Shown: positions 1-64,000, numbered from the stretch's first letter. The stretch is 64,000 bases of DNA from Promethearchaeota archaeon (GCA_048938005.1 JBHLMQ010000004.1:2447-66446), one strand, 5' to 3'. The notes: a model not told the origin generated them from the sequence alone. Program-made: numbers and translations.

Positions 1-150
1 TTAAATGTTACTTTAAATCAAGACGTTAAATATCGTGATTTTCTTCAGAAAATCCTTCTAAAAACCGCTACTCAAGGATTTTCTCCAACAAATTATGTTT
101 TTAAAAATTTAATTAAATATTATGAAAAAGTTAAGGAAGAGTTAAAGTAG
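1..150 (+). CDS. 3' end of an unidentified gene truncated by the window edge
   Basis: Open frame from base 1 (LNVTLNQDVKYRDFLQK...EKVKEELK) to TAG at 148-150. Confidence 0.6.
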   Translation, partial: LNVTLNQDVKYRDFLQKILLKTATQGFSPTNYVFKNLIKYYEKVKEELK

Positions 151-183
151 TTCCAATTGGACAATTCACACTTTATAGTATTA

Positions 184-1059
184 TTAAAAATCTTTTGTTT
201 TCTTTATCGGTATATCAAATTCTTCTAAAAGAGGTATGAGATGTTTTTTATTGGAGGAATTAGTTCCTTTCCAATCAATTATAAAATAATCAACATTTTC
301 AAGAGTGTTACTAATCATTTTCTTAATTAAGATTTCATCTAAATCCTGAATGTAATATTTTGGGCATATAAATGACATGGCAACATTTTTATTTCTAATT
401 AATCTATGAAAATTTGGCGCGTAATGTGTCCCACCAAAACCTAAGCCTATTTTTTGACTCCCTTCTTTTTTAAATTCTAAAAATTTGTAAATTGAGTTGA
501 TAATGGTATTTGTCAATAACTCTCCCGCTTCTTCAATTTTCCACTCTACTTCACTACTTCCTAATTCGATGAATATTAAAGGTTTTTCTAATTTTGTTGG
601 ACCGTGGTGTGTTACTTCTATATCGAGTGAAAAATCTGCTAATTGTGGTGATAATTTTTGTTCAATTAATGAAATAAATCCGGCCTTATGAAGTAAAGCA
701 CTTGATTTTGATAAATCTTGAGGATCGCCACCAAAATCCGTATCTTTACTCCAATTCCCAGTTGTATGAACTAAAAATGCAGGGCGAGCAGTTTTTGACG
801 TGTGACGGCTCGCAAAAATAAGTAAATCGGGATTTAATTTTGATTCCTCTAATTTTAAGTTATCTAAAAAAATTAATGGATCGTCTATTAAACCAAGAAA
901 TATTTCATTTTTGGGAATAAAACTTTTTAGCTTAAAAACCGGATGTTTATGCCAAGTAAAATTAACTTCTTCAAAATCAAAGGCAATAGAATTTAGAAAT
1001 CTATCACGCATGTTCATTGAAGCTATATCTTCGGCTGAATTTATTATTAGAAACTGGAT
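184..1059 (-). CDS. dtdA: Archaeal D-aminoacyl-tRNA deacylase (DTD2/GEK1 family); proposed ATC start at 1059
   Basis: Motifs IFASRH, HTTGNW, EVTHHGP, FIELGS, GFGGTHYAP. The frame extends upstream of the track ATG (1017) as IQFLIINSAEDIASMN, the family N-terminal strand. Confidence 0.9.
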   Translation of the reverse strand: MQFLIINSAEDIASMNMRDRFLNSIAFDFEEVNFTWHKHPVFKLKSFIPKNEIFLGLIDDPLIFLDNLKLEESKLNPDLLIFASRHTSKTARPAFLVHTTGNWSKDTDFGGDPQDLSKSSALLHKAGFISLIEQKLSPQLADFSLDIEVTHHGPTKLEKPLIFIELGSSEVEWKIEEAGELLTNTIINSIYKFLEFKKEGSQKIGLGFGGTHYAPNFHRLIRNKNVAMSFICPKYYIQDLDEILIKKMISNTLENVDYFIIDWKGTNSSNKKHLIPLLEEFDIPIKKTKDF

Positions 1060-1175
1060 TAAATTTCACCTTTGAAACTTTATCTTCTCTATATTTTAAA
1101 TTTTATATGAACATTAGATTTTTAATTAATTTATATCTAAAAACTTTAAAAATCTCAAAAATAATAACTATAGTA

Positions 1176-2138
1176 ATGACAGATGACTTAATAATAGTCC
1201 TAATTCTTGCCTTAGCTTTCGGGGTATTCTTGTTTATTGCAGATTACTTTGAGCATAAAATTATTCAACTACACGCTTCATTTATAGCTGGAATCTCTGT
1301 AGCTTATTTTTTCCTTGTAGTTCTTCCTGAAATAGCTAAACGACTTCCTGAGTTTCCATTTAATTTACAATTATTCGAATATCTCTTTGTATTAATTGGT
1401 TTTACATTTGTTCATATAACAGAAAAACTAATTCTACAAAAGGTTGAAGGAAAAACTCAGAAAAAAATGAGAAAACTACTCGAAAAGGAAAATATTCTAG
1501 AAAGTGTAGAGCGTAATATGGAAAAAATCCTAACAAGAGAAATAACACATCAAAATCTAAATGAAATTGCTCTAAGAGAAATAGCTAGAACACTATCTGA
1601 ATTAAATGATCAAGAAGAGAAAATGAAATTAGAGATAAATAAATATAAAATTAAGATTCAAAATAAAATAAATAAAGAGTTATCTAACTTCCGACTAATC
1701 ACAGATTATATTTACCACTTTCTTGTAGGTATTATTTTAATAGGATTATTATGGATTGAATTAGTAGGAGGTATTCTCTTTTTCGTATACGCATTTCTTA
1801 GAACCATTGTAACTAAAAGATCTGAAGCACATCTCATATTTACTGATTTAGAAATTTATGAAGAACAAAAATTTGAACGAAGAACAATTATTAAATATTT
1901 CTCAAGTGGGTCTGCTTTAACGGGAATAATAATTGGATTGATTATAAATATATTCTTCGGTGTTAATTTAGAATTCTTATTTATATTCTATTCCTTCATT
2001 TCTGGTGTGATTTTATATGTTCTAGTAAGGGAAGTTATCCCCGAAAAAGAGAAAGGAGATCCATTGAAATTTCTAATTGGCTTAGTGGGACTCGCTGTAA
2101 TAATAATTATTATTAATATTTTTATGAGTGTATTATAA
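1176..2138 (+). CDS. ZIP-like divalent metal transporter with a cytoplasmic coiled-coil insertion
   Basis: Multiple TM helices; SFIAG...VLPE and SFISGVILY...REVIPE resemble ZIP segments. Start moved to ATG 1176 (MTDDLIIVLIL). Confidence 0.6.
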   Translation: MTDDLIIVLILALAFGVFLFIADYFEHKIIQLHASFIAGISVAYFFLVVLPEIAKRLPEFPFNLQLFEYLFVLIGFTFVHITEKLILQKVEGKTQKKMRKLLEKENILESVERNMEKILTREITHQNLNEIALREIARTLSELNDQEEKMKLEINKYKIKIQNKINKELSNFRLITDYIYHFLVGIILIGLLWIELVGGILFFVYAFLRTIVTKRSEAHLIFTDLEIYEEQKFERRTIIKYFSSGSALTGIIIGLIINIFFGVNLEFLFIFYSFISGVILYVLVREVIPEKEKGDPLKFLIGLVGLAVIIIIINIFMSVL

Positions 2139-2295
2139 TGAATATTACACCTACTAATTCTCTCTACATCAAAAATCAAAGATTTATAAAACAAAATAAT
2201 TTGCATATATTTTCTTATTTAGATAAATTGTACCCTTTATAAAGATTTAAATTCATTAAAACTAAGTTTAAATTATCGTGAGGTTATGAAATAAA

Positions 2296-2862
2296 ATGGA
2301 TATGAAGAAAAAAAGTTTTAATGAAATCTTATCAATTGATGATGATGATAAAAAGATCATCGAAATGATTGAAAAAGATCCTGATATAACCCATAGCGAT
2401 ATTGCTAAAGAAATTGAAAAGTCACAACCTGCTGTAGGTGCTCGTATCATTAAATTAGAAAGAAAACATCTTTTAACTAAGCAAGTTGGATTCAATATCA
2501 AGAAAGTTGATATAAAAGTCGCTATTGTTTACATTTCTACAAAAGATGTTGATGATATTGTTTACAAGATTGAGAATTGCCCGTTTATTAATCATGCTTT
2601 TAAGATATCAGGAGAATTTAATGTACTCGCCTTTATTGCTGCTTCAGATTTACAAACAATTGAAAAACTAGTTGATTTATGCTTTAGAAGGGATAAAAAT
2701 GTAATCAATGTCAAGACAAATATCTTAATAGAAAGCATTCATGATTTTGTAGTTCCGATAGATTTTCAAATTGAGAATTTTGACGGAAGATATTGCGGTC
2801 CTGGATGTAATATGGCAGAAGATCTACCAAAATTTAAATTTAATCAAGATAATGAAGATTGA
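2296..2862 (+). CDS. Lrp/AsnC family regulator with C-terminal Cys motif
   Basis: HTH (DDDDKKII..ITHSDIAKEI.KSQPAVGARIIKLE), AsnC domain with CPF and SGEFN, tail CGPGC. Confidence 0.9.
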   Translation: MDMKKKSFNEILSIDDDDKKIIEMIEKDPDITHSDIAKEIEKSQPAVGARIIKLERKHLLTKQVGFNIKKVDIKVAIVYISTKDVDDIVYKIENCPFINHAFKISGEFNVLAFIAASDLQTIEKLVDLCFRRDKNVINVKTNILIESIHDFVVPIDFQIENFDGRYCGPGCNMAEDLPKFKFNQDNED

Positions 2863-2911
2863 TTAAATTATTTCCTTTTTAATTTTATAATTAATATTAT
2901 ACATTAATAGA

Positions 2912-3451
2912 TTATACCAAACCTTTTGCCTTGGCTATTCTGTATTTACATTTCTCTCCACAACCATCTTCCAATGTGGGATCATGCTCTTCAGAATCAA
3001 AATCAATCGGTAAAATGAAATCTTTTGCTATATCGATAACAATTTCCATAGAAACATTTTGAATATCCGGATTGTTTCGAAAGTGATAATTAATAATATT
3101 ATCAAGCTTTTGAAGTTTAGAACTTGCAAGTAATATACACACATTATGCTCCCCACTTAATCGAAATGCATTCAGCATAAAAGGACAATGCTTTGCCATG
3201 GCCATTATTTCGTCAGGATTTTTAGTTTTTAACTCGACAGTAGCTAAATGCAAATCTACTCTCTTAAAATTAATCCCTGGCTGAAACTGTAAAATCCCAT
3301 TTTTTTCCAGCTTTTTTATTCGCATACCAACAGTTGGTTGGGATCTATTTATTTTTGTAGCGATTTCTGTATGTGTAAGGTTTGGATCCTCCTGAACAAG
3401 AGCGATTATCTGCCTATCAATATCGTCAAGCTTTAATTTATCAGATATCAT
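2912..3451 (-). CDS. Lrp/AsnC family regulator with C-terminal Cys motif
   Basis: LDDIDRQII..LTHTEIA..RSQPTVGMRIKKLE; CPF; tail CGEKC. Confidence 0.9.
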   Translation of the reverse strand: MISDKLKLDDIDRQIIALVQEDPNLTHTEIATKINRSQPTVGMRIKKLEKNGILQFQPGINFKRVDLHLATVELKTKNPDEIMAMAKHCPFMLNAFRLSGEHNVCILLASSKLQKLDNIINYHFRNNPDIQNVSMEIVIDIAKDFILPIDFDSEEHDPTLEDGCGEKCKYRIAKAKGLV

Positions 3452-3598
3452 ATTTTTTTCTTCAAAATTATTTTTTCTCTTCTAATTATGTAATAATTTT
3501 TACAATTTATAAAATATTAGGGCTAATTTATAAAAAATCAGTTCTGATTATGTTCAGTTGTAAATACAAATAAATGAAATATTTTCATGATAACCTTA

Positions 3599-4267
3599 TT
3601 AAAAATTAGATAATGGAACCCTCCCATTATAATAGATTATCTTTCCATCAAAACTAATCTGAACGGCAACGATTTTAATACCCTTCTTTCTAGCTTCGCT
3701 TAAATTATTTGAAAATTTAGGATCCATATCCCAGTTCGGAGCAAAACTTTCTGCTCTCCGAACAACTAATAACAAAATAATACCATTATGGTTAATTATT
3801 TCTTTTACATGCCTCGCTCCACGTTCAGTGGGGGCATCAGGAAAAAGAGCTGTTCCCTCTTTAACCAATGAAACGCCTTTTACTTCCAATGGGACACCAT
3901 CAAGAAGAAAATCGATTCTACTATTTCCAATTTTTACTTCTTTTCTAATTTCTTTCACTTTGGAAAATTCTGGTAAATATTCAAATAATTTCAAAGCAAT
4001 TTTAGAATGTAAAGCTGTATCTATTAAAACCCATTCATTTCCAGCTTTGACCGCTTTGATATAATATTTTAATTTACCTTTCGAATGTGTAAATAAGATT
4101 TCAGCACCTTCAATAAGTAATTCTTTTAATCTACCAGGATCATGTATATGAGCAGTCTCATTTCGTTCCTTGTATTTGATTTCGCCAATAAATCTATTAG
4201 GCCTTGATATAAATGTACCTTTAATTAGATCAGGAATCTCAAAAAGGGGATTTTTAATAATGTTCAT
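3599..4267 (-). CDS. sfsA: SfsA-family DNA/RNA nuclease (sugar fermentation stimulation protein)
   Basis: RPNRF, AHIHDPGRLKELL, SRIDFLL, LEVKGV, FPDAPTERGARH, DPKF. Start moved to ATG 4267. Confidence 0.92.
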   Translation of the reverse strand: MNIIKNPLFEIPDLIKGTFISRPNRFIGEIKYKERNETAHIHDPGRLKELLIEGAEILFTHSKGKLKYYIKAVKAGNEWVLIDTALHSKIALKLFEYLPEFSKVKEIRKEVKIGNSRIDFLLDGVPLEVKGVSLVKEGTALFPDAPTERGARHVKEIINHNGIILLLVVRRAESFAPNWDMDPKFSNNLSEARKKGIKIVAVQISFDGKIIYYNGRVPLSNF

Positions 4268-4388
4268 GAATCCTATGCCTACCTTAATATAGCTTATATT
4301 TTGAGTAAATTTTAATACAAAATTAAGAGATTTTATTATAGAATATAACCTTAATAGATAAAAAGAGTTTTTTATTTGAATAATCATA

Positions 4389-4628
4389 ATGAGTAAGGCA
4401 GACGATCGAGCTACTATTGAAAGTTATAAATTTCATCATATAGACACCTCTAAATGTAAGCACTGCATCGAATTTTCTTGTGAAGAAGCATGCTTTAGAG
4501 GGATTTATGAGGTTAAAAATAAAGAATCTACTCCTAAATGTATAGTGGTGGAGGATCGTGAAGACAACTGCGTTAAATGCCATATTTGCACAACTGCATG
4601 TAAAGCTAAAGCAATAACTATAGATTAA
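4389..4628 (+). CDS. Small 2x[4Fe-4S]-type ferredoxin
   Basis: CKHC...C...C and CVKCHICTTAC Cys motifs. Confidence 0.85.
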   Translation: MSKADDRATIESYKFHHIDTSKCKHCIEFSCEEACFRGIYEVKNKESTPKCIVVEDREDNCVKCHICTTACKAKAITID

Positions 4629-4676
4629 AAAATCTTAGTGAAGAATAATAAAAAGAAAGTACAAGAGAAATGTGAA

Positions 4677-5186
4677 TTAATTTTCACATTTCCCGCAGCA
4701 ATTTTTTTCTAAATCAATCTCAGCATAATCGAAGTTTAAATTTATAGGCAAAACAAAATCATCTACAACATCTTCAATAATATCCATATGGACATTACAA
4801 ATTTCAGGATTACCTCGAAGATGATGATTCACTACATGATCGAGATCCTTTAATGATAAACCTGCGATTAAAATGCTGATATTTGTATCTCCGCTCAATC
4901 TAAATGCTGTGAGCATAAAGGGGCAGTTTTTTACAATATTAAAAATCTTTTTAGGATTTTTAGCTTGAATTTCGGCTCGTGCGAAATATAGATCGGCGAC
5001 TTTAATATTTATCCCTGCTTGATATTTTAAAACACCCAAATTTTCAAGTTTTTTAATCCGCATACCAACTGTAGGTTGGCTACGGTTAACATGTTCGGCA
5101 ATTTGAGTATGTGTGAGACTTGGTTCTTTTTGAATTAAATCCATGATTTTACAATCAATTTCATCAATTCCTATTTTTTCAGCCAT
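4677..5186 (-). CDS. Lrp/AsnC family regulator with C-terminal Cys motif
   Basis: IDEIDCKIM..LTHTQIA..RSQPTVGMRIKKLE; CPF; tail CCGKC; SD AGGTGA upstream of ATG 5186. Confidence 0.9.
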   Translation of the reverse strand: MAEKIGIDEIDCKIMDLIQKEPSLTHTQIAEHVNRSQPTVGMRIKKLENLGVLKYQAGINIKVADLYFARAEIQAKNPKKIFNIVKNCPFMLTAFRLSGDTNISILIAGLSLKDLDHVVNHHLRGNPEICNVHMDIIEDVVDDFVLPINLNFDYAEIDLEKNCCGKCEN

Positions 5187-5514
5187 CAATTGAATCACCT
5201 AATTTTGGATATATATGTAAGAAAATATATTCCACTTTCATATTTAAACTTTTTTATCATTTATATATTCATAATTATATAAAAAATCTAAAAAAAATTT
5301 CAATAAGCAATTACAAAATATAAAAAAGTATAGTAATATAATTTTTGTCCCTAAATACCCCAAATTAGATAAATTCAACATTAGCAAAATTCTTATTTAG
5401 TAGATATTTAATAAAACCTTTTATAAGTTATTAGCATAAATCTTTTTTAAATAGAAAAAAACATATTTCCTTAGATTGATTTTTAAATAATTGAAAATTG
5501 AGTATTCACCATAA

Positions 5515-6606
5515 ATGAGTCCAAAATTAGGCATAGAAGTTAGAGATAAAATTATTGAAGCTTTTACCGAATTTGAGGATAACCAAGTATATCCTGAAGT
5601 ATTAGGAATAATTTTAACTGTGATTGAGAGTAAATATGGTATTTTTGGTTATATAAATGAAAGTGGCGATTTGGTATGTCCTTCAATGACAAAGGATGTA
5701 TGGGAAGAATGTCAGGTTCCAGATAAAGATATTGTTTTTCCACATGAAGATTGGAATAAAAGTAATGCAATTTGGGCCAGAGCTATAATAGAAGGAAAAA
5801 CAATTTATTCCAATCAACCTTTGAATCCTCCCGAAGGTCATATTCCTATGAACAGAGCTATTGTTGTACCCATTATGCACCAAAAAAAAGTAATTGGAGT
5901 ATTAACAGTTGCTAATAAAACATCAGATTATTCTGAAGAAGATATTGCTGCATTAAAAACAATTGCCTCCTATATTTCCCCTATTTTATATGCGAGATTA
6001 GAAAGTAACAAACAATTAAAAGAATTAAAAAAGCTTAAAAAAAAGCAATTGAGAATAGATAAGGTTGATAAACAAATACTCCATCAATTATATTTAGATG
6101 GCAGACTTGGACCATCTCTTATGAAAGTGTTTAGATCGAATAAAAGTCTAATGAGTCATACCGGAATCCAAAATCGGATTAAAAGATTGATAGATTCTGA
6201 TATATTGAAAATCCAAGGAAATATAAATTTTAATTCTCTTGATATTAAGGTAGCTTATTTAAATGTCCGTCTGGAAAATTATGAAGATATTGAAAAATTT
6301 GTTAATAAATTAATTATATGTCCCAGAGTTTTTTTGATATCAAGAATTACAGGTCAATTTCATATTAAATTGGGAGTTATTGGCAAGAGTATGGATGATA
6401 TAAATTATTTTATTAATCATTGTCTTTTATCTGAAAGAGAACTGATTAACTCATCTGAAATTATATTTGCTTCAGATGTCTCTAAACCAGAGTTTTTACC
6501 TCTTAAATTGTTTGATATTGATAATCAAAATACTCCATGTGGTAAAAATTGTTTGCTATGTGACCCCTATATTGAAGAAAAATGTTTTGGATGTGACTTT
6601 TTATAA
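5515..6606 (+). CDS. GAF domain-Lrp/AsnC fusion regulator with Cys-rich tail
   Basis: GAF signature (AIVVPIM..KVIGVLTVANK..DYSEEDI..L), then IDKVDKQIL HTH, AsnC domain, tail PCGKNCLLC..Y...CFGC. Confidence 0.85.
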   Translation: MSPKLGIEVRDKIIEAFTEFEDNQVYPEVLGIILTVIESKYGIFGYINESGDLVCPSMTKDVWEECQVPDKDIVFPHEDWNKSNAIWARAIIEGKTIYSNQPLNPPEGHIPMNRAIVVPIMHQKKVIGVLTVANKTSDYSEEDIAALKTIASYISPILYARLESNKQLKELKKLKKKQLRIDKVDKQILHQLYLDGRLGPSLMKVFRSNKSLMSHTGIQNRIKRLIDSDILKIQGNINFNSLDIKVAYLNVRLENYEDIEKFVNKLIICPRVFLISRITGQFHIKLGVIGKSMDDINYFINHCLLSERELINSSEIIFASDVSKPEFLPLKLFDIDNQNTPCGKNCLLCDPYIEEKCFGCDFL

Positions 6607-6809
6607 TCATTAAATTTTATTGTATATCTTTTAAATTAAGAGGAATTATTGTAAGTTTATAATCTAAAAATAAAAATAGCGTTTGGTTTTAATTTTAAAT
6701 CCCATCTTCTTGATTTTATAATATTTAATATAAAGAACTTTTAAATCAGCTCTTTTGATCAAAGGTATTAAGAAACCAACCCATAATTTTTACTATTAAG
6801 GTGAAAAAT

Positions 6810-7124
6810 ATGTCTGAAGTAAAAGAAGCTGAAAAGTTATTGATGTCACCAGAGATATGTTCTTGGGCTGATGATGAAGATAATACATATAAAATTGAGA
6901 TACAGTTACCCGGAGTAGAGAAAGATACAATTAAGCTTAAAATGCATGACGATAGTTTTTTCATTAAAGGAGAAACCGAAGATACTATTTACATAGGTTC
7001 CTATGGTGTTTGTTGTCCAATAAAACCAGAAGAAGCAAAAGCAATTTATAAAAACGGACTTTTAAAAATTGAAGTCCCCTTCAAAGAGCCCAAGTTTCAT
7101 AGTATAGAGATAAATATCGAATAA
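6810..7124 (+). CDS. Small heat shock protein (Hsp20/alpha-crystallin domain)
   Basis: IQLPGVEKDTIKL, AKAIYKNGLLKIEVP, terminal IEINIE; SD AAGGTGA 5 nt before ATG. Confidence 0.88.
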   Translation: MSEVKEAEKLLMSPEICSWADDEDNTYKIEIQLPGVEKDTIKLKMHDDSFFIKGETEDTIYIGSYGVCCPIKPEEAKAIYKNGLLKIEVPFKEPKFHSIEINIE

Positions 7125-7169
7125 ATTAATTTTTTTTATTTTCCTTTTTAAATGATTTTTTAGGCAAGC

Positions 7170-8099
7170 TTAATACTCTATATTCATTTCCTTAACGTAA
7201 TCCAAAGCAGAATAAGCAGCAATAACTCCTTCAGAGACCCCAGTAATTGCTTGTTTAAAAGGGGCATCAGCTACATCTCCCGCAGCAAAAATTCCAGGAA
7301 CATTTGTTTCTGATTTGCGGTTAATTTTAATTTCACCCTTTTCATTAGTTTTAACTCCAATACTTTTTGCTAAATCAGAATTAGGTATTGATCCAATTTC
7401 AATAAACACACCATCAATTTCAAACTCTTTTCCATTATCGAAAATTACAGATTTTACTGTTCCGTCTCCTTTAATCTCTCTTATATTTGTTTTATAAATT
7501 ATCTCAATTTTTTCATTTTCATATACTCGTTTCTTATTAATTGGCTCTGCTCTAATTTCTTCTCCTCTATAAATAATATAAACCTTCTTAGTGTTTTGAG
7601 CTAGAAATAAGGCTTCTTTTGCGGCAGAATCACTTCCACCAATCACACAGACTTCTTTATCCTTATAAAACGGTCCATCACAAGTCGCACAATATGAAAC
7701 ACCTCTTCCAGCGAAATCCTCTTCACCAGGAATGCCTAATTTTTTCCTTTCTGAACCAGTTGCTAAGCAAATTGAATATGCTTTAAATTTTTGAAAGAAA
7801 GAATGGAGTTCAAAGTGATCATCAACTTTATCAATAGTCCTTATTTCATCTGATATGTATGGAATATTAAGTGAGTCCATATGGTCCCTAAACATATCCA
7901 TTAAACCTTGACCACTTATTGAGGTAATTGCTGGATAATTCTCAACAATATGAGTCGTAGCAATCAAACCACCAAAAGTTTTACCAACAACTAATACATC
8001 CATTGCAAATCTAGCTGCATAAATCGCACATCCTAGAGCTGCTGGTCCGCCTCCTAAAACAATAAGATCATATGTTTTTTCTAAATCTATATTTCCCAT
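7170..8099 (-). CDS. trxB: Thioredoxin-disulfide reductase
   Basis: GGGPAA FAD motif, GRGVSYCATCDG active site, ETNVPGIFAAGDV. Confidence 0.95.
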   Translation of the reverse strand: MGNIDLEKTYDLIVLGGGPAALGCAIYAARFAMDVLVVGKTFGGLIATTHIVENYPAITSISGQGLMDMFRDHMDSLNIPYISDEIRTIDKVDDHFELHSFFQKFKAYSICLATGSERKKLGIPGEEDFAGRGVSYCATCDGPFYKDKEVCVIGGSDSAAKEALFLAQNTKKVYIIYRGEEIRAEPINKKRVYENEKIEIIYKTNIREIKGDGTVKSVIFDNGKEFEIDGVFIEIGSIPNSDLAKSIGVKTNEKGEIKINRKSETNVPGIFAAGDVADAPFKQAITGVSEGVIAAYSALDYVKEMNIEY

Positions 8100-8100
8100 A

Positions 8101-8784
8101 TCAATATTGAACACGTATATTCCCTCCAATCAAAGCTCTTAATATTTCGTTGGGCCCAACCATTCCTACTAAGGTATTTTGATCGTTTATAATAGTGTAG
8201 GGAACCCCAGCAGCATCATAATATTGCCCAATATCGGGATTTGCTATAATATCAATTATCACAGTTCTAATTTTCCCCTCAGATGCAATTGCGAATGAGT
8301 TGCTAATTGCAATAACTTGAGGGCAATAAGGACAAGTTTCAGTCATCATTATCTTAATAGTTGATAGTGGTATCCTATTTAGATTTTGTTTTATTGTAGT
8401 TTCATAATAATTAGGCATTCCCGCAAACGTAAATATCGTTTGGATAAAAGGTTGAATTTCACCTCCTTTAGGAGCTGCTAAATATCTAATTATTTCTCTC
8501 CCATTGTTATCAATAAAAAGTATTGTTGGAACACGTGTAATATCGTATCTTTTAGCAAATTCTGGATTATCATCTATAGATAATTCTTCAATTGTTAACA
8601 TTCCATTTGAGTTTTCTTCATAAACTCTCAATAAAGCCATAAACTGGCCACAATCCATACAGGCTCTAATTTTCGTTCCATCAGGTTGTACTTTCTGGGA
8701 AGTAAAAACTTTCAATTTAACATGCTTTTTTAGTTTAGCCATTTCTCTTTTGATTATTTCCTTATATCTATCATCTTGAGACAT
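8101..8784 (-). CDS. Protein disulfide oxidoreductase (two thioredoxin folds, PDO/AhpF-N type)
   Basis: CMDC and CPYC motifs, RVP and GVP cis-Pro loops, P.GGEI linker. Confidence 0.85.
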   Translation of the reverse strand: MSQDDRYKEIIKREMAKLKKHVKLKVFTSQKVQPDGTKIRACMDCGQFMALLRVYEENSNGMLTIEELSIDDNPEFAKRYDITRVPTILFIDNNGREIIRYLAAPKGGEIQPFIQTIFTFAGMPNYYETTIKQNLNRIPLSTIKIMMTETCPYCPQVIAISNSFAIASEGKIRTVIIDIIANPDIGQYYDAAGVPYTIINDQNTLVGMVGPNEILRALIGGNIRVQY

Positions 8785-8807
8785 TTTCTAATATCACCTT
8801 ATATAAG

Positions 8808-9503
8808 TTATGCATACATGCCCCCAAAATCTCTGCCCTTCGAGCCAACTAATTTATCTAACAAATCTTGAGGTGTAAACATACCATGAATAATTTCTTT
8901 TTCATTTATGACTGTCATGGGAACTCCTTGAACTTGATATGTCATACCGATGTCTGGGTTTAAATTAACATCAATTATTTCAACTGAAATCTTTCCTTTA
9001 GAAACCAAAGCGAATAATGTTAAAACCGGAACTGTAGCAGGACAATATGGGCAAGTCGGTGTTATAAAAATTTTCATATTTGACTTTTCTATCTTTTTAA
9101 GATGTGTAAGGATTTGATCTGTATAATATGGTCTTACTCCTGAAAAGTATTGTATACTATTAAGAAAGGGTACAAATTCAGATCCCATTGGGTGTGCTAA
9201 ATACCGAATAATTTCTCTATCATTTTGATCAACAAATAATATAGCAGGGATCTTAGTAACATTAAATTTTTTTGCGAGTTCTTCGTTTTCTTCAGTAGAT
9301 ATTTCTTCAATCTTTAATTTCCCATTTGATAAATCTTCTAACATTTTTAATAACTCATATGTTGCTTCACAAGCCATACATTTTCTCAGTTTTGTTCCAT
9401 CTTCTTGAGTTTTAAAATCAGTAAAAAGTTTAAGTACAACTTTATCTTTTAATTTACTCATTTCTCTTTTAATGTTATTCATTTCATTTTCTGAAAATAA
9501 CAT
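8808..9503 (-). CDS. Protein disulfide oxidoreductase paralog
   Basis: CMAC and CPYC motifs, KIP and GVP loops, P.GSEF linker; SD GGGTGA before ATG 9503. Confidence 0.85.
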   Translation of the reverse strand: MLFSENEMNNIKREMSKLKDKVVLKLFTDFKTQEDGTKLRKCMACEATYELLKMLEDLSNGKLKIEEISTEENEELAKKFNVTKIPAILFVDQNDREIIRYLAHPMGSEFVPFLNSIQYFSGVRPYYTDQILTHLKKIEKSNMKIFITPTCPYCPATVPVLTLFALVSKGKISVEIIDVNLNPDIGMTYQVQGVPMTVINEKEIIHGMFTPQDLLDKLVGSKGRDFGGMYA

Positions 9504-9656
9504 AAAATCACCCATTATAGTTCAATCTACGATGAATATTTGCTTTCATACTTAAAAGAATTTTTCATTTATTTTATAAAAAAAACTTGTTCTGACTTGT
9601 TATTGAATAAAATGTAATAGAATTCCATTAATAATTCAAAAGATAAGTTTTAATGA

Positions 9657-10817
9657 TTAACTTTCAGTTTGCTCAATAAATTTTTTAAAAATTAAATATA
9701 ATATTAAACCGATTAGAAATCCAATTGCAATATTAAGAAAGAAGCAAATTATTGAAGAGATTAATATTATGGGAAATACCTTAAGATTAAAGTCTTTAAA
9801 AGAAATTTTTCCTAATAAAAAAGCAGTATAAATAAGCATAGCGCCTAATATAGCCATTGGGAACTCTGAAAAAATTACAAATAATGTTTCAGAAAAAAAT
9901 AATCCAAGAATTAGCTCCATTATTCCCTCTAATATCATGGAACCACCTGTTCTTGCGCCAAAAGCATATTGTGCCATTAATCCCCCAGACCCATGACATA
10001 AAGGCATTCCTACAAAAAAAGGATTAATTAAATTCATTGCACCCATATTAAAAGCTAAAGCATTCGCATCAATCCCTTCTTTCTCTGGAAATAGCTCTTT
10101 AATTAACACAATAGTAGCAACCATAACATTTGTTAATGTTAAGAATAATTGAGCAATTCCTGCGTATAACATTCCAAGTAGAAAATTATTCCATGTAGGC
10201 ACTTGAAAAGCTAAAATTGGAATTCCAATTTTAAGTTCAGAAATACTAATTGCGCCAGTAAAAAACAAAATTAAAATTCCAGCAATAGTAAGAATAATAG
10301 CTGAAGGAATTGGTTTATTTTTTATTAGGATCAAAATTATTGATATTGATATTAATCCAAGATATAAGTTTTCACTAAATAATAATATTCCCGTCCAACC
10401 CAATATGAGCGCTAAACCAAGTTGGATTCCTCTTACTGCAATAATAGGAACTTTGCTTACGATTTTATTAAGTTTTTTTGAAAATCCAAGGAGAAACCAT
10501 ACCATTCCCGTCCCAAATCCTGTAGAGATAACCATATTAGGATCCCATCCTTTTGATATTGCCACAGTACCGATCGTTTTCTGTGGTTGTACAGGAAGCG
10601 GAAGGTTAAATTTTATTCCTAATATAATGTTTGTTATTCCTAACGTAAGAAAAATTCCCGCAGGATTCAAACCTACTATTGAGATGTATCCAATTATAAA
10701 TGGAATTAATGTACCCCAATCTCCAAATGCTCCTCCAAATTCCCTTAAAGTAAATTTTTTGTGTTTCTTTTCAGCTTCTTTTTCAAAAGCAATTTTATTA
10801 GATTCCAAATCAATCAA
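9657..10817 (-). CDS. MOT1-type molybdate/sulfate transporter
   Basis: EFGGAFGDWGTLIP, PLPVQPQK, MPLCHGSGGL.AQY.FGARTG. Confidence 0.85.
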   Translation of the reverse strand: MIDLESNKIAFEKEAEKKHKKFTLREFGGAFGDWGTLIPFIIGYISIVGLNPAGIFLTLGITNIILGIKFNLPLPVQPQKTIGTVAISKGWDPNMVISTGFGTGMVWFLLGFSKKLNKIVSKVPIIAVRGIQLGLALILGWTGILLFSENLYLGLISISIILILIKNKPIPSAIILTIAGILILFFTGAISISELKIGIPILAFQVPTWNNFLLGMLYAGIAQLFLTLTNVMVATIVLIKELFPEKEGIDANALAFNMGAMNLINPFFVGMPLCHGSGGLMAQYAFGARTGGSMILEGIMELILGLFFSETLFVIFSEFPMAILGAMLIYTAFLLGKISFKDFNLKVFPIILISSIICFFLNIAIGFLIGLILYLIFKKFIEQTES

Positions 10818-10949
10818 ATATATTAAAAATACTAAAGTTATTAAATTTCTTAAATTAAATTATACGCAAGAGAGCAGTTTTATAGTGAAAATCCCAGAAT
10901 TATTCTAAATAATAATTCTTGAACATAATACTCCTTTTTTAGATCTATT

Positions 10950-11930
10950 TTATAATAATAATTTGAATAAATCTATAGCTTTTGGATGAATTTTACATTG
11001 TTTGCTAAATCGGCGAAGAATCCACCAACAGGAAGGGCAGTAGGTTGTAACATAGTCTAGCTCTTCTTGGTCAAAATCAGACATTCTTTTATGTGCAATT
11101 TGTTCTATTACGTCAGTTCTTCCCATCCAACCAGATCCACCACCACAACACCAATGAGGAACATCTACAACTTCATACCCACTTTTTTTGAGAATATGAA
11201 CAATAATGTCATCTACTCCTTCTTTACCTCTGTTCATTAATTGACAGAGATGTTGCACTCCTACTCTACCTGTTTTACGCACATTGGAAGGTTTTAAGTA
11301 ATCAGAAATATATCTCACTTCAGCATTTAAACCTTCCATTTCATTTTTGAAAAGATAATAACAAGCAGGACATAAACAAATTATCTCTTTAAATTTTTTT
11401 GAATTAAAAATTTCTCTATTCTCCTTTACACATGTTTCATAATCATCTTTTAACCCACTAATTTTTAAATGCCATCCACAGCAAATTTCAGTATCTAAAA
11501 TAGTGAAATCAATCTCTTGTTGTAGCAAATATTGAAGAGCATGTTGAGTATACTCAGGAATTCTTATCGTAGAAAGACACCCCATAAAAAAAAGAGTATC
11601 TGATTCTTTTGGAATTTCTTTTAGTCTTTTTATTCGCATTTTATTTGTAGGATAAGGTGATCTATATTTCTCAAAATATTCACGCATTTCATTAATACCT
11701 TCAAATGTGTTACCATCTTCAATATATTTTTCCTTTAATGAAATACGTTCATGTTCAGTTTTACATTCTCCACAGTGTACACAATTGTAGAGTTTATCAA
11801 AATTATCTGGGGTAAATTTGATTTTATCTTTTTTATCGATAAGTTCTTTTACTGTTTCATCGCTTAGAAAGTTATATGGATCAACCTCGTCAGTAGGATA
11901 ATTTTTTCTTCCCTTTATTCTTTCTTTCAT
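10950..11930 (-). CDS. HdrD/GlpC-like Fe-S oxidoreductase (two CCG domains)
   Basis: CVHCGEC, FFMGC, EICCG, CPAC, WCCGGG, CPSC. Confidence 0.8.
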   Translation of the reverse strand: MKERIKGRKNYPTDEVDPYNFLSDETVKELIDKKDKIKFTPDNFDKLYNCVHCGECKTEHERISLKEKYIEDGNTFEGINEMREYFEKYRSPYPTNKMRIKRLKEIPKESDTLFFMGCLSTIRIPEYTQHALQYLLQQEIDFTILDTEICCGWHLKISGLKDDYETCVKENREIFNSKKFKEIICLCPACYYLFKNEMEGLNAEVRYISDYLKPSNVRKTGRVGVQHLCQLMNRGKEGVDDIIVHILKKSGYEVVDVPHWCCGGGSGWMGRTDVIEQIAHKRMSDFDQEELDYVTTYCPSCWWILRRFSKQCKIHPKAIDLFKLLL

Positions 11931-12108
11931 TGTAATCACCTAAGAACATCAAATTTAAGTTTTTAATTAAAGATTTTCTTTAGAATTTATAAGATTTATA
12001 AAGAAATTTGAATTCTAAATGGATAATTCATATTAGTGTGAAGGATAACAATTTAATTAAAAATTATTATCAAACTTATATTTGAAACAAAATTTAGTTT
12101 AACTAGAG

Positions 12109-13215
12109 ATGATTGATGATCTATTAATATTTAATGAATCTGGAGCTCTTTTATATAATTGGCACTCAGAAAGTGACAAGTACAATGGTCAAGATGATTT
12201 ACTTAGTGGATTTTTGACTGCAATGAATAGTTTTGCTTCAGTAGAAAGGGGTGAAGATATAAAATCCCTAAAAATGAAAGAAACTCAAATAATTTTTGAG
12301 AAATATGAAGAATTGCATCAAAAATTAACTTTTGTGGTAACAACAAAAAATGATGAATTGATTGAATTACTACATGCAGTAATACATCATATCATGGAAA
12401 AGTTTACAAAACTTTTTGTCGATAGCCTTGATAAAGAATTTAATGGTTTAATATCACAATTCCAAATATTTGATAATAATGTGAACCAAATAATCAAAGC
12501 ACATGGCTTGGATATTTTAAATGAAGCTGTAAGGGATATTGACAATGAAACAACGTTAAAGGCTATAATGTTTCTCGAACCGAAAGGAGGTAATGTCTAC
12601 TATATTCATGCTAAACAATATGTAAACAAAGATAAAATTAGTTTCCTCATTCCTTTGATCATGAATTCTGCGAGATTATTATACCAAAATAATTTGAATG
12701 AAAAATTATATTGGATTCTTCTTAATACAGTTCGTAATGAAAATCTAATAGTTGAACCTCGGAGTAATATTCTAATAGTAAAGCAATATCAATTATCAGA
12801 AAACTTTGAAGACGATTATTTAAACCTGGAGTTTTTCAAGGTAAAAGATAAGTATATCAAAAAACCGAAAAAATTAATTGAAAAATTTGAGAGTCTAGAT
12901 TGGAATCCTAAAATCAAACAAATTTATTTAGTAGATATGGTAGGTAAAATTTTTTATTCAAAAATCTATGATAAGACTTATGATTGTTCCGACTATATTC
13001 CAGAAACTATAAGCTTTTTGACATCCTCAAAGAAAGCGAGTGAAGAAATATATAATAGAACATTGTTTAATGCAAGTATTGGGGGAGAAAAATTAATTAC
13101 GATTTGTATGAATTTTAATAATTTTGCTTTAACTTTAATAGGGAAAATTCAAGATTTTTCTGATTATACTTTTATTCAAACTACTTGTTCGGATATTTAT
13201 AAAAAACTGAAATAA
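12109..13215 (+). CDS. Longin-like domain followed by two roadblock-like domains
   Basis: N-terminal LLIFNESGALLY...LLSGFLTAMNSFA is the Asgard longin pattern; two later segments with helix-IxxIxLVD..G..YS pattern. Confidence 0.6.
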   Translation: MIDDLLIFNESGALLYNWHSESDKYNGQDDLLSGFLTAMNSFASVERGEDIKSLKMKETQIIFEKYEELHQKLTFVVTTKNDELIELLHAVIHHIMEKFTKLFVDSLDKEFNGLISQFQIFDNNVNQIIKAHGLDILNEAVRDIDNETTLKAIMFLEPKGGNVYYIHAKQYVNKDKISFLIPLIMNSARLLYQNNLNEKLYWILLNTVRNENLIVEPRSNILIVKQYQLSENFEDDYLNLEFFKVKDKYIKKPKKLIEKFESLDWNPKIKQIYLVDMVGKIFYSKIYDKTYDCSDYIPETISFLTSSKKASEEIYNRTLFNASIGGEKLITICMNFNNFALTLIGKIQDFSDYTFIQTTCSDIYKKLK

Positions 13216-13346
13216 ATTTGATTGTATATAACTGCATTTAATTTAAATTATAAATGAAAGATTCATATTTGGTATTATAATTATTAAAACTTATATAATC
13301 TCAAATTCCAATTTTGAAAAAGATTCAGAATTAGGAGTGGACTTAA

Positions 13347-14399
13347 ATGGCTCTTGAATTATGGTTTGAATTAATGATATTACAGACTATTATTGGATAC
13401 TGCTTTGTATTAGCGAATGTCTTTATTGGTTTATATAATATAAAAGATTTAAACCTCATGAAGGGAGATTTCACAATTGTAAAATTCCATAAAAGATTTG
13501 GATGGATTGAAATTTCAATTTTCTATGCTTTATTTACTCAATGTATGTACATGCTTTATGCACATATAGCTGCATCAGATCCACTACTATTAATCCCCTC
13601 TGGTGTTTGGTCTCATACTTGGATTGGCGGGCTTATAGCAACTATATTAGTTAGTTTTAAATTCTTCATCGCACGATTCAAAAAAGATAGTATTTACTTA
13701 TATGGGAAATTTCTTGGTCCTATTGGGTTTTTAGGGTGGAGTTTATCTCATTGGACAAGTCTTTATAACTTTTATTATGTTGTATTGCCATATTGGAATT
13801 CATTAGGCTTTTCAACCATAGTTGCACCTAGTTCCTTTATCTGGGCAGCCATTATTCCATTTATTGGGGGGATTGGACTATTCATATTTGTTCTTTATAA
13901 AAGAGGATCAGCTATAAAAGAGAAAACAAGGTTTGCATTTAACCAAATCGCATTTCTACTTCATGGAATAACCTTCGGCTATGAAAAATCAGCTAAAGAA
14001 TTACTTGGCACCCCAACACTCTTTAAATATGTTGTGCCAAGAACATATGAATTCATTGAGAAAATGATGACAATGTCAGGATTAAATATGAAAAAACTTG
14101 AAAAAATGAGTTTATCTGACGCTTTAAAAGAATTTATGAGAATGTCAGAAAAGATTGGTATGGCAGAGAAGGTAAAAATTAAGTGGGAATCAGAAAAGAC
14201 CTTTACTATTGAATCTGTAAATTGTTCCACAGCTCAAGTTAGGAGTGTCATGACTAAAGAAGAGTTAACGAATGCTATTTGCCCTTGGGCAATTTTTGCG
14301 GCCTCAATAGTAAATAAAATAACAGGAAAAGAATTAAGAATGGAACCATCAGAATTTAATGAAATTGGCGCTCTTACTAAACTTACATTATTGGATTAA
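13347..14399 (+). CDS. Membrane protein (about 5 TM, His-containing) with C-terminal V4R-like domain
   Basis: TM helices with His (FHKRFG, YAH, SHTW, SHWT); C-terminal FTIESVNC...ICPWAIFAASIVNKITGKEL. Confidence 0.6.
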   Translation: MALELWFELMILQTIIGYCFVLANVFIGLYNIKDLNLMKGDFTIVKFHKRFGWIEISIFYALFTQCMYMLYAHIAASDPLLLIPSGVWSHTWIGGLIATILVSFKFFIARFKKDSIYLYGKFLGPIGFLGWSLSHWTSLYNFYYVVLPYWNSLGFSTIVAPSSFIWAAIIPFIGGIGLFIFVLYKRGSAIKEKTRFAFNQIAFLLHGITFGYEKSAKELLGTPTLFKYVVPRTYEFIEKMMTMSGLNMKKLEKMSLSDALKEFMRMSEKIGMAEKVKIKWESEKTFTIESVNCSTAQVRSVMTKEELTNAICPWAIFAASIVNKITGKELRMEPSEFNEIGALTKLTLLD

Positions 14400-14453
14400 T
14401 CCTTGTTATTTCTTTAGAATAAGAAAAGAAAATTAAAAAAAGGTCTTTATATT

Positions 14454-14609
14454 TTATTTCTTTTTTAGTTTAACATCAGTTCGTTGAATTCCAACTTCTT
14501 TATTAGTAGGCAAAGGTGTTCCACAGTGATCTCTTAACCTTTCGCTTTCTTTAAATGCTTTATCAAGTTCTTCTTCTAATTCTTCATCAGATATTTCTTC
14601 ATCTGTCAT
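14454..14609 (-). CDS. Small 51-aa hypothetical protein (not in ORF track)
   Basis: ATG...TAA: MTDEEISDEELEEELDKAFKESERLRDHCGTPLPTNKEVGIQRTDVKLKKK; coding-like composition. Confidence 0.65.
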   Translation of the reverse strand: MTDEEISDEELEEELDKAFKESERLRDHCGTPLPTNKEVGIQRTDVKLKKK

Positions 14610-14718
14610 AATTAACTAAGAGTAACTGTATTATTTAAGGATTTTATTTATAAATAAAAAATAGACTAAGACTCTCCTAAAACAAATAAGCAGAAAAAAA
14701 GAGAATTTAAAATCATAT

Positions 14719-15084
14719 TTATTTCTTAAAATATTCTAAAACTGCTTTTTCCTTCTCTATAGGTCTTCTTTCAGGAACAAGAATAAAACTTTTTCCAACT
14801 GTTTCATAGAAATCTGGACGTAAATACAAATTGCAGTAGCATGCTCCATACTCTTTTATATCTAATGGAGCATAATCGCATGGACAAATTAAATCTCTGT
14901 CCAAATCTCGATTACCTGAAGCAAGACGACAAGGACATGATTGATATCCATGACTTTTCTTGTTTTCAACTAATCCTTCAATTAAATTATCTAAAGTTTC
15001 TTGATCTTTATTTAATATCCAATTATTAGTCTCACACACTTTATTACAATATTCCATCATTCCATCCTTAGTTTCCATATCCAT
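14719..15084 (-). CDS. Ferredoxin:thioredoxin reductase catalytic subunit-like protein
   Basis: Diagnostic CPC, CPC, CYC triad. Confidence 0.92.
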   Translation of the reverse strand: MDMETKDGMMEYCNKVCETNNWILNKDQETLDNLIEGLVENKKSHGYQSCPCRLASGNRDLDRDLICPCDYAPLDIKEYGACYCNLYLRPDFYETVGKSFILVPERRPIEKEKAVLEYFKK

Positions 15085-15085
15085 T

Positions 15086-15397
15086 TTATTCCCCTCCAGA
15101 TTTCATTAATTCTTCATATCTATTTGGATTATAACCTATTACAAAATCATCGTCGCAGATCATAAATGGATATGAGATTCTAGACTGATACTTGTCTCTT
15201 AAATAATCCAATATTTTTGATTTGTCTTTAAAGTCAATTTTGTCAACATCTACATATCTATATTGTACATCGCGGTCTTTAAGCCAAGATTTACACTTTT
15301 TACACCACATACAAGTGGATAATGTTAGTATTGTAACATCTCTGTTTTTTTTTGAACCCTCAACGGTTTCTGCTAGTTTTTCTATAATTTCTGACAT
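15086..15397 (-). CDS. Glutaredoxin/NrdH-like protein
   Basis: LSTCMWCKK, YRYVDVD, ISYP, VIGY; abuts the FTR gene. Confidence 0.88.
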   Translation of the reverse strand: MSEIIEKLAETVEGSKKNRDVTILTLSTCMWCKKCKSWLKDRDVQYRYVDVDKIDFKDKSKILDYLRDKYQSRISYPFMICDDDFVIGYNPNRYEELMKSGGE

Positions 15398-15435
15398 AGT
15401 TTTATTTTTTCCTCATTTTTATTAAAATTTTTGAT

Positions 15436-15885
15436 TCAAATAGATTTAATATTAAGTTTCCAATTTGGATCGATACACTCAAAAGCTTCTTCAGTTAGTT
15501 TTCTAATATCACTGTGGCATGAATCTAATAATATCCCTAAATATTCAAGTGCTCTTTTATCTCCAATTTTCATAAGGCTCTCTATAATCACAAATAATCG
15601 GGTTTTATCTTGATCTTCTTCAGATTTTTCTAACTCTGATTTTAAAAAATCTATGATTAACATTGTAGCTTTTGGGTCTCTAATTTCACCCATAGCTTCA
15701 ATAATTCGATTTATGACAACAGTATCTTTTTCGGATTTTAAAGCTCTAGCTAACATATTAGTAGCTCTGCCTTCTTTTGATTTTCCAAGATTTTGCGCAG
15801 CGATCGCCCTATCTTTCCAATTAGAACTATTAAATAGTTTTTTTACATAGCTATTAAAGGCTTCATTTTGAATTTTTTGATCCAT
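15436..15885 (-). CDS. HEAT/PBS-lyase repeat protein
   Basis: Repeats DRAIAAQNLGK, IIEAMGEIRDPKA, IIESLMKIGDKRA, IRKLTEEAF. Confidence 0.8.
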   Translation of the reverse strand: MDQKIQNEAFNSYVKKLFNSSNWKDRAIAAQNLGKSKEGRATNMLARALKSEKDTVVINRIIEAMGEIRDPKATMLIIDFLKSELEKSEEDQDKTRLFVIIESLMKIGDKRALEYLGILLDSCHSDIRKLTEEAFECIDPNWKLNIKSI

Positions 15886-16177
15886 CTTAAGATATGAATA
15901 AGAATAAAAAATAAGAATCTGATCATAATAATTTATTAAATATTACTGAAAATAAAGTAAAAAGTAAAGTAAAAATATGTATTTTATTTTTATTTCTAAT
16001 ACGATTAGACGCTAATTTTGATAAACATATTATAAGAATTTCTCTGAAAAATAAGTTTAAGAATAACAGTTGGAATAACTGTTTGATGTATGATACGCAA
16101 TTTTAATGATTATTAATTTTATAATTTTATAATTCAAAAGATAAAGTTTTTTTAGACCTAGTGTTTAACTTTTTAAT

Positions 16178-16471
16178 ATGGAAGCAAAAACACCTATAAT
16201 TATAACTAAAGAAGACTGTCATCGTTGTCATGAATTAAAGAAATGGCTAAATGAACATGAAGTTAGATATATTGAGCGAGATATAAATGACGAGGAATTT
16301 GTACACGAGCTATTACATGATGACAATTTTTTAACAACGTTTTGTGATGCTGATGGATGTATAGTGAATACCCCAGTAGTTATTCATAAAGGAAAATACT
16401 GGTTTAAAGAGCTCTGGGGTACTTCTGGACTTAGAGATAAAGAAGCAAAAAAATTATTTGAAGTTAAATAG
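16178..16471 (+). CDS. Glutaredoxin-like protein with extra Cys pair
   Basis: CHRC, YIERDI, TPVVI; additional FCDADGC. Confidence 0.75.
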   Translation: MEAKTPIIITKEDCHRCHELKKWLNEHEVRYIERDINDEEFVHELLHDDNFLTTFCDADGCIVNTPVVIHKGKYWFKELWGTSGLRDKEAKKLFEVK

Positions 16472-16499
16472 TTTTTTTTAAAATTTTTTAATTTATTAT

Positions 16500-17099
16500 T
16501 TATTTTTTAAATTCTACTAACCTTTTTATTACTTTTCGGATTGTTCTCAAACCTTCTTCATCCCCTTCGACACCTGGTTTTCCCTTGTCTCTACTCCATA
16601 AACTAGCACCTAAATTGGCTCCAAACGCGCCACCAGATACAGCTATTATATGATTTTGTTGATAGAAATCTAGTATACTTCTTATCGCAATCTCTTGTCC
16701 TCCGCTTCGATCTCCACCAACAGCCAATGCAGCACCAATTTTATTCTTAAATACATAGGGATTTTTCGCGACTAAAGCCCGACAGCGATCCATTACTGTT
16801 TTTAGTTGCCCTGATAAATTACCTTGAAATACTGGGGTGCCAAAGAGAATAAATTTAGCTTCTTCTAATTTACTATAAAGATCTACTATATCATCCTTAT
16901 TAATACATCCCTTTTTCTCTCGAATACAATAATCGCAATGAAGGCAGAAATTAATTTCTTTATTTCTGACCGTCCAAAACTCTGTATCAAATCCGTACTT
17001 CTCAGTAGCATAATTTAAAGCATATTGAACGGCATATTCTGTTCCTTGTTTTCTAGGACTTCCACATATCCCAAGTAATAGATTCTTCTTTTCGACCAT
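16500..17099 (-). CDS. Iron-sulfur flavoprotein (Isf)/flavodoxin family
   Basis: GSPRKQGT, CLHCDYC.....C, GTPVFQG, MDR, GGQE. Confidence 0.9.
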   Translation of the reverse strand: MVEKKNLLLGICGSPRKQGTEYAVQYALNYATEKYGFDTEFWTVRNKEINFCLHCDYCIREKKGCINKDDIVDLYSKLEEAKFILFGTPVFQGNLSGQLKTVMDRCRALVAKNPYVFKNKIGAALAVGGDRSGGQEIAIRSILDFYQQNHIIAVSGGAFGANLGASLWSRDKGKPGVEGDEEGLRTIRKVIKRLVEFKK

Positions 17100-17186
17100 A
17101 ATAATACATTTAACTTGCTTTTATTAATAATTAATCATTATTGTATAAAACAAAAGTATTAAAATCTAAAAGACTAATATTTAAAG

Positions 17187-17840
17187 ATGGATTCAAGTAA
17201 ACCGAGTTTAGCAAGAATCAAGATTAAGTTTCCAGAACAAATATGGATCTCTGAAATTTTTAAAAACTATCCTGATATAAAAATGGAAATTTCACATTTT
17301 CTTCCTTATGATCTCGAGAAGTCCATCGGAAATAGTTTAATTGAGATTATGCATTACAATATAGATTCTATTATAGAAGAAATTAGTAACCATCCTTCTG
17401 TTTTTGAGCTGAGTGTTTTAGAGAAAGAAGAAACCAAAGTTAAATTTAATGTAAAAACAAAAGATCCTTATTTATTATATGCGATAATAAAATGTGGAGT
17501 TCTTGTGAACTTTCCAGTAAGAGTAGAAGAAGGATTTGCTTATTGGAGGTTGATATCAAGTAGAGAGCGCATAGATCAATTATTAACACTTTTTGAACAG
17601 AAAAATATTAAATTTGATTTGTTAAGAATTGGATTATCTCCATATACTCTTGAAGATGAAAAAAGTAAATTAACATTTGATGAAGAGAATATACTTGATA
17701 TGGCCATCTCTTTGGGTTTTTTTGAAATTCCACGAAAAATTTCATTAGAAGAATTAGCTAATAAAATAGGAAAATCTAAATCAGCATTATCCGTAATGCT
17801 TAGAAAAATCATTAAAAAGAAAGTTTTATTCGAAAAATAA
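17187..17840 (+). CDS. Bacterio-opsin-activator-type (HTH_10) transcription regulator
   Basis: C-terminal LT..E..IL..A...GFFEIPRKISLEELA..IGKSKSALS..LRK. Confidence 0.85.
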   Translation: MDSSKPSLARIKIKFPEQIWISEIFKNYPDIKMEISHFLPYDLEKSIGNSLIEIMHYNIDSIIEEISNHPSVFELSVLEKEETKVKFNVKTKDPYLLYAIIKCGVLVNFPVRVEEGFAYWRLISSRERIDQLLTLFEQKNIKFDLLRIGLSPYTLEDEKSKLTFDEENILDMAISLGFFEIPRKISLEELANKIGKSKSALSVMLRKIIKKKVLFEK

Positions 17841-17864
17841 TTAAATAAAAATAAAAAAAATATC

Positions 17865-18650
17865 CTATATCCATTCTTCTTTTAAGATATTTCCTTGTAT
17901 GCCCACAACAACATATTTTATAGGAACTTTTCGGCTTGCTCGTTTAGCACCTTCTTGAGCTAAAGCTAATAAACCAGAACAACAAGGAACTTCCATAATA
18001 GCAACTGTAAGTGTGTTTATTTTTGCATCATCAATCAAAGATTTGATTTTTTCTATGTAAACTTCTTTACCATGATCGAGTTTTGGACAAGCAATCGCAA
18101 TCGATTTTTGTTTTAAGAAATCTCTATGAAAATCTCCATATGAAAATCCTACACAATCCGCCGAAAGAAGCACATCTGCTCTTTGGTAATAAGGTGCTCG
18201 AGGATTAATTAAATGCATTTGAACAGGCCATTGTCGTAATGCCGAAGGTACATTTCCAGATACTTCTATTTGCGTCTCTTGTTCATCAAAAACCATTGTT
18301 TGGGCTGATGGACAACCACATTGGTGAACATGCTCAGTTACAATTTCTTTTATTTGTTCTTTTTCAACTTGTTTATTATGTTTCATAGACTCTAAATGTT
18401 TCTCAACAGCCTCCTCATCGAACTCTAAAGCTTCTCTTTCGATAATTTCAAGCGCGCCCTCAGGACAACCAGAAATGCATGCACCGAGACCATCACAGAA
18501 AACTTCATTTATAACCCTAGCTTTTCCATCGATGACTTTTAAAGCTCCCTCTGCACAATCTACTACACAATTTCCGCATCCAGTACAAAGATCTTCATCG
18601 ATCTGTATGATTTTTCTTTTTACTATTTTAGGTTGTTTTGCTTCAGTCAT
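17865..18650 (-). CDS. 4Fe-4S ferredoxin-domain protein with C-terminal Cys-rich domain
   Basis: CTGCGNC...C, CDGLGAC...CP, GCP, WPVQMHL, ADC, ACPKLD, MEVPCC. Confidence 0.85.
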   Translation of the reverse strand: MTEAKQPKIVKRKIIQIDEDLCTGCGNCVVDCAEGALKVIDGKARVINEVFCDGLGACISGCPEGALEIIEREALEFDEEAVEKHLESMKHNKQVEKEQIKEIVTEHVHQCGCPSAQTMVFDEQETQIEVSGNVPSALRQWPVQMHLINPRAPYYQRADVLLSADCVGFSYGDFHRDFLKQKSIAIACPKLDHGKEVYIEKIKSLIDDAKINTLTVAIMEVPCCSGLLALAQEGAKRASRKVPIKYVVVGIQGNILKEEWI

Positions 18651-18687
18651 GATCAAATCAAATGGAAGTGATTATATATTTTTAATT

Positions 18688-18700
18688 TCGAACATGTTCA
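18688..18700. promoter_or_regulatory. Palindromic candidate operator TCGAACATGTTCA
   Basis: Core GAACATGTTC is a perfect palindrome upstream of the 18650 start; 12/13 identical copy at 21780-21792. Confidence 0.55.
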
Positions 18701-18726
18701 GATAGAAATGGAATTTAAATTAAAAA

Positions 18727-19665
18727 TTACTTGAAATTAAACAATTTTCTCGCTTTATCAACTGTATCGGAATCAAATTTCTTAAATAAGGCATAAGCAG
18801 CAATTGGCACGACACATCCACAATTGTCACATAAAAGTTGTGAATTTCCCATAACACAAAACTTTTGTTTTCCATCAGGATAGAAACTTTTTATTTGACC
18901 GGTTTTAAATATGCAATGTGGTACAAATTCTTTTGATAGGTATAATTCTAACATTTTTTTTGAATAAAAAATAAAATTTCCATATTCACGCATTACTTTT
19001 AAAATGTCTTTAATTGTCTTTTTTAATATATCTCCTTTTAATAAAAGTGGGTCGTTAGGATAACCCGTATATAATAAAAAAATAAATCCAGATGCACCAT
19101 TATCGTGAGCAATCTTAACAACATCTTCAATTTCCTTGTGATTTAATGTCATAATGGTTGATGTAACAACTGGATTGCTTTCCCGAATATTTTGCATGAC
19201 TTTATCAAAAACTTTCGCTCCTCTTATCTTATCATGAGTTTCTTTAGTACCATCTATGCTCACCCAGTATTTCGGTTGTTTAAATCCATTAAATCGAGGT
19301 AATTTTATAACTCCATTTGATACAACCTGAACTGAGGGAAAAATTTTAATCGCTTCTTTTATAACATCCATTCTTAAAGTAGGTTCTCCACCAGTTAAAA
19401 CAGCTATTTTTGTTCCTAATTTTCTATGGTATTTAAAAACTTTAATCCATTCTTTGTCTGATAATTCCATTCTTTTATTTTTTAATTCCGTTGTTGATGA
19501 GAAAAAATAACAATGCTTACATTTTAAATTACATTGCCAAGTTAAATCATAATTCACATATAACGGAACATTTCTTACTATTGACTGTAAAAAAGATGGA
19601 CCCATGGAAAGAAAACTAATTATATTTTTCACAGTAAATAGTCTCATAATCATGATAAGATTCAA
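18727..19665 (-). CDS. Radical SAM protein (start uncertain)
   Basis: CNLKCKHC, TGGEP, VSIDG...HDKIRG, C-terminal Cys residues. Confidence 0.88.
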   Translation of the reverse strand: MNLIMIMRLFTVKNIISFLSMGPSFLQSIVRNVPLYVNYDLTWQCNLKCKHCYFFSSTTELKNKRMELSDKEWIKVFKYHRKLGTKIAVLTGGEPTLRMDVIKEAIKIFPSVQVVSNGVIKLPRFNGFKQPKYWVSIDGTKETHDKIRGAKVFDKVMQNIRESNPVVTSTIMTLNHKEIEDVVKIAHDNGASGFIFLLYTGYPNDPLLLKGDILKKTIKDILKVMREYGNFIFYSKKMLELYLSKEFVPHCIFKTGQIKSFYPDGKQKFCVMGNSQLLCDNCGCVVPIAAYALFKKFDSDTVDKARKLFNFK

Positions 19666-19800
19666 AGGTTTAAAAATAAGTCTTATGTATAAATTCTATT
19701 TTTATTTACAAAAAGAAGCTGATGTCTTGAAAATAATTACTGTATATCCCAAGAATAAAAAAAAAATTAAGAAAAAAATCTAAGATTTGAGAATAAGTTC

Positions 19801-21705
19801 TTATATATCTAATTTCTTCCTATTCTTCTCAATATGAGCTAACATTGCATCAACAGCTTGAATTGGATTAGTTTCAACATGCAAAATTCCACCTGTTAAA
19901 TCTTTACAATCTTTGGTCAAAAGTTTAACTAAATTTGCACCTCCCGTTACTGTAGGTACTGGATTGACATATGTATATAAACCAAATGCCAAGGCGAATA
20001 TTGCATCAATTGTGGCTTTTTGCTCCATATATTCTGGAGCTACGGCTACTACAGGTAAATCTGGAATTGCTACACCACCAAGTGCGGCAGAGACTGTTCC
20101 TATCAAATCTGCAATCCTACCTGTATCTGTACATGTTCCATAGCTAAGTACTGGGGGAATTCCCAGTTTTTCACAAACCTTTTTTAGACCAGAACCAGCT
20201 ATATCCTTTGCTTCTGGTACACATAATCCTCCAACTTGTAATGCACCATTACCACACCCCATTGATAATACCAAAACATCTCTTTTGATTAATTCTTTAG
20301 TTATTTGAATTGTATGCACATCTTGTCCATAATCTCTAAGTGTAGTACAAGATATTAATCCAGCAACTCCTCGTATAGTACCATCTTTAATAACTTCCAA
20401 TAATGGCTCAAGTGTACCTCCAAGTGCTGCAAGAATACTCTCGCTTGAGAATCCAACTATTGCTTCATTCATATCTAGACCTGTTACTGGTTCAATCCTA
20501 GATCGTCTTTCTTTAAAGTTATCAATTGCCATTTGGAGTAATATAGCGGCTTGTTCTTCTGCTTTTTCAGGCTTATAATCTACTCTCTCAGTTATACCCT
20601 CAAAAGCTACAACTTCAGAAACTGGGACTAGCTTGAATTTATATTTTTCAGCATATATAGGATCAATTGGCATACAACAATTCATATCACAGATAAATGC
20701 ATCAATACAACCACTTGCTAAAACTGCTTCTTGCATAATCCAATTTCCTGTAAATCCATAAAATATATCATCCATTTCCCATCTTTGTATCATTTCTTGT
20801 CCAGTCTCAATATTTGCAATAATTCTTAATCCTTTCGCTCCAACTGCTTTTGCTTTGTCCTGCCATTCTGGTTTTCTTGCTAGTTGCACCATAGCAAAAC
20901 CTAAGAATGGTTCATGACCATTTGGAAGTATATTTACATAATCTGGATCCAATACTCCTAAATTAACTCGCATTTTATGAGGTTTAGGAATATTAAATAA
21001 AATATCCTGGGTAAATTCATTGACAATTTGACTCTCATAAGCCATTGCGATCCCAAGTCTCATCGCCTTGAGAGCTAAACTTGCATAATAACCATCTACA
21101 TTTGTCAGACAAGAACTTGTAGAGAACATCATTTCACCGTAAAGTCCACCTGGGAAGATTCCTAATTTTTTCCATATTTCTTGCCTTTCGGGTGGAGCTA
21201 ATTTTTGAACAATTTTACTTTCTTCATCATAAGGTGTATTAAAATCTTCCTTTACAAAAATATAAAGTTTAATTGCTACTTCTTTTTCTGATCCAGAATT
21301 ATCTAAACCAAGACGACCAGCAAAACTTCTTAATTTCTCTGGTTCAGAGATTTTAAATGGTGTTTTACCTTCTACTGTCGCTTTTAAAGTCTTTAGAGTC
21401 GTTTCAGTATGATAATGATATGTGGAAGCGCCCATAACATTTCTTAGAAGCATCATACGCATTGCCATCCCGTCAGCAGTTATTCCACATACGCCACGTT
21501 TATCTATTGATGAATCTGCTCTACATGGGCCATTAGAACATAAATCACAACGAGCTCCTTTTAAACAAAATGGACAACGTTTATCTGGGTCACCTCCAAA
21601 ACCTTGTCCTACAAATCGATCCCATATATTAGTCATTCCATCTTTTTTAAGTCTCTCATAAACTTTCTGAACAGATTTATGATATGAAATTCTTTTGTTT
21701 TCCAT
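19801..21705 (-). CDS. cooS: CooS/HCP superfamily protein, CooS-V-like with altered C-cluster ligands
   Basis: CPFC, CDLCSNGPC..VCG, NGHEP, DMNC, ISCT, GCG, GTCTD, EQKA; ANIETG replaces the usual CCTG. Confidence 0.85.
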   Translation of the reverse strand: MENKRISYHKSVQKVYERLKKDGMTNIWDRFVGQGFGGDPDKRCPFCLKGARCDLCSNGPCRADSSIDKRGVCGITADGMAMRMMLLRNVMGASTYHYHTETTLKTLKATVEGKTPFKISEPEKLRSFAGRLGLDNSGSEKEVAIKLYIFVKEDFNTPYDEESKIVQKLAPPERQEIWKKLGIFPGGLYGEMMFSTSSCLTNVDGYYASLALKAMRLGIAMAYESQIVNEFTQDILFNIPKPHKMRVNLGVLDPDYVNILPNGHEPFLGFAMVQLARKPEWQDKAKAVGAKGLRIIANIETGQEMIQRWEMDDIFYGFTGNWIMQEAVLASGCIDAFICDMNCCMPIDPIYAEKYKFKLVPVSEVVAFEGITERVDYKPEKAEEQAAILLQMAIDNFKERRSRIEPVTGLDMNEAIVGFSSESILAALGGTLEPLLEVIKDGTIRGVAGLISCTTLRDYGQDVHTIQITKELIKRDVLVLSMGCGNGALQVGGLCVPEAKDIAGSGLKKVCEKLGIPPVLSYGTCTDTGRIADLIGTVSAALGGVAIPDLPVVAVAPEYMEQKATIDAIFALAFGLYTYVNPVPTVTGGANLVKLLTKDCKDLTGGILHVETNPIQAVDAMLAHIEKNRKKLDI

Positions 21706-21779
21706 AAATTACCACTTTAGTTCAAATTTTTTAAAATTATTGTATTTAAAAAATAAGTTAATTTGATTTAATTATATAC

Positions 21780-21792
21780 TCGAACATATTCA
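21780..21792. promoter_or_regulatory. Candidate operator TCGAACATATTCA between cooS and the rubredoxin oxidoreductase gene
   Basis: Near-identical to 18688-18700; lies in a divergent intergenic region. Confidence 0.55.
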
Positions 21793-21862
21793 TAAGGATA
21801 CTAATTTTAGATTACAATATATAATAACAACTTTAAAATAAGATGTACAAACTAATTATTCT

Positions 21863-23215
21863 ATGAAAGTTGTTATAATCGGGAACAATATTTCTGGGAC
21901 ATTTACTGCTCAAAATATAAGATCTCTTAATGATGAAGTAGAAATTGAGGTCTATACGCAAGAAAGATATCCCTATTATACAAGAGTAAAACTGCCAGAA
22001 TTGATTTCTGAGAAAGTGACTATTGATGATCTAATTGTTTTTAACGAAGATTGGTATAAAACCAAAAAAATAGACTTATTCCTAGAAAAAAAAGTTAATA
22101 AAATCAGCCCGGCCTTAAAATCAATTCAGATTGAAGGTGTGGCTTCCCCAATCTCATATGATAAACTAATATTAGCACTTGGAAGCACTCCTAATATTCC
22201 ACCTATTAAAAATGCTTTCCAAATGAAAGAAGAAAAGAAGGGTGTTTTTACACTCCGGACTATTTATGATGCTCTAGAAATAAAAGAGTATATTAGAAAG
22301 AAAGATGTTGATAAAGCAATTGTTATTGGTGGAGGATTATTAGGATTAGAATTGGCTAATCAAATTAAAGATTGTGATATGAATACGACAGTAGTAGAAT
22401 TCTTCCCTCGTTTGCTACCAAGACAATTAGATGAAGAATGTGCCCTTATGTTAAAGGAAGAAATTGAAAATCGAGGAATAAAAGTGGTTTTAAATGTAGT
22501 CACAGAAGAAATTTTAGGAAATGGAGTAGTAACCGGAATTAAACTAAAAGGAGGTCAAGAATTAAACTCAGATATTGTTTTAATCCAAGCAGGCATCAAT
22601 CCGACTATAAATTTGGCTAAAGAAGCTGGAATTCAGACAAATAGAGGAATTATAGTTAATGACTTTTTAGAGACCAGTGAAAAAGATATCTATGCTGTTG
22701 GAGATTGTATAGAATACAAAAATCAAATATGGGGTATTATTCCAGCATGCATGGAGCAATCAAAAATAGCTGCTGCATCTATACTAGATTTAAAAAAAGT
22801 CGATTATAAGGGAACAACTCCTAAAAATACACTTAAAATCGTTGGATTAGAATTAACTTCAATAGGAACAATTGACCCTAGGATAGAAGAAGGTGGCGGT
22901 TGGGATATATTGAAAAAAGCTGATAAAAAAGACTGTTGTTACCAAAAATTAGTTTTAAAGGGGAGTAAATTAAAAGGAGCAATTTTATTTGGTGATAATA
23001 AAGCAATGTCTTATGTCTATAACAGGATGGAGGAAGATGTTGACAGAGAAGAGTTGAAAAAATTATTAGAATTATATTCTTATGTATGTAATAAATGTGG
23101 CGCAGAATATGATGAGGCTAAAATGGGTATCCTCTTTAAAGATTTACCACCCGGTTGGACATGCCCAAATTGTGGGGGTTCTAAAAAAGAATTCAAGATA
23201 AAAAGTAAATCCTAA
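21863..23215 (+). CDS. NAD(P)H:rubredoxin oxidoreductase-like flavoprotein with C-terminal rubredoxin domain
   Basis: YDKLILALGS, IGGGLLGLE, IYAVGDC; terminal CNKCG..YD...F.DLP..WTCPNCG. Confidence 0.9.
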   Translation: MKVVIIGNNISGTFTAQNIRSLNDEVEIEVYTQERYPYYTRVKLPELISEKVTIDDLIVFNEDWYKTKKIDLFLEKKVNKISPALKSIQIEGVASPISYDKLILALGSTPNIPPIKNAFQMKEEKKGVFTLRTIYDALEIKEYIRKKDVDKAIVIGGGLLGLELANQIKDCDMNTTVVEFFPRLLPRQLDEECALMLKEEIENRGIKVVLNVVTEEILGNGVVTGIKLKGGQELNSDIVLIQAGINPTINLAKEAGIQTNRGIIVNDFLETSEKDIYAVGDCIEYKNQIWGIIPACMEQSKIAAASILDLKKVDYKGTTPKNTLKIVGLELTSIGTIDPRIEEGGGWDILKKADKKDCCYQKLVLKGSKLKGAILFGDNKAMSYVYNRMEEDVDREELKKLLELYSYVCNKCGAEYDEAKMGILFKDLPPGWTCPNCGGSKKEFKIKSKS

Positions 23216-23241
23216 ATATATTCGTAATGAGGTGAAAGACG

Positions 23242-23385
23242 ATCTCTATCTATAGGTGTAAAATTTGTAATTATATTTATGATGACAATGAAAAAGATAA
23301 ACCTTTTGAAGAATTAGAAGAATCAGAATTTAGATGTCCTAAATGTAGATCTTCAAAGAAATTTTTTGTGAGAAAGCAAGCGTAA
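23242..23385 (+). CDS. Rubredoxin-like protein, 47 aa (not in ORF track; proposed ATC start)
   Basis: ISIYRCKICNYIYDDNEKDKPFEELEESEFRCPKCRSSKKFF; SD GAGGTGA 6 nt before ATC. Confidence 0.8.
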   Translation: MSIYRCKICNYIYDDNEKDKPFEELEESEFRCPKCRSSKKFFVRKQA

Positions 23386-23533
23386 TACTAATTCTTTTTG
23401 TTCCTATTTTAAGCTTCTAGTTCTTTGAAATGGATTATCTTTATAAAATATTAAATTAATATTTTTAATATATTTTCAATTTAAATCCATAAAATTAAAT
23501 AAAACCAATCAACAGAAAGAGATGAGATATATC

Positions 23534-23671
23534 ATGGGAAAATGGGAATGTCAAGCATGTGGATATGTGTATGATGAAGAAGCTGAGGGTACTAAATTTG
23601 AAGATTTACCAGATGATTGGACTTGCCCTGTTTGTGGTGTTGGGAAAGATATGTTCGAAAAAATCGAATAA
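23534..23671 (+). CDS. Rubredoxin, 45 aa (not in ORF track)
   Basis: [45 protein letters not shown]. Confidence 0.95.
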
Positions 23672-23815
23672 CCAATAAATATCTATATCTTTTTAATTTT
23701 TTTTTATTGTTTCTTTTCTCAAAAATTTTATAATAAATAGAATATAAGTTTTTAATTTGATTTGAATTAATATTAAAAAATAAATTATAACCTAATTAAT
23801 GAAGGTGAAATTGAA

Positions 23816-25021
23816 ATTACACATTTAGAGTTAATGAAAGATATTTACTATGTTGGTTACGTAGATTGGGAACTAAGAAATTTCCATGGATATTCAACTA
23901 ATCGAGGTAGCAGTTATAATGCATATATTGTCAAAGGAGAAAAAACAGTACTGATTGATACCATTAAGCGCCCCTACTTTGAATATTTTTTGAAAAACAT
24001 TAAAGATATATGCGATCCTTCTGAAATTGACTATTTTATTACAAATCACGTGGAGATGGATCATTCTGGTTCATTTCCATTAATCCTTAAACATCTTCCT
24101 AATGCTGAATTAATTGCTTCGAAAAGAGGGGTTGATATTTTAGAAGCTCATTATCATAATGAAGTAGATAATGAAATATTTAAAAAAGTTAGAGCTGTAG
24201 AGGAAGGAGACATATTAGACATTGGAAATGGTAAAAAGTTCACATTCGTCCCTATTCCAATGATTCATTGGCCTGATTCTATGGTATCATTTATGACTGA
24301 TGAGAATGGGAAAAACATATTGTTTTCTAATGATGCTTTTGGACAACATTATGCAACATCAAAACGGTGGGATGATGAAAATGATCTTACGGAGGTGTTT
24401 CAAGAAGCAGAAAAGTATTATGCAAATATCCTACTTCATCTTTCTGGCCTAATAGCAAGAACATTACCAAAGGTTGGAGCATTACCAATCGATCTTATAT
24501 GCACTTCCCATGGAGTTTGTTGGAGAAAACATATTCCTGAAATCTTAGAAAAATATACTAAATGGAGTAAAGGGGAAATTGATGAAAATAGTGTGCTTAT
24601 CGTATATGATACAATGTGGGATAGTACTGCGAAAATTGCTAAAGCTTTAACCAACGAAATCAAGCATCGAGGGATTCCAGTAAAGAGGTATAGATTAACT
24701 AATGCTGATTATTCCGATGTTATTACAGAGGCAATGAAGGCAAAAGCAATATTGGTTGGGAGTCCTACTCTAAATAATGGACTATATCCAACGGTAGCAG
24801 AATACTTATCTTATCAAAAGGGGTTAAAACCTATGAATAAAGTGGGATTAGCTTTTGGTTCATATGGTTGGGGTGGAGGAGCAGTAAAAGAAATCGTTGA
24901 GTTAATGAAGGCCGCTAAAATTGAAGTAATGGAAGAAACAATAGAAATTAAATTTGTACCTAAACCAGAAGATTTAGACTTTAAAGAAATTATAGACAAA
25001 TTAGTTGAAAAAATGGGATAA
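23816..25021 (+). CDS. fprA: Flavodiiron protein (FprA); proposed ATT start at 23816
   Basis: HVEMDHSG, HWPDSM, SNDAFGQH, SHG, flavodoxin domain YDTMWDST..GSPT..FGSYGWGG. Confidence 0.93.
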   Translation: MTHLELMKDIYYVGYVDWELRNFHGYSTNRGSSYNAYIVKGEKTVLIDTIKRPYFEYFLKNIKDICDPSEIDYFITNHVEMDHSGSFPLILKHLPNAELIASKRGVDILEAHYHNEVDNEIFKKVRAVEEGDILDIGNGKKFTFVPIPMIHWPDSMVSFMTDENGKNILFSNDAFGQHYATSKRWDDENDLTEVFQEAEKYYANILLHLSGLIARTLPKVGALPIDLICTSHGVCWRKHIPEILEKYTKWSKGEIDENSVLIVYDTMWDSTAKIAKALTNEIKHRGIPVKRYRLTNADYSDVITEAMKAKAILVGSPTLNNGLYPTVAEYLSYQKGLKPMNKVGLAFGSYGWGGGAVKEIVELMKAAKIEVMEETIEIKFVPKPEDLDFKEIIDKLVEKMG

Positions 25022-25036
25022 AAAGAGGGTAGAAAA

Positions 25037-26215
25037 ATGGATTTTATGTTAACTGAAGAACAAAAAGCTTTACAAAAAAAAACAAGAGAGTTTGCAATTC
25101 GTGAAGTTTTACCAGTCGCAAGAAAATATGATGAATCGGAAGAATTTCCTCTACCAGTTATTAAAAAAGCTTGGGAAGAAGGATTATTGAATTTAGGAAT
25201 CCCTAAAGAGTATGGTGGACCCGGTTATGGCTTACTAAGTTCCTGTATTGTTGTTGAGGAAATATCATCTGCCTGTCCAGGAATTGCCACATCTATCTTT
25301 GATAATAATCTTGGTGCTGAACCAATTGTTATTGGCGGTAATGAAGAGCAGAAGCAAAGAATTTTGAGCGAATTAATCAATGAGTTTAAACTAATTGCTT
25401 TTGCTACTTCTGAGCCAACGATGGGATCTGACGTCGCAGGAATGAAATGCCTCGCAGAAAAAGATGGAGATGAATATATTTTAAATGGGACTAAATTTTG
25501 GATTACTAATGGAGGATTTGCAGATTATATTTCTGTATTTGCCACAGTAGATCCTGAGAAAAAACATAAGGGAATTGCTGCTTTTATTGTTGATACCAAA
25601 AGTGAAGGTGTAAAATTAGGAAAACACATTCCAAAATTAGGTCAAAGATCATCAAACACCGTATCGGTTGTTTTAAAAGACGTAAGAATCCCCAAAAAAA
25701 ATGTTCTTGCAAAACCTGGACGAGGTTTTGTTTTAGCTATGCAAACATTTGCTCATACTCGTCCAGCAATAGGCGCTTTTGCTTGTGGATGTGCTCGCTC
25801 AGCTATGGAATATTCTATTGATTATGCTCAAAAAAGAGAAACTTTTGGGAGACCAATTGGAAATTATCAAGTAATTCAACAAAAAATAGCTGATATGTAT
25901 AAAGACATTGAAGCTGCGCGCTTATTAACATATAAAGCGGCTTGGGAAGCTGACCAAGGTATGGATAATAATTTGAGTTCCTCAATTGCAAAAGCTTTCG
26001 CTTCGGATGTCGCGATGAACGTAACGACAGAGGCGATTCAAATTTTTGGAGGGTATGGCTATTTAAGGACATATCCGGTTGAAAAATTATTTAGAGACGC
26101 AAAATTATATCAAATATATGAAGGAACAAGTGAGATCCAAAGAATTGTTATATCTCGATTTGTCATGAAAAATTATGAACACGTAATGCCTTTCCTTGGA
26201 AAGAAAAGGATTTAA
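25037..26215 (+). CDS. Acyl-CoA dehydrogenase
   Basis: SEPTMGSD, LNGTKFWITNG, R.TFGRPI..YQ, QIFGGYGY, IYEGTSEIQR. Confidence 0.95.
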   Translation: MDFMLTEEQKALQKKTREFAIREVLPVARKYDESEEFPLPVIKKAWEEGLLNLGIPKEYGGPGYGLLSSCIVVEEISSACPGIATSIFDNNLGAEPIVIGGNEEQKQRILSELINEFKLIAFATSEPTMGSDVAGMKCLAEKDGDEYILNGTKFWITNGGFADYISVFATVDPEKKHKGIAAFIVDTKSEGVKLGKHIPKLGQRSSNTVSVVLKDVRIPKKNVLAKPGRGFVLAMQTFAHTRPAIGAFACGCARSAMEYSIDYAQKRETFGRPIGNYQVIQQKIADMYKDIEAARLLTYKAAWEADQGMDNNLSSSIAKAFASDVAMNVTTEAIQIFGGYGYLRTYPVEKLFRDAKLYQIYEGTSEIQRIVISRFVMKNYEHVMPFLGKKRI

Positions 26216-26283
26216 AACTAAAATCATAAAAATAAAATTTTTTCATTTCTTAATTTTTTGATTATCAATTATAGATTTGTCTA

Positions 26284-27513
26284 TTAAGATTTTATTTCCG
26301 TATCAATTATCTCCTTTACTCTTTTTAATTGCGTTAAAATTACTTCTACAAAACTATTATCAAAAACTAGTTTTGGTCCTTGTTTAAGCTCTTTTTTTAA
26401 ATAAATTTTATCTATTTTTTCTGAAGTAAGCCAATCTGAAATTAAGATTCCTTTTCTTTTCTCTTCATTTATGAATTTATTAGAATTAATTTCCATCTTT
26501 TTAAAATTATTTTCCTTAAACTCTAGAAAAGCAAAGAGTGGAGCCTCTCCAAAATGATCAAAAACCCTTGAATTCACACCTTCATTATCTGCAATTGGAA
26601 CAGCGATTTTTGTAATCTTTTTTTCTTGAGCTTGAGCAAAAATGATTATTTTAAATATTTGAGGGTAATTTTTCTTTATTCTACTCGAAAGTGTATTCTT
26701 TAATGCTTTTATTTGAGATAATGGCATTTCTTTATTTAAAACAACATCAATTTCTAACATAATATATTTCCCATATGATCGAACCTGCAAATTTTCAACT
26801 TTTTTAATCCTAGGATAATTTTCTATGAGTTTATAAAGTTCGGCTCGATTTTCAAAATCTATAACGGCATCAAGTAAAACCTTCGTCGAATGTAGGAATA
26901 TATCATAGGCCCCTTTTATTATTATTATCGAAATAATAAATCCTATGATGGAATCTAAGAGAAAGAAATTAAATAACGCACTAACAAACCCAAAAATAAC
27001 AGATAAAGAAATTAAACAATCTAATAATTTTTCATTTGCTTCAGAATTAATAATAGGAGAATTAATTTTTTTACTCGTCAATTTTAAATAAATTGCGGAG
27101 CAAATGGAGATAATAAGTGAAATAATTAAAAAGAGGAATATTATTGGTGAAATTATAATTTCCTTAGATTCTCCCTTGAAATAAATAGCAAATTCTGAGA
27201 CAGATTCCAGAATTATATTATAGGCTGTAATAAAGATTAATATTGAAATTATTAAACTAATAATATTCTCTATCCTGTAATATCCATAAGGAAATTTTTC
27301 GTTTGGTTTCTTTTTCGCATAAAATGTGCCAACTAATGCGGCAATATACATTACTATATCTGTTAAATTGTCAAAAGCATCCGCTTGGAGTGCTAAACTA
27401 TTAGATATTAGAGAAAGAATTATCTTTAGAGTAAACAATAAGGCAGTGACAATTATTAATAAGAAATTTATAAAAACAGAACTATAATAGAATTTTTGAT
27501 TATTTTCCACCAT
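26284..27513 (-). CDS. Cation diffusion facilitator with C-terminal NifB/NifX-like domain
   Basis: SLALQADA...D, FPYGYYR.E, dimerisation domain, then KIAVP...VFDHFGEAP.F. Confidence 0.85.
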   Translation of the reverse strand: MVENNQKFYYSSVFINFLLIIVTALLFTLKIILSLISNSLALQADAFDNLTDIVMYIAALVGTFYAKKKPNEKFPYGYYRIENIISLIISILIFITAYNIILESVSEFAIYFKGESKEIIISPIIFLFLIISLIISICSAIYLKLTSKKINSPIINSEANEKLLDCLISLSVIFGFVSALFNFFLLDSIIGFIISIIIIKGAYDIFLHSTKVLLDAVIDFENRAELYKLIENYPRIKKVENLQVRSYGKYIMLEIDVVLNKEMPLSQIKALKNTLSSRIKKNYPQIFKIIIFAQAQEKKITKIAVPIADNEGVNSRVFDHFGEAPLFAFLEFKENNFKKMEINSNKFINEEKRKGILISDWLTSEKIDKIYLKKELKQGPKLVFDNSFVEVILTQLKRVKEIIDTEIKS

Positions 27514-27526
27514 AATATTCAAATTT

Positions 27527-28087
27527 TCATTTTATTTTTTGGAAATTTTCATAAATCTTTTCAGCAGCAGAATAGAAATCATGAAATATATAGGTAGGTT
27601 GTATGCTAAGAAGATTTAATTCATCTAAATGTTTATTACCATGTCCTGTGGTAAGAAAGATTGTATTGCAGCCTCCATTTATGCCAAATTGTATATCTGA
27701 AGGATGGTCACCTATCATCCATGATCTTTTAATATCTATATTGAATTCTTTAATAATTTCATTGATAAATCTTGTTTTAGGTTTCCGACATTCACAATCA
27801 CTCTCTTTTAGATGAGGACAAAAATATGTTTTTAAAATCGTAATATTTTCTTTTTTGAATATCTTTAATAAATGATGATTATAATTATAAAAATCTTGAA
27901 TAGTATAATAACCTCTTCCAATACCTGATTGGTTGGTTACTATAAAAAAGAGAAAATTATTACTAAGCAATTTCAATCCTTCTATTACTCCAGGTAATAA
28001 TTCTAAATCTTCAACTTTATAACTGTAATTCTTATCTTCAATTAAAGTTCCATCGCGATCTAAAATAATTGCTTCATTTTTTCCCAA
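27527..28087 (-). CDS. HAD-IIIA phosphatase (GmhB/HisB-N-like)
   Basis: LDRDGT, VTNQSGIGRG, CPH....C.CRKP, MIGD...D. Confidence 0.9.
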   Translation of the reverse strand: MGKNEAIILDRDGTLIEDKNYSYKVEDLELLPGVIEGLKLLSNNFLFFIVTNQSGIGRGYYTIQDFYNYNHHLLKIFKKENITILKTYFCPHLKESDCECRKPKTRFINEIIKEFNIDIKRSWMIGDHPSDIQFGINGGCNTIFLTTGHGNKHLDELNLLSIQPTYIFHDFYSAAEKIYENFQKIK

Positions 28088-28119
28088 TTTTTGATAACCT
28101 ATCTTTCTTTGAATTTAAT

Positions 28120-29475
28120 TTAATAAAAGAAGAATGTAATTATAGCAAGATAAACAATACCTAATAAAATATGAAATAATGCAAATAAACCTCCTATTTT
28201 TAATAATCTTTTATAATTCATTCCATCAACACAATACTTATTAGATAGTTCTAGAGTCATCATATCTGCTGCAGAGCCTTGAGGTAAAAAATTTCCTCCC
28301 AAATTAATACCTAATATAAACGCAATCAAAAGGGGTGCCGCTGAAAACCCCATAGAGACTAACACATTTATAATTGGAATGAAAATTACTGTCACTGGGA
28401 CATTGTCAAGGAATCCAGATAAAACAGATGTAAAAACTAAAATAAAGATTGATAACAAAAAAATTTGGTTTGGAGCAATAAAGCTAACAAAGTCCTCAAT
28501 TATAAGGATAATTCCAGTAACTTCAAAACAGTATACTAAAATAAAAAGACATATAAAGAAGAAAATTAATTTAAAGTCAACTTTTTTAAGATAATGGGAG
28601 ATTGCTAGTTGCTTTCTACCTGATTCTTTCAATCGTGGATTAATGAATACAAAAATAAGCATTCCTAAAAGACCTACAAAAAGAATATTTGGAATGATAA
28701 TTAATAAAGAAAAGAAGATCAATAAAGCGATTAAATTTTTATAAAATACTTTAGATTTTATTGATTTTTCCATAATTACTAATTCATGTACTTCCACAGT
28801 TTCTTGATTGAGAGGTTCTTCATATTCTGAACAATGGGGTATCCAAATCTCTTTTAGGTGTTTTCTAAGGAAAAACTTATCTAATAAAAATAATGTAATA
28901 AAAACTCCAAAAATAAAATATACTCCTAAATTAAGGAAAAACCAAGTCGATGTTAGTTGAAATTTATCTGCAATTAAAATATTTTGAGCTGATCCAAATG
29001 GAGTCAAAGTAGCCGCCAGATTAATGCATATTGTCATTCCCATTAATATCGGGGTTGGGTTTATCTTTAATTTCTCTGAAGTGCTTATTATCATTGGAAT
29101 AAAAATAACAGCAACTGAAATATCTTCAATAAAAGAAGCACTAATAGTTGAAATCAAACATATTACCCAAAAAAACTGCCGTGTATTAGTGTTGAATTTT
29201 TTTGTAATTCGTAAAGCAATTTCATTAAAAATACGTTTATCTTCTAAAATTGCTACAATTGTAAACATCGAAATTAAGAAAAAGATTACAGTCCAGTCTA
29301 TTGCTTGAAAAAATTTTTCGAGGGTGATTGGAACTGGTGAGAAAATGTATGTGGCAGTAGCAGCAGCTAACATTGCTAAAATACTATATGCTAAAAAGTC
29401 TGTTTTCTCTCGGAAAAGAGCAATAATAACTATAATAAAACAGAAAATTACAAATAATTGTAGTAAGAAGATCAT
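28120..29475 (-). CDS. ArsB/NhaD/CitMHS-type anion permease
   Basis: IDW.VIFF, TPFGSAQN, SGFLDNVP, NLGGNFLP.GSAA. Confidence 0.85.
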   Translation of the reverse strand: MIFLLQLFVIFCFIIVIIALFREKTDFLAYSILAMLAAATATYIFSPVPITLEKFFQAIDWTVIFFLISMFTIVAILEDKRIFNEIALRITKKFNTNTRQFFWVICLISTISASFIEDISVAVIFIPMIISTSEKLKINPTPILMGMTICINLAATLTPFGSAQNILIADKFQLTSTWFFLNLGVYFIFGVFITLFLLDKFFLRKHLKEIWIPHCSEYEEPLNQETVEVHELVIMEKSIKSKVFYKNLIALLIFFSLLIIIPNILFVGLLGMLIFVFINPRLKESGRKQLAISHYLKKVDFKLIFFFICLFILVYCFEVTGIILIIEDFVSFIAPNQIFLLSIFILVFTSVLSGFLDNVPVTVIFIPIINVLVSMGFSAAPLLIAFILGINLGGNFLPQGSAADMMTLELSNKYCVDGMNYKRLLKIGGLFALFHILLGIVYLAIITFFFY

Positions 29476-29577
29476 ATTTACTCTTTAAATAAATAATCAA
29501 TACATTTTGATATTTGGGTTTGTGTTTTAAAGGCTTAAAATTTCATTATTTTAAAATAAAAATTAGAAAAAATAATA

Positions 29578-29796
29578 TTATCCCAATTCTTCAAATTCAC
29601 TTTCGCGAGGATGACTCAGATCTTTGTCTTTACGTGTATCACGATAATAAAAATCACAATAATCATCGCCCATCATTAGAGTTTTCGTTCTCGTAAGAAC
29701 GAAATTAGGATTTAAATTTTGTGCTCCCTGAAAATCAGAATAGCATAACATAGCATAAAACAATTCTGAATCAAAATCTTTCAGTAGTGTTGAAGT
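29578..29796 (-). pseudogene. C-terminal remnant of an L-2-amino-thiazoline-4-carboxylate hydrolase-family gene
   Basis: LC..DF......NP...LTRTKTLMMGDDYCDF motif; in-frame TAA at 29797-29799 and no N-terminal half. Confidence 0.65.
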
Positions 29797-29849
29797 TTAA
29801 AGCTGAAAGTAAACTTTCTTATCAAATAATTAAAAAAAAAAAAATAAGT

Positions 29850-30242
29850 TTATTTTTCTGATGCCCATAAGAAGTGGATATTACAGTATTCTCGAGCCCA
29901 GAGCCCTTCTGGATTTGCAACAGTGAAAGTTGCTTTTGGCTCCATACCCGGTTTCAAGAATCTCCTTTCGTAGCATCCATCCTTACAGATAATCTCAATC
30001 CACATGATATAGTGCTCATCAGTCATGGGATGAGGAGTCCCCATAGAGATTCCTACATCAACTGTGACTTTATTCCCGTCAATGGTAATTTTTGGAACAT
30101 GCTTTTCTATTTTCCAATCAGTAGTTTGTTCCTCCATAAGTTTCATGGGCTCTCCACAGCATATTGTTTCGAGAGAAGCGGGGTGTAAAATTTCTATTAC
30201 TTTTCCGCATATAGAGCACCTGTAAATTTCTTTTTGCTTCAT
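29850..30242 (-). CDS. Desulfoferrodoxin (2Fe superoxide reductase)
   Basis: CSIC...CCG desulforedoxin domain; EKHVP, PHPM, HYI, YCNIH. Confidence 0.95.
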   Translation of the reverse strand: MKQKEIYRCSICGKVIEILHPASLETICCGEPMKLMEEQTTDWKIEKHVPKITIDGNKVTVDVGISMGTPHPMTDEHYIMWIEIICKDGCYERRFLKPGMEPKATFTVANPEGLWAREYCNIHFLWASEK

Positions 30243-30332
30243 ATTTCTTCACATTTTTAACTTTTTTGTTGTTAAATCATATATTTTTTTATTTAATGCT
30301 TTTGATTTTAAATTAAAAATCTATTCATTTTT

Positions 30333-30923
30333 TTAGAAATCTTCACATTTTTTTCTATAATATTCGCGAGGATGGTCACAGGATGGACATTTGAAGTCTT
30401 TAGGCAACTCATCCATTTCTACTTCGTACCCACATTCCATGCAAACCCACACAACTTTCTTTCCACGTTTAAAGAAAGCGTCATCACCAACTAATTTTAA
30501 GAGTTTACCATATCTCTCAGAGTGATGTTTTTCAGCTTTAATAATTGCGCGGACTCTTTTAGCAATATCGGGATATCCTTCTTTTTCAGCAGTTTCTACA
30601 ATATCAGGATATAACGTTTGCCATTCCATATTTTCTCCAGCAATAGCGGATTTAAGATTCTCAATTGTATCTCCTAGAGTTGTTGGGAATTTGGCATCAG
30701 GAAGAACTTTCATTTCATCAAATTTTTCTTCCTTTTTAAATTGTTGAAGCATTTTATAGAACCAGCTACCATGTTCTTTTTCTTGATCTGACGTTTCATC
30801 AAAAATCTTTGAAACAAATACATATCCTTCTTTTTTTGCTACTTTAGAGAAGTAATTGTAACGGTTTCGAGCCTGTGATTCGCCAACATATGCAGTATAT
30901 AATTTTTTAGCCGTTTCTTTCAT
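30333..30923 (-). CDS. rbr: Rubrerythrin
   Basis: GESQARNRY, EKEH, GE..E, EKHH, CMECGY...CPSC; SD GGAGG before ATG 30923. Confidence 0.95.
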   Translation of the reverse strand: MKETAKKLYTAYVGESQARNRYNYFSKVAKKEGYVFVSKIFDETSDQEKEHGSWFYKMLQQFKKEEKFDEMKVLPDAKFPTTLGDTIENLKSAIAGENMEWQTLYPDIVETAEKEGYPDIAKRVRAIIKAEKHHSERYGKLLKLVGDDAFFKRGKKVVWVCMECGYEVEMDELPKDFKCPSCDHPREYYRKKCEDF

Positions 30924-31047
30924 AGTTTTTAACCTCCATTTTTTAAATTGGAAATTCGTAATATATGAATATATTTGGATTAATAACATTTCGCCTATTT
31001 TAAAACTTTTTTACTTATAATTTATAGAAAAACTGAAAAAGGATTAT

Positions 31048-33432
31048 TTAATAATAAGTTTCCGTCATTCTACTTTCTTCTAGTTCTACCGGATAACCTT
31101 TCCTGTGCCACATCATTATTCCTCCAATTAAATTTCTAATATCCTTATAACCTGCTTGTGCTAGGATTTGAGCTGCCATCATAGAACGAGAACCAGAGTG
31201 ACAAATTGCAATTATTTCCTCATCCTTATAATCCTTGATCACATCTGGATTGGTTAATAATTCTCCTAAAGGAATTAATTTAGTATTTTTAATATAACCA
31301 TGTGAACCATGATATTCTTGGGGTGTTCGGACATCAATCATAAGTGTTGGTTCGTCTTCAGTACCAATTCGTTCAAAAAGCTCATCAGCAGTAATCTCTG
31401 AAACTGGAGGCGCATCAGGAGGTCTTAGTTCTTTTCTGGTTTTCTTTTTAGGAGGAGTTATAATTTCAATTGGTTGAGTTTTTTCTAGCGTAGCAACTAA
31501 CATCCCTTTTTCTTTTCCAAGATATAATAAATTTACGGCTTCATTTAATTTGGAATAGGCCTCAACGCTTGATTTAAATCCGGGATCGGTTGCATATACT
31601 TTTAATTTCTTATTTTCTGGTAATGTCTCTAGTCCTTTAATTAATGAATTTAAAGGTCCCGGGCATGAAAGCCCACAAGCATCAACTATTACATAATCTT
31701 CACTTTCAATAGCTTTTTCATGAACAAATTCTTCAATAACATTTTCAGATCCTCCACAAGCTGCCATTATTCCTTCTGTAGTAGCAGTAGCCATCTCAAA
31801 AATTTTAAAACCTCCAGTTAATTCATACACATCTTTGTAACCCTTTTGTAGCAGAATTCTTAATGCCAAATAACTCCGATATCCTACTTCACAGTAAACG
31901 TAGATTGACTTATTATTAGGTATTTCATCTAGACGTTCTCTTAGTTCCTCAATAGGTATATTTATTGATCCTTCAATACTTCTAGCATCAAATTCTTCTT
32001 TAGTTCTAACATCTAATATCATAACCCCATTATTTCTAATTTTATTAAAATCGTGCCATTGCCAAATAGGCATATCTTCTTTAAGATAATTAGACGCAAC
32101 AAATCCTGCCATATTTATGGGATCCTTAGCAGAACTATAGGGAGGAGCATAAGTTAACTCTAATTCTTCCAAGTCAAAAATAGTGCCATTAAATTTTATT
32201 ACAGTTGAAATAACATCAATTCTTTTCTCTGTTCCTGAACCTCCAACAGCTTGTGCTCCAAGAATTTTACCACTTGGAATTTCAAAAATTAATTTCAATG
32301 TGATTGGAATTGCTCCAGGATAATAACCTGCATGATTATTAGGATGAATATATACTTTATCATATTTTATAGTAAGAGTTTTCAATTGTTTTTCTGTTAA
32401 TCCCACAGAGGCAACTGTTACATCGAAAATTTTAACAACAATTGCACCTAAAACACCTTTATATTCAGAATTCCTTCCCGCGATATTATCAGCTGCTATT
32501 CGTCCTTGTTTATTAGCTGGACCTGCCAAAGCTATAGATATTGGTTTTTTGGTTTGAAAATGATAAACTTCAACAATATCGCCTACAGCATATATATTTG
32601 GATTAGATGTTTGCATTCTATTATTGACGATAACATATCCTTTTTCAGTTACTTTTAAGTCAGCTTCTCTAGCTAGTCTATTTTCTGGTCTAATACCAAT
32701 AGATAAAATAACCAAATCTGTATCTATCACTCTACCACTTTTTGTTTTAACAAAAGGTTCTTCTTTATCATTTCTCCCAAAAGAATCAACAGGATCTTCT
32801 AACACCAAACAAACTCCATTTAGTATTAATTCTTGATGAATGAATTGTGCTATTTCCTTATCTATTGGTGGCATGACTTGATCGAGCATTTCAATAATTT
32901 TAACCTTCACTCCTTTCTCTACAAGGTTTTCTGCCATTTCTAATCCAATGAAACCTCCTCCTACGATAACAGCTTTATTTATATTATATTTTTCAACATA
33001 ATCTCGTATTTTTATTGCATCCGGAATTGTCCATACTGTAAAATAAGGAATATTATTAAGCCCTATGAATGAAGGCACTATTGGTTTTGAACCAGTTGCT
33101 AAAATTAAATAGTCATAATCAAGAAAATATTCATTTAAATGATTTAAATCTTTAACTTTAACTTTTTTTTGGTCTTTATCTATGGAAATTACCTCATTAT
33201 TAACTCGAACATCAATATTAAATCTCTCAAGAAACGTTTCTGGTGTCACCAATTCTAAAGACTCTCGATCTTTTATTATATTGCCTACATAGTAAGGTAA
33301 TCCACAATTTGCAAATGATACATAAGGACCTCGATCTAACATAATTATTTCGAAATCTTCTCTTAATCGTCTTAATCTAGCGGCAGCAGAAGCACCTCCT
33401 GCAACTCCACCAATTATTACAACTCTTTTCAT
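31048..33432 (-). CDS. CoA-disulfide/persulfide reductase fused to rhodanese, TusA and second rhodanese domains
   Basis: GGVAGG, SFANCGLPY, YAPPYS; rhodanese CEVGYR; TusA CPGP; rhodanese CHSGSR. Confidence 0.9.
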   Translation of the reverse strand: MKRVVIIGGVAGGASAAARLRRLREDFEIIMLDRGPYVSFANCGLPYYVGNIIKDRESLELVTPETFLERFNIDVRVNNEVISIDKDQKKVKVKDLNHLNEYFLDYDYLILATGSKPIVPSFIGLNNIPYFTVWTIPDAIKIRDYVEKYNINKAVIVGGGFIGLEMAENLVEKGVKVKIIEMLDQVMPPIDKEIAQFIHQELILNGVCLVLEDPVDSFGRNDKEEPFVKTKSGRVIDTDLVILSIGIRPENRLAREADLKVTEKGYVIVNNRMQTSNPNIYAVGDIVEVYHFQTKKPISIALAGPANKQGRIAADNIAGRNSEYKGVLGAIVVKIFDVTVASVGLTEKQLKTLTIKYDKVYIHPNNHAGYYPGAIPITLKLIFEIPSGKILGAQAVGGSGTEKRIDVISTVIKFNGTIFDLEELELTYAPPYSSAKDPINMAGFVASNYLKEDMPIWQWHDFNKIRNNGVMILDVRTKEEFDARSIEGSINIPIEELRERLDEIPNNKSIYVYCEVGYRSYLALRILLQKGYKDVYELTGGFKIFEMATATTEGIMAACGGSENVIEEFVHEKAIESEDYVIVDACGLSCPGPLNSLIKGLETLPENKKLKVYATDPGFKSSVEAYSKLNEAVNLLYLGKEKGMLVATLEKTQPIEIITPPKKKTRKELRPPDAPPVSEITADELFERIGTEDEPTLMIDVRTPQEYHGSHGYIKNTKLIPLGELLTNPDVIKDYKDEEIIAICHSGSRSMMAAQILAQAGYKDIRNLIGGIMMWHRKGYPVELEESRMTETYY

Positions 33433-33543
33433 AAAAATAACCAATTTCTTTATTTATTTACAATTTCTTTAACTATTTTTATAAAACGATTAATTTAAAT
33501 TTGGTTATTATAAGTTAGAAACATTAGTATATAATCAAATATT

Positions 33544-34695
33544 ATGAAAAATGATAATGAAATGGAAGTTAATAAATTATTAACCGAAATAAATTCATGT
33601 ATAGATTGTATGGATTGTATGGAAGTATGCGATACTTACAAAGTTACTCATGATGAATTAAAATCACCTAATGGAAGATTAAAAATAGCAAAAAAAGTAT
33701 TTTCTAATAATCAGATTACAGATGAAGAACTTAAAGGACTCTATACTTGTACATTGTGTGGATTGTGTGATTTGATCTGTCAACAAGAAATTCTTATTTC
33801 AGAGGTTATACATTCATCGAAAGTCAAACTTGTGGAAGAAAATAGAGCACCTTTAGAAATACACAATAAAATTATAAGAGGAATTATTGAAAAAAATAAC
33901 TCTGTTGGAGGGAATCCTGAAGAGAGATTAAATTGGTTGCCTGACATTTATAAAGAAAATGAATTATTTGAAACGAAAGAGTCAGATACTCTGTTATTTT
34001 TAGGATGTATGTCTTCATTTCGAGTAACCGAAAGTGCCTTTGCTCCGTATGAAATTTTAAAACTTGCTGGTTATGAATTTAAGATTTTAGAAAAGGAACC
34101 ATGTTGTGGAGAATATATATATTCAGCGGGAAATCTTAGTCTTGCAAAGGAAATATTTAAAGAAAACATTGAACTCTTTAATAAGATTGGAATAAAAAAT
34201 TTGATAGTTACATGTGGAGGTTGTTTATATGCCTTTAATAAAGTATACAGAAAATACTTTAAGGGCTTCAATCTAAATGTAAGACATATAATTGAAATTA
34301 TCTATGAGTTGGAAAAAACTAATAAAATTACATTAAAACCATTAAATAAATTAATTACGTATCATGATTCTTGTCGAGTAGGAAGAAAATACAAAAGTGG
34401 ACCTTTATATTCTGAACCTCGAAAACTTTTAAATAAAAGTGGTTTAGAAATCAAAGAATTAACTAATAACCCAGAAGAATGTCCATGTTGTGGAGCAGGT
34501 TCCGGAATTAGAGGTGTTGATAGTAGTATTTGTATAAAAATAGGGAAAGAATTATTCAACAATATTGGAACTAAAGAACTAGTAACCTCATGTCCATTAT
34601 GTGTGTTTAATTTTAGGTATGTTAACTATAAAAATCAAATGGATATAGAAAGTAAATATATAACTGATTATATTTTAGAATCAATGAAAAAATAA
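33544..34695 (+). CDS. HdrD/GlpC-like Fe-S oxidoreductase
   Basis: CIDCMDC...C, CTLCGLC...C, FLGC, PCCG, YHDSC, CCGAG, SCPLC. Confidence 0.85.
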   Translation: MKNDNEMEVNKLLTEINSCIDCMDCMEVCDTYKVTHDELKSPNGRLKIAKKVFSNNQITDEELKGLYTCTLCGLCDLICQQEILISEVIHSSKVKLVEENRAPLEIHNKIIRGIIEKNNSVGGNPEERLNWLPDIYKENELFETKESDTLLFLGCMSSFRVTESAFAPYEILKLAGYEFKILEKEPCCGEYIYSAGNLSLAKEIFKENIELFNKIGIKNLIVTCGGCLYAFNKVYRKYFKGFNLNVRHIIEIIYELEKTNKITLKPLNKLITYHDSCRVGRKYKSGPLYSEPRKLLNKSGLEIKELTNNPEECPCCGAGSGIRGVDSSICIKIGKELFNNIGTKELVTSCPLCVFNFRYVNYKNQMDIESKYITDYILESMKK

Positions 34696-34703
34696 AAAAA
34701 AAG

Positions 34704-35504
34704 TTAACCTCTATAATCTAAAATTATTACAGCATCCACAAATAGTTCGTAATTCTCATCTTCGTCGAAATCATGTATAATAACTTTTTCTACCTCATCG
34801 AGTTCTCCTTTAATCTCATTTAACTCTGATTGTTGTATAATCTTTACATCAGATTGCTTTAATTTTTTGGCGATTTCCACAGTTCCAGGAATTTCTTTTG
34901 CAGAAGTTAGTACTATAACTCTCCCTGTATATTCGGTTAATTTAAGTGCTAATTCTAAAGAATCATCCCCTGTATCGACAATTAATACTCTCTTCTCTCT
35001 TAATTCTTCAAGATTAGGGACTTTCAAATAGACTCCTTTCCCTTTGAACTCGTCAACCCCCAGAATTACTCGTACTTCAAGTTGACATGAAGTAACTACC
35101 TCTATTTCTGGTTTTGTCCCCTCACGGTAATTATTTATGGCAGCTTTTAAGGCATCTGCGGCTAGATTTGAACAATGCATTTTGATAGGGGGTAACCCGT
35201 CCAATTCATCTGCTACATCACTTCGAGTAATCTTATACGCATCATCAAGAGTCATTCCTTTAGCCATCTCAGTTACCATTGATGAAGTTGATACTGCTGA
35301 TCCACATCCAAAGGTTCTGAATTTAATATCATCAATGATATCTTCTCCTTTATCATTTTTCCCTACTTTTATAAACATTTCCATTAAATCTCCACATACT
35401 GGATTTCCAACCTTTCCATATCCATCGGGATTTTCAATTGAACCTACATTTCGTGGGTTCCGAAAGTGGTCCATTACCTTATCGGTATATTTATGCACAC
35501 TCAT
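34704..35504 (-). CDS. iscU: IscU/NifU-type Fe-S scaffold with C-terminal Rossmann-like extension
   Basis: YTDKVMDHF.NPRNVG, GNPVCGD, FGCG, LPPIKMHCS; about 125-aa extra domain. Confidence 0.9.
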   Translation of the reverse strand: MSVHKYTDKVMDHFRNPRNVGSIENPDGYGKVGNPVCGDLMEMFIKVGKNDKGEDIIDDIKFRTFGCGSAVSTSSMVTEMAKGMTLDDAYKITRSDVADELDGLPPIKMHCSNLAADALKAAINNYREGTKPEIEVVTSCQLEVRVILGVDEFKGKGVYLKVPNLEELREKRVLIVDTGDDSLELALKLTEYTGRVIVLTSAKEIPGTVEIAKKLKQSDVKIIQQSELNEIKGELDEVEKVIIHDFDEDENYELFVDAVIILDYRG

Positions 35505-36695
35505 TTAATTTTCCTCCTCTTGTAATTTTTTTAATAAATCTGAAGGTGTTAGTGGTGATAAAATTCTTAGTTTTCTTACTATTCCGGGTAAAACTTCTAT
35601 AATTTTATCAATATCTTTTTCTTCTGTAAATCTCCCCAACGTTAATAATAAACTCCCATGTGCTTCCTCATGTAATAGACCACATGAGATAAGTGTATGG
35701 GATGGTTCTAAAGTTTTGGAAGAACAAGCAGAGCCAGTAGCTACCTCCACTTTCTCATCTTTTAATGATAAAAGTAATGATTCACCTTCAATATAATCAA
35801 ACCGGAAATTGACATTATGGGGTGTTCTTTTCTCAGGATGTCCATTTAAATATGATTTAGGTATCTTTAAAACTTCCCGAATTAATTTATCTCTAAGAAT
35901 TTTTAATCTGGCAGCTTCATCATTTATTTCCTGTTTCATTATTTCTGCTGCTTTTGCAAAACCTACTATTCCAGGCATATTTTCAGATCCAGACCTCATT
36001 CCTCTCTCCTGACCCCCTCCAATTATAATAGGGTCAACTCTCACGCCTTTCTTGAGATATAATGCCCCTGCTCCTCTGGGGCCATAAATATCGTTGGAGG
36101 ATAAAGTCAATAAATTAAAAGGAACTTTTTGCACATCAATAGGTATAGTACTTTCGCTTGCTACAGCATCAGAATGAAACCAAATATTGTTCTTTTGAGC
36201 TAGTTTCGCAATCTCTTCTACAGGCTGAAGTGACCCAATTTCATTACTAGCAGTAGAAATTGAAATTAAAATCGTCTCATCAGTTATTAATCGTTCTAAT
36301 TTATCCATATTAATGATACCAAATCTGTCCACAGGAACTCTATTCACTCTAAATCCCTGTCTTTCTAAATATTTACCAATATTTAATATCGAAATATGTT
36401 CAATTTCTGAGATAATAATATGATTTCCTTTTCTTCGATTTCGAAGAGCTGCGCCGATAATTCCTAAATTATTTGATTCGGTAGCTCCAGAAGTGAATAT
36501 TATATCTTCTGGATTTGGGGCATTAATAAACTCAGCAATTTTTATTCGAGCTTCTTCTAAAGAATTAGTAGCATTATATCCGTAGTTATGCAATGAAGAT
36601 GGATTTCCAAACTCTTTAATGAAATATGGTTTCATAGCTTCAAATACACGAGGATCCACTGGTTTAGCTGCTTGATAGTCTAAATAAACACTCAT
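35505..36695 (-). CDS. iscS: Cysteine desulfurase (IscS/NifS)
   Basis: YLDY, GNPSS.H, FTSGATE, GGGQE..RSG.EN, TGSACSS; the PLP-Lys position reads SSNDIYGP. Confidence 0.88.
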   Translation of the reverse strand: MSVYLDYQAAKPVDPRVFEAMKPYFIKEFGNPSSLHNYGYNATNSLEEARIKIAEFINAPNPEDIIFTSGATESNNLGIIGAALRNRRKGNHIIISEIEHISILNIGKYLERQGFRVNRVPVDRFGIINMDKLERLITDETILISISTASNEIGSLQPVEEIAKLAQKNNIWFHSDAVASESTIPIDVQKVPFNLLTLSSNDIYGPRGAGALYLKKGVRVDPIIIGGGQERGMRSGSENMPGIVGFAKAAEIMKQEINDEAARLKILRDKLIREVLKIPKSYLNGHPEKRTPHNVNFRFDYIEGESLLLSLKDEKVEVATGSACSSKTLEPSHTLISCGLLHEEAHGSLLLTLGRFTEEKDIDKIIEVLPGIVRKLRILSPLTPSDLLKKLQEEEN

Positions 36696-36713
36696 TTTTT
36701 AAGCCTCATTTTT

Positions 36714-36968
36714 CTACTTCAATTTCTTAAATATGAAAATTAAATCATCGCCATCTTTTTTAAACTCTACTACCTTAGTATCTGTTCTTTTAGCCCATCT
36801 TTTAAGATCTTCTTCAGCAGCAGGATCATCCGCAATAACTTTAAAACATTGTCCCACACTAAGTGTTTCACTTAAATGCCTAACCTCAAACAACGGTTCT
36901 GGGCAATATAAACCACGAGTATCTAGTTCTTCTTCAATTTTCATTTCTATATTCTCTTCATTATTCAA
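36714..36968 (-). CDS. tusA: TusA/SirA sulfur carrier
   Basis: LDTRGLYCPEP...ADDPAA..D...W. Confidence 0.9.
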   Translation of the reverse strand: MNNEENIEMKIEEELDTRGLYCPEPLFEVRHLSETLSVGQCFKVIADDPAAEEDLKRWAKRTDTKVVEFKKDGDDLIFIFKKLK

Positions 36969-37194
36969 TTTTAGAACCTCATTAAAAGGATTCTATTCTA
37001 ACATCTTCCTTGAGATATAAACGATTCAAAAAGAGTATAAATCTTCTCATTATAATTTAACAAACTTTAATAATAACTAAGATAAATGTATAAAACACAT
37101 AGAAAAGAATGATTATATTTTATAAATTTTCAAACCATTGATGTTAAAAAAGTTAAAATTAAAGTAAAAAAAATACAAAATCCCTAGAAAAATT

Positions 37195-37830
37195 TTATTC
37201 AATTTCCATTAATTTCTTTATATGTCTTACACCTTCAACAGCGTCATCGGCAAAATCATCTGCTCCAAGCTTTTTTGCAAGTTCCATATTTAAAGGAGCA
37301 CCTCCAACAATTAATTTTACTTTATCACGAAGTCCTGCTGCTTGTAAAGCTTCATGTACAATCTTTATTTGTTCTACAGTCATAGTAAGCAAAGTACTTA
37401 ATGCAATAATATTAGCACCTGTTTCCTTTACTTTTTCAATTATTACATTTTCATCAACATCCATCCCTAAGTCATAGAGTTCAAAACCAGAACTTAAGAG
37501 GAGAGATCCCAAAATATTTTTGCCAATATCATGATTATCTCCTTTCACTGTGGCAAGAATTATTTTTACCTTATCTTCTGATTTATCTGAAGCAGCTAAG
37601 ACCGGTTTTAAAATACTAAAAGCTTCCTTCATTGTTTCTCCAGCTAAAACAAGTTCTGTTAAATAATATTCCTTTTCTTCATAACGACGTCCAACTTCAT
37701 CCATTCCCTTTGTTAATGAATTCAATATATCAAAAGCATCTTTGCCTTCATCTAATGCTTCTTTCACAGCATCGGCAATATCATCTACTTCTAATTCAAT
37801 TACTAACTCTGTTAATTTTTCAAAATCCAT
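37195..37830 (-). CDS. Corrinoid (B12-binding) protein, methyltransferase cognate type
   Basis: GMDEVG..Y, GDNHDIGKN (DxHxxG), DLG.DV, VGGAP. Confidence 0.92.
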   Translation of the reverse strand: MDFEKLTELVIELEVDDIADAVKEALDEGKDAFDILNSLTKGMDEVGRRYEEKEYYLTELVLAGETMKEAFSILKPVLAASDKSEDKVKIILATVKGDNHDIGKNILGSLLLSSGFELYDLGMDVDENVIIEKVKETGANIIALSTLLTMTVEQIKIVHEALQAAGLRDKVKLIVGGAPLNMELAKKLGADDFADDAVEGVRHIKKLMEIE

Positions 37831-37954
37831 AAAAATCTCCTTTCTTTACGAAAATTAAAAGGAATTTATTATTAACTTAAATTAAAATTATCCTTTAAAT
37901 CTTATTTTAATAAAAAAATGCTCAATTTTAAATTAATTACTTCTTAAAGTAAGA

Positions 37955-38079
37955 AATGAGAGCGAGGGAGATGAGAAAACGTTAAAATCTTAAAAGTTTA
38001 AGATTTTACAAAAAATTTAGTTACCATTTTAATTAGGAAATTAGGGGATATTATTTGTATTTTCTCTATCTTCCCTCTA
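37955..38079 (-). ncRNA. Candidate structured small RNA or cis element (fold-back element 1)
   Basis: 16-bp bulged outer stem 37964-37979/38060-38077, perfect 11-bp inner hairpin 37983-38008, minus-strand TATA TTTAAATA at 38109-38102. Confidence 0.4.
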
Positions 38080-38291
38080 GGATATAAATATGAAACTTTA
38101 ATATTTAAACTTATTTTAACTTCTCCCTATTATAATGAGTATTTTAATAACTATCTTTAAAAAAGTATGGTTAAACACATTATATTTAAACAACAATAAA
38201 TCAATAAAATCTTTTTATTTAATTAACACATATTAAGGTAAATAGAGAAATTCATCACTAAAAATATAAATAAATAACAATTATTAACATC

Positions 38292-39089
38292 GTGCCAGAA
38301 AATAAAGAATCTTCCGAGAACATGAATAAAGAAAGTTCAACAGAAGAGAAGGGAATGGCGATTGAAACTACCTTTATAGACAAAATAAGCACAGAATATG
38401 CAGTAATTGGTAAGAATTTAGTTAAAGATTATGAAATTGGAGATTTTATCGTAAGAGCAGTTGATAATGTATCAATATCAATATATAATGGAGAGTTTTT
38501 AGTTATTAAAGGACCTAGTGGTGCAGGTAAAACATCATTATTAAATCTATTTGGGGGATTAGATACTCCTAATAGTGGAGTTATTTATAGTTTTGGAGTA
38601 AAAATCTCTGATATGAAAGAAGAATCACTAACAATTTGGCGATTACTAAATTCTGGATTTATATTTCAAAATTATAATCTTATTAGCACTCTTACTGCTG
38701 AGGAAAATGTAATGTTCCCTATGAATCTTTCAGGTGTATATTTCAAAGAGCAGAGAAAACGTGCAAAAGAATTGTTAACAAAAATGGGACTTGAGGATCG
38801 AAAAGAACATTTACCTTTTCAATTGTCTGCTGGTGAACAGCAAAGAGTGGCAATAGCAAGAGCATTAGCAAATGATCCTCCAATGATTTTAGCAGATGAA
38901 CCTACTGCCAATTTAGACAAGAATACTAGTCAATTCATTAGGGATCTTTTTAAAGATTTAAAAGATAGCGTTAGAACAATAATAATTGCTACACATGATG
39001 ATTATTTAATAAATTTGGCTGATAGAATAATCTCGTTTTATGATGGAAAAATCGTGGGAGAAGATGTAATAACAGATTTTAAAAAATAG
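38292..39089 (+). CDS. ABC transporter ATP-binding protein (LolD/MacB type)
   Basis: GPSGAGKT, LSAGEQQRVAIARAL, ILADEPT, H-loop. Confidence 0.93.
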   Translation: MPENKESSENMNKESSTEEKGMAIETTFIDKISTEYAVIGKNLVKDYEIGDFIVRAVDNVSISIYNGEFLVIKGPSGAGKTSLLNLFGGLDTPNSGVIYSFGVKISDMKEESLTIWRLLNSGFIFQNYNLISTLTAEENVMFPMNLSGVYFKEQRKRAKELLTKMGLEDRKEHLPFQLSAGEQQRVAIARALANDPPMILADEPTANLDKNTSQFIRDLFKDLKDSVRTIIIATHDDYLINLADRIISFYDGKIVGEDVITDFKK

Positions 39090-39105
39090 GAAAAAGAATC
39101 ACAAG

Positions 39106-41016
39106 ATGACCTCGCTTGATTTTGCCTTAAAAGACTTTTACAGGAAAAGACATTCGAATTTTCCTTTTTTGTTAATTATTACATTAGTTGTCGCAGTTGC
39201 AGAGTTTCTAATATATTTTACATCATCAATAGGCTTAAACATATTCGTTCAACCTACTTTTATAAATAAATATTATTTCTCTGGTGGAATTAATTTAGTG
39301 TATAAGCAGTTTAATACACTAATCCAAGGTTTGTTTATTATTTTAACAGTAGTTATAGTAATTGCTGTAACATCTACACTTGTTATTTCTAAAAAAAGAG
39401 ATATTGCTATTATGAAATCCCTAGGAACTCTCCCTCAGAAATTATATAGTTTTTATTTATTAGAAGTTTATATACTATTTTTCGTTGGATTTTTATTTGG
39501 ATGGATTTTGGGATTAGGTATTTTCGGAATATTTGCTTTAATCATGAATTTCTTCAATTTTTCTATTTCATTTCAAATTGATTTATTTTATACACCAATT
39601 ATGTTCTTTTCTTGTATCATTGGTATTTTTCTTATTACTGGTTATGTACTAAGGAAAATTGGTAGAAAAAAAATAGTAAACACATTCTCAAAAGATATAC
39701 CTTTTAATTATGATGCTTCAAGGCAAATAAAATTTATTCCAAAATGGTTAACCTCAATTGGATTTAATATTAAAATATCTGTTTTAAATACATTAAGGAA
39801 AAAAGGCGAATTTAAGAGATATTTAATAGTTTTTTCTATAATTGGTTTAATGATTTTTACTTTAGGCTTGGGAACAATAGTTTTAAGAACATCCTCTCAA
39901 GAATGGATCCATAAATCTCAGGGTGAAAATATTGTAATATTGGGACATAAAGATGTAATATATAATTGTTCTTTAATGTATAAAATGTTCTCTGATCCTT
40001 CTCTTCTTGTCGATGAAACTAGCATAAATTTTACAGAACCATCTTATTTGTTTAATTTAAGTAATCTTAGTAAATTATATGCAAATGAAAAAATTGAGAA
40101 AATAGATGAACGTTTAATAAATTTTTATGAGGTAAAGGAACTTAATGGTATACACATATTAGAAGATGGCCGTTATATGATCGTTGGTCAAAATCGAATA
40201 GGCATTATTCCTATAGTTGGTGTTAATCCTGAAAATTTAATTCAAAATTTTGAGATTGAAGGGAAGTTTTTCAGTAAAGAAGATAGTGATGAGAATATGA
40301 CTATTGGAGATGGATTAGCTTATAATCTTTTTGATTATGCGTTGGACCAGAGTTTAGAAATTACGGGAACTGGTAAGACATTTGGAATATCTGGTATAGT
40401 TATTGATAGTTTCTTTAGTGGTTATGCCGCTTATATGAATATTAATGAATCAAGAATTATTTTAGGCTTTTCTAATGAACTGGTTAATTTAGTAATATTA
40501 AAAATAAAAGTGGGTGCTTATAATGAAATTATAGAAGATTTGAATAATATAACTAAAAGTATTGGAGAAAATTTTACCTACTTAAAATTAGACGATGTTT
40601 TCCATGATAATTTAAATTTCTTAGGAAATTTATCGATATATCCTTTACTACTAATAATTTTGATAACAGTACTCGCTATTATATCCTTGCACAATTATCA
40701 AAAAGCCGGAATAATGGAAAAAGCAAAAGATTTTTTAATTATGAGAGCTATTGGTTCAAAAACTAGATCATTAAAGAAAATACTTTTTTTAGAATCATTC
40801 TTTGTTTTACTCCCATCTCTTCTTATAAGTTTAGGGATAGGTATGATTATTAATTCGTTATTTTTGCTAGGGCGAGTCTATTTACCCCCTTTATATATTC
40901 CGTTTATAATTTTCCTAATTTTATGTGCTTTATTTATGATTTCTAATTTTTTAAGCCTTTTTCCTATAATCAAGAAAATTAATAACTTTTCTATTAATGA
41001 TTTTAATATTTACTAA
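39106..41016 (+). CDS. ABC permease with two FtsX-like domains
   Basis: KKRDIAIMKSLG and KAKDFLIMRAIG motifs, large extracellular domain. Confidence 0.85.
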   Translation: MTSLDFALKDFYRKRHSNFPFLLIITLVVAVAEFLIYFTSSIGLNIFVQPTFINKYYFSGGINLVYKQFNTLIQGLFIILTVVIVIAVTSTLVISKKRDIAIMKSLGTLPQKLYSFYLLEVYILFFVGFLFGWILGLGIFGIFALIMNFFNFSISFQIDLFYTPIMFFSCIIGIFLITGYVLRKIGRKKIVNTFSKDIPFNYDASRQIKFIPKWLTSIGFNIKISVLNTLRKKGEFKRYLIVFSIIGLMIFTLGLGTIVLRTSSQEWIHKSQGENIVILGHKDVIYNCSLMYKMFSDPSLLVDETSINFTEPSYLFNLSNLSKLYANEKIEKIDERLINFYEVKELNGIHILEDGRYMIVGQNRIGIIPIVGVNPENLIQNFEIEGKFFSKEDSDENMTIGDGLAYNLFDYALDQSLEITGTGKTFGISGIVIDSFFSGYAAYMNINESRIILGFSNELVNLVILKIKVGAYNEIIEDLNNITKSIGENFTYLKLDDVFHDNLNFLGNLSIYPLLLIILITVLAIISLHNYQKAGIMEKAKDFLIMRAIGSKTRSLKKILFLESFFVLLPSLLISLGIGMIINSLFLLGRVYLPPLYIPFIIFLILCALFMISNFLSLFPIIKKINNFSINDFNIY

Positions 41017-41132
41017 TTATTTTTATTAAAATATTTAAAAATGAATTAATAGATAAGACCTTAATAAGTTAAATTTTAATTTCTGAATTTGTATTAATAT
41101 ATTAATTTCTAATGAAAAGGTGAATCTTCAAT

Positions 41133-42452
41133 ATGTCAGAAGATCCGTTAAAAGATAAAATCAGAGAACTGCAAGTAAAACTAGAGAAAAGGGATCTTGA
41201 AATCGAACAACTTGAAGACACAATTGAAGAACTTGAAGATAGAATTATGGAATTAGAGGCTCTAAGGGAATTAGAAGAAGGAGCTAAAAAAAAAAGTAAA
41301 AAAATGCAAGCTGCAGAATCCAGATTTGCGTATGAACTCGAAGAAAAAGATAAGGAGATAAGAGAACTTAAAAATAGTATGGGTTTTCTAAGAAAAGATT
41401 ACACTCAACTCCAGCAAGAATTTGAAAATTACAAAAATGCTCAGAAGGATTCTTCTGTTATTAGAGTTGAAGATTTAAGAAGCAAACCACCACTCAATGT
41501 CTTGGTTAAAGAATTACAGGATAAAGTAAATAAACAACGATCCGAGATTAATCGATTGAAATCTGAGAATGCTGGCATTGCAGAGTTTAGCGAAAAATTG
41601 AAGGAAAAAGACGAAGAAATTGAAATTTTGAATTCAGAAATCTTAGCGTTAAATCAAAAATTAAAAGATCTTGGTTCTGAAGCTGAAGATAAAAGTCGTG
41701 ATTCAATTACTAAAAAATTAATAGAAGATCTTCAGGGACAATTAAATAAAACTAAAAGTCAAGTAAATGAGTTAAAAAAAAAGCTTGCAAAATCAGATAA
41801 AAAAAGTAAAAAACAATTAAAGGATTTATCTAAAACCGAAGAATTTAAAAAAGAAATAAATGAACTAAAAGAGTTAATAGAATCTAAGGATATGGAAATT
41901 GAAGGTTTAAAACAGCATGTTATTTCTTTACAAAAAGCTGAAATAAGTGCCAATTTTGAGCAATCAGAACCTCCTTCTGGTGAAATGATCAAGGCATTAA
42001 AAGAAGATCTTCAGACTAAATTAAATAAAGCAAAGATACAGATAAAATCTCTTCAAGAGCAGATGAAAAAATATCAAGAGGGAAAAGCACCAGAATCAAG
42101 TAAAACTCAAAAGGAATTAGCAGGTGAATTAAAGATGCAAAGAGAGATGGCAATATTTCTCCAAAAACAACTGGAAACAAAGGAAGGAGAAATTGAAACA
42201 ATAAAAAATGAAGCTGTTCAAATAAAAAGAAGATACAGGCAATTAGAAAATCAACTAAGATTAAAGGATCAAAAACTTAACGATATACAACGCCAATTGG
42301 ATAGTCTTAATATTCAAACACAGTTTCAACCTAAAAGAGAAGATCCTCACTTAACATTGAGAATAAGAGAGCTCAAAAAAATTGTTGATGATTTAGAAAA
42401 ACAAAATATTGAACAAAGATTAGAGATTTCTCAGCTACGAAAAAAGATCTAA
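41133..42452 (+). CDS. Long segmented coiled-coil protein
   Basis: Heptad-rich E/K/L/Q composition over 439 aa, internal repeats, no enzyme motif. Confidence 0.8.
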   Translation: MSEDPLKDKIRELQVKLEKRDLEIEQLEDTIEELEDRIMELEALRELEEGAKKKSKKMQAAESRFAYELEEKDKEIRELKNSMGFLRKDYTQLQQEFENYKNAQKDSSVIRVEDLRSKPPLNVLVKELQDKVNKQRSEINRLKSENAGIAEFSEKLKEKDEEIEILNSEILALNQKLKDLGSEAEDKSRDSITKKLIEDLQGQLNKTKSQVNELKKKLAKSDKKSKKQLKDLSKTEEFKKEINELKELIESKDMEIEGLKQHVISLQKAEISANFEQSEPPSGEMIKALKEDLQTKLNKAKIQIKSLQEQMKKYQEGKAPESSKTQKELAGELKMQREMAIFLQKQLETKEGEIETIKNEAVQIKRRYRQLENQLRLKDQKLNDIQRQLDSLNIQTQFQPKREDPHLTLRIRELKKIVDDLEKQNIEQRLEISQLRKKI

Positions 42453-42459
42453 ATCTATC

Positions 42460-43440
42460 ATGGAACTCATTATCCTAGGGAGTGCAGCAGCAACTCCTAT
42501 TAAAAAGCGGAATTTATCATCTATAGCTTTAAAATATAAAAACCAAATTCTCCTATTTGATTGTGGAGAAGATTTCCAGCGTAGGTTCGCAGAAGCTGGT
42601 TTAAAATTTAATAAACCAATGAAAATATTCATTACTCATTTTCATGGAGACCATATTTTGGGACTCCCTCCATTCCTGTTCCGCTTAAGTCTAAATGATA
42701 GAACAGCACCAATGATCATTTATGGTCCTCGAAATCTATTTCTTTATTTATTTCTCCATAAAAAGATTCTCGGTTTAAAAGCTAAATATCCTATTAGGAT
42801 TATTGAGATAAATCATCAGACAAAAGAGCTAATTGAATTTGAAGGATTAGATTCTGAAGACCCAGTAAGAACAATAAACATGAATGATGATATTATATTT
42901 GATTCTAAATATTTCTCAATAAAATATGCTTTAGTAGAACATTCAATAATTACATTCGCATATGCTTTTATTGAAAAACCCCGTTATGGAAAATTCGATC
43001 CTAATCGCGCAAGAAAATTAGGGATTCCTGAAAGTAATCTTTGGAAAAAGTTGCATGAAGGACAAATTATTGAATTCAATGGTAAAGAGATCGATCCAGT
43101 TAAGGAGGGGATTGTTGGACCTAAAAAACCTGGAAGAAAAATAACATACTCAGGAGATTTAAAACCTAGTGATTCAATCATAAATTTAGGAAAAGATTCA
43201 GATATTTTAATTCATGAGGCAACGTTCGCAAAAGCATTGGCAGAAACTGCTAAAGAAAAAATGCACTCTACCTCTATTGATGCTGCGAATGATGCAAAAA
43301 AAATGAATGCAAAACGATTAATTCTCACTCATATTTCTGCGCGCTATGAGAATGAAGCTCAGAAAATCTTAGAAGAAGCTAAAGAAATTTTTCCAAATAC
43401 TATTTTAGCGGAAGATCTACTAAAAGTTGAATTAAAATAA
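42460..43440 (+). CDS. rnz: Ribonuclease Z
   Basis: THFHGDH, flexible arm GKFD...LGIP, YSGD, HEATF, HST, THIS.RY. Confidence 0.95.
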   Translation: MELIILGSAAATPIKKRNLSSIALKYKNQILLFDCGEDFQRRFAEAGLKFNKPMKIFITHFHGDHILGLPPFLFRLSLNDRTAPMIIYGPRNLFLYLFLHKKILGLKAKYPIRIIEINHQTKELIEFEGLDSEDPVRTINMNDDIIFDSKYFSIKYALVEHSIITFAYAFIEKPRYGKFDPNRARKLGIPESNLWKKLHEGQIIEFNGKEIDPVKEGIVGPKKPGRKITYSGDLKPSDSIINLGKDSDILIHEATFAKALAETAKEKMHSTSIDAANDAKKMNAKRLILTHISARYENEAQKILEEAKEIFPNTILAEDLLKVELK

Positions 43441-43501
43441 GAGTGAATTAACATCTAAATATTAAAAAGAGGATATAAAAAAATCCAATTTAATTATAGC
43501 T

Positions 43502-43720
43502 TTAAATCCCACCAGCAATGTGAGGAAGTATAACTACTTCTGATTGTTCATTGATTACGGTATCGGGAGTAGCTTTCTTACCATCAACTAGAATTCCAAA
43601 ATATTTATCTTCCAAGTTGAGTTCTCGCAATAAATCAGCAACCGTCATTGTTTTATCTGGAGTAAATGTTTCATATAAACCAGTATCTAATAATTCTGAA
43701 ATTTGCTTTATAATAACCAC
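43502..43720 (-). CDS. ThiS/MoaD/SAMP-type ubiquitin-like protein
   Basis: TVADLLREL, ILVDG, VVILPHIAGG followed by one extra residue. Confidence 0.85.
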   Translation of the reverse strand: MVIIKQISELLDTGLYETFTPDKTMTVADLLRELNLEDKYFGILVDGKKATPDTVINEQSEVVILPHIAGGI

Positions 43721-43971
43721 ATAAAAATTTTTAGTTATTTATTATATTATCTTTATGATATTTAATATTATTTCTTTAGTTTTATTCGTTTCAGGAGGCT
43801 GTGAATTCTTTTTTTTGAAGATTTTATAGCATTTATTCTACTTATCAGTACATAGTTTCATATCTGATATGAATAGACAAATATTTTTGCGATTTTAATT
43901 AAAATACAATTTTTTTTATTTTTACATTAATTTCTATACTCAGGCTTTACTCTTTTAGAGGAGATTATAAA

Positions 43972-45621
43972 ATTATTGAAGAAGAAGAATACATTGATTA
44001 CACAGAGTTTTTAGATAAAATAAGAACTTATGAGTCCAAAATTAAACAAGTAAAAGATCCTATTGAGAGGACTAAAACAATAAAAGAGATGGTTTCAAGT
44101 TCAATCACTTTTTCTACCGAAATTGCCCAATCTGGAGAATACTTTGAAGCTGGAGAGTTATTATTTTCTGTTGCAGAAATTGTGGAAAATCTTGACTTTT
44201 CGGAAGCACTTGAATTGTATAGACAAATTATTGAACTTTATAAAAAACTTATTGTTGATTATAAACTTCAAGCGAAATTACATGAGATTGCTGAATTATA
44301 CTTGAGAATCGCGGATATTTATCGTGAGAAGATCGGAGATATACAATCTGAAAAAAGGAATATCTTAAATAGTATAAAATTCTTAAAGCAAGAAAGTGAA
44401 CTTTTAAAAGAATTTAATGAAAATAGAAAAATAGCTCAAAATTTTCAAAATATTGCAGAATTATTTTTTAAATTTTCTGATTTCAATAAAGCTATAAAGT
44501 ATTATGAAAAAGTTATTGAAATTTCGAAATCTCATAATTATTATGATATGTTATCGTTTTCCTATCAGCAAATTGGATCTTGTTATGAAGAAATCGACGA
44601 TTATAACAAATCACAAGATGTAATTTTAGATGGAGTAGAATTTTTTTCTGATTTAGTCACTAGATTTGAAGATAAAAATGATAATTTGACTCTAGCTCAG
44701 ATCTATCAGATATTAAAAAATCTCTATAAAATTTTGGATAAAAAAGATCAATATACAAATTTCTCTAAAAAAGAAGCTGGAGCCTATATAGATCTAGCAG
44801 AAACATTGGAAAAGAAAAAAGAAAATTACCACAAAATTGCTAGATATTATCGGGGTGCAGCTTTATGTTATCAAGAAATACAGAATAATTTAATTGAATG
44901 TGCTTCATGTTTTATATTGGGTGGTAACTTCTCAGAGAAAACCGGAGATTTCAATCAAGCTGCACTAAATTTTTTTGATGCAGCTAATGTTTTTAAAGAA
45001 TTAGATAATCTTGAAATGGCATATAAACATTTTATAAAAGCTGGAGATAATTTTTGGAAGATTGGAAGCATTAACGAATCTACTGAGAGTTATTTGAATG
45101 CTTATGATATTGCTCTGGAGGGTAATCTAGAATTTAATAGGTTTGGAATTTTCAATCAAATCGTAAGAGGATTAAATAAAATTGCTGAAGAAGGATTAAA
45201 AAATAAGCAATTCTTTACAGCAGCAACTCTTATTTTAGAAAGTATAAAGTTTTACGAGCAACTTGATACCGCGAAGGATTTTCTTTTACGAGAAATGGTT
45301 AATAATCTATATCGTTATTATTATAGAGCAGCTAACCTTAAAAAAATAGGATATTCTCATATTGTTCAGAGTTATGTCCTGGCATCAATCTCATGCATTT
45401 TAAATGGTAAATTGGAAAAAGCTTGGAAAGTTATATCTGAAATAGAATCTGAAGGGATCACTGTTAAAAAATATAAAGAAATAATAAAAATAATGATTGA
45501 ACAAGTTTCTAATGGAAAAGAAGTTGAATTAGAAATTTTTCCTTATTATCTAAGAAGGTTAATCGAAAGTTCCGAAGAAATATTGTATCTTTTAAAGTTA
45601 TTTAAAGGATTTAAAATATAA
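43972..45621 (+). CDS. TPR/alpha-SNAP-like repeat protein; proposed ATT start at 43972
   Basis: Repeats such as IARYYRGAALCYQE, AALNFFDAANVFKE, AYKHFIKAGDNFWK; 39 further open codons upstream of ATG 44089. Confidence 0.75.
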   Translation: MIEEEEYIDYTEFLDKIRTYESKIKQVKDPIERTKTIKEMVSSSITFSTEIAQSGEYFEAGELLFSVAEIVENLDFSEALELYRQIIELYKKLIVDYKLQAKLHEIAELYLRIADIYREKIGDIQSEKRNILNSIKFLKQESELLKEFNENRKIAQNFQNIAELFFKFSDFNKAIKYYEKVIEISKSHNYYDMLSFSYQQIGSCYEEIDDYNKSQDVILDGVEFFSDLVTRFEDKNDNLTLAQIYQILKNLYKILDKKDQYTNFSKKEAGAYIDLAETLEKKKENYHKIARYYRGAALCYQEIQNNLIECASCFILGGNFSEKTGDFNQAALNFFDAANVFKELDNLEMAYKHFIKAGDNFWKIGSINESTESYLNAYDIALEGNLEFNRFGIFNQIVRGLNKIAEEGLKNKQFFTAATLILESIKFYEQLDTAKDFLLREMVNNLYRYYYRAANLKKIGYSHIVQSYVLASISCILNGKLEKAWKVISEIESEGITVKKYKEIIKIMIEQVSNGKEVELEIFPYYLRRLIESSEEILYLLKLFKGFKI

Positions 45622-45844
45622 AGAATAGACACTTTTATATAAGCCCTAATGGGGAATCTAAAAAGCTAAAATATTTAAAACTAATCCTTTATGTTAATAT
45701 AAAAAGTTTCTTATGAAATGTAATGTGAAATACATTTCTAATTACATTATTAGACATTATAAGTAAATTAATGAATCGAAAGGGAAAATAATTTGAATTT
45801 TTTCTTTAACTTTTACTTTTGATTAATTATTAAGATTAAGGTTT

Positions 45845-46507
45845 ATGAATAAAAGAGAGAAAATAATTTTAAGTTTTGATTTAGATAACACTTTAATTAA
45901 TAATAGAGAAGGTATTGTAGGCTCATTTAATTATGCTTTAGATAAGTTTAATCTATCAAAATTGGAGAAATCAGAAATAGAAAGTATGATTGGAACGCCT
46001 TTAAATGAGATGTTTGCCAGAGTGACCAACAAAGATCCTTCTGAATTATCTTCTGCCTTTAGAGAATATTATGGAACAAAAGGAATTTATCAAGCCTATC
46101 TGCTGCCAGGGATTAAATCTAAGCTGGAAGAATTAAAGAAATTATCGTTCACTTTGGGTATTATAACTTCTAAGAAACAAGAAATGGCAGAGAGGATCAT
46201 AGAAATATTAAAAATTGAGGGTTATTTTGATTATATTATAGGGGAAACAGAAGATAGAAAGGAATTGGGAAAACTTGACCCAAATTTAAAAATAATTTTA
46301 AATAAGAAATATCCAGGATATAAAATTATAGTTATTGGAGACCACCCTAAAGATGTAATGCTTTCCAATAACTTAAACTGTCCATTTATTGGTGTATTGA
46401 CGGGACATCATTCAACTAAACAGTTAAAGAAATTGAAAAAGGGAAAATTCTTAGCAATAAATAGTGTAAGAGAATTGACTCTGAAAAAGATTAATCTTGT
46501 TTTATAA
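45845..46507 (+). CDS. HAD hydrolase (phosphoglycolate phosphatase-like)
   Basis: FDLDNTL, ITSK, IGDHPKD. Confidence 0.9.
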   Translation: MNKREKIILSFDLDNTLINNREGIVGSFNYALDKFNLSKLEKSEIESMIGTPLNEMFARVTNKDPSELSSAFREYYGTKGIYQAYLLPGIKSKLEELKKLSFTLGIITSKKQEMAERIIEILKIEGYFDYIIGETEDRKELGKLDPNLKIILNKKYPGYKIIVIGDHPKDVMLSNNLNCPFIGVLTGHHSTKQLKKLKKGKFLAINSVRELTLKKINLVL

Positions 46508-46548
46508 AATTTAAACTTCTAAAAATATAAAAAAAGTAAAGTCAATTT

Positions 46549-48006
46549 TTATTCTTTTGACCACGATTCGTATTCTTTCATATATTCTTCTGGTTTCCAC
46601 TGAATGTCCATAAAATTTGGAATCCCACTCGAATCTCTTGGACCAACAACGACAAAAGCATCTGCTTCATCCTCTAAAGATCCGCTTAAGCGAGCAGCCA
46701 TGCCTGGAAGGATAAGAATTCTGTGGTTAACTTTATCAAATGCTTTAAATTCCTTTACAGCTTCTGCTATGCCCCCTGCGTTAAATTGACCCCCAGCTAC
46801 AGCACTTTCAATTCCTATTCCCTCCGTATCAACTACTAAAAGCCAGCAATCAATATTAGCTCCTTGAAGGTCTTGTTCTACTGGGATTTTCGTCATCCTA
46901 TAGTTACTCGTCACGAAGATAGGCGCTTTTGGTCCAGGTTCTCCAATCTTATAAAGTCCAGGGTCAACAGCAGGATAAATTCTAGGATCTGAAAATACGC
47001 TTTGCCTTAATGTCATTAAAGCTAAAAGAGCCCATATTTCTTCTTTCTTCTGACCTGTATGTAAAACAATCAAATTTGTATCAACAGATTCCATAATGGC
47101 TCCCATTATGACTTCTTGATATTGATGTTCCCAAAGCTCTTTATTATTTCCTATCTTCACTTGACTCCAATATGCTGCGGGTACTCCCATAACTGGCCAA
47201 CAAGCATTTCCATCTTCTTTATCTATCGCTGCGGTTCTTAATTGCATGATATTGTCATATGTGACAGAAAGATTACCAGGTCCAAAATAAGTTCCTGAGT
47301 CTAATACAATTTCTTTTACCCCAAATTTCTGTAAAGTAGCACTTAAAGATATTAATTCATCTAAATTATTTGAGGCAATAACAACTGGTAAGTTATTTTC
47401 AATTGCAAATTTACCAATTTGTTCCCAAGTATCTTTAGTAACAGCATAGAGTAATGGTTTTTTATCCTTAATTTCATTCGCTGCAGCTATTAATACTTCA
47501 GAATTGAAACTACATAACATTATTGGAAGATCTGAAATCTCTACAATTTTCCTTGCTGCTAACTTAAACTGATCAACATCTCCAGAAACATTTCTCAAAG
47601 CAATTCCATCTAGAGTAAGTACATCTCCAATTCTTTCTATTTTAAGATTTGTAAGATAATTTACAATCTCTTCTAAATCTGCGTTATCATCAGCGATTTC
47701 AATGAAAATTGCTGTTTGATTATAGTAAGTAAGTTGATGTCGCATTAATACTTCCTCTCCTCCAACTGTAATTGCTCGATCACCAATTCCAATAATAACA
47801 GGTTTTTGAGGTGGGGTAATAAGTTTAATAAGTCTTTCTCGATTTTTTACTTGTTTGGTATCTTGCATTAAATGGGTACAGTCTTGAACTTTTACCTTTC
47901 TTTCTAGAATGTCAGTAGCGAATGCCATACATGTATCATATCCACAATCTTTGCAATTTGATTTATCCAAAAGGGCATAAACTTCTAACGGACTTGGTCT
48001 TGCCAT
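46549..48006 (-). CDS. cdhE: Corrinoid Fe-S protein large subunit (ACDS gamma)
   Basis: NCKDCGYDTCMAFA...C, GGEEVL.RH, DPR, VTSNY, DTEG...SAVAGG, PG.AA, VGPRDSS. Confidence 0.92.
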   Translation of the reverse strand: MARPSPLEVYALLDKSNCKDCGYDTCMAFATDILERKVKVQDCTHLMQDTKQVKNRERLIKLITPPQKPVIIGIGDRAITVGGEEVLMRHQLTYYNQTAIFIEIADDNADLEEIVNYLTNLKIERIGDVLTLDGIALRNVSGDVDQFKLAARKIVEISDLPIMLCSFNSEVLIAAANEIKDKKPLLYAVTKDTWEQIGKFAIENNLPVVIASNNLDELISLSATLQKFGVKEIVLDSGTYFGPGNLSVTYDNIMQLRTAAIDKEDGNACWPVMGVPAAYWSQVKIGNNKELWEHQYQEVIMGAIMESVDTNLIVLHTGQKKEEIWALLALMTLRQSVFSDPRIYPAVDPGLYKIGEPGPKAPIFVTSNYRMTKIPVEQDLQGANIDCWLLVVDTEGIGIESAVAGGQFNAGGIAEAVKEFKAFDKVNHRILILPGMAARLSGSLEDEADAFVVVGPRDSSGIPNFMDIQWKPEEYMKEYESWSKE

Positions 48007-48194
48007 TTCAATTTCTCCAAATACTTTTTTTACTCCGTAAAAAATATTCACTAAATATGGTTAGTCTAATTATAAATTGAATTAAAAATTTGGTTTTTTC
48101 AGAAATATAAAAATTACAACTCTATTTTTCTAAATTTAATCATTAAAGTGAAGTTTTAGAAAATTATTAAAAAATTTTTATATTTAATTAGTTA

Positions 48195-49652
48195 ATGGTT
48201 AAGGATCAAAAATATTTTGAAGATCTTAACTCTTTGTTTTATCCTAAACACATTGCATTTATAGGAGCATCAGAGAGCTCCAGACTAGGTTCAATGATGT
48301 ATTTGCCGGCTTTTAGGGATTCTATATGGTCTGAAACTTTTTATCCGATAAATCCAAAATACGATAAATTACTAGGGTGGAAGTGTTATCCTTCTGTTTT
48401 AGATGTTCCATTTCCAGTCGACACAGCCTATATATCATTAAAAACAAATTTTATTCCAGACGTTTTGAAAGAATGTGTAAAGAAAGGAATAAAATGGGTA
48501 ATTATTTTTGCCTCAGGCTTTTCTGAAACAGGAAATTCTAAAGGAAAACAATTAGAAATCGAGCTTTTAAAAATTATTGAAGGTACTAATACAAGAATTA
48601 TAGGACCAAATTGTTTAGGACCTTTAAACGTAGAAACTGGAATGGCATTCTCATTTGCTTCTCAAAAGGGGATTCAGGGTGGAGTATCTTTTATGTCGCA
48701 ATCCGGAGGGCATTTAACCCAATTAGTTAATGTAGGATTTAAACGGGATATTAGATTTCGCTATGGTATTAGTTTCGGCAATCAAATTGATTTAAATTGT
48801 GTGGATTTTATGAGGCATTATCGTCAGAATTTAAAAACAACTATTATTGCTGCATATTTAGAATCATCTGGTTCAGCAAATGCTCATGAATTATTTATAG
48901 AACTTGGAAAAACAGCTAAAATTAAACCAGTAATCTTATGGAAGGGAGGATACACTAAAGATGGATCGCGAGCTGCATTTTCACACACAGGTGCAATAGG
49001 TTCAAAAGATAAGTTATGGAAATCAATAGCTAAGCAAACAGGAACTGTTTTAGTTAAAGATAATGAAGAATTTTGGAATACAATCAAAACTTTCGAGCTA
49101 TTATATCCAAAACAAATTCCAAAAGGACGAAATGTAGGAATAGTTACTCCTGGAGGTGGAGCGTCCGTTAACTTAACAGATTTATTCGCTTCTCAAAACC
49201 TTAATGTGCCAGAATTAACTTCCGAATCACAATTCAAAATATCTGAAATTTTACCATATGTTAACGTAAGCATTAAAAATCCTGTGGATTTGGGGGCATC
49301 GGGATTTATTTTGAACATTTTTAATAAGTGTATAGAAATTGTGTCTAATGATCCAAATATTGATTTAATTATAATACCTCTATGGCCAGATCATATTTAT
49401 CGTCATGTTTTTATTAGGATGATTAGAAGTTTTGAATCATCGTTAAAACCATTTGCATTTTGTTTACCAAATATTGCCGATGATAGTAATCTCGTAAAAA
49501 GGTTTAGTTCTGCTAAAAAGTTATTACATAATAAAAGAGTTCTATATTTCTTGTCATTAAGAGATGCTGCAAGAAGCATCTCACTTTTATGTGATTATAT
49601 AGAATTTTTAAAATCTCGTAATATCCCTATTGCCCAAAGAAACAGAAATTAA
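48195..49652 (+). CDS. ADP-forming acyl-CoA synthetase alpha-type subunit
   Basis: IGAS, SGFSETG, IIGPNCLG, SQSGG, SHTGA phospho-His, NPVDL. Confidence 0.88.
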   Translation: MVKDQKYFEDLNSLFYPKHIAFIGASESSRLGSMMYLPAFRDSIWSETFYPINPKYDKLLGWKCYPSVLDVPFPVDTAYISLKTNFIPDVLKECVKKGIKWVIIFASGFSETGNSKGKQLEIELLKIIEGTNTRIIGPNCLGPLNVETGMAFSFASQKGIQGGVSFMSQSGGHLTQLVNVGFKRDIRFRYGISFGNQIDLNCVDFMRHYRQNLKTTIIAAYLESSGSANAHELFIELGKTAKIKPVILWKGGYTKDGSRAAFSHTGAIGSKDKLWKSIAKQTGTVLVKDNEEFWNTIKTFELLYPKQIPKGRNVGIVTPGGGASVNLTDLFASQNLNVPELTSESQFKISEILPYVNVSIKNPVDLGASGFILNIFNKCIEIVSNDPNIDLIIIPLWPDHIYRHVFIRMIRSFESSLKPFAFCLPNIADDSNLVKRFSSAKKLLHNKRVLYFLSLRDAARSISLLCDYIEFLKSRNIPIAQRNRN

Positions 49653-49660
49653 ATTAAAAT

Positions 49661-49990
49661 CTATAAGCGATTAGAAATTCTTTTAAGATATAATTTCATA
49701 TAAAATCTTTGGCTATTACAATAAGCAAATTTATGTTTTAGAGTTAGATCTGGAAAATTCTTTAAGATTAAATGAATTTTTTTGATCATATTAAAATATC
49801 TTTCTGTAATACAATTATATGTTTTATCCGGGTCATATATAAAACCTTTTTCTAAACCTTTGTTATTTAATTTAGGTTTAAAAAATATATCTTTTTGTAA
49901 TTCATGCTCAGTAACAATATCAGATTCGTCAAATATAAAATCATTTTCAATATTTTTAAGATAGATTCTCTCTATTTTTCCTGAACTCAT
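49661..49990 (-). CDS. Hypothetical protein
   Basis: 109-aa ORF with ATG and upstream AAGGTT; no motif recognised. Confidence 0.5.
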   Translation of the reverse strand: MSSGKIERIYLKNIENDFIFDESDIVTEHELQKDIFFKPKLNNKGLEKGFIYDPDKTYNCITERYFNMIKKIHLILKNFPDLTLKHKFAYCNSQRFYMKLYLKRISNRL

Positions 49991-50124
49991 CTATTAATAA
50001 CCTTATACCTTAAATTTTACTAATACTATTATTTTACTTATATTAATTTCAGAGTAGAGTCCTTATTAACCCATTAATATTTTTTTAAGAATTGATAAAA
50101 TGAAATTTTCAGTAATAATAAATT

Positions 50125-50223
50125 AAAAGAAGAGGAGAAGGATAACAAAATTCAAATTTAATATAAAAAAGAGATATTAAAGGCGAAATCCAATGTAAGA
50201 TTGAAAATTTTGTTTCCCTTCCT
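50125..50223 (-). ncRNA. Candidate structured small RNA or cis element (fold-back element 2)
   Basis: Outer stem 50133-50152/50206-50223, inner 8-bp hairpin 50157-50181, minus-strand TATA TTTTTATA at 50252-50245. Confidence 0.35.
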
Positions 50224-50315
50224 AATAAATGGTTTAAATTAAACTATAAAAATCTAACAAAATTTTGGTCAAATAATTGGAAAAAAAAAGGAATTCTTAA
50301 AATTTTGATTTTAAA

Positions 50316-50852
50316 TTAGTAATATTCTATTTTAGAAACAAGTAAAGCAAAGAAGCCATAGAAAACAATATTTATTATGCAACTTACGATGATTCTAATA
50401 AGAATAATATCAAATGTCAACCAACCATAAGCTGTATATGTAGTGAATATATGATTTTGAGTAAACGGGCTTAAAAAAATCGCAATAATTATTGAAACTG
50501 TACTGATGACTGCCGTTAAAAGCCATCCTCCTAAGCATTGAATTTTACTCTCTCCAAATCTTCCAGCAAGAATCGGTGCTATTATTAGAGCAGCTAAGTA
50601 ACCTAACCCTAAGATCAAAACAGTTAAATCGAAATTACCTAAAAAAGGTTGGGCTATTGTCCAATCTAAAATTATATATGGGGTACTAATAATTGAACCA
50701 AATAAATAATATAGAATCATCAGAGGATAGGTTTGAATGTTATAAAACAATACATTAAATCCTGGACCAATTGCATAATATATTATTGTAAAAATGAAAT
50801 TTAAACCAACAAAAGCAGCTATACTTAATAAAAAAGCTTTACCAAATCCCAT
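50316..50852 (-). CDS. Hypothetical multi-pass membrane protein
   Basis: About five hydrophobic helices; start moved to MGFGKAFLLS. Confidence 0.7.
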   Translation of the reverse strand: MGFGKAFLLSIAAFVGLNFIFTIIYYAIGPGFNVLFYNIQTYPLMILYYLFGSIISTPYIILDWTIAQPFLGNFDLTVLILGLGYLAALIIAPILAGRFGESKIQCLGGWLLTAVISTVSIIIAIFLSPFTQNHIFTTYTAYGWLTFDIILIRIIVSCIINIVFYGFFALLVSKIEYY

Positions 50853-51128
50853 TAAACTCAGACTCTTTTTTATAAAGTGAATGTTAATATTTATTATTTT
50901 CAAGGAAGAAATAGATTTTAAATTTTAGGGTGTAATTAAATCAAATTATTTGTTTTCGTTGGATATATTTTTCATTTCCCATTATGTCATTATAGATTTA
51001 TATTTTCATAATTTTTTAAAAATAAAATAATATTATTCATTGAATTATTAAAAGGTTATAAAGAAGTAAATAATAGAGTAAATGCTCAAAATTTTAATAA
51101 ATTATGAAATCCTAAAAAGACTATAATA

Positions 51129-52157
51129 ATGAAAAGAGTTAATGAAAAATTTACTCTTGGAAAGCTTAAACACGATTATTTAGCTAAGTTACTCTCAAAT
51201 ATAGAAATACAAGATAGTAGAGTAATAATGGGTTCTAAAATCGGTGAAGACGCTGCAGTTATAGATATACCTGGAAAGAATTATTTAGTAGCTAAAACTG
51301 ACCCAATTACATTCGCTACTGATGAAATAGGCTATTATGCAGTAATGGTAAATGTTAATGATCTCGTATGCACAGGAGCTAAGCCGAAATGGTTTCAATC
51401 AACGATATTGTTACCTGAAAATCTCACTACCACTGAAATTATTGAAAAAATATTTAATAATATTCACAGTACATGCAAATCAATGGGAATAACTGTAGTT
51501 GGGGGGCATATAGAAATTACTCCTAGGCTTGATCGACCAATTATAGTAGGATCTTTAATAGGAGAGGTAGAGAAAAAAAAACTTGTACTTACCTCAGGTG
51601 CAGAACCAGGAGATGCACTTATATTGACAAAAGGCATTTTTATTGAGGGTACTTCTATTATTGGACGAGAAAAAGAAAGAGATTTGATAAATAAAGGTTT
51701 CAATCCTGAATTTATAGAAAAATGTAAGAATTATCTTTATAATCCTGGAATAAGTGTTTTTAAAGAAGCTCTTCTTGCAAATGAACATTTTAAAATAAAA
51801 TCTATGCACGATCCAACAGAAGGAGGTTTAGGATGCGGTATTGCTGAAGTGGCAATAGCATCTGATACAGGAGTAATAATTGAAAGAGAAATGGTTAATA
51901 TATTACCCGAGCCTTCAGAATTAAGTGAAATTTTTAATATAAATCCAATGGGTACAATCTCTTCTGGATCTCTATTAATTGCTATAGATGATCAATTCAG
52001 TTCAGAGTTAGTTAACCTATTGAAAAAGAATGAAATTAATGCAGAGAAAATTGGAGAATTTGTCCTGAAAAAAAATGGTTTAAAAATTAAAGAAAAAGAT
52101 GGAAAAATAAAACCTTTAGAATATTCTGAAAAAGATGAAATAATAAAAATTTTTTGA
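51129..52157 (+). CDS. AIR synthase-related (PurM/HypE-like) protein
   Basis: GEDAAV, TDPIT, NVND, GGH.E, MHDPTEGG; lacks the HypE C-terminal PRIC. Confidence 0.85.
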   Translation: MKRVNEKFTLGKLKHDYLAKLLSNIEIQDSRVIMGSKIGEDAAVIDIPGKNYLVAKTDPITFATDEIGYYAVMVNVNDLVCTGAKPKWFQSTILLPENLTTTEIIEKIFNNIHSTCKSMGITVVGGHIEITPRLDRPIIVGSLIGEVEKKKLVLTSGAEPGDALILTKGIFIEGTSIIGREKERDLINKGFNPEFIEKCKNYLYNPGISVFKEALLANEHFKIKSMHDPTEGGLGCGIAEVAIASDTGVIIEREMVNILPEPSELSEIFNINPMGTISSGSLLIAIDDQFSSELVNLLKKNEINAEKIGEFVLKKNGLKIKEKDGKIKPLEYSEKDEIIKIF

Positions 52158-52331
52158 TTGTTTTAAGAAAATATATGTTAGATTTAGATATTCATTAAAA
52201 TAGACATGTTTTATCTCATTAAACTAAAATTTTTATTTCGATATTTTTATTTTATATTATAAGTAATATTAATTTCTAAGGGATGTCTAATACAGAATAA
52301 ATAAATAGATAGACTAAAGAATTGGTCAAAA

Positions 52332-54257
52332 TTGGCGTATAAAGAGTTAAGATACATTATAGAAAATCTTCAAGAAAGAGCTAACGAGCAGGAACTAACC
52401 ATTAAAACTATTAATGGTGTGTTATTTGAAATTTTAGAGAAAAAACCTGCGCAGTTTGAAGAATTCAAAAAAAATATTAAACTAAAATGGAAATCATTTG
52501 TAGAAAAAAATCACAAACGAATAATTAAAAAAACATTTACATTATTTTTCTATGAAAATTTCCATGATCTACTTAGTTACTTTTTGGATATGTTTTTTGG
52601 TTTTAATGAAAATTCCTTGAAACTATCTAGTAAAGAAAAAATATCTGATAAGATAATATATCTTGAGTATAATTATCTCTTAAATCCAGAGGAAGAAGAA
52701 AGTTTTACAAGAATTTCTGACGAATTTCAAATTGAAATGTTATATGGATTTTCATTTCTTACGGGCTATCTCTATTATGTTGTTCGACTTTTAGGGATGG
52801 TTATTAGAAAAGCAATTCACGAAAAAATCTTCATTCTACTTGACGCTGTTATCGTCAAAGATGGAATTGCAAACAAAAACTTGAATTTTATGATTATAAT
52901 TAAAGATAGTAAAGATGACATCTTTTATTCCTATTATAATATGGTATTATATTATTTCTTAAGGCAAATTAAGGGTATTCCAGAACAATACTATGAGAAT
53001 TTATTAAAAGGAAGAGAAAAATTATATCAGATTGCTTTAGACGAATATTCATCTGCAAAAGATAGATTAGTTGATTTATTATATTATTTTTATAAAAAGT
53101 GCAATTTATTACAAAGCTTTTCCCCTTTATTAGATTTCTTTAATTTTGTTGGAGCTAGGGTAGAAGACTCTGTATTTTCTAAAGTTGATATTATCAAAAA
53201 GGGATTCCTAGCAAATTTGGATGAATATACTACTGAGAAAAAAAATTCAATTATCATATTCTTTAATTATCTTGATAAGAAATCAACTTTGTATTCAACA
53301 TTTCAAGCAAATAATCTACCATCTCCAAAATCACAATTAAATTTATTCCTTCTCTATATGAAATATTATTTTGGTAGTGGTCTTGAAGCATTGGAAGTCG
53401 GTGATGTATTATTTTTACCTGAAACTTTTAAAGCAACATTAAATCAATATAATAAAAGTGAAGAGGACGTAATTGGAGCAAATTCTATTAAAAATGTGAA
53501 AGATTTTTTGAATTTCTTGTCCGTGTTGTCAAATATTGAGAATATTGACCCATTTTTTCATAAAATATTTAAAAAAAACCTTTCTCAACTAAATTATGGC
53601 TTTTTTAAAACATTCTTGAAAAGTTTTAATACAAATTTTTCTCAGATAATAACTCAAGAAAATGAAATTCTTTCAGAAAATCCTGAGAATACCCCATTCA
53701 CATTTAACATTATTGTTGACCATATATGTAGAATTCTCTATGTGCTAATTGATAAAATATTTATGAGATCTTCTCCAGATGAAGCATCACAAAATTTCAT
53801 CGATCCACGTAGTCGATATATTGGCAAGAATATTGCTTTAAGAGTTTTAGAACTTTTTGTTTTTCAAGATATAAACTATTCTGACGACGTTTGGCCAGAT
53901 TATATTATTAGTTTAAACAGAGAACACCTTAAGAATGAATTGAATAACTTTAACATAAGCATTCCTAAGAAAAAATTCTATTCTATTGAAGAATTAATAC
54001 AAATAATGATAACTTACAATATTCAGTCTTTTACTGATCAGCCTTTTTTCGAAGAGTGGTTAATATATGAAATAATAATCCCGTTAAATAATTTAATTCA
54101 AGATATTCGTAAGTCTGTTGAGGATAAATCAAATGAAATTGAAGTATATGAAAAATTAAGCGAATATCTACTTTCAGGTATAAAAGATGAAGAAATTATA
54201 AAAGATTTTAAATTTTTATGCCAGCAATTTGCTCCATTTTGGAAAAATGTTAAATGA
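52332..54257 (+). CDS. Large hypothetical protein (641 aa)
   Basis: Long ORF, TTG start, helical and aromatic-rich; no motif recognised. Confidence 0.75.
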   Translation: MAYKELRYIIENLQERANEQELTIKTINGVLFEILEKKPAQFEEFKKNIKLKWKSFVEKNHKRIIKKTFTLFFYENFHDLLSYFLDMFFGFNENSLKLSSKEKISDKIIYLEYNYLLNPEEEESFTRISDEFQIEMLYGFSFLTGYLYYVVRLLGMVIRKAIHEKIFILLDAVIVKDGIANKNLNFMIIIKDSKDDIFYSYYNMVLYYFLRQIKGIPEQYYENLLKGREKLYQIALDEYSSAKDRLVDLLYYFYKKCNLLQSFSPLLDFFNFVGARVEDSVFSKVDIIKKGFLANLDEYTTEKKNSIIIFFNYLDKKSTLYSTFQANNLPSPKSQLNLFLLYMKYYFGSGLEALEVGDVLFLPETFKATLNQYNKSEEDVIGANSIKNVKDFLNFLSVLSNIENIDPFFHKIFKKNLSQLNYGFFKTFLKSFNTNFSQIITQENEILSENPENTPFTFNIIVDHICRILYVLIDKIFMRSSPDEASQNFIDPRSRYIGKNIALRVLELFVFQDINYSDDVWPDYIISLNREHLKNELNNFNISIPKKKFYSIEELIQIMITYNIQSFTDQPFFEEWLIYEIIIPLNNLIQDIRKSVEDKSNEIEVYEKLSEYLLSGIKDEEIIKDFKFLCQQFAPFWKNVK

Positions 54258-54272
54258 ACATGATTTGAATAT

Positions 54273-54779
54273 TTAGGTAATTTTAAATATCTTTAAAAAT
54301 TTTAAAAAATCTCTTTCAATATCTATTATTGGTAAACTTAAGATTTCTTTTTTACCAAAATCTCTTAAACAGATTACTCCAGAGATCATTCTAACGTGTT
54401 CTGTCAATTGTTCTTCAACATCACCCATTTTTGATATGCATAATACTGTTGGGTTGTTTAAATTCCTAAAACCTTCTGTAAATATTACATCTATTTTGTG
54501 AGGGCCAGCATTAAGCCATTTTACAAGTATGTCTAATTTATTAATCGATGTTTTCATGAAAATAGCAGTTTCATTATTAACATTTTGAATCACGGAATAA
54601 GATGCTCCAACTTTCGTGAATTTATAAGAATCTTTTCCTTTCTTATCAACTGGGTGGTGCTTTACATTTTTTATTACTGCAATATTATAATTTAGATTTT
54701 TTTTTAGTAACGTTATAGCAGTTGTGATAAAATTCGTCTTTCCAGAACCAGAATATCCAATAACATCTATTATTTGAAT
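54273..54779 (-). CDS. mobB: Molybdopterin-guanine dinucleotide biosynthesis protein B; proposed ATT start
   Basis: GYSGSGKT, AVIK, D..GKDS..F..VGA, DVIFTEGF. Confidence 0.88.
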   Translation of the reverse strand: MQIIDVIGYSGSGKTNFITTAITLLKKNLNYNIAVIKNVKHHPVDKKGKDSYKFTKVGASYSVIQNVNNETAIFMKTSINKLDILVKWLNAGPHKIDVIFTEGFRNLNNPTVLCISKMGDVEEQLTEHVRMISGVICLRDFGKKEILSLPIIDIERDFLKFLKIFKIT

Positions 54780-54946
54780 AAAAATCACACCTGTTAATCT
54801 ATTGTTTTATTTCATTATATTCTATTTCATTTCGAATTCTTTTTCTATTTTTATTTTTTTTAATGAAAAAAAAATATATTATTTTGCTATTTAATATTTA
54901 TTTAAATAAGAATTTTCTAAAGAAATCAAAAAATCTTTGAAAATTA

Positions 54947-56938
54947 ATGTCAACGAAAAAAGAAAGGATTGTTTTTGACGCTAATTTCTTTATTTGCATG
55001 CTACAAATTAAAGCTCGTAATTTTTTAGATAATTTACATAAAGCAGCAGAGGATTTAGGGTATGAATACTACATCTCTCAAATTGTATTCAATGAAATCA
55101 AAGCTCCTCATACTTATATAAACAAACTGAAAAGTATTATAAATGTTGAAAAAGTTTTTCTTTATGAAATTGATGATATAAAAGATAATCTTGACCAATT
55201 TAATGTTAAATTTCCCGCTCAAGATCCTGATCTCTCACTTATTTGTATAGGAAAGAGATTATTGGACCAGAATGAAAAAATGCCTATTCACCTTGTAACA
55301 GATGACTTTAAACTAGCAAAAAATACAAATCTAATTTATAAAAGCAAAATTAACATCTTATCTCTTTCAAGCTTCCTTTTAAAAGTACAAAGAACAATTG
55401 CCAACTCTCAGATGAGGAAATATTTTAAAAATATTTGGAGGCGAAGCTTAAATTATACGTTGTCTTATATGATCGAACGCTCCAAAATCTATCCTGCCGA
55501 ACAAAAGATTACATGGTTGATTGAAAAAGCGATAGCTGTTACAGAAAACTCGATCTTAACTCAAGATATCGAGTTAGAGAACCCAGACGCTGGCGTTAAG
55601 TTTGAGATTGGTACTTCTAGATATACTGATGAACTTGATATTGCTGAGAAGTATATATCAAATCAAGCTCTCCCTCAGAGTGAAGAGGAAAAAATATTTG
55701 GGATTATAAAATTTCTTGAAAATTTAAAAATTTCAAGGGAGTATGTAATTCGGGCTCGGGAAGCTATAATTAAAAGTGAATCGAAAGATGCAGTAAAATT
55801 ATTAAAAAGGGGGAATGGTTTTTTAGTATCTTTACTTCAAGTTGCATCAGGACAATTAACGAATATAAAGGATTACGATATTGTAGAGCAGTTGATATGT
55901 TCTGAAATTAGTAAAATGGAATTTTTACGAGCATTTTTATTGGTTTCCCTTGGGCGCATTAATGCTGCAGTTGATTCACTTGAAAGGGCAGCATTATTCT
56001 CAGTTATTATTCATAATTATAAAACTTGTCTAACTCTGAATTATTTAAAGGCTTTAATATACTTATTTCATGGACTTTATAAAAGTGCAATTAGTCAGTA
56101 TAATTTTACTGAAGAACTAGCTGATATTTATGAAGATGATAAGCTGAGACTCAAATGTTTAATTGGTAAAGCTATAGCAATTTATATTCAAGGGGAAGAT
56201 CGTAATACAGCGATGAATATAATGGAAGAAATCTCAAATATTGATCTCGATGAAAACTTTCTTGATGCCATAGTAGTATTTAGCGAGCTTGGTGATTATT
56301 TCTTGGCATTAGGGCATTCTCAAATAGCAACAAATCTTTACAACCAAGCACTAGAAATCTCAATTGACTATAAATTATCATTTAAAAGTGAGACTTTAAT
56401 AGAAAAACTAAAAAGATCTTATATTGCAACAGTTTTAGATGGATATTCAGCAGAAGATATGGTTGATAAATTAGATCTTTTATTAGATAAAGCATATGAA
56501 ATTAAAGATGTTGAAACATATAATGAACAAATAAAGAAAATTTCAAGCTTTAATCTCTTGTTTTATACGCCATTTCCGTATATTACTGGTAAAAGGAAGT
56601 CCATTCCTTACTCAAAATTACCAAAGGAACTTCAAGATGATTATTTAGAAGTTGTATATTTCGAAAAATCAAAAGAAATTCAAAACCAAATTCTTTTTAT
56701 TGTTTCTCATTATGAATTAGGTTTACTCGGAATAAAGGTGAAAACGGATGAGAACATAACTGGTATTGCTGAAAATTACTCTCTTAAGATAAAACCTACA
56801 GCTAATGTAAAGATATATGAGCCTGACGAGGTTTTAAGAAATGAATTTTTAATTCGAGCTATTGTTGAAATAACTCAGAAAGATCAGGTTCAAATTAATT
56901 ATACACTCCCATCTTTCTTTAAACAATTGAATCTATGA
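54947..56938 (+). CDS. PIN-domain protein with TPR repeats
   Basis: IVFDANFFI, E, DPDLSL, LVTDDFKL (PIN acidic residues); TPR-like helices from about aa 300-500. Confidence 0.75.
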   Translation: MSTKKERIVFDANFFICMLQIKARNFLDNLHKAAEDLGYEYYISQIVFNEIKAPHTYINKLKSIINVEKVFLYEIDDIKDNLDQFNVKFPAQDPDLSLICIGKRLLDQNEKMPIHLVTDDFKLAKNTNLIYKSKINILSLSSFLLKVQRTIANSQMRKYFKNIWRRSLNYTLSYMIERSKIYPAEQKITWLIEKAIAVTENSILTQDIELENPDAGVKFEIGTSRYTDELDIAEKYISNQALPQSEEEKIFGIIKFLENLKISREYVIRAREAIIKSESKDAVKLLKRGNGFLVSLLQVASGQLTNIKDYDIVEQLICSEISKMEFLRAFLLVSLGRINAAVDSLERAALFSVIIHNYKTCLTLNYLKALIYLFHGLYKSAISQYNFTEELADIYEDDKLRLKCLIGKAIAIYIQGEDRNTAMNIMEEISNIDLDENFLDAIVVFSELGDYFLALGHSQIATNLYNQALEISIDYKLSFKSETLIEKLKRSYIATVLDGYSAEDMVDKLDLLLDKAYEIKDVETYNEQIKKISSFNLLFYTPFPYITGKRKSIPYSKLPKELQDDYLEVVYFEKSKEIQNQILFIVSHYELGLLGIKVKTDENITGIAENYSLKIKPTANVKIYEPDEVLRNEFLIRAIVEITQKDQVQINYTLPSFFKQLNL

Positions 56939-56994
56939 CTTTTTTAGTATTAAATAATATAGAAAAGAAATTTTAGATATATAATTGATTTACT

Positions 56995-57267
56995 CTATTC
57001 TCTTCTTAAACTCTTATCTCGTTGACTGATCTGGTGACCATGAATAGCACAACTAATACAATAATATTTAGTTTTACTTGGAGCTTGAATTATAGTACCA
57101 GCTTTTTTCAATTCAGTATACATTCGACCATCAACAAGAGAAACTCTTTTTGTAACGGCTTTTGCTTTACTTCGAGCAACAAATCTTCCACATTTGCTGC
57201 ATTGCACTCTAGCATAATGTCCTTTACTAGAACCGCTTCTACCGCCACTTTTTCTTTTTTTTGGAAT
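56995..57267 (-). CDS. rps26e: 30S ribosomal protein S26e; proposed ATT start at 57267
   Basis: PKKRKSGGR, VQCSKCGR.V...KA, YCISCAIH. Confidence 0.93.
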   Translation of the reverse strand: MPKKRKSGGRSGSSKGHYARVQCSKCGRFVARSKAKAVTKRVSLVDGRMYTELKKAGTIIQAPSKTKYYCISCAIHGHQISQRDKSLRRE

Positions 57268-57414
57268 AAAAATCAGCTTTTTTTTAATTTTACTAATTAA
57301 TTTTAATATTTCTATAGAAAGTGAATTAGACAAAACTTAAAAAATTTATGCTTTCATTTAGATTATTGATAAAATTAGTAAATTTTAAAGTAAACTTTAA
57401 CAATTTAATTCTAA

Positions 57415-58137
57415 TCAATCTTTTCGGGCATCTACTTTACTTAAAGATTTAAAAGTAAATATTAAACGTTGAATTATTGTAATAATCAATAGTATTACAA
57501 AACCTAAAATGAAGAATAAAAAAAACCACGTTACTGGCGTTGATGTGATAAAGGGATTAAATACTAACCATCGTGTTCCCGTTATAAGGTCTGAAAAATG
57601 ATATATCCAGATTTCAATACTTAAAGCAACCATCAATATTATTAATCTTTCAGCCCGCTCCATGAAACCAATTCCTTTCATATCAATCCCTTCATTTTCT
57701 GCTCTTGCTCGAATATATGAAATCATTAAAATTAAAAATATTATAAAGTAACCTAATGTATAGTTGATAAAACCACCATATATCAATCCGAAGATCATTA
57801 TAGCATCTGAAAGCCTATCTAAGTTTGAATCTAAGAATGCACCAGTTTTAGTCATTTTGCCAGTTCTTCGAGCAACCTCACCATCAAAAACATCGAAACC
57901 TCCAGCCCAAAACATTAAAAAAGGTACAAGCCAAGCAAACCAGAAGAATTTGTAAATAACATTTATTGCGATTAAAAAAGCTGCTCCCAAAGAAAACAGG
58001 AAACCAATAAATGAAAGAATATTAGGAGTAAAATTATGTTTTATCAAAAAATTAACTGGACCATCTATAAACTTATTAATGAATTGTTTTTGATTAGCTC
58101 TTTTTTTATTAATTTGTTCGAGATCGCTCAAATTCAA
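57415..58137 (-). CDS. CDP-alcohol phosphatidyltransferase (archaetidylinositol phosphate synthase-like)
   Basis: TPN, D.FDG.VAR..G..T..GAFLDS.LDR.SD, SYIRARAE, G.MERAER. Confidence 0.9.
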   Translation of the reverse strand: MNLSDLEQINKKRANQKQFINKFIDGPVNFLIKHNFTPNILSFIGFLFSLGAAFLIAINVIYKFFWFAWLVPFLMFWAGGFDVFDGEVARRTGKMTKTGAFLDSNLDRLSDAIMIFGLIYGGFINYTLGYFIIFLILMISYIRARAENEGIDMKGIGFMERAERLIILMVALSIEIWIYHFSDLITGTRWLVFNPFITSTPVTWFFLFFILGFVILLIITIIQRLIFTFKSLSKVDARKD

Positions 58138-58193
58138 TATGGCTTCTTTTAATATACTTATAAACTTAAAAGTACTTTATAATAAAAAATTTA

Positions 58194-58790
58194 TTATAAT
58201 GCTAATATGTATAATTTCAATAATCGAATAACTGAAGATGCTAAATATGATTGATTTCCAATACTTATAGCTGGAATTTTTAATGCTAATAATTCCTTTG
58301 AATTAAAATATTCATCTTCTTGGCTACCAACTATGAAAACAATATTTTCTTTCTCTTGAATACTACCTAAGAATTTGAAAAAATCTTGACCTTGCTCACA
58401 TAAAATATATAAATTATAATTCAATGTTTTAAAGTGCCTTATCGCTTCGAGAATGCTCATTTTTGAAACTTTGATTGAATTTAATAGATTAAGGTGGTGT
58501 TCTTCATCGGCACTATAGGTCTGAAGAAAATCAACAAAATAATCTGAAAATAGTAATTCATTTTTGGGAAAATCTTCATAATCTAAAAATTCTGGATTAA
58601 AAATAAACGTACCATAACGATCTAAAAATACCCAAATCTGAACACTTTTTTCGAAACTGTCTTCACCTAATATTACTGAAAGAATACATCGTGAAATTAC
58701 ATCTAATCGACCAGAAGAACCTGGTATATCCTTAATCGTATAGTTATCAACATCCACTGTTGCAGATTTAATGAAAAATACCAAATTCAT
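58194..58790 (-). CDS. trmY: tRNA (pseudouridine54-N1)-methyltransferase TrmY-like SPOUT protein
   Basis: D.PG.SGRLDV..RC, L.E.G, FIVG, ISIG..SY.AS. Confidence 0.75.
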   Translation of the reverse strand: MNLVFFIKSATVDVDNYTIKDIPGSSGRLDVISRCILSVILGEDSFEKSVQIWVFLDRYGTFIFNPEFLDYEDFPKNELLFSDYFVDFLQTYSADEEHHLNLLNSIKVSKMSILEAIRHFKTLNYNLYILCEQGQDFFKFLGSIQEKENIVFIVGSQEDEYFNSKELLALKIPAISIGNQSYLASSVIRLLKLYILAL

Positions 58791-58903
58791 AAAAATTTTT
58801 TTATTAAAAAGTGTGAATAATTAACTTTTAAATTTATAAGAATAAAAATCTTATATTATCAAATAGATTTTTCCTAAAATAATTTGAAATATTTGTTGTT
58901 TGT

Positions 58904-59077
58904 ATGGATAATATTGATTTTACTAATTTTCTACTCTTACTGGCGAATTCAAGAAGAGCTTATCGAGAACTTGCTGAGATTTTTAATTTGAGTGTCAATT
59001 CTGTCCATAAACGTGTTAAATCAATGGTTGATCTTGGTGTCATTGAAAACTTTAATGTAAGACTAAATATTTTTTAA
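58904..59077 (+). pseudogene. Truncated Lrp/AsnC regulator (HTH only, 57 aa; not in ORF track)
   Basis: MDNIDF...LLANSRRAYRELAEIFNLSVNSVHKRVKSMVDLGVIENF then TAA; no effector domain. Confidence 0.7.
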
Positions 59078-59130
59078 AACTTACATTTATTTGGTTTAAA
59101 AGTAGTATTATTAAAATCTTAATTTTTTGA

Positions 59131-59168
59131 GGGTACTTTTTATCACCCAAGGGGGTGATATATTGCCC
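59131..59168. other. GC-rich hairpin/inverted repeat
   Basis: TATCACCC-AAGG-GGGTGATA perfect 8-bp arms with outer GGGTA/TGCCC, followed by a T-rich tract. Confidence 0.6.
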
Positions 59169-59327
59169 ATTTAAGGTTATATTTTTTTCTTTTTTTCCCA
59201 CTACAGGATTGACGTCAATATTATAAGACATCTTAAACGTTTCTATCTCAAACAATGGACTACAAATTATTCAATAATATCTAATAAATAATTATAATTA
59301 ACAATAAAAAGGATGTAATTTAAAGAA

Positions 59328-60143
59328 ATGGTAACAAAATCAAAGAAATATGATTCTATGAGTCCTAAAGATATTTTAGATCCTGATAATGGTTATGCAA
59401 TAGAAGTTAAAGAATTAAAAAAATATTTCAAAGGTAAATATGAAACTGTTAAGGCTGTAGATGGCATTTCTTTCCAAGTAAAGCAAGGTGAACTATTTGG
59501 TTTCTTAGGGCCTAATGGCGCAGGTAAAACTACAACAATAAATATAATTAGTGGATTATTAAAACCAACCGAAGGAACTGCTATTGTAGGGGGATATGAT
59601 GTTTTAAAAAATCTTAATAAAGTTAAAGAGCTAATAGGAATTTGTCCCCAAGAACCGGCACTTTTTAAATTTCTCAATGCAAAAGAAAATATTGAACTTT
59701 TTGGAAATCTATACTCAATGCAAAAGGAACAACTAAAAGAACGTACTCAAAATCTTTTAAAAAAGCTTGATTTAATAGAAGCCAGCAAAAGAAAAACAAA
59801 AGGGTATAGTGGGGGAATGATCAGGCGTTTAAATTTGATAATTGCTTTAATCAATGATCCACAGATTGCCTTTCTTGATGAACCAACAGTTGGAATGGAT
59901 CCAAGAGCTCGTCGATCAACATGGGAATTTATTGGAGCTCTTAAAAACACGAATAAAACAATAATTCTAACAACTCATTATATAGAAGAAGCAGAAGCAT
60001 TATGCGATAGAGTTGCTATAATTGATTATGGAAAGCTGATCGAACTTGGATCACCTCAAGAGTTAATGAACAAATATGAAGTGGAGAATTTAGAAAAAGT
60101 ATTTATGAAAATAACAGGCAGAAGAATTATGGAGGGGATGTAA
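59328..60143 (+). CDS. ABC-2 type exporter ATP-binding protein
   Basis: GPNGAGKT, YSGGM.RRL, LDEPT.G.D, TTHY. Confidence 0.93.
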   Translation: MVTKSKKYDSMSPKDILDPDNGYAIEVKELKKYFKGKYETVKAVDGISFQVKQGELFGFLGPNGAGKTTTINIISGLLKPTEGTAIVGGYDVLKNLNKVKELIGICPQEPALFKFLNAKENIELFGNLYSMQKEQLKERTQNLLKKLDLIEASKRKTKGYSGGMIRRLNLIIALINDPQIAFLDEPTVGMDPRARRSTWEFIGALKNTNKTIILTTHYIEEAEALCDRVAIIDYGKLIELGSPQELMNKYEVENLEKVFMKITGRRIMEGM

Positions 60144-60144
60144 A

Positions 60145-60885
60145 GTGCAAACACAAAGAATTGTAGCTCTTATAAAAATGGAACTTAAGAAGTTAATCAG
60201 AGAACCAGCTCATTTATTTTTAATGCTATTATTCCCAGCAGTTCTCACATTGACATTTGGATTAGCTTTTAGTGATCCCGCACTTGGTATGTCCTTTGAT
60301 TCAATGGTTCCTGGTCTATTTGCTTATGCTTGTATTTTCATCATAATGACAATAGCCCAATCTTTTACAGATGATCGAGCAGCAGGGCTTTTAAAAAGAA
60401 TGAATACAACCCCAATGACTTCGGGTGAATTTATGGGGAGTCATATAATATCCAATATGACAATTGCCACATTGCAAGTTTTAATAGTTTTTATACTATC
60501 TCTCTTAATGGGTTTTAATCCTAATACTAACCCTGCTGGAGTATTATTGGCATTTCTTATTATAGCATTGCTTTCCTTAAGTTCGGTTGGATTAGGACTT
60601 ATAACGGCTTCTATTGCAAAGAATTCTGGAACTGCTACTGGATTATCATTTATATTTATTCTTCCTCAGATGTTTTTTGGCACTTTTATTCCAATAACTA
60701 ATTCCACTCGACTAATAGCTATGTTTCTTCCAAGTTATTATGCGACAGATGCTTTAAAATCAATTTTTAATGGAGATTTCTTACTCAATGCAAATATTTT
60801 AATCGACTTTGCTTTCGTTTCTATAGTAAGTATAGTAATTGTAATAATTGGTATACAATTGTTCAAAAAATTCGGAAATAAGTAG
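60145..60885 (+). CDS. ABC-2 type exporter permease
   Basis: Six TM helices, G.LKR..TTP, PQMFF.G, P..YA.D. Confidence 0.9.
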   Translation: MQTQRIVALIKMELKKLIREPAHLFLMLLFPAVLTLTFGLAFSDPALGMSFDSMVPGLFAYACIFIIMTIAQSFTDDRAAGLLKRMNTTPMTSGEFMGSHIISNMTIATLQVLIVFILSLLMGFNPNTNPAGVLLAFLIIALLSLSSVGLGLITASIAKNSGTATGLSFIFILPQMFFGTFIPITNSTRLIAMFLPSYYATDALKSIFNGDFLLNANILIDFAFVSIVSIVIVIIGIQLFKKFGNK

Positions 60886-60942
60886 AGAAGTTAATAAGTT
60901 TTTAATCTTTTTTTTTTATTTTTAAGAATGTTCAAATATTTT

Positions 60943-61938
60943 TTATTGAGCAATATTTATTGAGCTCTTTTTCTTATAATAAATGATTAAGTAGAACGCG
61001 GAAGACATCAAAACAACAGACGCAACAATACCTAAAATTGCCGCTCCATATTCATTTGTAATCCAACTGAATAAAGGTACCCATGCAGATACTAAATTCT
61101 CTAACCAATGTTCACCATTTTGATCAATTAAAACTCTTTCAAGTCCATCTGGGTCATTTGAAAGAAAACCTATAGTAAATCCTACTGAAAGCATAAATAT
61201 TAATGCTCCTATAATTACAAATACTGAAATAATTGGTCTTTTATACTTTTTGATGTAGAATTCTTGTCTTTTACCCATTATTATTGATTCTGTTGCAATA
61301 AAATCTGGTTTTACTCTATATATATAGAATATAATTAAAGCAGAGATAATAGCTTCACCAATACCTATTAGAAGGTGCCAATAAACCATAGCAGGAATAG
61401 CAATTTCAATTGGAATTGCTCCAGCAATACTGATTTCAATCCCACAGATAAAAGATGCTAACACAATAGAGATATAAGCGCCAATACCTGTAGCGATTGT
61501 AAATTTCACTTCTTTCTTAAGAGATGTTTTATTTAAGATTTTTGTTATAAGTATTACTATATAAAATCCAACCATTCCACCAATTATTCCCATATTGAAA
61601 GTATTTGCTCCTAGAGCTAAAAGCCCTCCATCTCCGAATAAACTTTGCACAACCAAAACTAAAAAGAGAATAATAACCGATGCCCATGGACCTAATATAA
61701 CTGCGATTAGTGTTCCTCCAATTAAATGACCCGAAGTTCCTCCAGGGACGGGATAATTTACAAATTGAAAAGCAAAAATAACTGCAGCCAAAACTCCAAT
61801 ATATGGAATTAATTTATCAGAATCTTCTTTTTCAAAAACTTTTCCCATCTTAAAATATCCAAGAATCATAACAACTATGACTAAAAGCCAAAGGATAATT
61901 ATAGTAGCCGAATCTAATAAGCCATCTGGTATATGCAT
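60943..61938 (-). CDS. cbiM: Co/Ni ECF S component CbiM/NikM fused to a PDGLE (NikN) domain
   Basis: MHIPDG N-terminus, GTSGH..GG, GDGG..ALG.N, H.LIG.GE, DPDGLE. Confidence 0.92.
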   Translation of the reverse strand: MHIPDGLLDSATIIILWLLVIVVMILGYFKMGKVFEKEDSDKLIPYIGVLAAVIFAFQFVNYPVPGGTSGHLIGGTLIAVILGPWASVIILFLVLVVQSLFGDGGLLALGANTFNMGIIGGMVGFYIVILITKILNKTSLKKEVKFTIATGIGAYISIVLASFICGIEISIAGAIPIEIAIPAMVYWHLLIGIGEAIISALIIFYIYRVKPDFIATESIIMGKRQEFYIKKYKRPIISVFVIIGALIFMLSVGFTIGFLSNDPDGLERVLIDQNGEHWLENLVSAWVPLFSWITNEYGAAILGIVASVVLMSSAFYLIIYYKKKSSINIAQ

Positions 61939-62091
61939 TTTTAAAATATAGTGGTTAATTTTAATTGTAATGAAGAATTAAAATGTTACTATATTATAAT
62001 TGAGTATGAAAAGATATAAGTATTACTTTTTTAAAAATAAATATGAATTATTTAAAATGGTTTTTTTAAACCTCTTACAGCTGAATAAATT

Positions 62092-62895
62092 TTGAAAACA
62101 ACTTTACCTTTTAGGTTTGAAAGTGAAAAACTTTATTTAAAAAAGATTCACCCCTTAATTCGACTAATTTTGCCATTTATTCTAGTCATCCCTCTTTTAA
62201 TTATAGAAGATTTTTATCTAATATTTACAATTTTATTGTTTACTTTTATCTTTGATTTAATATTTCGGTTGAGCATCATAAAAATACTATTAAGATTGAA
62301 AATAGTAATCCCTTTTGTTTTTTTAATAACAATATTCATTCCATTATACGTAGGGGAGACTGTATTTTGTAGTTTCAATATTGGAATTAAAATAATAATT
62401 TATCGAGAAGGATTATCTTTAGCTTCTCTTATTTTTTTAAGAATTTTTGGAGCATTATTTATTTTTATGTCATTTTTATCTAGTTTAACTTATTCAGAAT
62501 TTATAGAAGCCTTAACTAAATTAAGAATACCATCAGTGTTAGTAGGCTCTTTGATAATAATGCTACATTATATCCCAATTTTAGCAGGGTCTAACAAAAA
62601 AATATTAGAAGCACAAGAAATGAGGGGTAAAAAAATTACATCATATTGGCAAAAATTAAAAACCCACGCGTATATCATGGGAAAGAGCCTCGTAATGAAT
62701 ATGGAAAGAAGTGAAAGACTATATGAAAGCTTAAAAATGCGTGGTTTTTCCGGTAAAATTACATTTGCTCCGAGAAAATTAAAAATTACAGATGTAGGAT
62801 TACTGATCCTATTTTCTTTAACAATAATTTGTTTTATTTTCATAATTAACTTACAATCGATTTATCAATGGGTGTTTGCATTATTTTTGCCGTAG
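62092..62895 (+). CDS. cbiQ: ECF transmembrane T component
   Basis: HP..R, L..LRIP, AQ.MRG, ER.ER.Y.S...RGF.G. Confidence 0.88.
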   Translation: MKTTLPFRFESEKLYLKKIHPLIRLILPFILVIPLLIIEDFYLIFTILLFTFIFDLIFRLSIIKILLRLKIVIPFVFLITIFIPLYVGETVFCSFNIGIKIIIYREGLSLASLIFLRIFGALFIFMSFLSSLTYSEFIEALTKLRIPSVLVGSLIIMLHYIPILAGSNKKILEAQEMRGKKITSYWQKLKTHAYIMGKSLVMNMERSERLYESLKMRGFSGKITFAPRKLKITDVGLLILFSLTIICFIFIINLQSIYQWVFALFLP

Positions 62896-63641
62896 AAGTT
62901 GAAAATTTGAAGTTCAATTACAATTCAGGATTTAAAATAGAAGATATATCTTTTAAAATAGAGGAAAATACAATAAATGCTTTAACTGGGAATAATGGCT
63001 CTGGAAAAACGACATTACTAAGATTATTAGTTGGACTATTAAAGCCAATATCAGGTACAATAAAGATTTTCAATAAAACTCTTACGAGAGATAAACATAA
63101 ATTATGGGAGATTAGAAAATCAATTGGTTTTTTATTCCAAAATCCAGATGATCAATTATTTGCTCCTACTATTGAAGAAGATATCAGTTTTGGAGCTAGG
63201 AATTTAAAGTTGGATGAAGAAGAAGTGAAAGAAAGAGTTAATTGGGCTTTAAAAGCAGTCGATTTATTAGATTTTAAAGAATATTCACCACTAAACCTTT
63301 CTTGGGGTCAAAGAAAGAGAGCTGCCTTAGCTGGATTGCTAGTAATGAAACCCAAATTGTTGATTTTAGATGAACCTTTTGCAAATCTTGATTTTAAATC
63401 AATTTACAATCACCTTAAAATTCTGGAAAAATTAAGAAAAGAAAATGATATTACGATTTTCTTTACAACCCATAATCTATTTTTTGTTGAACATTGGGCT
63501 AAAGATAAAATGATATTTTTGGATAATGGAAAAATTGTCTTTGAAGGCACTCCTAGGCAAGGATTAAATGATTCTAATGTTAGGGAATTACTAGGTTCAT
63601 ATAAGGATATACTATCATTAATAAAAAAGAGTAATATCTAA
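62868..63641 (+). CDS. cbiO: ECF ATP-binding A component
   Basis: GNNGSGKT, FQNPDDQLF, LSWGQRKR, LDEP. Confidence 0.92.
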   Translation: MGVCIIFAVEVENLKFNYNSGFKIEDISFKIEENTINALTGNNGSGKTTLLRLLVGLLKPISGTIKIFNKTLTRDKHKLWEIRKSIGFLFQNPDDQLFAPTIEEDISFGARNLKLDEEEVKERVNWALKAVDLLDFKEYSPLNLSWGQRKRAALAGLLVMKPKLLILDEPFANLDFKSIYNHLKILEKLRKENDITIFFTTHNLFFVEHWAKDKMIFLDNGKIVFEGTPRQGLNDSNVRELLGSYKDILSLIKKSNI

Positions 63642-63721
63642 AATCTAACAACTCGCTTTCTAATAAAATAAGTTTAAATTTATTAAATTTATACTTTAAT
63701 AAAATTTAATCTAACTATTTC

Positions 63722-64000
63722 ATGCATCTAGTAATTACTTACTTTCATCAAATTAAAGGTCCAAGTGTATAACTGTCGTATCCTGATGAAAAATTAGAAA
63801 AAGATCTTATAAGTAAATTAATGAAGTTTTTTGATTTAGAAATTGATGAAACATTCTTTGAAATCGTACTTATCACTAAAAAGAAGAAAATAATAAATTT
63901 TCAGTTTGAAAACGAATCCGAATGAGCACGAGGGAATGAAGAGTTTGCTATGCTTTCTCTTATAATCAAAAAAGAATATGAAAGTGAACAATTTTATGCA
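63722..64000 (+). pseudogene. Disrupted longin/uDENN-like gene running off the window end
   Basis: One frame reads MHLVITYFHQIKGPSV*LSYP...FENESE*ARGNEEFAMLSLII with stops at 63770 (TAA) and 63923 (TGA). Confidence 0.6.

Follow-up and report, generated by a model that had tools for sequence, protein, structure and literature searches.

Probable routine use of ATT, ATA and ATC start codons in a Lokiarchaeia-type Asgard genus

Do genes of this Promethearchaeota archaeon begin at ATT and ATC codons? In the window (the whole stretch of 64,000 nucleotides that was analysed), the first-pass annotation had pointed to six genes with ATT or ATC at the expected Met position behind a Shine–Dalgarno (SD)-like motif, and to ordinary ATG starts of the same geometry. 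All ten coordinates, motifs and spacings (six ATT/ATC sites and four ATG comparators) proved exact. From comparative sequence evidence we consider it very likely that ATT, ATA and ATC (together, ATH) are real, routinely used start codons in this Lokiarchaeia-type Asgard genus. The ATG comparators are:

6810 and 11930: GGTGA-5-ATG
9503: GGTGA-4-ATG
37830: GGAGA-5-ATG

Candidate ATT and ATC starts in the window

The features of the six genes are as follows:

1057..1059, minus strand: dtdA ATC start codon (CDS 184-1059), at profile position 1
1066..1072, minus strand: dtdA SD AAGGTGA, 6 nt ahead of ATC
23229..23235, plus strand: SD GAGGTGA of the rubredoxin-like ORF, 6 nt ahead of ATC
23242..23385, plus strand: rubredoxin-like ORF, 47 codons plus stop, ATC start at 23242
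23802..23808, plus strand: fprA SD AAGGTGA, 7 nt ahead of ATT, genus-conserved
23816..25021, plus strand: CDS of an fprA-like flavodiiron protein, ATT start at 23816
43958..43963, plus strand: TPR gene SD GAGGAG, 8 nt ahead of ATT
43972..45621, plus strand: CDS of a TPR/SNAP-like protein, start at ATT 43972 or the adjoining ATT 43975
54777..54779, minus strand: mobB candidate ATT start, AGGTGTGA-5-ATT, ambiguous
57265..57267, minus strand: rps26e ATT start codon (CDS 56995-57267), at profile position 1
57273..57279, minus strand: rps26e AAGCTGA, a degenerate SD-like motif 5 nt ahead of ATT, conserved

Five of these six sites (all except mobB) are, judged by their orthologs, genuine and genus-conserved starts. 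The related records are Promethearchaeota/Promethearchaeia MAGs, and 16–19 same-genus genomes keep ATT, ATC or ATA at these sites or swap it for ATG; identical codons in that many independently assembled genomes exclude an assembly error. Among the matches listed (41 of 80 rows), contigs from four runs in four studies showed no alternative letter at 57265-57267 or 54777-54779. RNA runs containing the stretch were looked for as well, and none turned up. Comparison with family profiles, used to find the codon matching the ortholog Met1, put the ATH codon at or adjoining profile position 1.

In dtdA, residue 4 aligns with position 2 of NF003071, which makes the ATC position 1. GGTGA's own TGA is in frame three codons upstream of the ATC, and the next ATG is not reached until 14 codons further on, within the conserved fold. 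Across 16 genus loci the start is ATC in seven, ATT in six, ATA in two and ATG in one, and GGTGA is retained in 14; among 43 MAG loci, GGTGA accompanies 26 of the 32 ATH-bearing and none of the seven ATG-bearing ones. The rubredoxin-like ORF matches PF00301 (E = 7.6e-6), and its residue 6 falls at position 4 of NF045768, so that the ATC is again position 1. Here the TGA of GAGGTGA is an in-frame stop three codons ahead of the ATC, and the stop-to-stop frame has no in-frame ATG, GTG or TTG before codon 44. Nine genus loci keep this ORF, six with ATT and one each with ATC, GTT and TTG.

For rps26e, the residue encoded by ATT is position 1 of both PF01283 and NF006816. ATT is found in 16 of 17 readable genus loci (ATA in the other), mostly with in-frame stops three to four codons upstream, as against nine ATG, one GTG, one TTG and one ATT in 12 loci of other families; AGCTGA precedes the gene in 13 of the 17, and other-family orthologs have GGTGA instead. 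The N-terminus of the TPR gene is covered by no family profile. Its ATT is nonetheless present in 19 of 19 genus loci, in most of them with an in-frame stop two to four codons upstream, and TGAGGAGA at its SD is conserved across the genus; the first ATG lies 39 codons downstream. Codon-periodic substitution begins at the ATH codon in the TPR gene, dtdA and rps26e (variability at codon positions 1/2/3 of 0.10/0.09/0.28 over the 38 codons before that ATG, 0.13/0.04/0.37 and 0.09/0.09/0.28, respectively), and the sequence upstream is flat, at 0.2–0.39.

In the stop-to-stop frame of fprA, residue 17 is position 3 of NF008887 and ATT is residue 14, one residue ahead of profile position 1. Twelve of 15 genus loci have ATT, two carry ATG in its place and one has ATG three codons further on; the ATG at 23834, six codons downstream of the ATT, is a possible second start. 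The mobB matches to PF03205 and TIGR00176 begin two residues after the ATT, and an in-frame GTG (54786-54788) three codons upstream, inside the presumed SD, also fits the profile, which leaves this start ambiguous; relatives have ATT or ATA after an in-frame TGA in five cases and ATG in six. The estimate of about six in roughly 60 genes thus becomes five sure cases and one ambiguous among about 62 window genes, a frequency bracketed rather than fixed.

The starts might instead be mis-assigned, the true one being a canonical codon downstream or upstream and the ATH an isoleucine codon or untranslated sequence. The mobB GTG and the fprA ATG would suit this reading, as would the better fit of a nearby ATG in two of 20 candidates tested against profiles and the 13–14% of in-frame ATH that permuted motifs alone yield (see below). 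We regard it as highly improbable. The five sure genes have in-frame stops two to four codons upstream, leaving no canonical start upstream of the ATH (in dtdA, the rubredoxin-like ORF, the TPR gene and likewise aIF1; for rps26e, in relatives), while canonical starts downstream would cost 14–73 residues that match profiles from position 1–5 and evolve codon-periodically. Moreover, some relatives have ATG in exactly the position of the ATT.

Genome-wide frequency and lineage specificity

The strict genome-wide test took SD 5-mers that head an open frame of at least 100 codons (a head being defined by an in-frame stop within 10 codons) and scored ATH enrichment where no canonical start (ATG, GTG or TTG) falls at an aligned spacing of 4–10. 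There are 436 such sites: a canonical start is present at 249 and absent from 187, and an in-frame ATH stands at 107 of the latter. At the same sites ATH makes up 114 of 424 in-frame codons (27%) versus 61 of 885 out-of-frame triplets (7%; odds ratio 5.0, Fisher p = 1e-21). By codon, the in-frame and out-of-frame counts are 57/424 versus 20/885 for ATT, 40 versus 26 for ATA and 17 versus 15 for ATC, so the codon set first proposed, ATT and ATC, holds for both members but is incomplete: ATA is also used, second only to ATT. The excess holds at all SD lengths tested (4–9 nt). Composition-matched permuted 5-mers give 55–61 in-frame ATH among 388–463 codons (13–14%), and AAT, TTA and TAT, which served as AT-rich controls, are under-represented in frame. 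A first, looser test (wide spacing window, all head codons) had found SD-preceded ATT at 1.70% and ATC at 2.01% against a background of 1.5–2%, the lack of enrichment being due to dilution by interior and background sites.

Under strict criteria the conservative genome-wide excess is about 56–85 genes. Some of the 107 ATH candidates are false, given the two of 20 that favour ATG and the yield of the permuted motifs. ATH accounts for about a quarter of strong-SD starts and for 8–10% of genes in small unselected samples, among them two of 19 genes in a ribosomal-protein cluster. Of the window cases, just two pass the strict criteria: dtdA and the ambiguous mobB.

ATH-start users include uS10, uS12, uS14, uL15, uL16, eS26, TFB and aIF1. 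Of 20 ATH candidates compared with profiles, 15 support ATH as the N-terminus (uS10, uL16, uS12, thiolase, one Usp, a small GTPase, a GPN GTPase, MoeB/ThiF, AOR, IscU/NifU, an RmlD-like protein, V-ATPase subunit D, a PRK04217-family protein, an FAH-family protein and TFB), three are uninformative and two favour a nearby ATG. The latter are the ABC ATPase and E1 beta candidates, whose profiles better fit an ATG two to four codons downstream. In mobB, fprA and uS10, canonical codons lie near enough to serve as alternative or additional starts. A further genome of the same genus (G006) supplied 13 orthologs at >60% identity, of which 11 have ATH, one ATG and one TTA; in TFB and a Rab-like GTPase, a stop codon stands between the GTG of the SD and the ATH.

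Over 800 kb, canonical starts number 54 and ATH-only sites 25 in G006; over the same length, the counts for a genome from another family (G026, 30.8% GC) are 59 and seven, and no ATT enrichment was detected in the 800 kb scanned. The genus differs from this outgroup with an odds ratio of 3.7 (Fisher's test, p = 6e-4, related genomes not being independent observations). At a similar GC content, then, ATH starts are far commoner here than in the one outgroup compared, which belongs to another family.

Reinitiation would also place ATH behind an SD: the codon would be accepted only from ribosomes that have just terminated on an upstream ORF, through coupling and not through de novo 30S initiation. 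The commonest geometry, GGTGA-6-ATH, does put an in-frame TGA two codons ahead of the ATH; the rubredoxin-like ORF starts 27 nt past the preceding gene, and in some relatives of dtdA a short ATG...TGA frame terminates in the SD. Yet a same-strand ORF lies within 30 nt upstream of 27% of 98 ATH starts, compared with 50% of 229 canonical SD-led starts, and in most dtdA relatives the TGA is preceded by further stops and by no start codon. ATG and TTG share the spacing-6 abundance of ATH, and the apparent spacing-6 peak is partly a product of the head criterion, which is automatically satisfied at spacing 6 or 9 from GGTGA. We give coupling almost no credence, even less than mis-assignment.

Ortholog conservation, profile coordinates and the genome-wide enrichment with its controls together uphold the systematic SD-led initiation that was first proposed from the window. 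They show that ATH sites behave as the onset of coding, conserved and interchangeable with ATG across the genus, and SD-specific; they confirm that many strong-SD genes in this archaeon and its genus appear to start with ATT, ATA or ATC, not ATG.

aIF1, initiator tRNA and a possible mechanism

The initiator tRNA had been suggested as one possible cause, but its sequence is unaltered: the anticodon is CAU, the anticodon stem-loop is identical in the genus and two outgroup families, and we found no genus–outgroup difference in the initiator tRNA sequence. aIF1 is the best lead on the cause, as its own gene starts with ATT genus-wide (16 of 16 readable genomes; in-frame TGA and TAA codons lie shortly before it). 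Its product of 105 aa covers positions 2-101 of 102 of NF002096 (113 bits; cut-off 98). The aIF1A gene and those for aIF2 alpha, beta and gamma start with ATG.

Weak starts might alternatively be gene-specific and regulatory (infC-like, for low or aIF1-responsive expression), the machinery being as strict as elsewhere. ATT is indeed strictly held in aIF1 (16/16), the TPR gene (19/19) and rps26e (16/17), though nearby synonymous sites vary; one outgroup rps26e (L020) has GGTGA-7-ATT, and aIF1 starts weakly in outgroup genera too (ATA in g5, TTG in g2 and g9), ATG also being used among the genera of the order. Against this, the ATH excess spans dozens of functionally unrelated genes (including six ribosomal proteins and TFB) at a frequency much above that of the equally AT-rich outgroup, and the dtdA codon drifts among ATC, ATT, ATA and ATG in a manner resembling near-neutral interchange, not tuned weakness. 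We judge gene-specific regulation unlikely, and favour routine ATH initiation. In g5, rps26e, dtdA and fprA have ATG wherever the start is readable in the fetched loci, so a weak aIF1 start alone is no predictor of ATH use.

Sulfolobus solfataricus 30S subunits without aIF1 are reported to bind AUG as well as AUU mRNAs, and with aIF1 AUG mRNAs only (PMC4705826). For routine ATH use we infer decoding by Met-tRNAi, compensation of the mismatch by the SD and a changed stringency of aIF1. A strong SD (core GGTGA, GAGGT or GGAGG), pairing with a presumed 16S 3' end of ...GGAUCACCUCCU, would set the codon 5–7 nt downstream in the P site. Ordinary initiator Met-tRNA (CAU) would pair with A and U, a mismatch at the third position being tolerated, and the SD duplex could supply the binding energy missing from the weaker codon–anticodon pairing. 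aIF1 proofreading would be permissive enough in this lineage for highly expressed genes to use ATH. The ATT start of aIF1 suggests, by analogy with infC, that aIF1 may limit its own synthesis by feedback.

Known start-codon usage and consequences for annotation

Bacterial infC (IF3) has an autoregulated AUU start codon, AUU being a rare exception in bacteria. As with aIF1 here, the gene for a factor that rejects noncanonical starts is itself AUU-started; however, aIF1 (SUI1 fold) is unrelated to IF3, and AUU stays rare in bacteria, whereas ATH starts occur here in dozens of genes. Mitochondrial mRNAs lack an SD, and their AUA is often reassigned to Met via a modified tRNA. Mitochondrial ATN initiation (NCBI tables 2, 4 and 5) is similar in that AUU, AUA and AUC are common beside AUG in an AT-rich genome. 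The starts described here differ in being SD-dependent (by the permuted-motif control) and in having an initiator tRNA of ordinary sequence. Eukaryotes scan, and their non-AUG starts are mainly CUG, GUG and ACG, and inefficient. The likeness to eukaryotic near-cognate initiation is that a homologous factor (eIF1/aIF1) sets stringency and has a weak start of its own; the difference is that here SD spacing fixes the codon and it is the third base that mismatches. The eIF1 mRNA is described as having a weak initiation site of its own (Ivanov et al. 2010, cited in PMC6237735).

The rare ATT, ATC and ATA initiators of NCBI table 11 are the same codons, SD-led and presumably read by initiator Met-tRNA, and differ in frequency and in gene kind: here their users include ribosomal proteins, TFB and aIF1 and go beyond a few regulated genes. 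The nearest Asgard case is the AtubA tubulin of a Kariarchaeaceae (Heimdall-type) MAG, where a 'rare ATT start codon' was proposed: the deposited N-terminus is too short, and an upstream ATT at a plausible RBS distance restores the fold (PMC13394414). It too is an Asgard gene with an over-short deposited N-terminus and an ATT upstream, but as presented there it is a single gene, from another class, called rare and described without genome-wide or comparative analysis (PMC13394414). Our literature searches found no systematic description of such ATH starts.

Since ATH starts occur at many SD-led genes, standard gene callers would truncate or overlook such genes. The mis-annotated N-termini and small genes that the first-pass annotation anticipated in this lineage are to be expected, following from systematic ATH starts.

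ATT, ATA and ATC starts in the window and in related genomes

The window (G000:C17:2447-66446) comes from a 3.72-Mb MAG of a Promethearchaeota archaeon, an Asgard archaeon of Lokiarchaeia type (G000; 101 contigs, 29.8% GC, 95% completeness and 7% contamination). The first-pass annotation had proposed that about six of some 60 genes here start at ATT or ATC behind a Shine–Dalgarno (SD) motif: dtdA, a rubredoxin-like ORF, fprA, a TPR gene, mobB and rps26e (encoding eS26). All of its coordinates, motifs and spacings were reproduced exactly, and we retain five of the six as sure among about 62 window genes; the sixth, mobB, is ambiguous. When stop-to-stop translations are compared with Pfam and NCBIfam profiles, the ATC codons of dtdA and the rubredoxin-like ORF fall on profile position 1, where the ortholog Met1 had been expected, as does the ATT in rps26e, and the ATT of fprA is one residue ahead of profile position 1. 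The TGA of the GGTGA motif is itself in frame in dtdA and the rubredoxin-like ORF, three codons before the ATC, so no upstream codon can serve as their start. In-frame stops 2–4 codons upstream of the ATH codon (ATT, ATA or ATC) are found in these two genes, in the TPR gene, in the aIF1 gene (see below) and in rps26e of relatives. The first in-frame ATG, GTG or TTG of the rubredoxin-like ORF is only at codon 44 of 49. For mobB, a GTG at 54788 lies in frame three codons upstream, within the stretch first noted as its SD, and fits the profile as well as the ATT does; in this genome mobB thus has a usable canonical codon upstream.

The rubredoxin-like ORF is one of three consecutive rubredoxin-type modules just upstream of fprA (window 21863-23673):
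within 21863-23673, module 1, the C-terminal CxxC...CxxC end of a 450-aa protein
within 21863-23673, module 2, the ATC-started 47-codon ORF
23536-23673, module 3, a canonical ATG-started rubredoxin

Relatives were searched gene by gene (n = 30: 18 congeneric genomes, and 12 that belong to three further families in the order). Conservation of ATH codons had been put forward as a check by the first-pass annotation. The TPR gene has ATT at 19/19 loci, with a stop 2–4 codons upstream in most, and the Met1 position of rps26e is ATT at 16 and ATA at one of the 17 readable genus loci, with an in-frame stop 3–4 codons upstream in most. rps26e in the other families (12 loci) has nine ATG, one GTG, one TTG and one ATT, the last behind GGTGA. 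The start of dtdA varies among ATH codons (seven ATC, six ATT, two ATA and one ATG at 16 genus loci) behind a GGTGA at 6-nt spacing in 14 of the 16; at 43 further MAG loci, GGTGA is present at 26 of 32 that bear ATH and at none of the seven that bear ATG. For fprA, 12 genus loci have ATT, two have ATG at the identical position and one has ATG three codons further on. mobB is mixed (ATT or ATA after an in-frame TGA at five loci, ATG at six). The rubredoxin-like ORF was found at nine genus loci (six ATT, one ATC, one GTT and one TTG). The GTT, in genome G016 (locus L063), replaces ATT/ATC behind GGTGA at 6-nt spacing with an in-frame TGA; it would be either a two-mismatch start, or a dead gene or an error.

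Sequencing or assembly error was rejected on the evidence of 16–19 independent genomes and of contigs from four studies; among the matches listed, these contigs (four runs) have no alternative letters at the rps26e and mobB codons. Substitutions between the ATH codon and the next canonical codon follow the reading frame, with variability at codon positions 1/2/3 of 0.10/0.09/0.28 (TPR gene), 0.13/0.04/0.37 (dtdA) and 0.09/0.09/0.28 (rps26e), whereas variability upstream of ATH is flat, with no codon periodicity. By this pattern, coding begins at the ATH codon in these three genes. The rps26e gene, which is encoded within the window, has a frame open upstream of its ATT only in G000 and two relatives (window 57268-57336, minus strand; with a TTG at 57333 here), so a gene caller would add a spurious 22-residue extension; in most relatives the gene would be missed.

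Genome-wide excess of SD-led ATH codons

A broad test, in which SD-preceded rates of all 64 codons were compared between ORF heads and interiors, gave no enrichment of ATT/ATC; it was dropped as too diluted (background 1.5–2% with four motifs and seven spacings). A 5-mer logo around first ATGs showed only that a minority of genes use SD motifs, and a passage in one review describes SD as not prevalent in Prometheoarchaeum (PMC7531240). The broad test was replaced by a head-anchored test of orphan SD sites, i.e. SD motifs without ATG, GTG or TTG at an aligned spacing of 4–10, with frame and permuted-motif controls; an ORF head is an open frame of at least 100 codons with an in-frame stop at most 10 codons upstream.

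With GGTGA only, 95 heads have a canonical codon at spacing 4–10 and 86 do not, and most of these 86 have ATT, ATA or ATC at spacing 5–7. The four strict SD 5-mers give 436 heads (249 canonical and 187 orphan); an in-frame ATH follows the motif in 107 of the orphans, at aligned spacing 4–10 but mostly 5–7. At orphan sites ATH makes up 114 of 424 in-frame codons versus 61 of 885 out-of-frame triplets (odds ratio 5.0, p = 1e-21); isoleucine codons are ∼9% of interior in-frame codons by the counts of the broad test. The in-frame rate is 27% after SD 5-mers versus 13–14% after three sets of permuted 5-mers. The SD-specific excess is about 56–85 genes under the strict rules, and including SD 4-mers adds a further, noisy excess of about 84. 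Since dtdA and the ambiguous mobB are the only window cases that the strict rules catch, the true number of ATH-started genes is higher. ATT is the most frequent ATH start, followed by ATA and then ATC. In a ribosomal-protein cluster, which was not selected for the trait, two of 19 genes are ATH-started (uS14 with ATA and uL15 with ATT, both behind GGTGA at 6-nt spacing; the names of the other cluster genes were read from N-termini by eye).

20 of the 107 candidates were scanned against NCBIfam: 15 back the ATH codon as the N-terminus, the profile starting no more than a few residues away, three are uninformative and two fit an ATG 2–4 codons downstream better. Examples of the fit are:
uL16, residue 4 at profile position 3
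thiolase, residue 3 at profile position 3
MoeB/ThiF, residue 2 at profile position 2
V-ATPase subunit D, residue 4 at profile position 4
IscU/NifU, residue 2 at profile position 1

The next canonical codon of the ATH-supported candidates is 6–73 codons downstream. Among 13 orthologs with >60% identity in 800 kb of a second genus genome, 11 have ATH, one ATG and one TTA at this position; ATH swaps between genus orthologs include ATA/ATT and ATC/ATA. In this ortholog comparison, TFB and a Rab-like GTPase have a stop that parts the GTG of the SD from the ATH.

Some SD sites carry other codons. ACG occurs four times in frame versus zero out of frame across the four strict 5-mers, with a hint of CTG as well; at ORF-head sites with GGTGA at 6-nt spacing on G000 contigs C9, C37, C91 and C57 the codon is ACG (three sites) or CTG, not ATH. 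From such sites, further single-mismatch codons may initiate besides ATH.

The excess differs between lineages. In 800 kb of a genome of the same genus (G006) there are 54 canonical and 25 ATH-only SD sites, versus 59 and seven in 800 kb of a genome from another family (G026), which has no ATT enrichment (genus vs G026, Fisher's test, odds ratio 3.7, p = 6e-4, with this one comparable outgroup only). AT-richness alone might produce ATH codons at ORF heads, but G026 is equally AT-rich (30.8% GC) and has few ATH-only SD sites, so AT pressure alone does not account for the trait. G027 (53.6% GC) was uninformative for this statistic, with 133 orphan sites that come mostly from spurious long frames.

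Initiation machinery and the aIF1 gene

An altered initiator tRNA, which the first-pass annotation had listed among possible causes, is rejected at the sequence level, at which base modifications are invisible. The tRNA reads CAU at its anticodon, pairs A1 with U72 (A1:U72) and carries three G:C pairs (GGG/CCC) in the anticodon stem, and the anticodon stem-loop is identical in two genomes of the genus (G000 and G002) and in genomes of two other families (G024 and G021). ARAGORN found only 9–16 tRNAs in G000 (only nine without intron mode) and the Rfam tRNA model 25, the low count being due to the many tRNA genes with introns: most are intron-bearing, with an intron of 32 nt in the initiator and one of 65 nt in another CAU tRNA. 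There is a tRNA-Sec gene on contig C97. The 16S rRNA gene of the genus was not found in the G000, G006 or G002 assemblies; the 3' end read from an outgroup, and not from the genus itself, is GGATCACCTCCT, which complements the SD cores used. Translational coupling, with reinitiation after termination, would place ATH starts close to upstream genes, but only 27% of them are at most 30 nt away from where an upstream ORF ends, versus 50% of canonical SD-led starts; it was rejected as a general cause.

aIF1A and aIF2 alpha, beta and gamma have ATG starts in G000. In the aIF2 gamma open frame (G000:C24, minus strand, containing 78040-78291), the GTPase domain is preceded by ∼110 residues of N-terminal extension with two helix-hairpin-helix-like repeats (GIGKATAEK motifs). 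The aIF1 gene is placed as follows:
G000:C41:33718-34032 (locus L269:1477-1791), minus strand, aIF1 (SUI1) gene, outside the window, ATT start

All 16 readable genus genomes have ATT as the start of this gene, and TGA and TAA precede it directly in frame (in one genome a single other codon stands between stop and ATT). Its product of 105 residues is a full-length match to NF002096, the archaeal SUI1 model. The in-frame AGG TTG TGA TAA directly upstream is strictly conserved; its TTG, followed immediately by a stop, could act as a minimal start–stop element or else belong to a weak SD (GTGAT, spacing 9). In other genera of the order the aIF1 start is ATA (g5), TTG (g2 and g9) or ATG (g4 and g8).

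AUU mRNAs are reported to be excluded by aIF1 from Sulfolobus initiation complexes (PMC4705826). Together with the ATT start of aIF1 itself, this suggests that the gene layout has the logic of bacterial infC, with feedback as the hypothesis: the likeness is a fidelity-factor gene with an AUU start, here aIF1, kept across the genus. It is possible, rather than probable, that start selection is relaxed at the third base throughout the genus, such that SD-led AUU, AUA and AUC are efficient to a degree that suffices even for ribosomal proteins and TFB, with the setting made by aIF1 and its own AUU closing an infC-like homeostatic loop. Widespread ATH use takes more than a weak aIF1 start, since g5, with its ATA-started aIF1, has ATG wherever the start is readable in rps26e, dtdA and fprA.

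Relation to known systems and implications

Among the initiators that translation table 11 permits, ATT, ATC and ATA are rare ones, with infC as the textbook example. Mitochondrial-type ATN initiation is SD-less and involves an altered tRNA-Met anticodon region, whereas the ATH excess here is tied to SD motifs and the initiator has the anticodon CAU in an ordinary stem-loop. Searches of the full-text literature turned up no systematic account of initiation at ATT, ATA or ATC, whether in Asgard or in other archaea (supplements and subscription journals being outside this scope). The nearest published item that we found is a Kariarchaeaceae tubulin for which a single 'rare ATT start codon' was proposed and the N-terminus mended by hand using that ATT (PMC13394414), and in Haloferax ribosome profiling near-cognate codons are given as ∼30% of putative alternative initiation sites, which the authors set aside (PMC7261190). 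We judge the ATH initiation of the genus, as it appears from its genomes, to be a known phenomenon that is unusual in its lineage-wide frequency and in reaching core genes. Third-base near-cognate starts this frequent in core, highly expressed genes are unusual outside organelles.

Gene callers limited to ATG, GTG and TTG would remove 14 residues from dtdA and 39 from the TPR protein, shorten thiolase, AOR, uS12, uL16, MoeB and TFB by 27–73 residues, and lose short genes outright (e.g. the rubredoxin-like ORF, uS14 and eS26). Asgard protein expression and structure work relies on such predictions. The ATH codons are used in relatives of the eukaryotic ancestor, where the eIF1 homologue governs start-codon stringency. 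Feedback control becomes a concrete hypothesis through the AUU start of the aIF1 gene. Comparison with a sister family that is just as AT-rich is a natural experiment, in which residues or modifications that determine initiation fidelity can be sought. If relaxed third-base selection set by aIF1 is true, how stringently start codons are selected would be a trait that can evolve at the level of a lineage.
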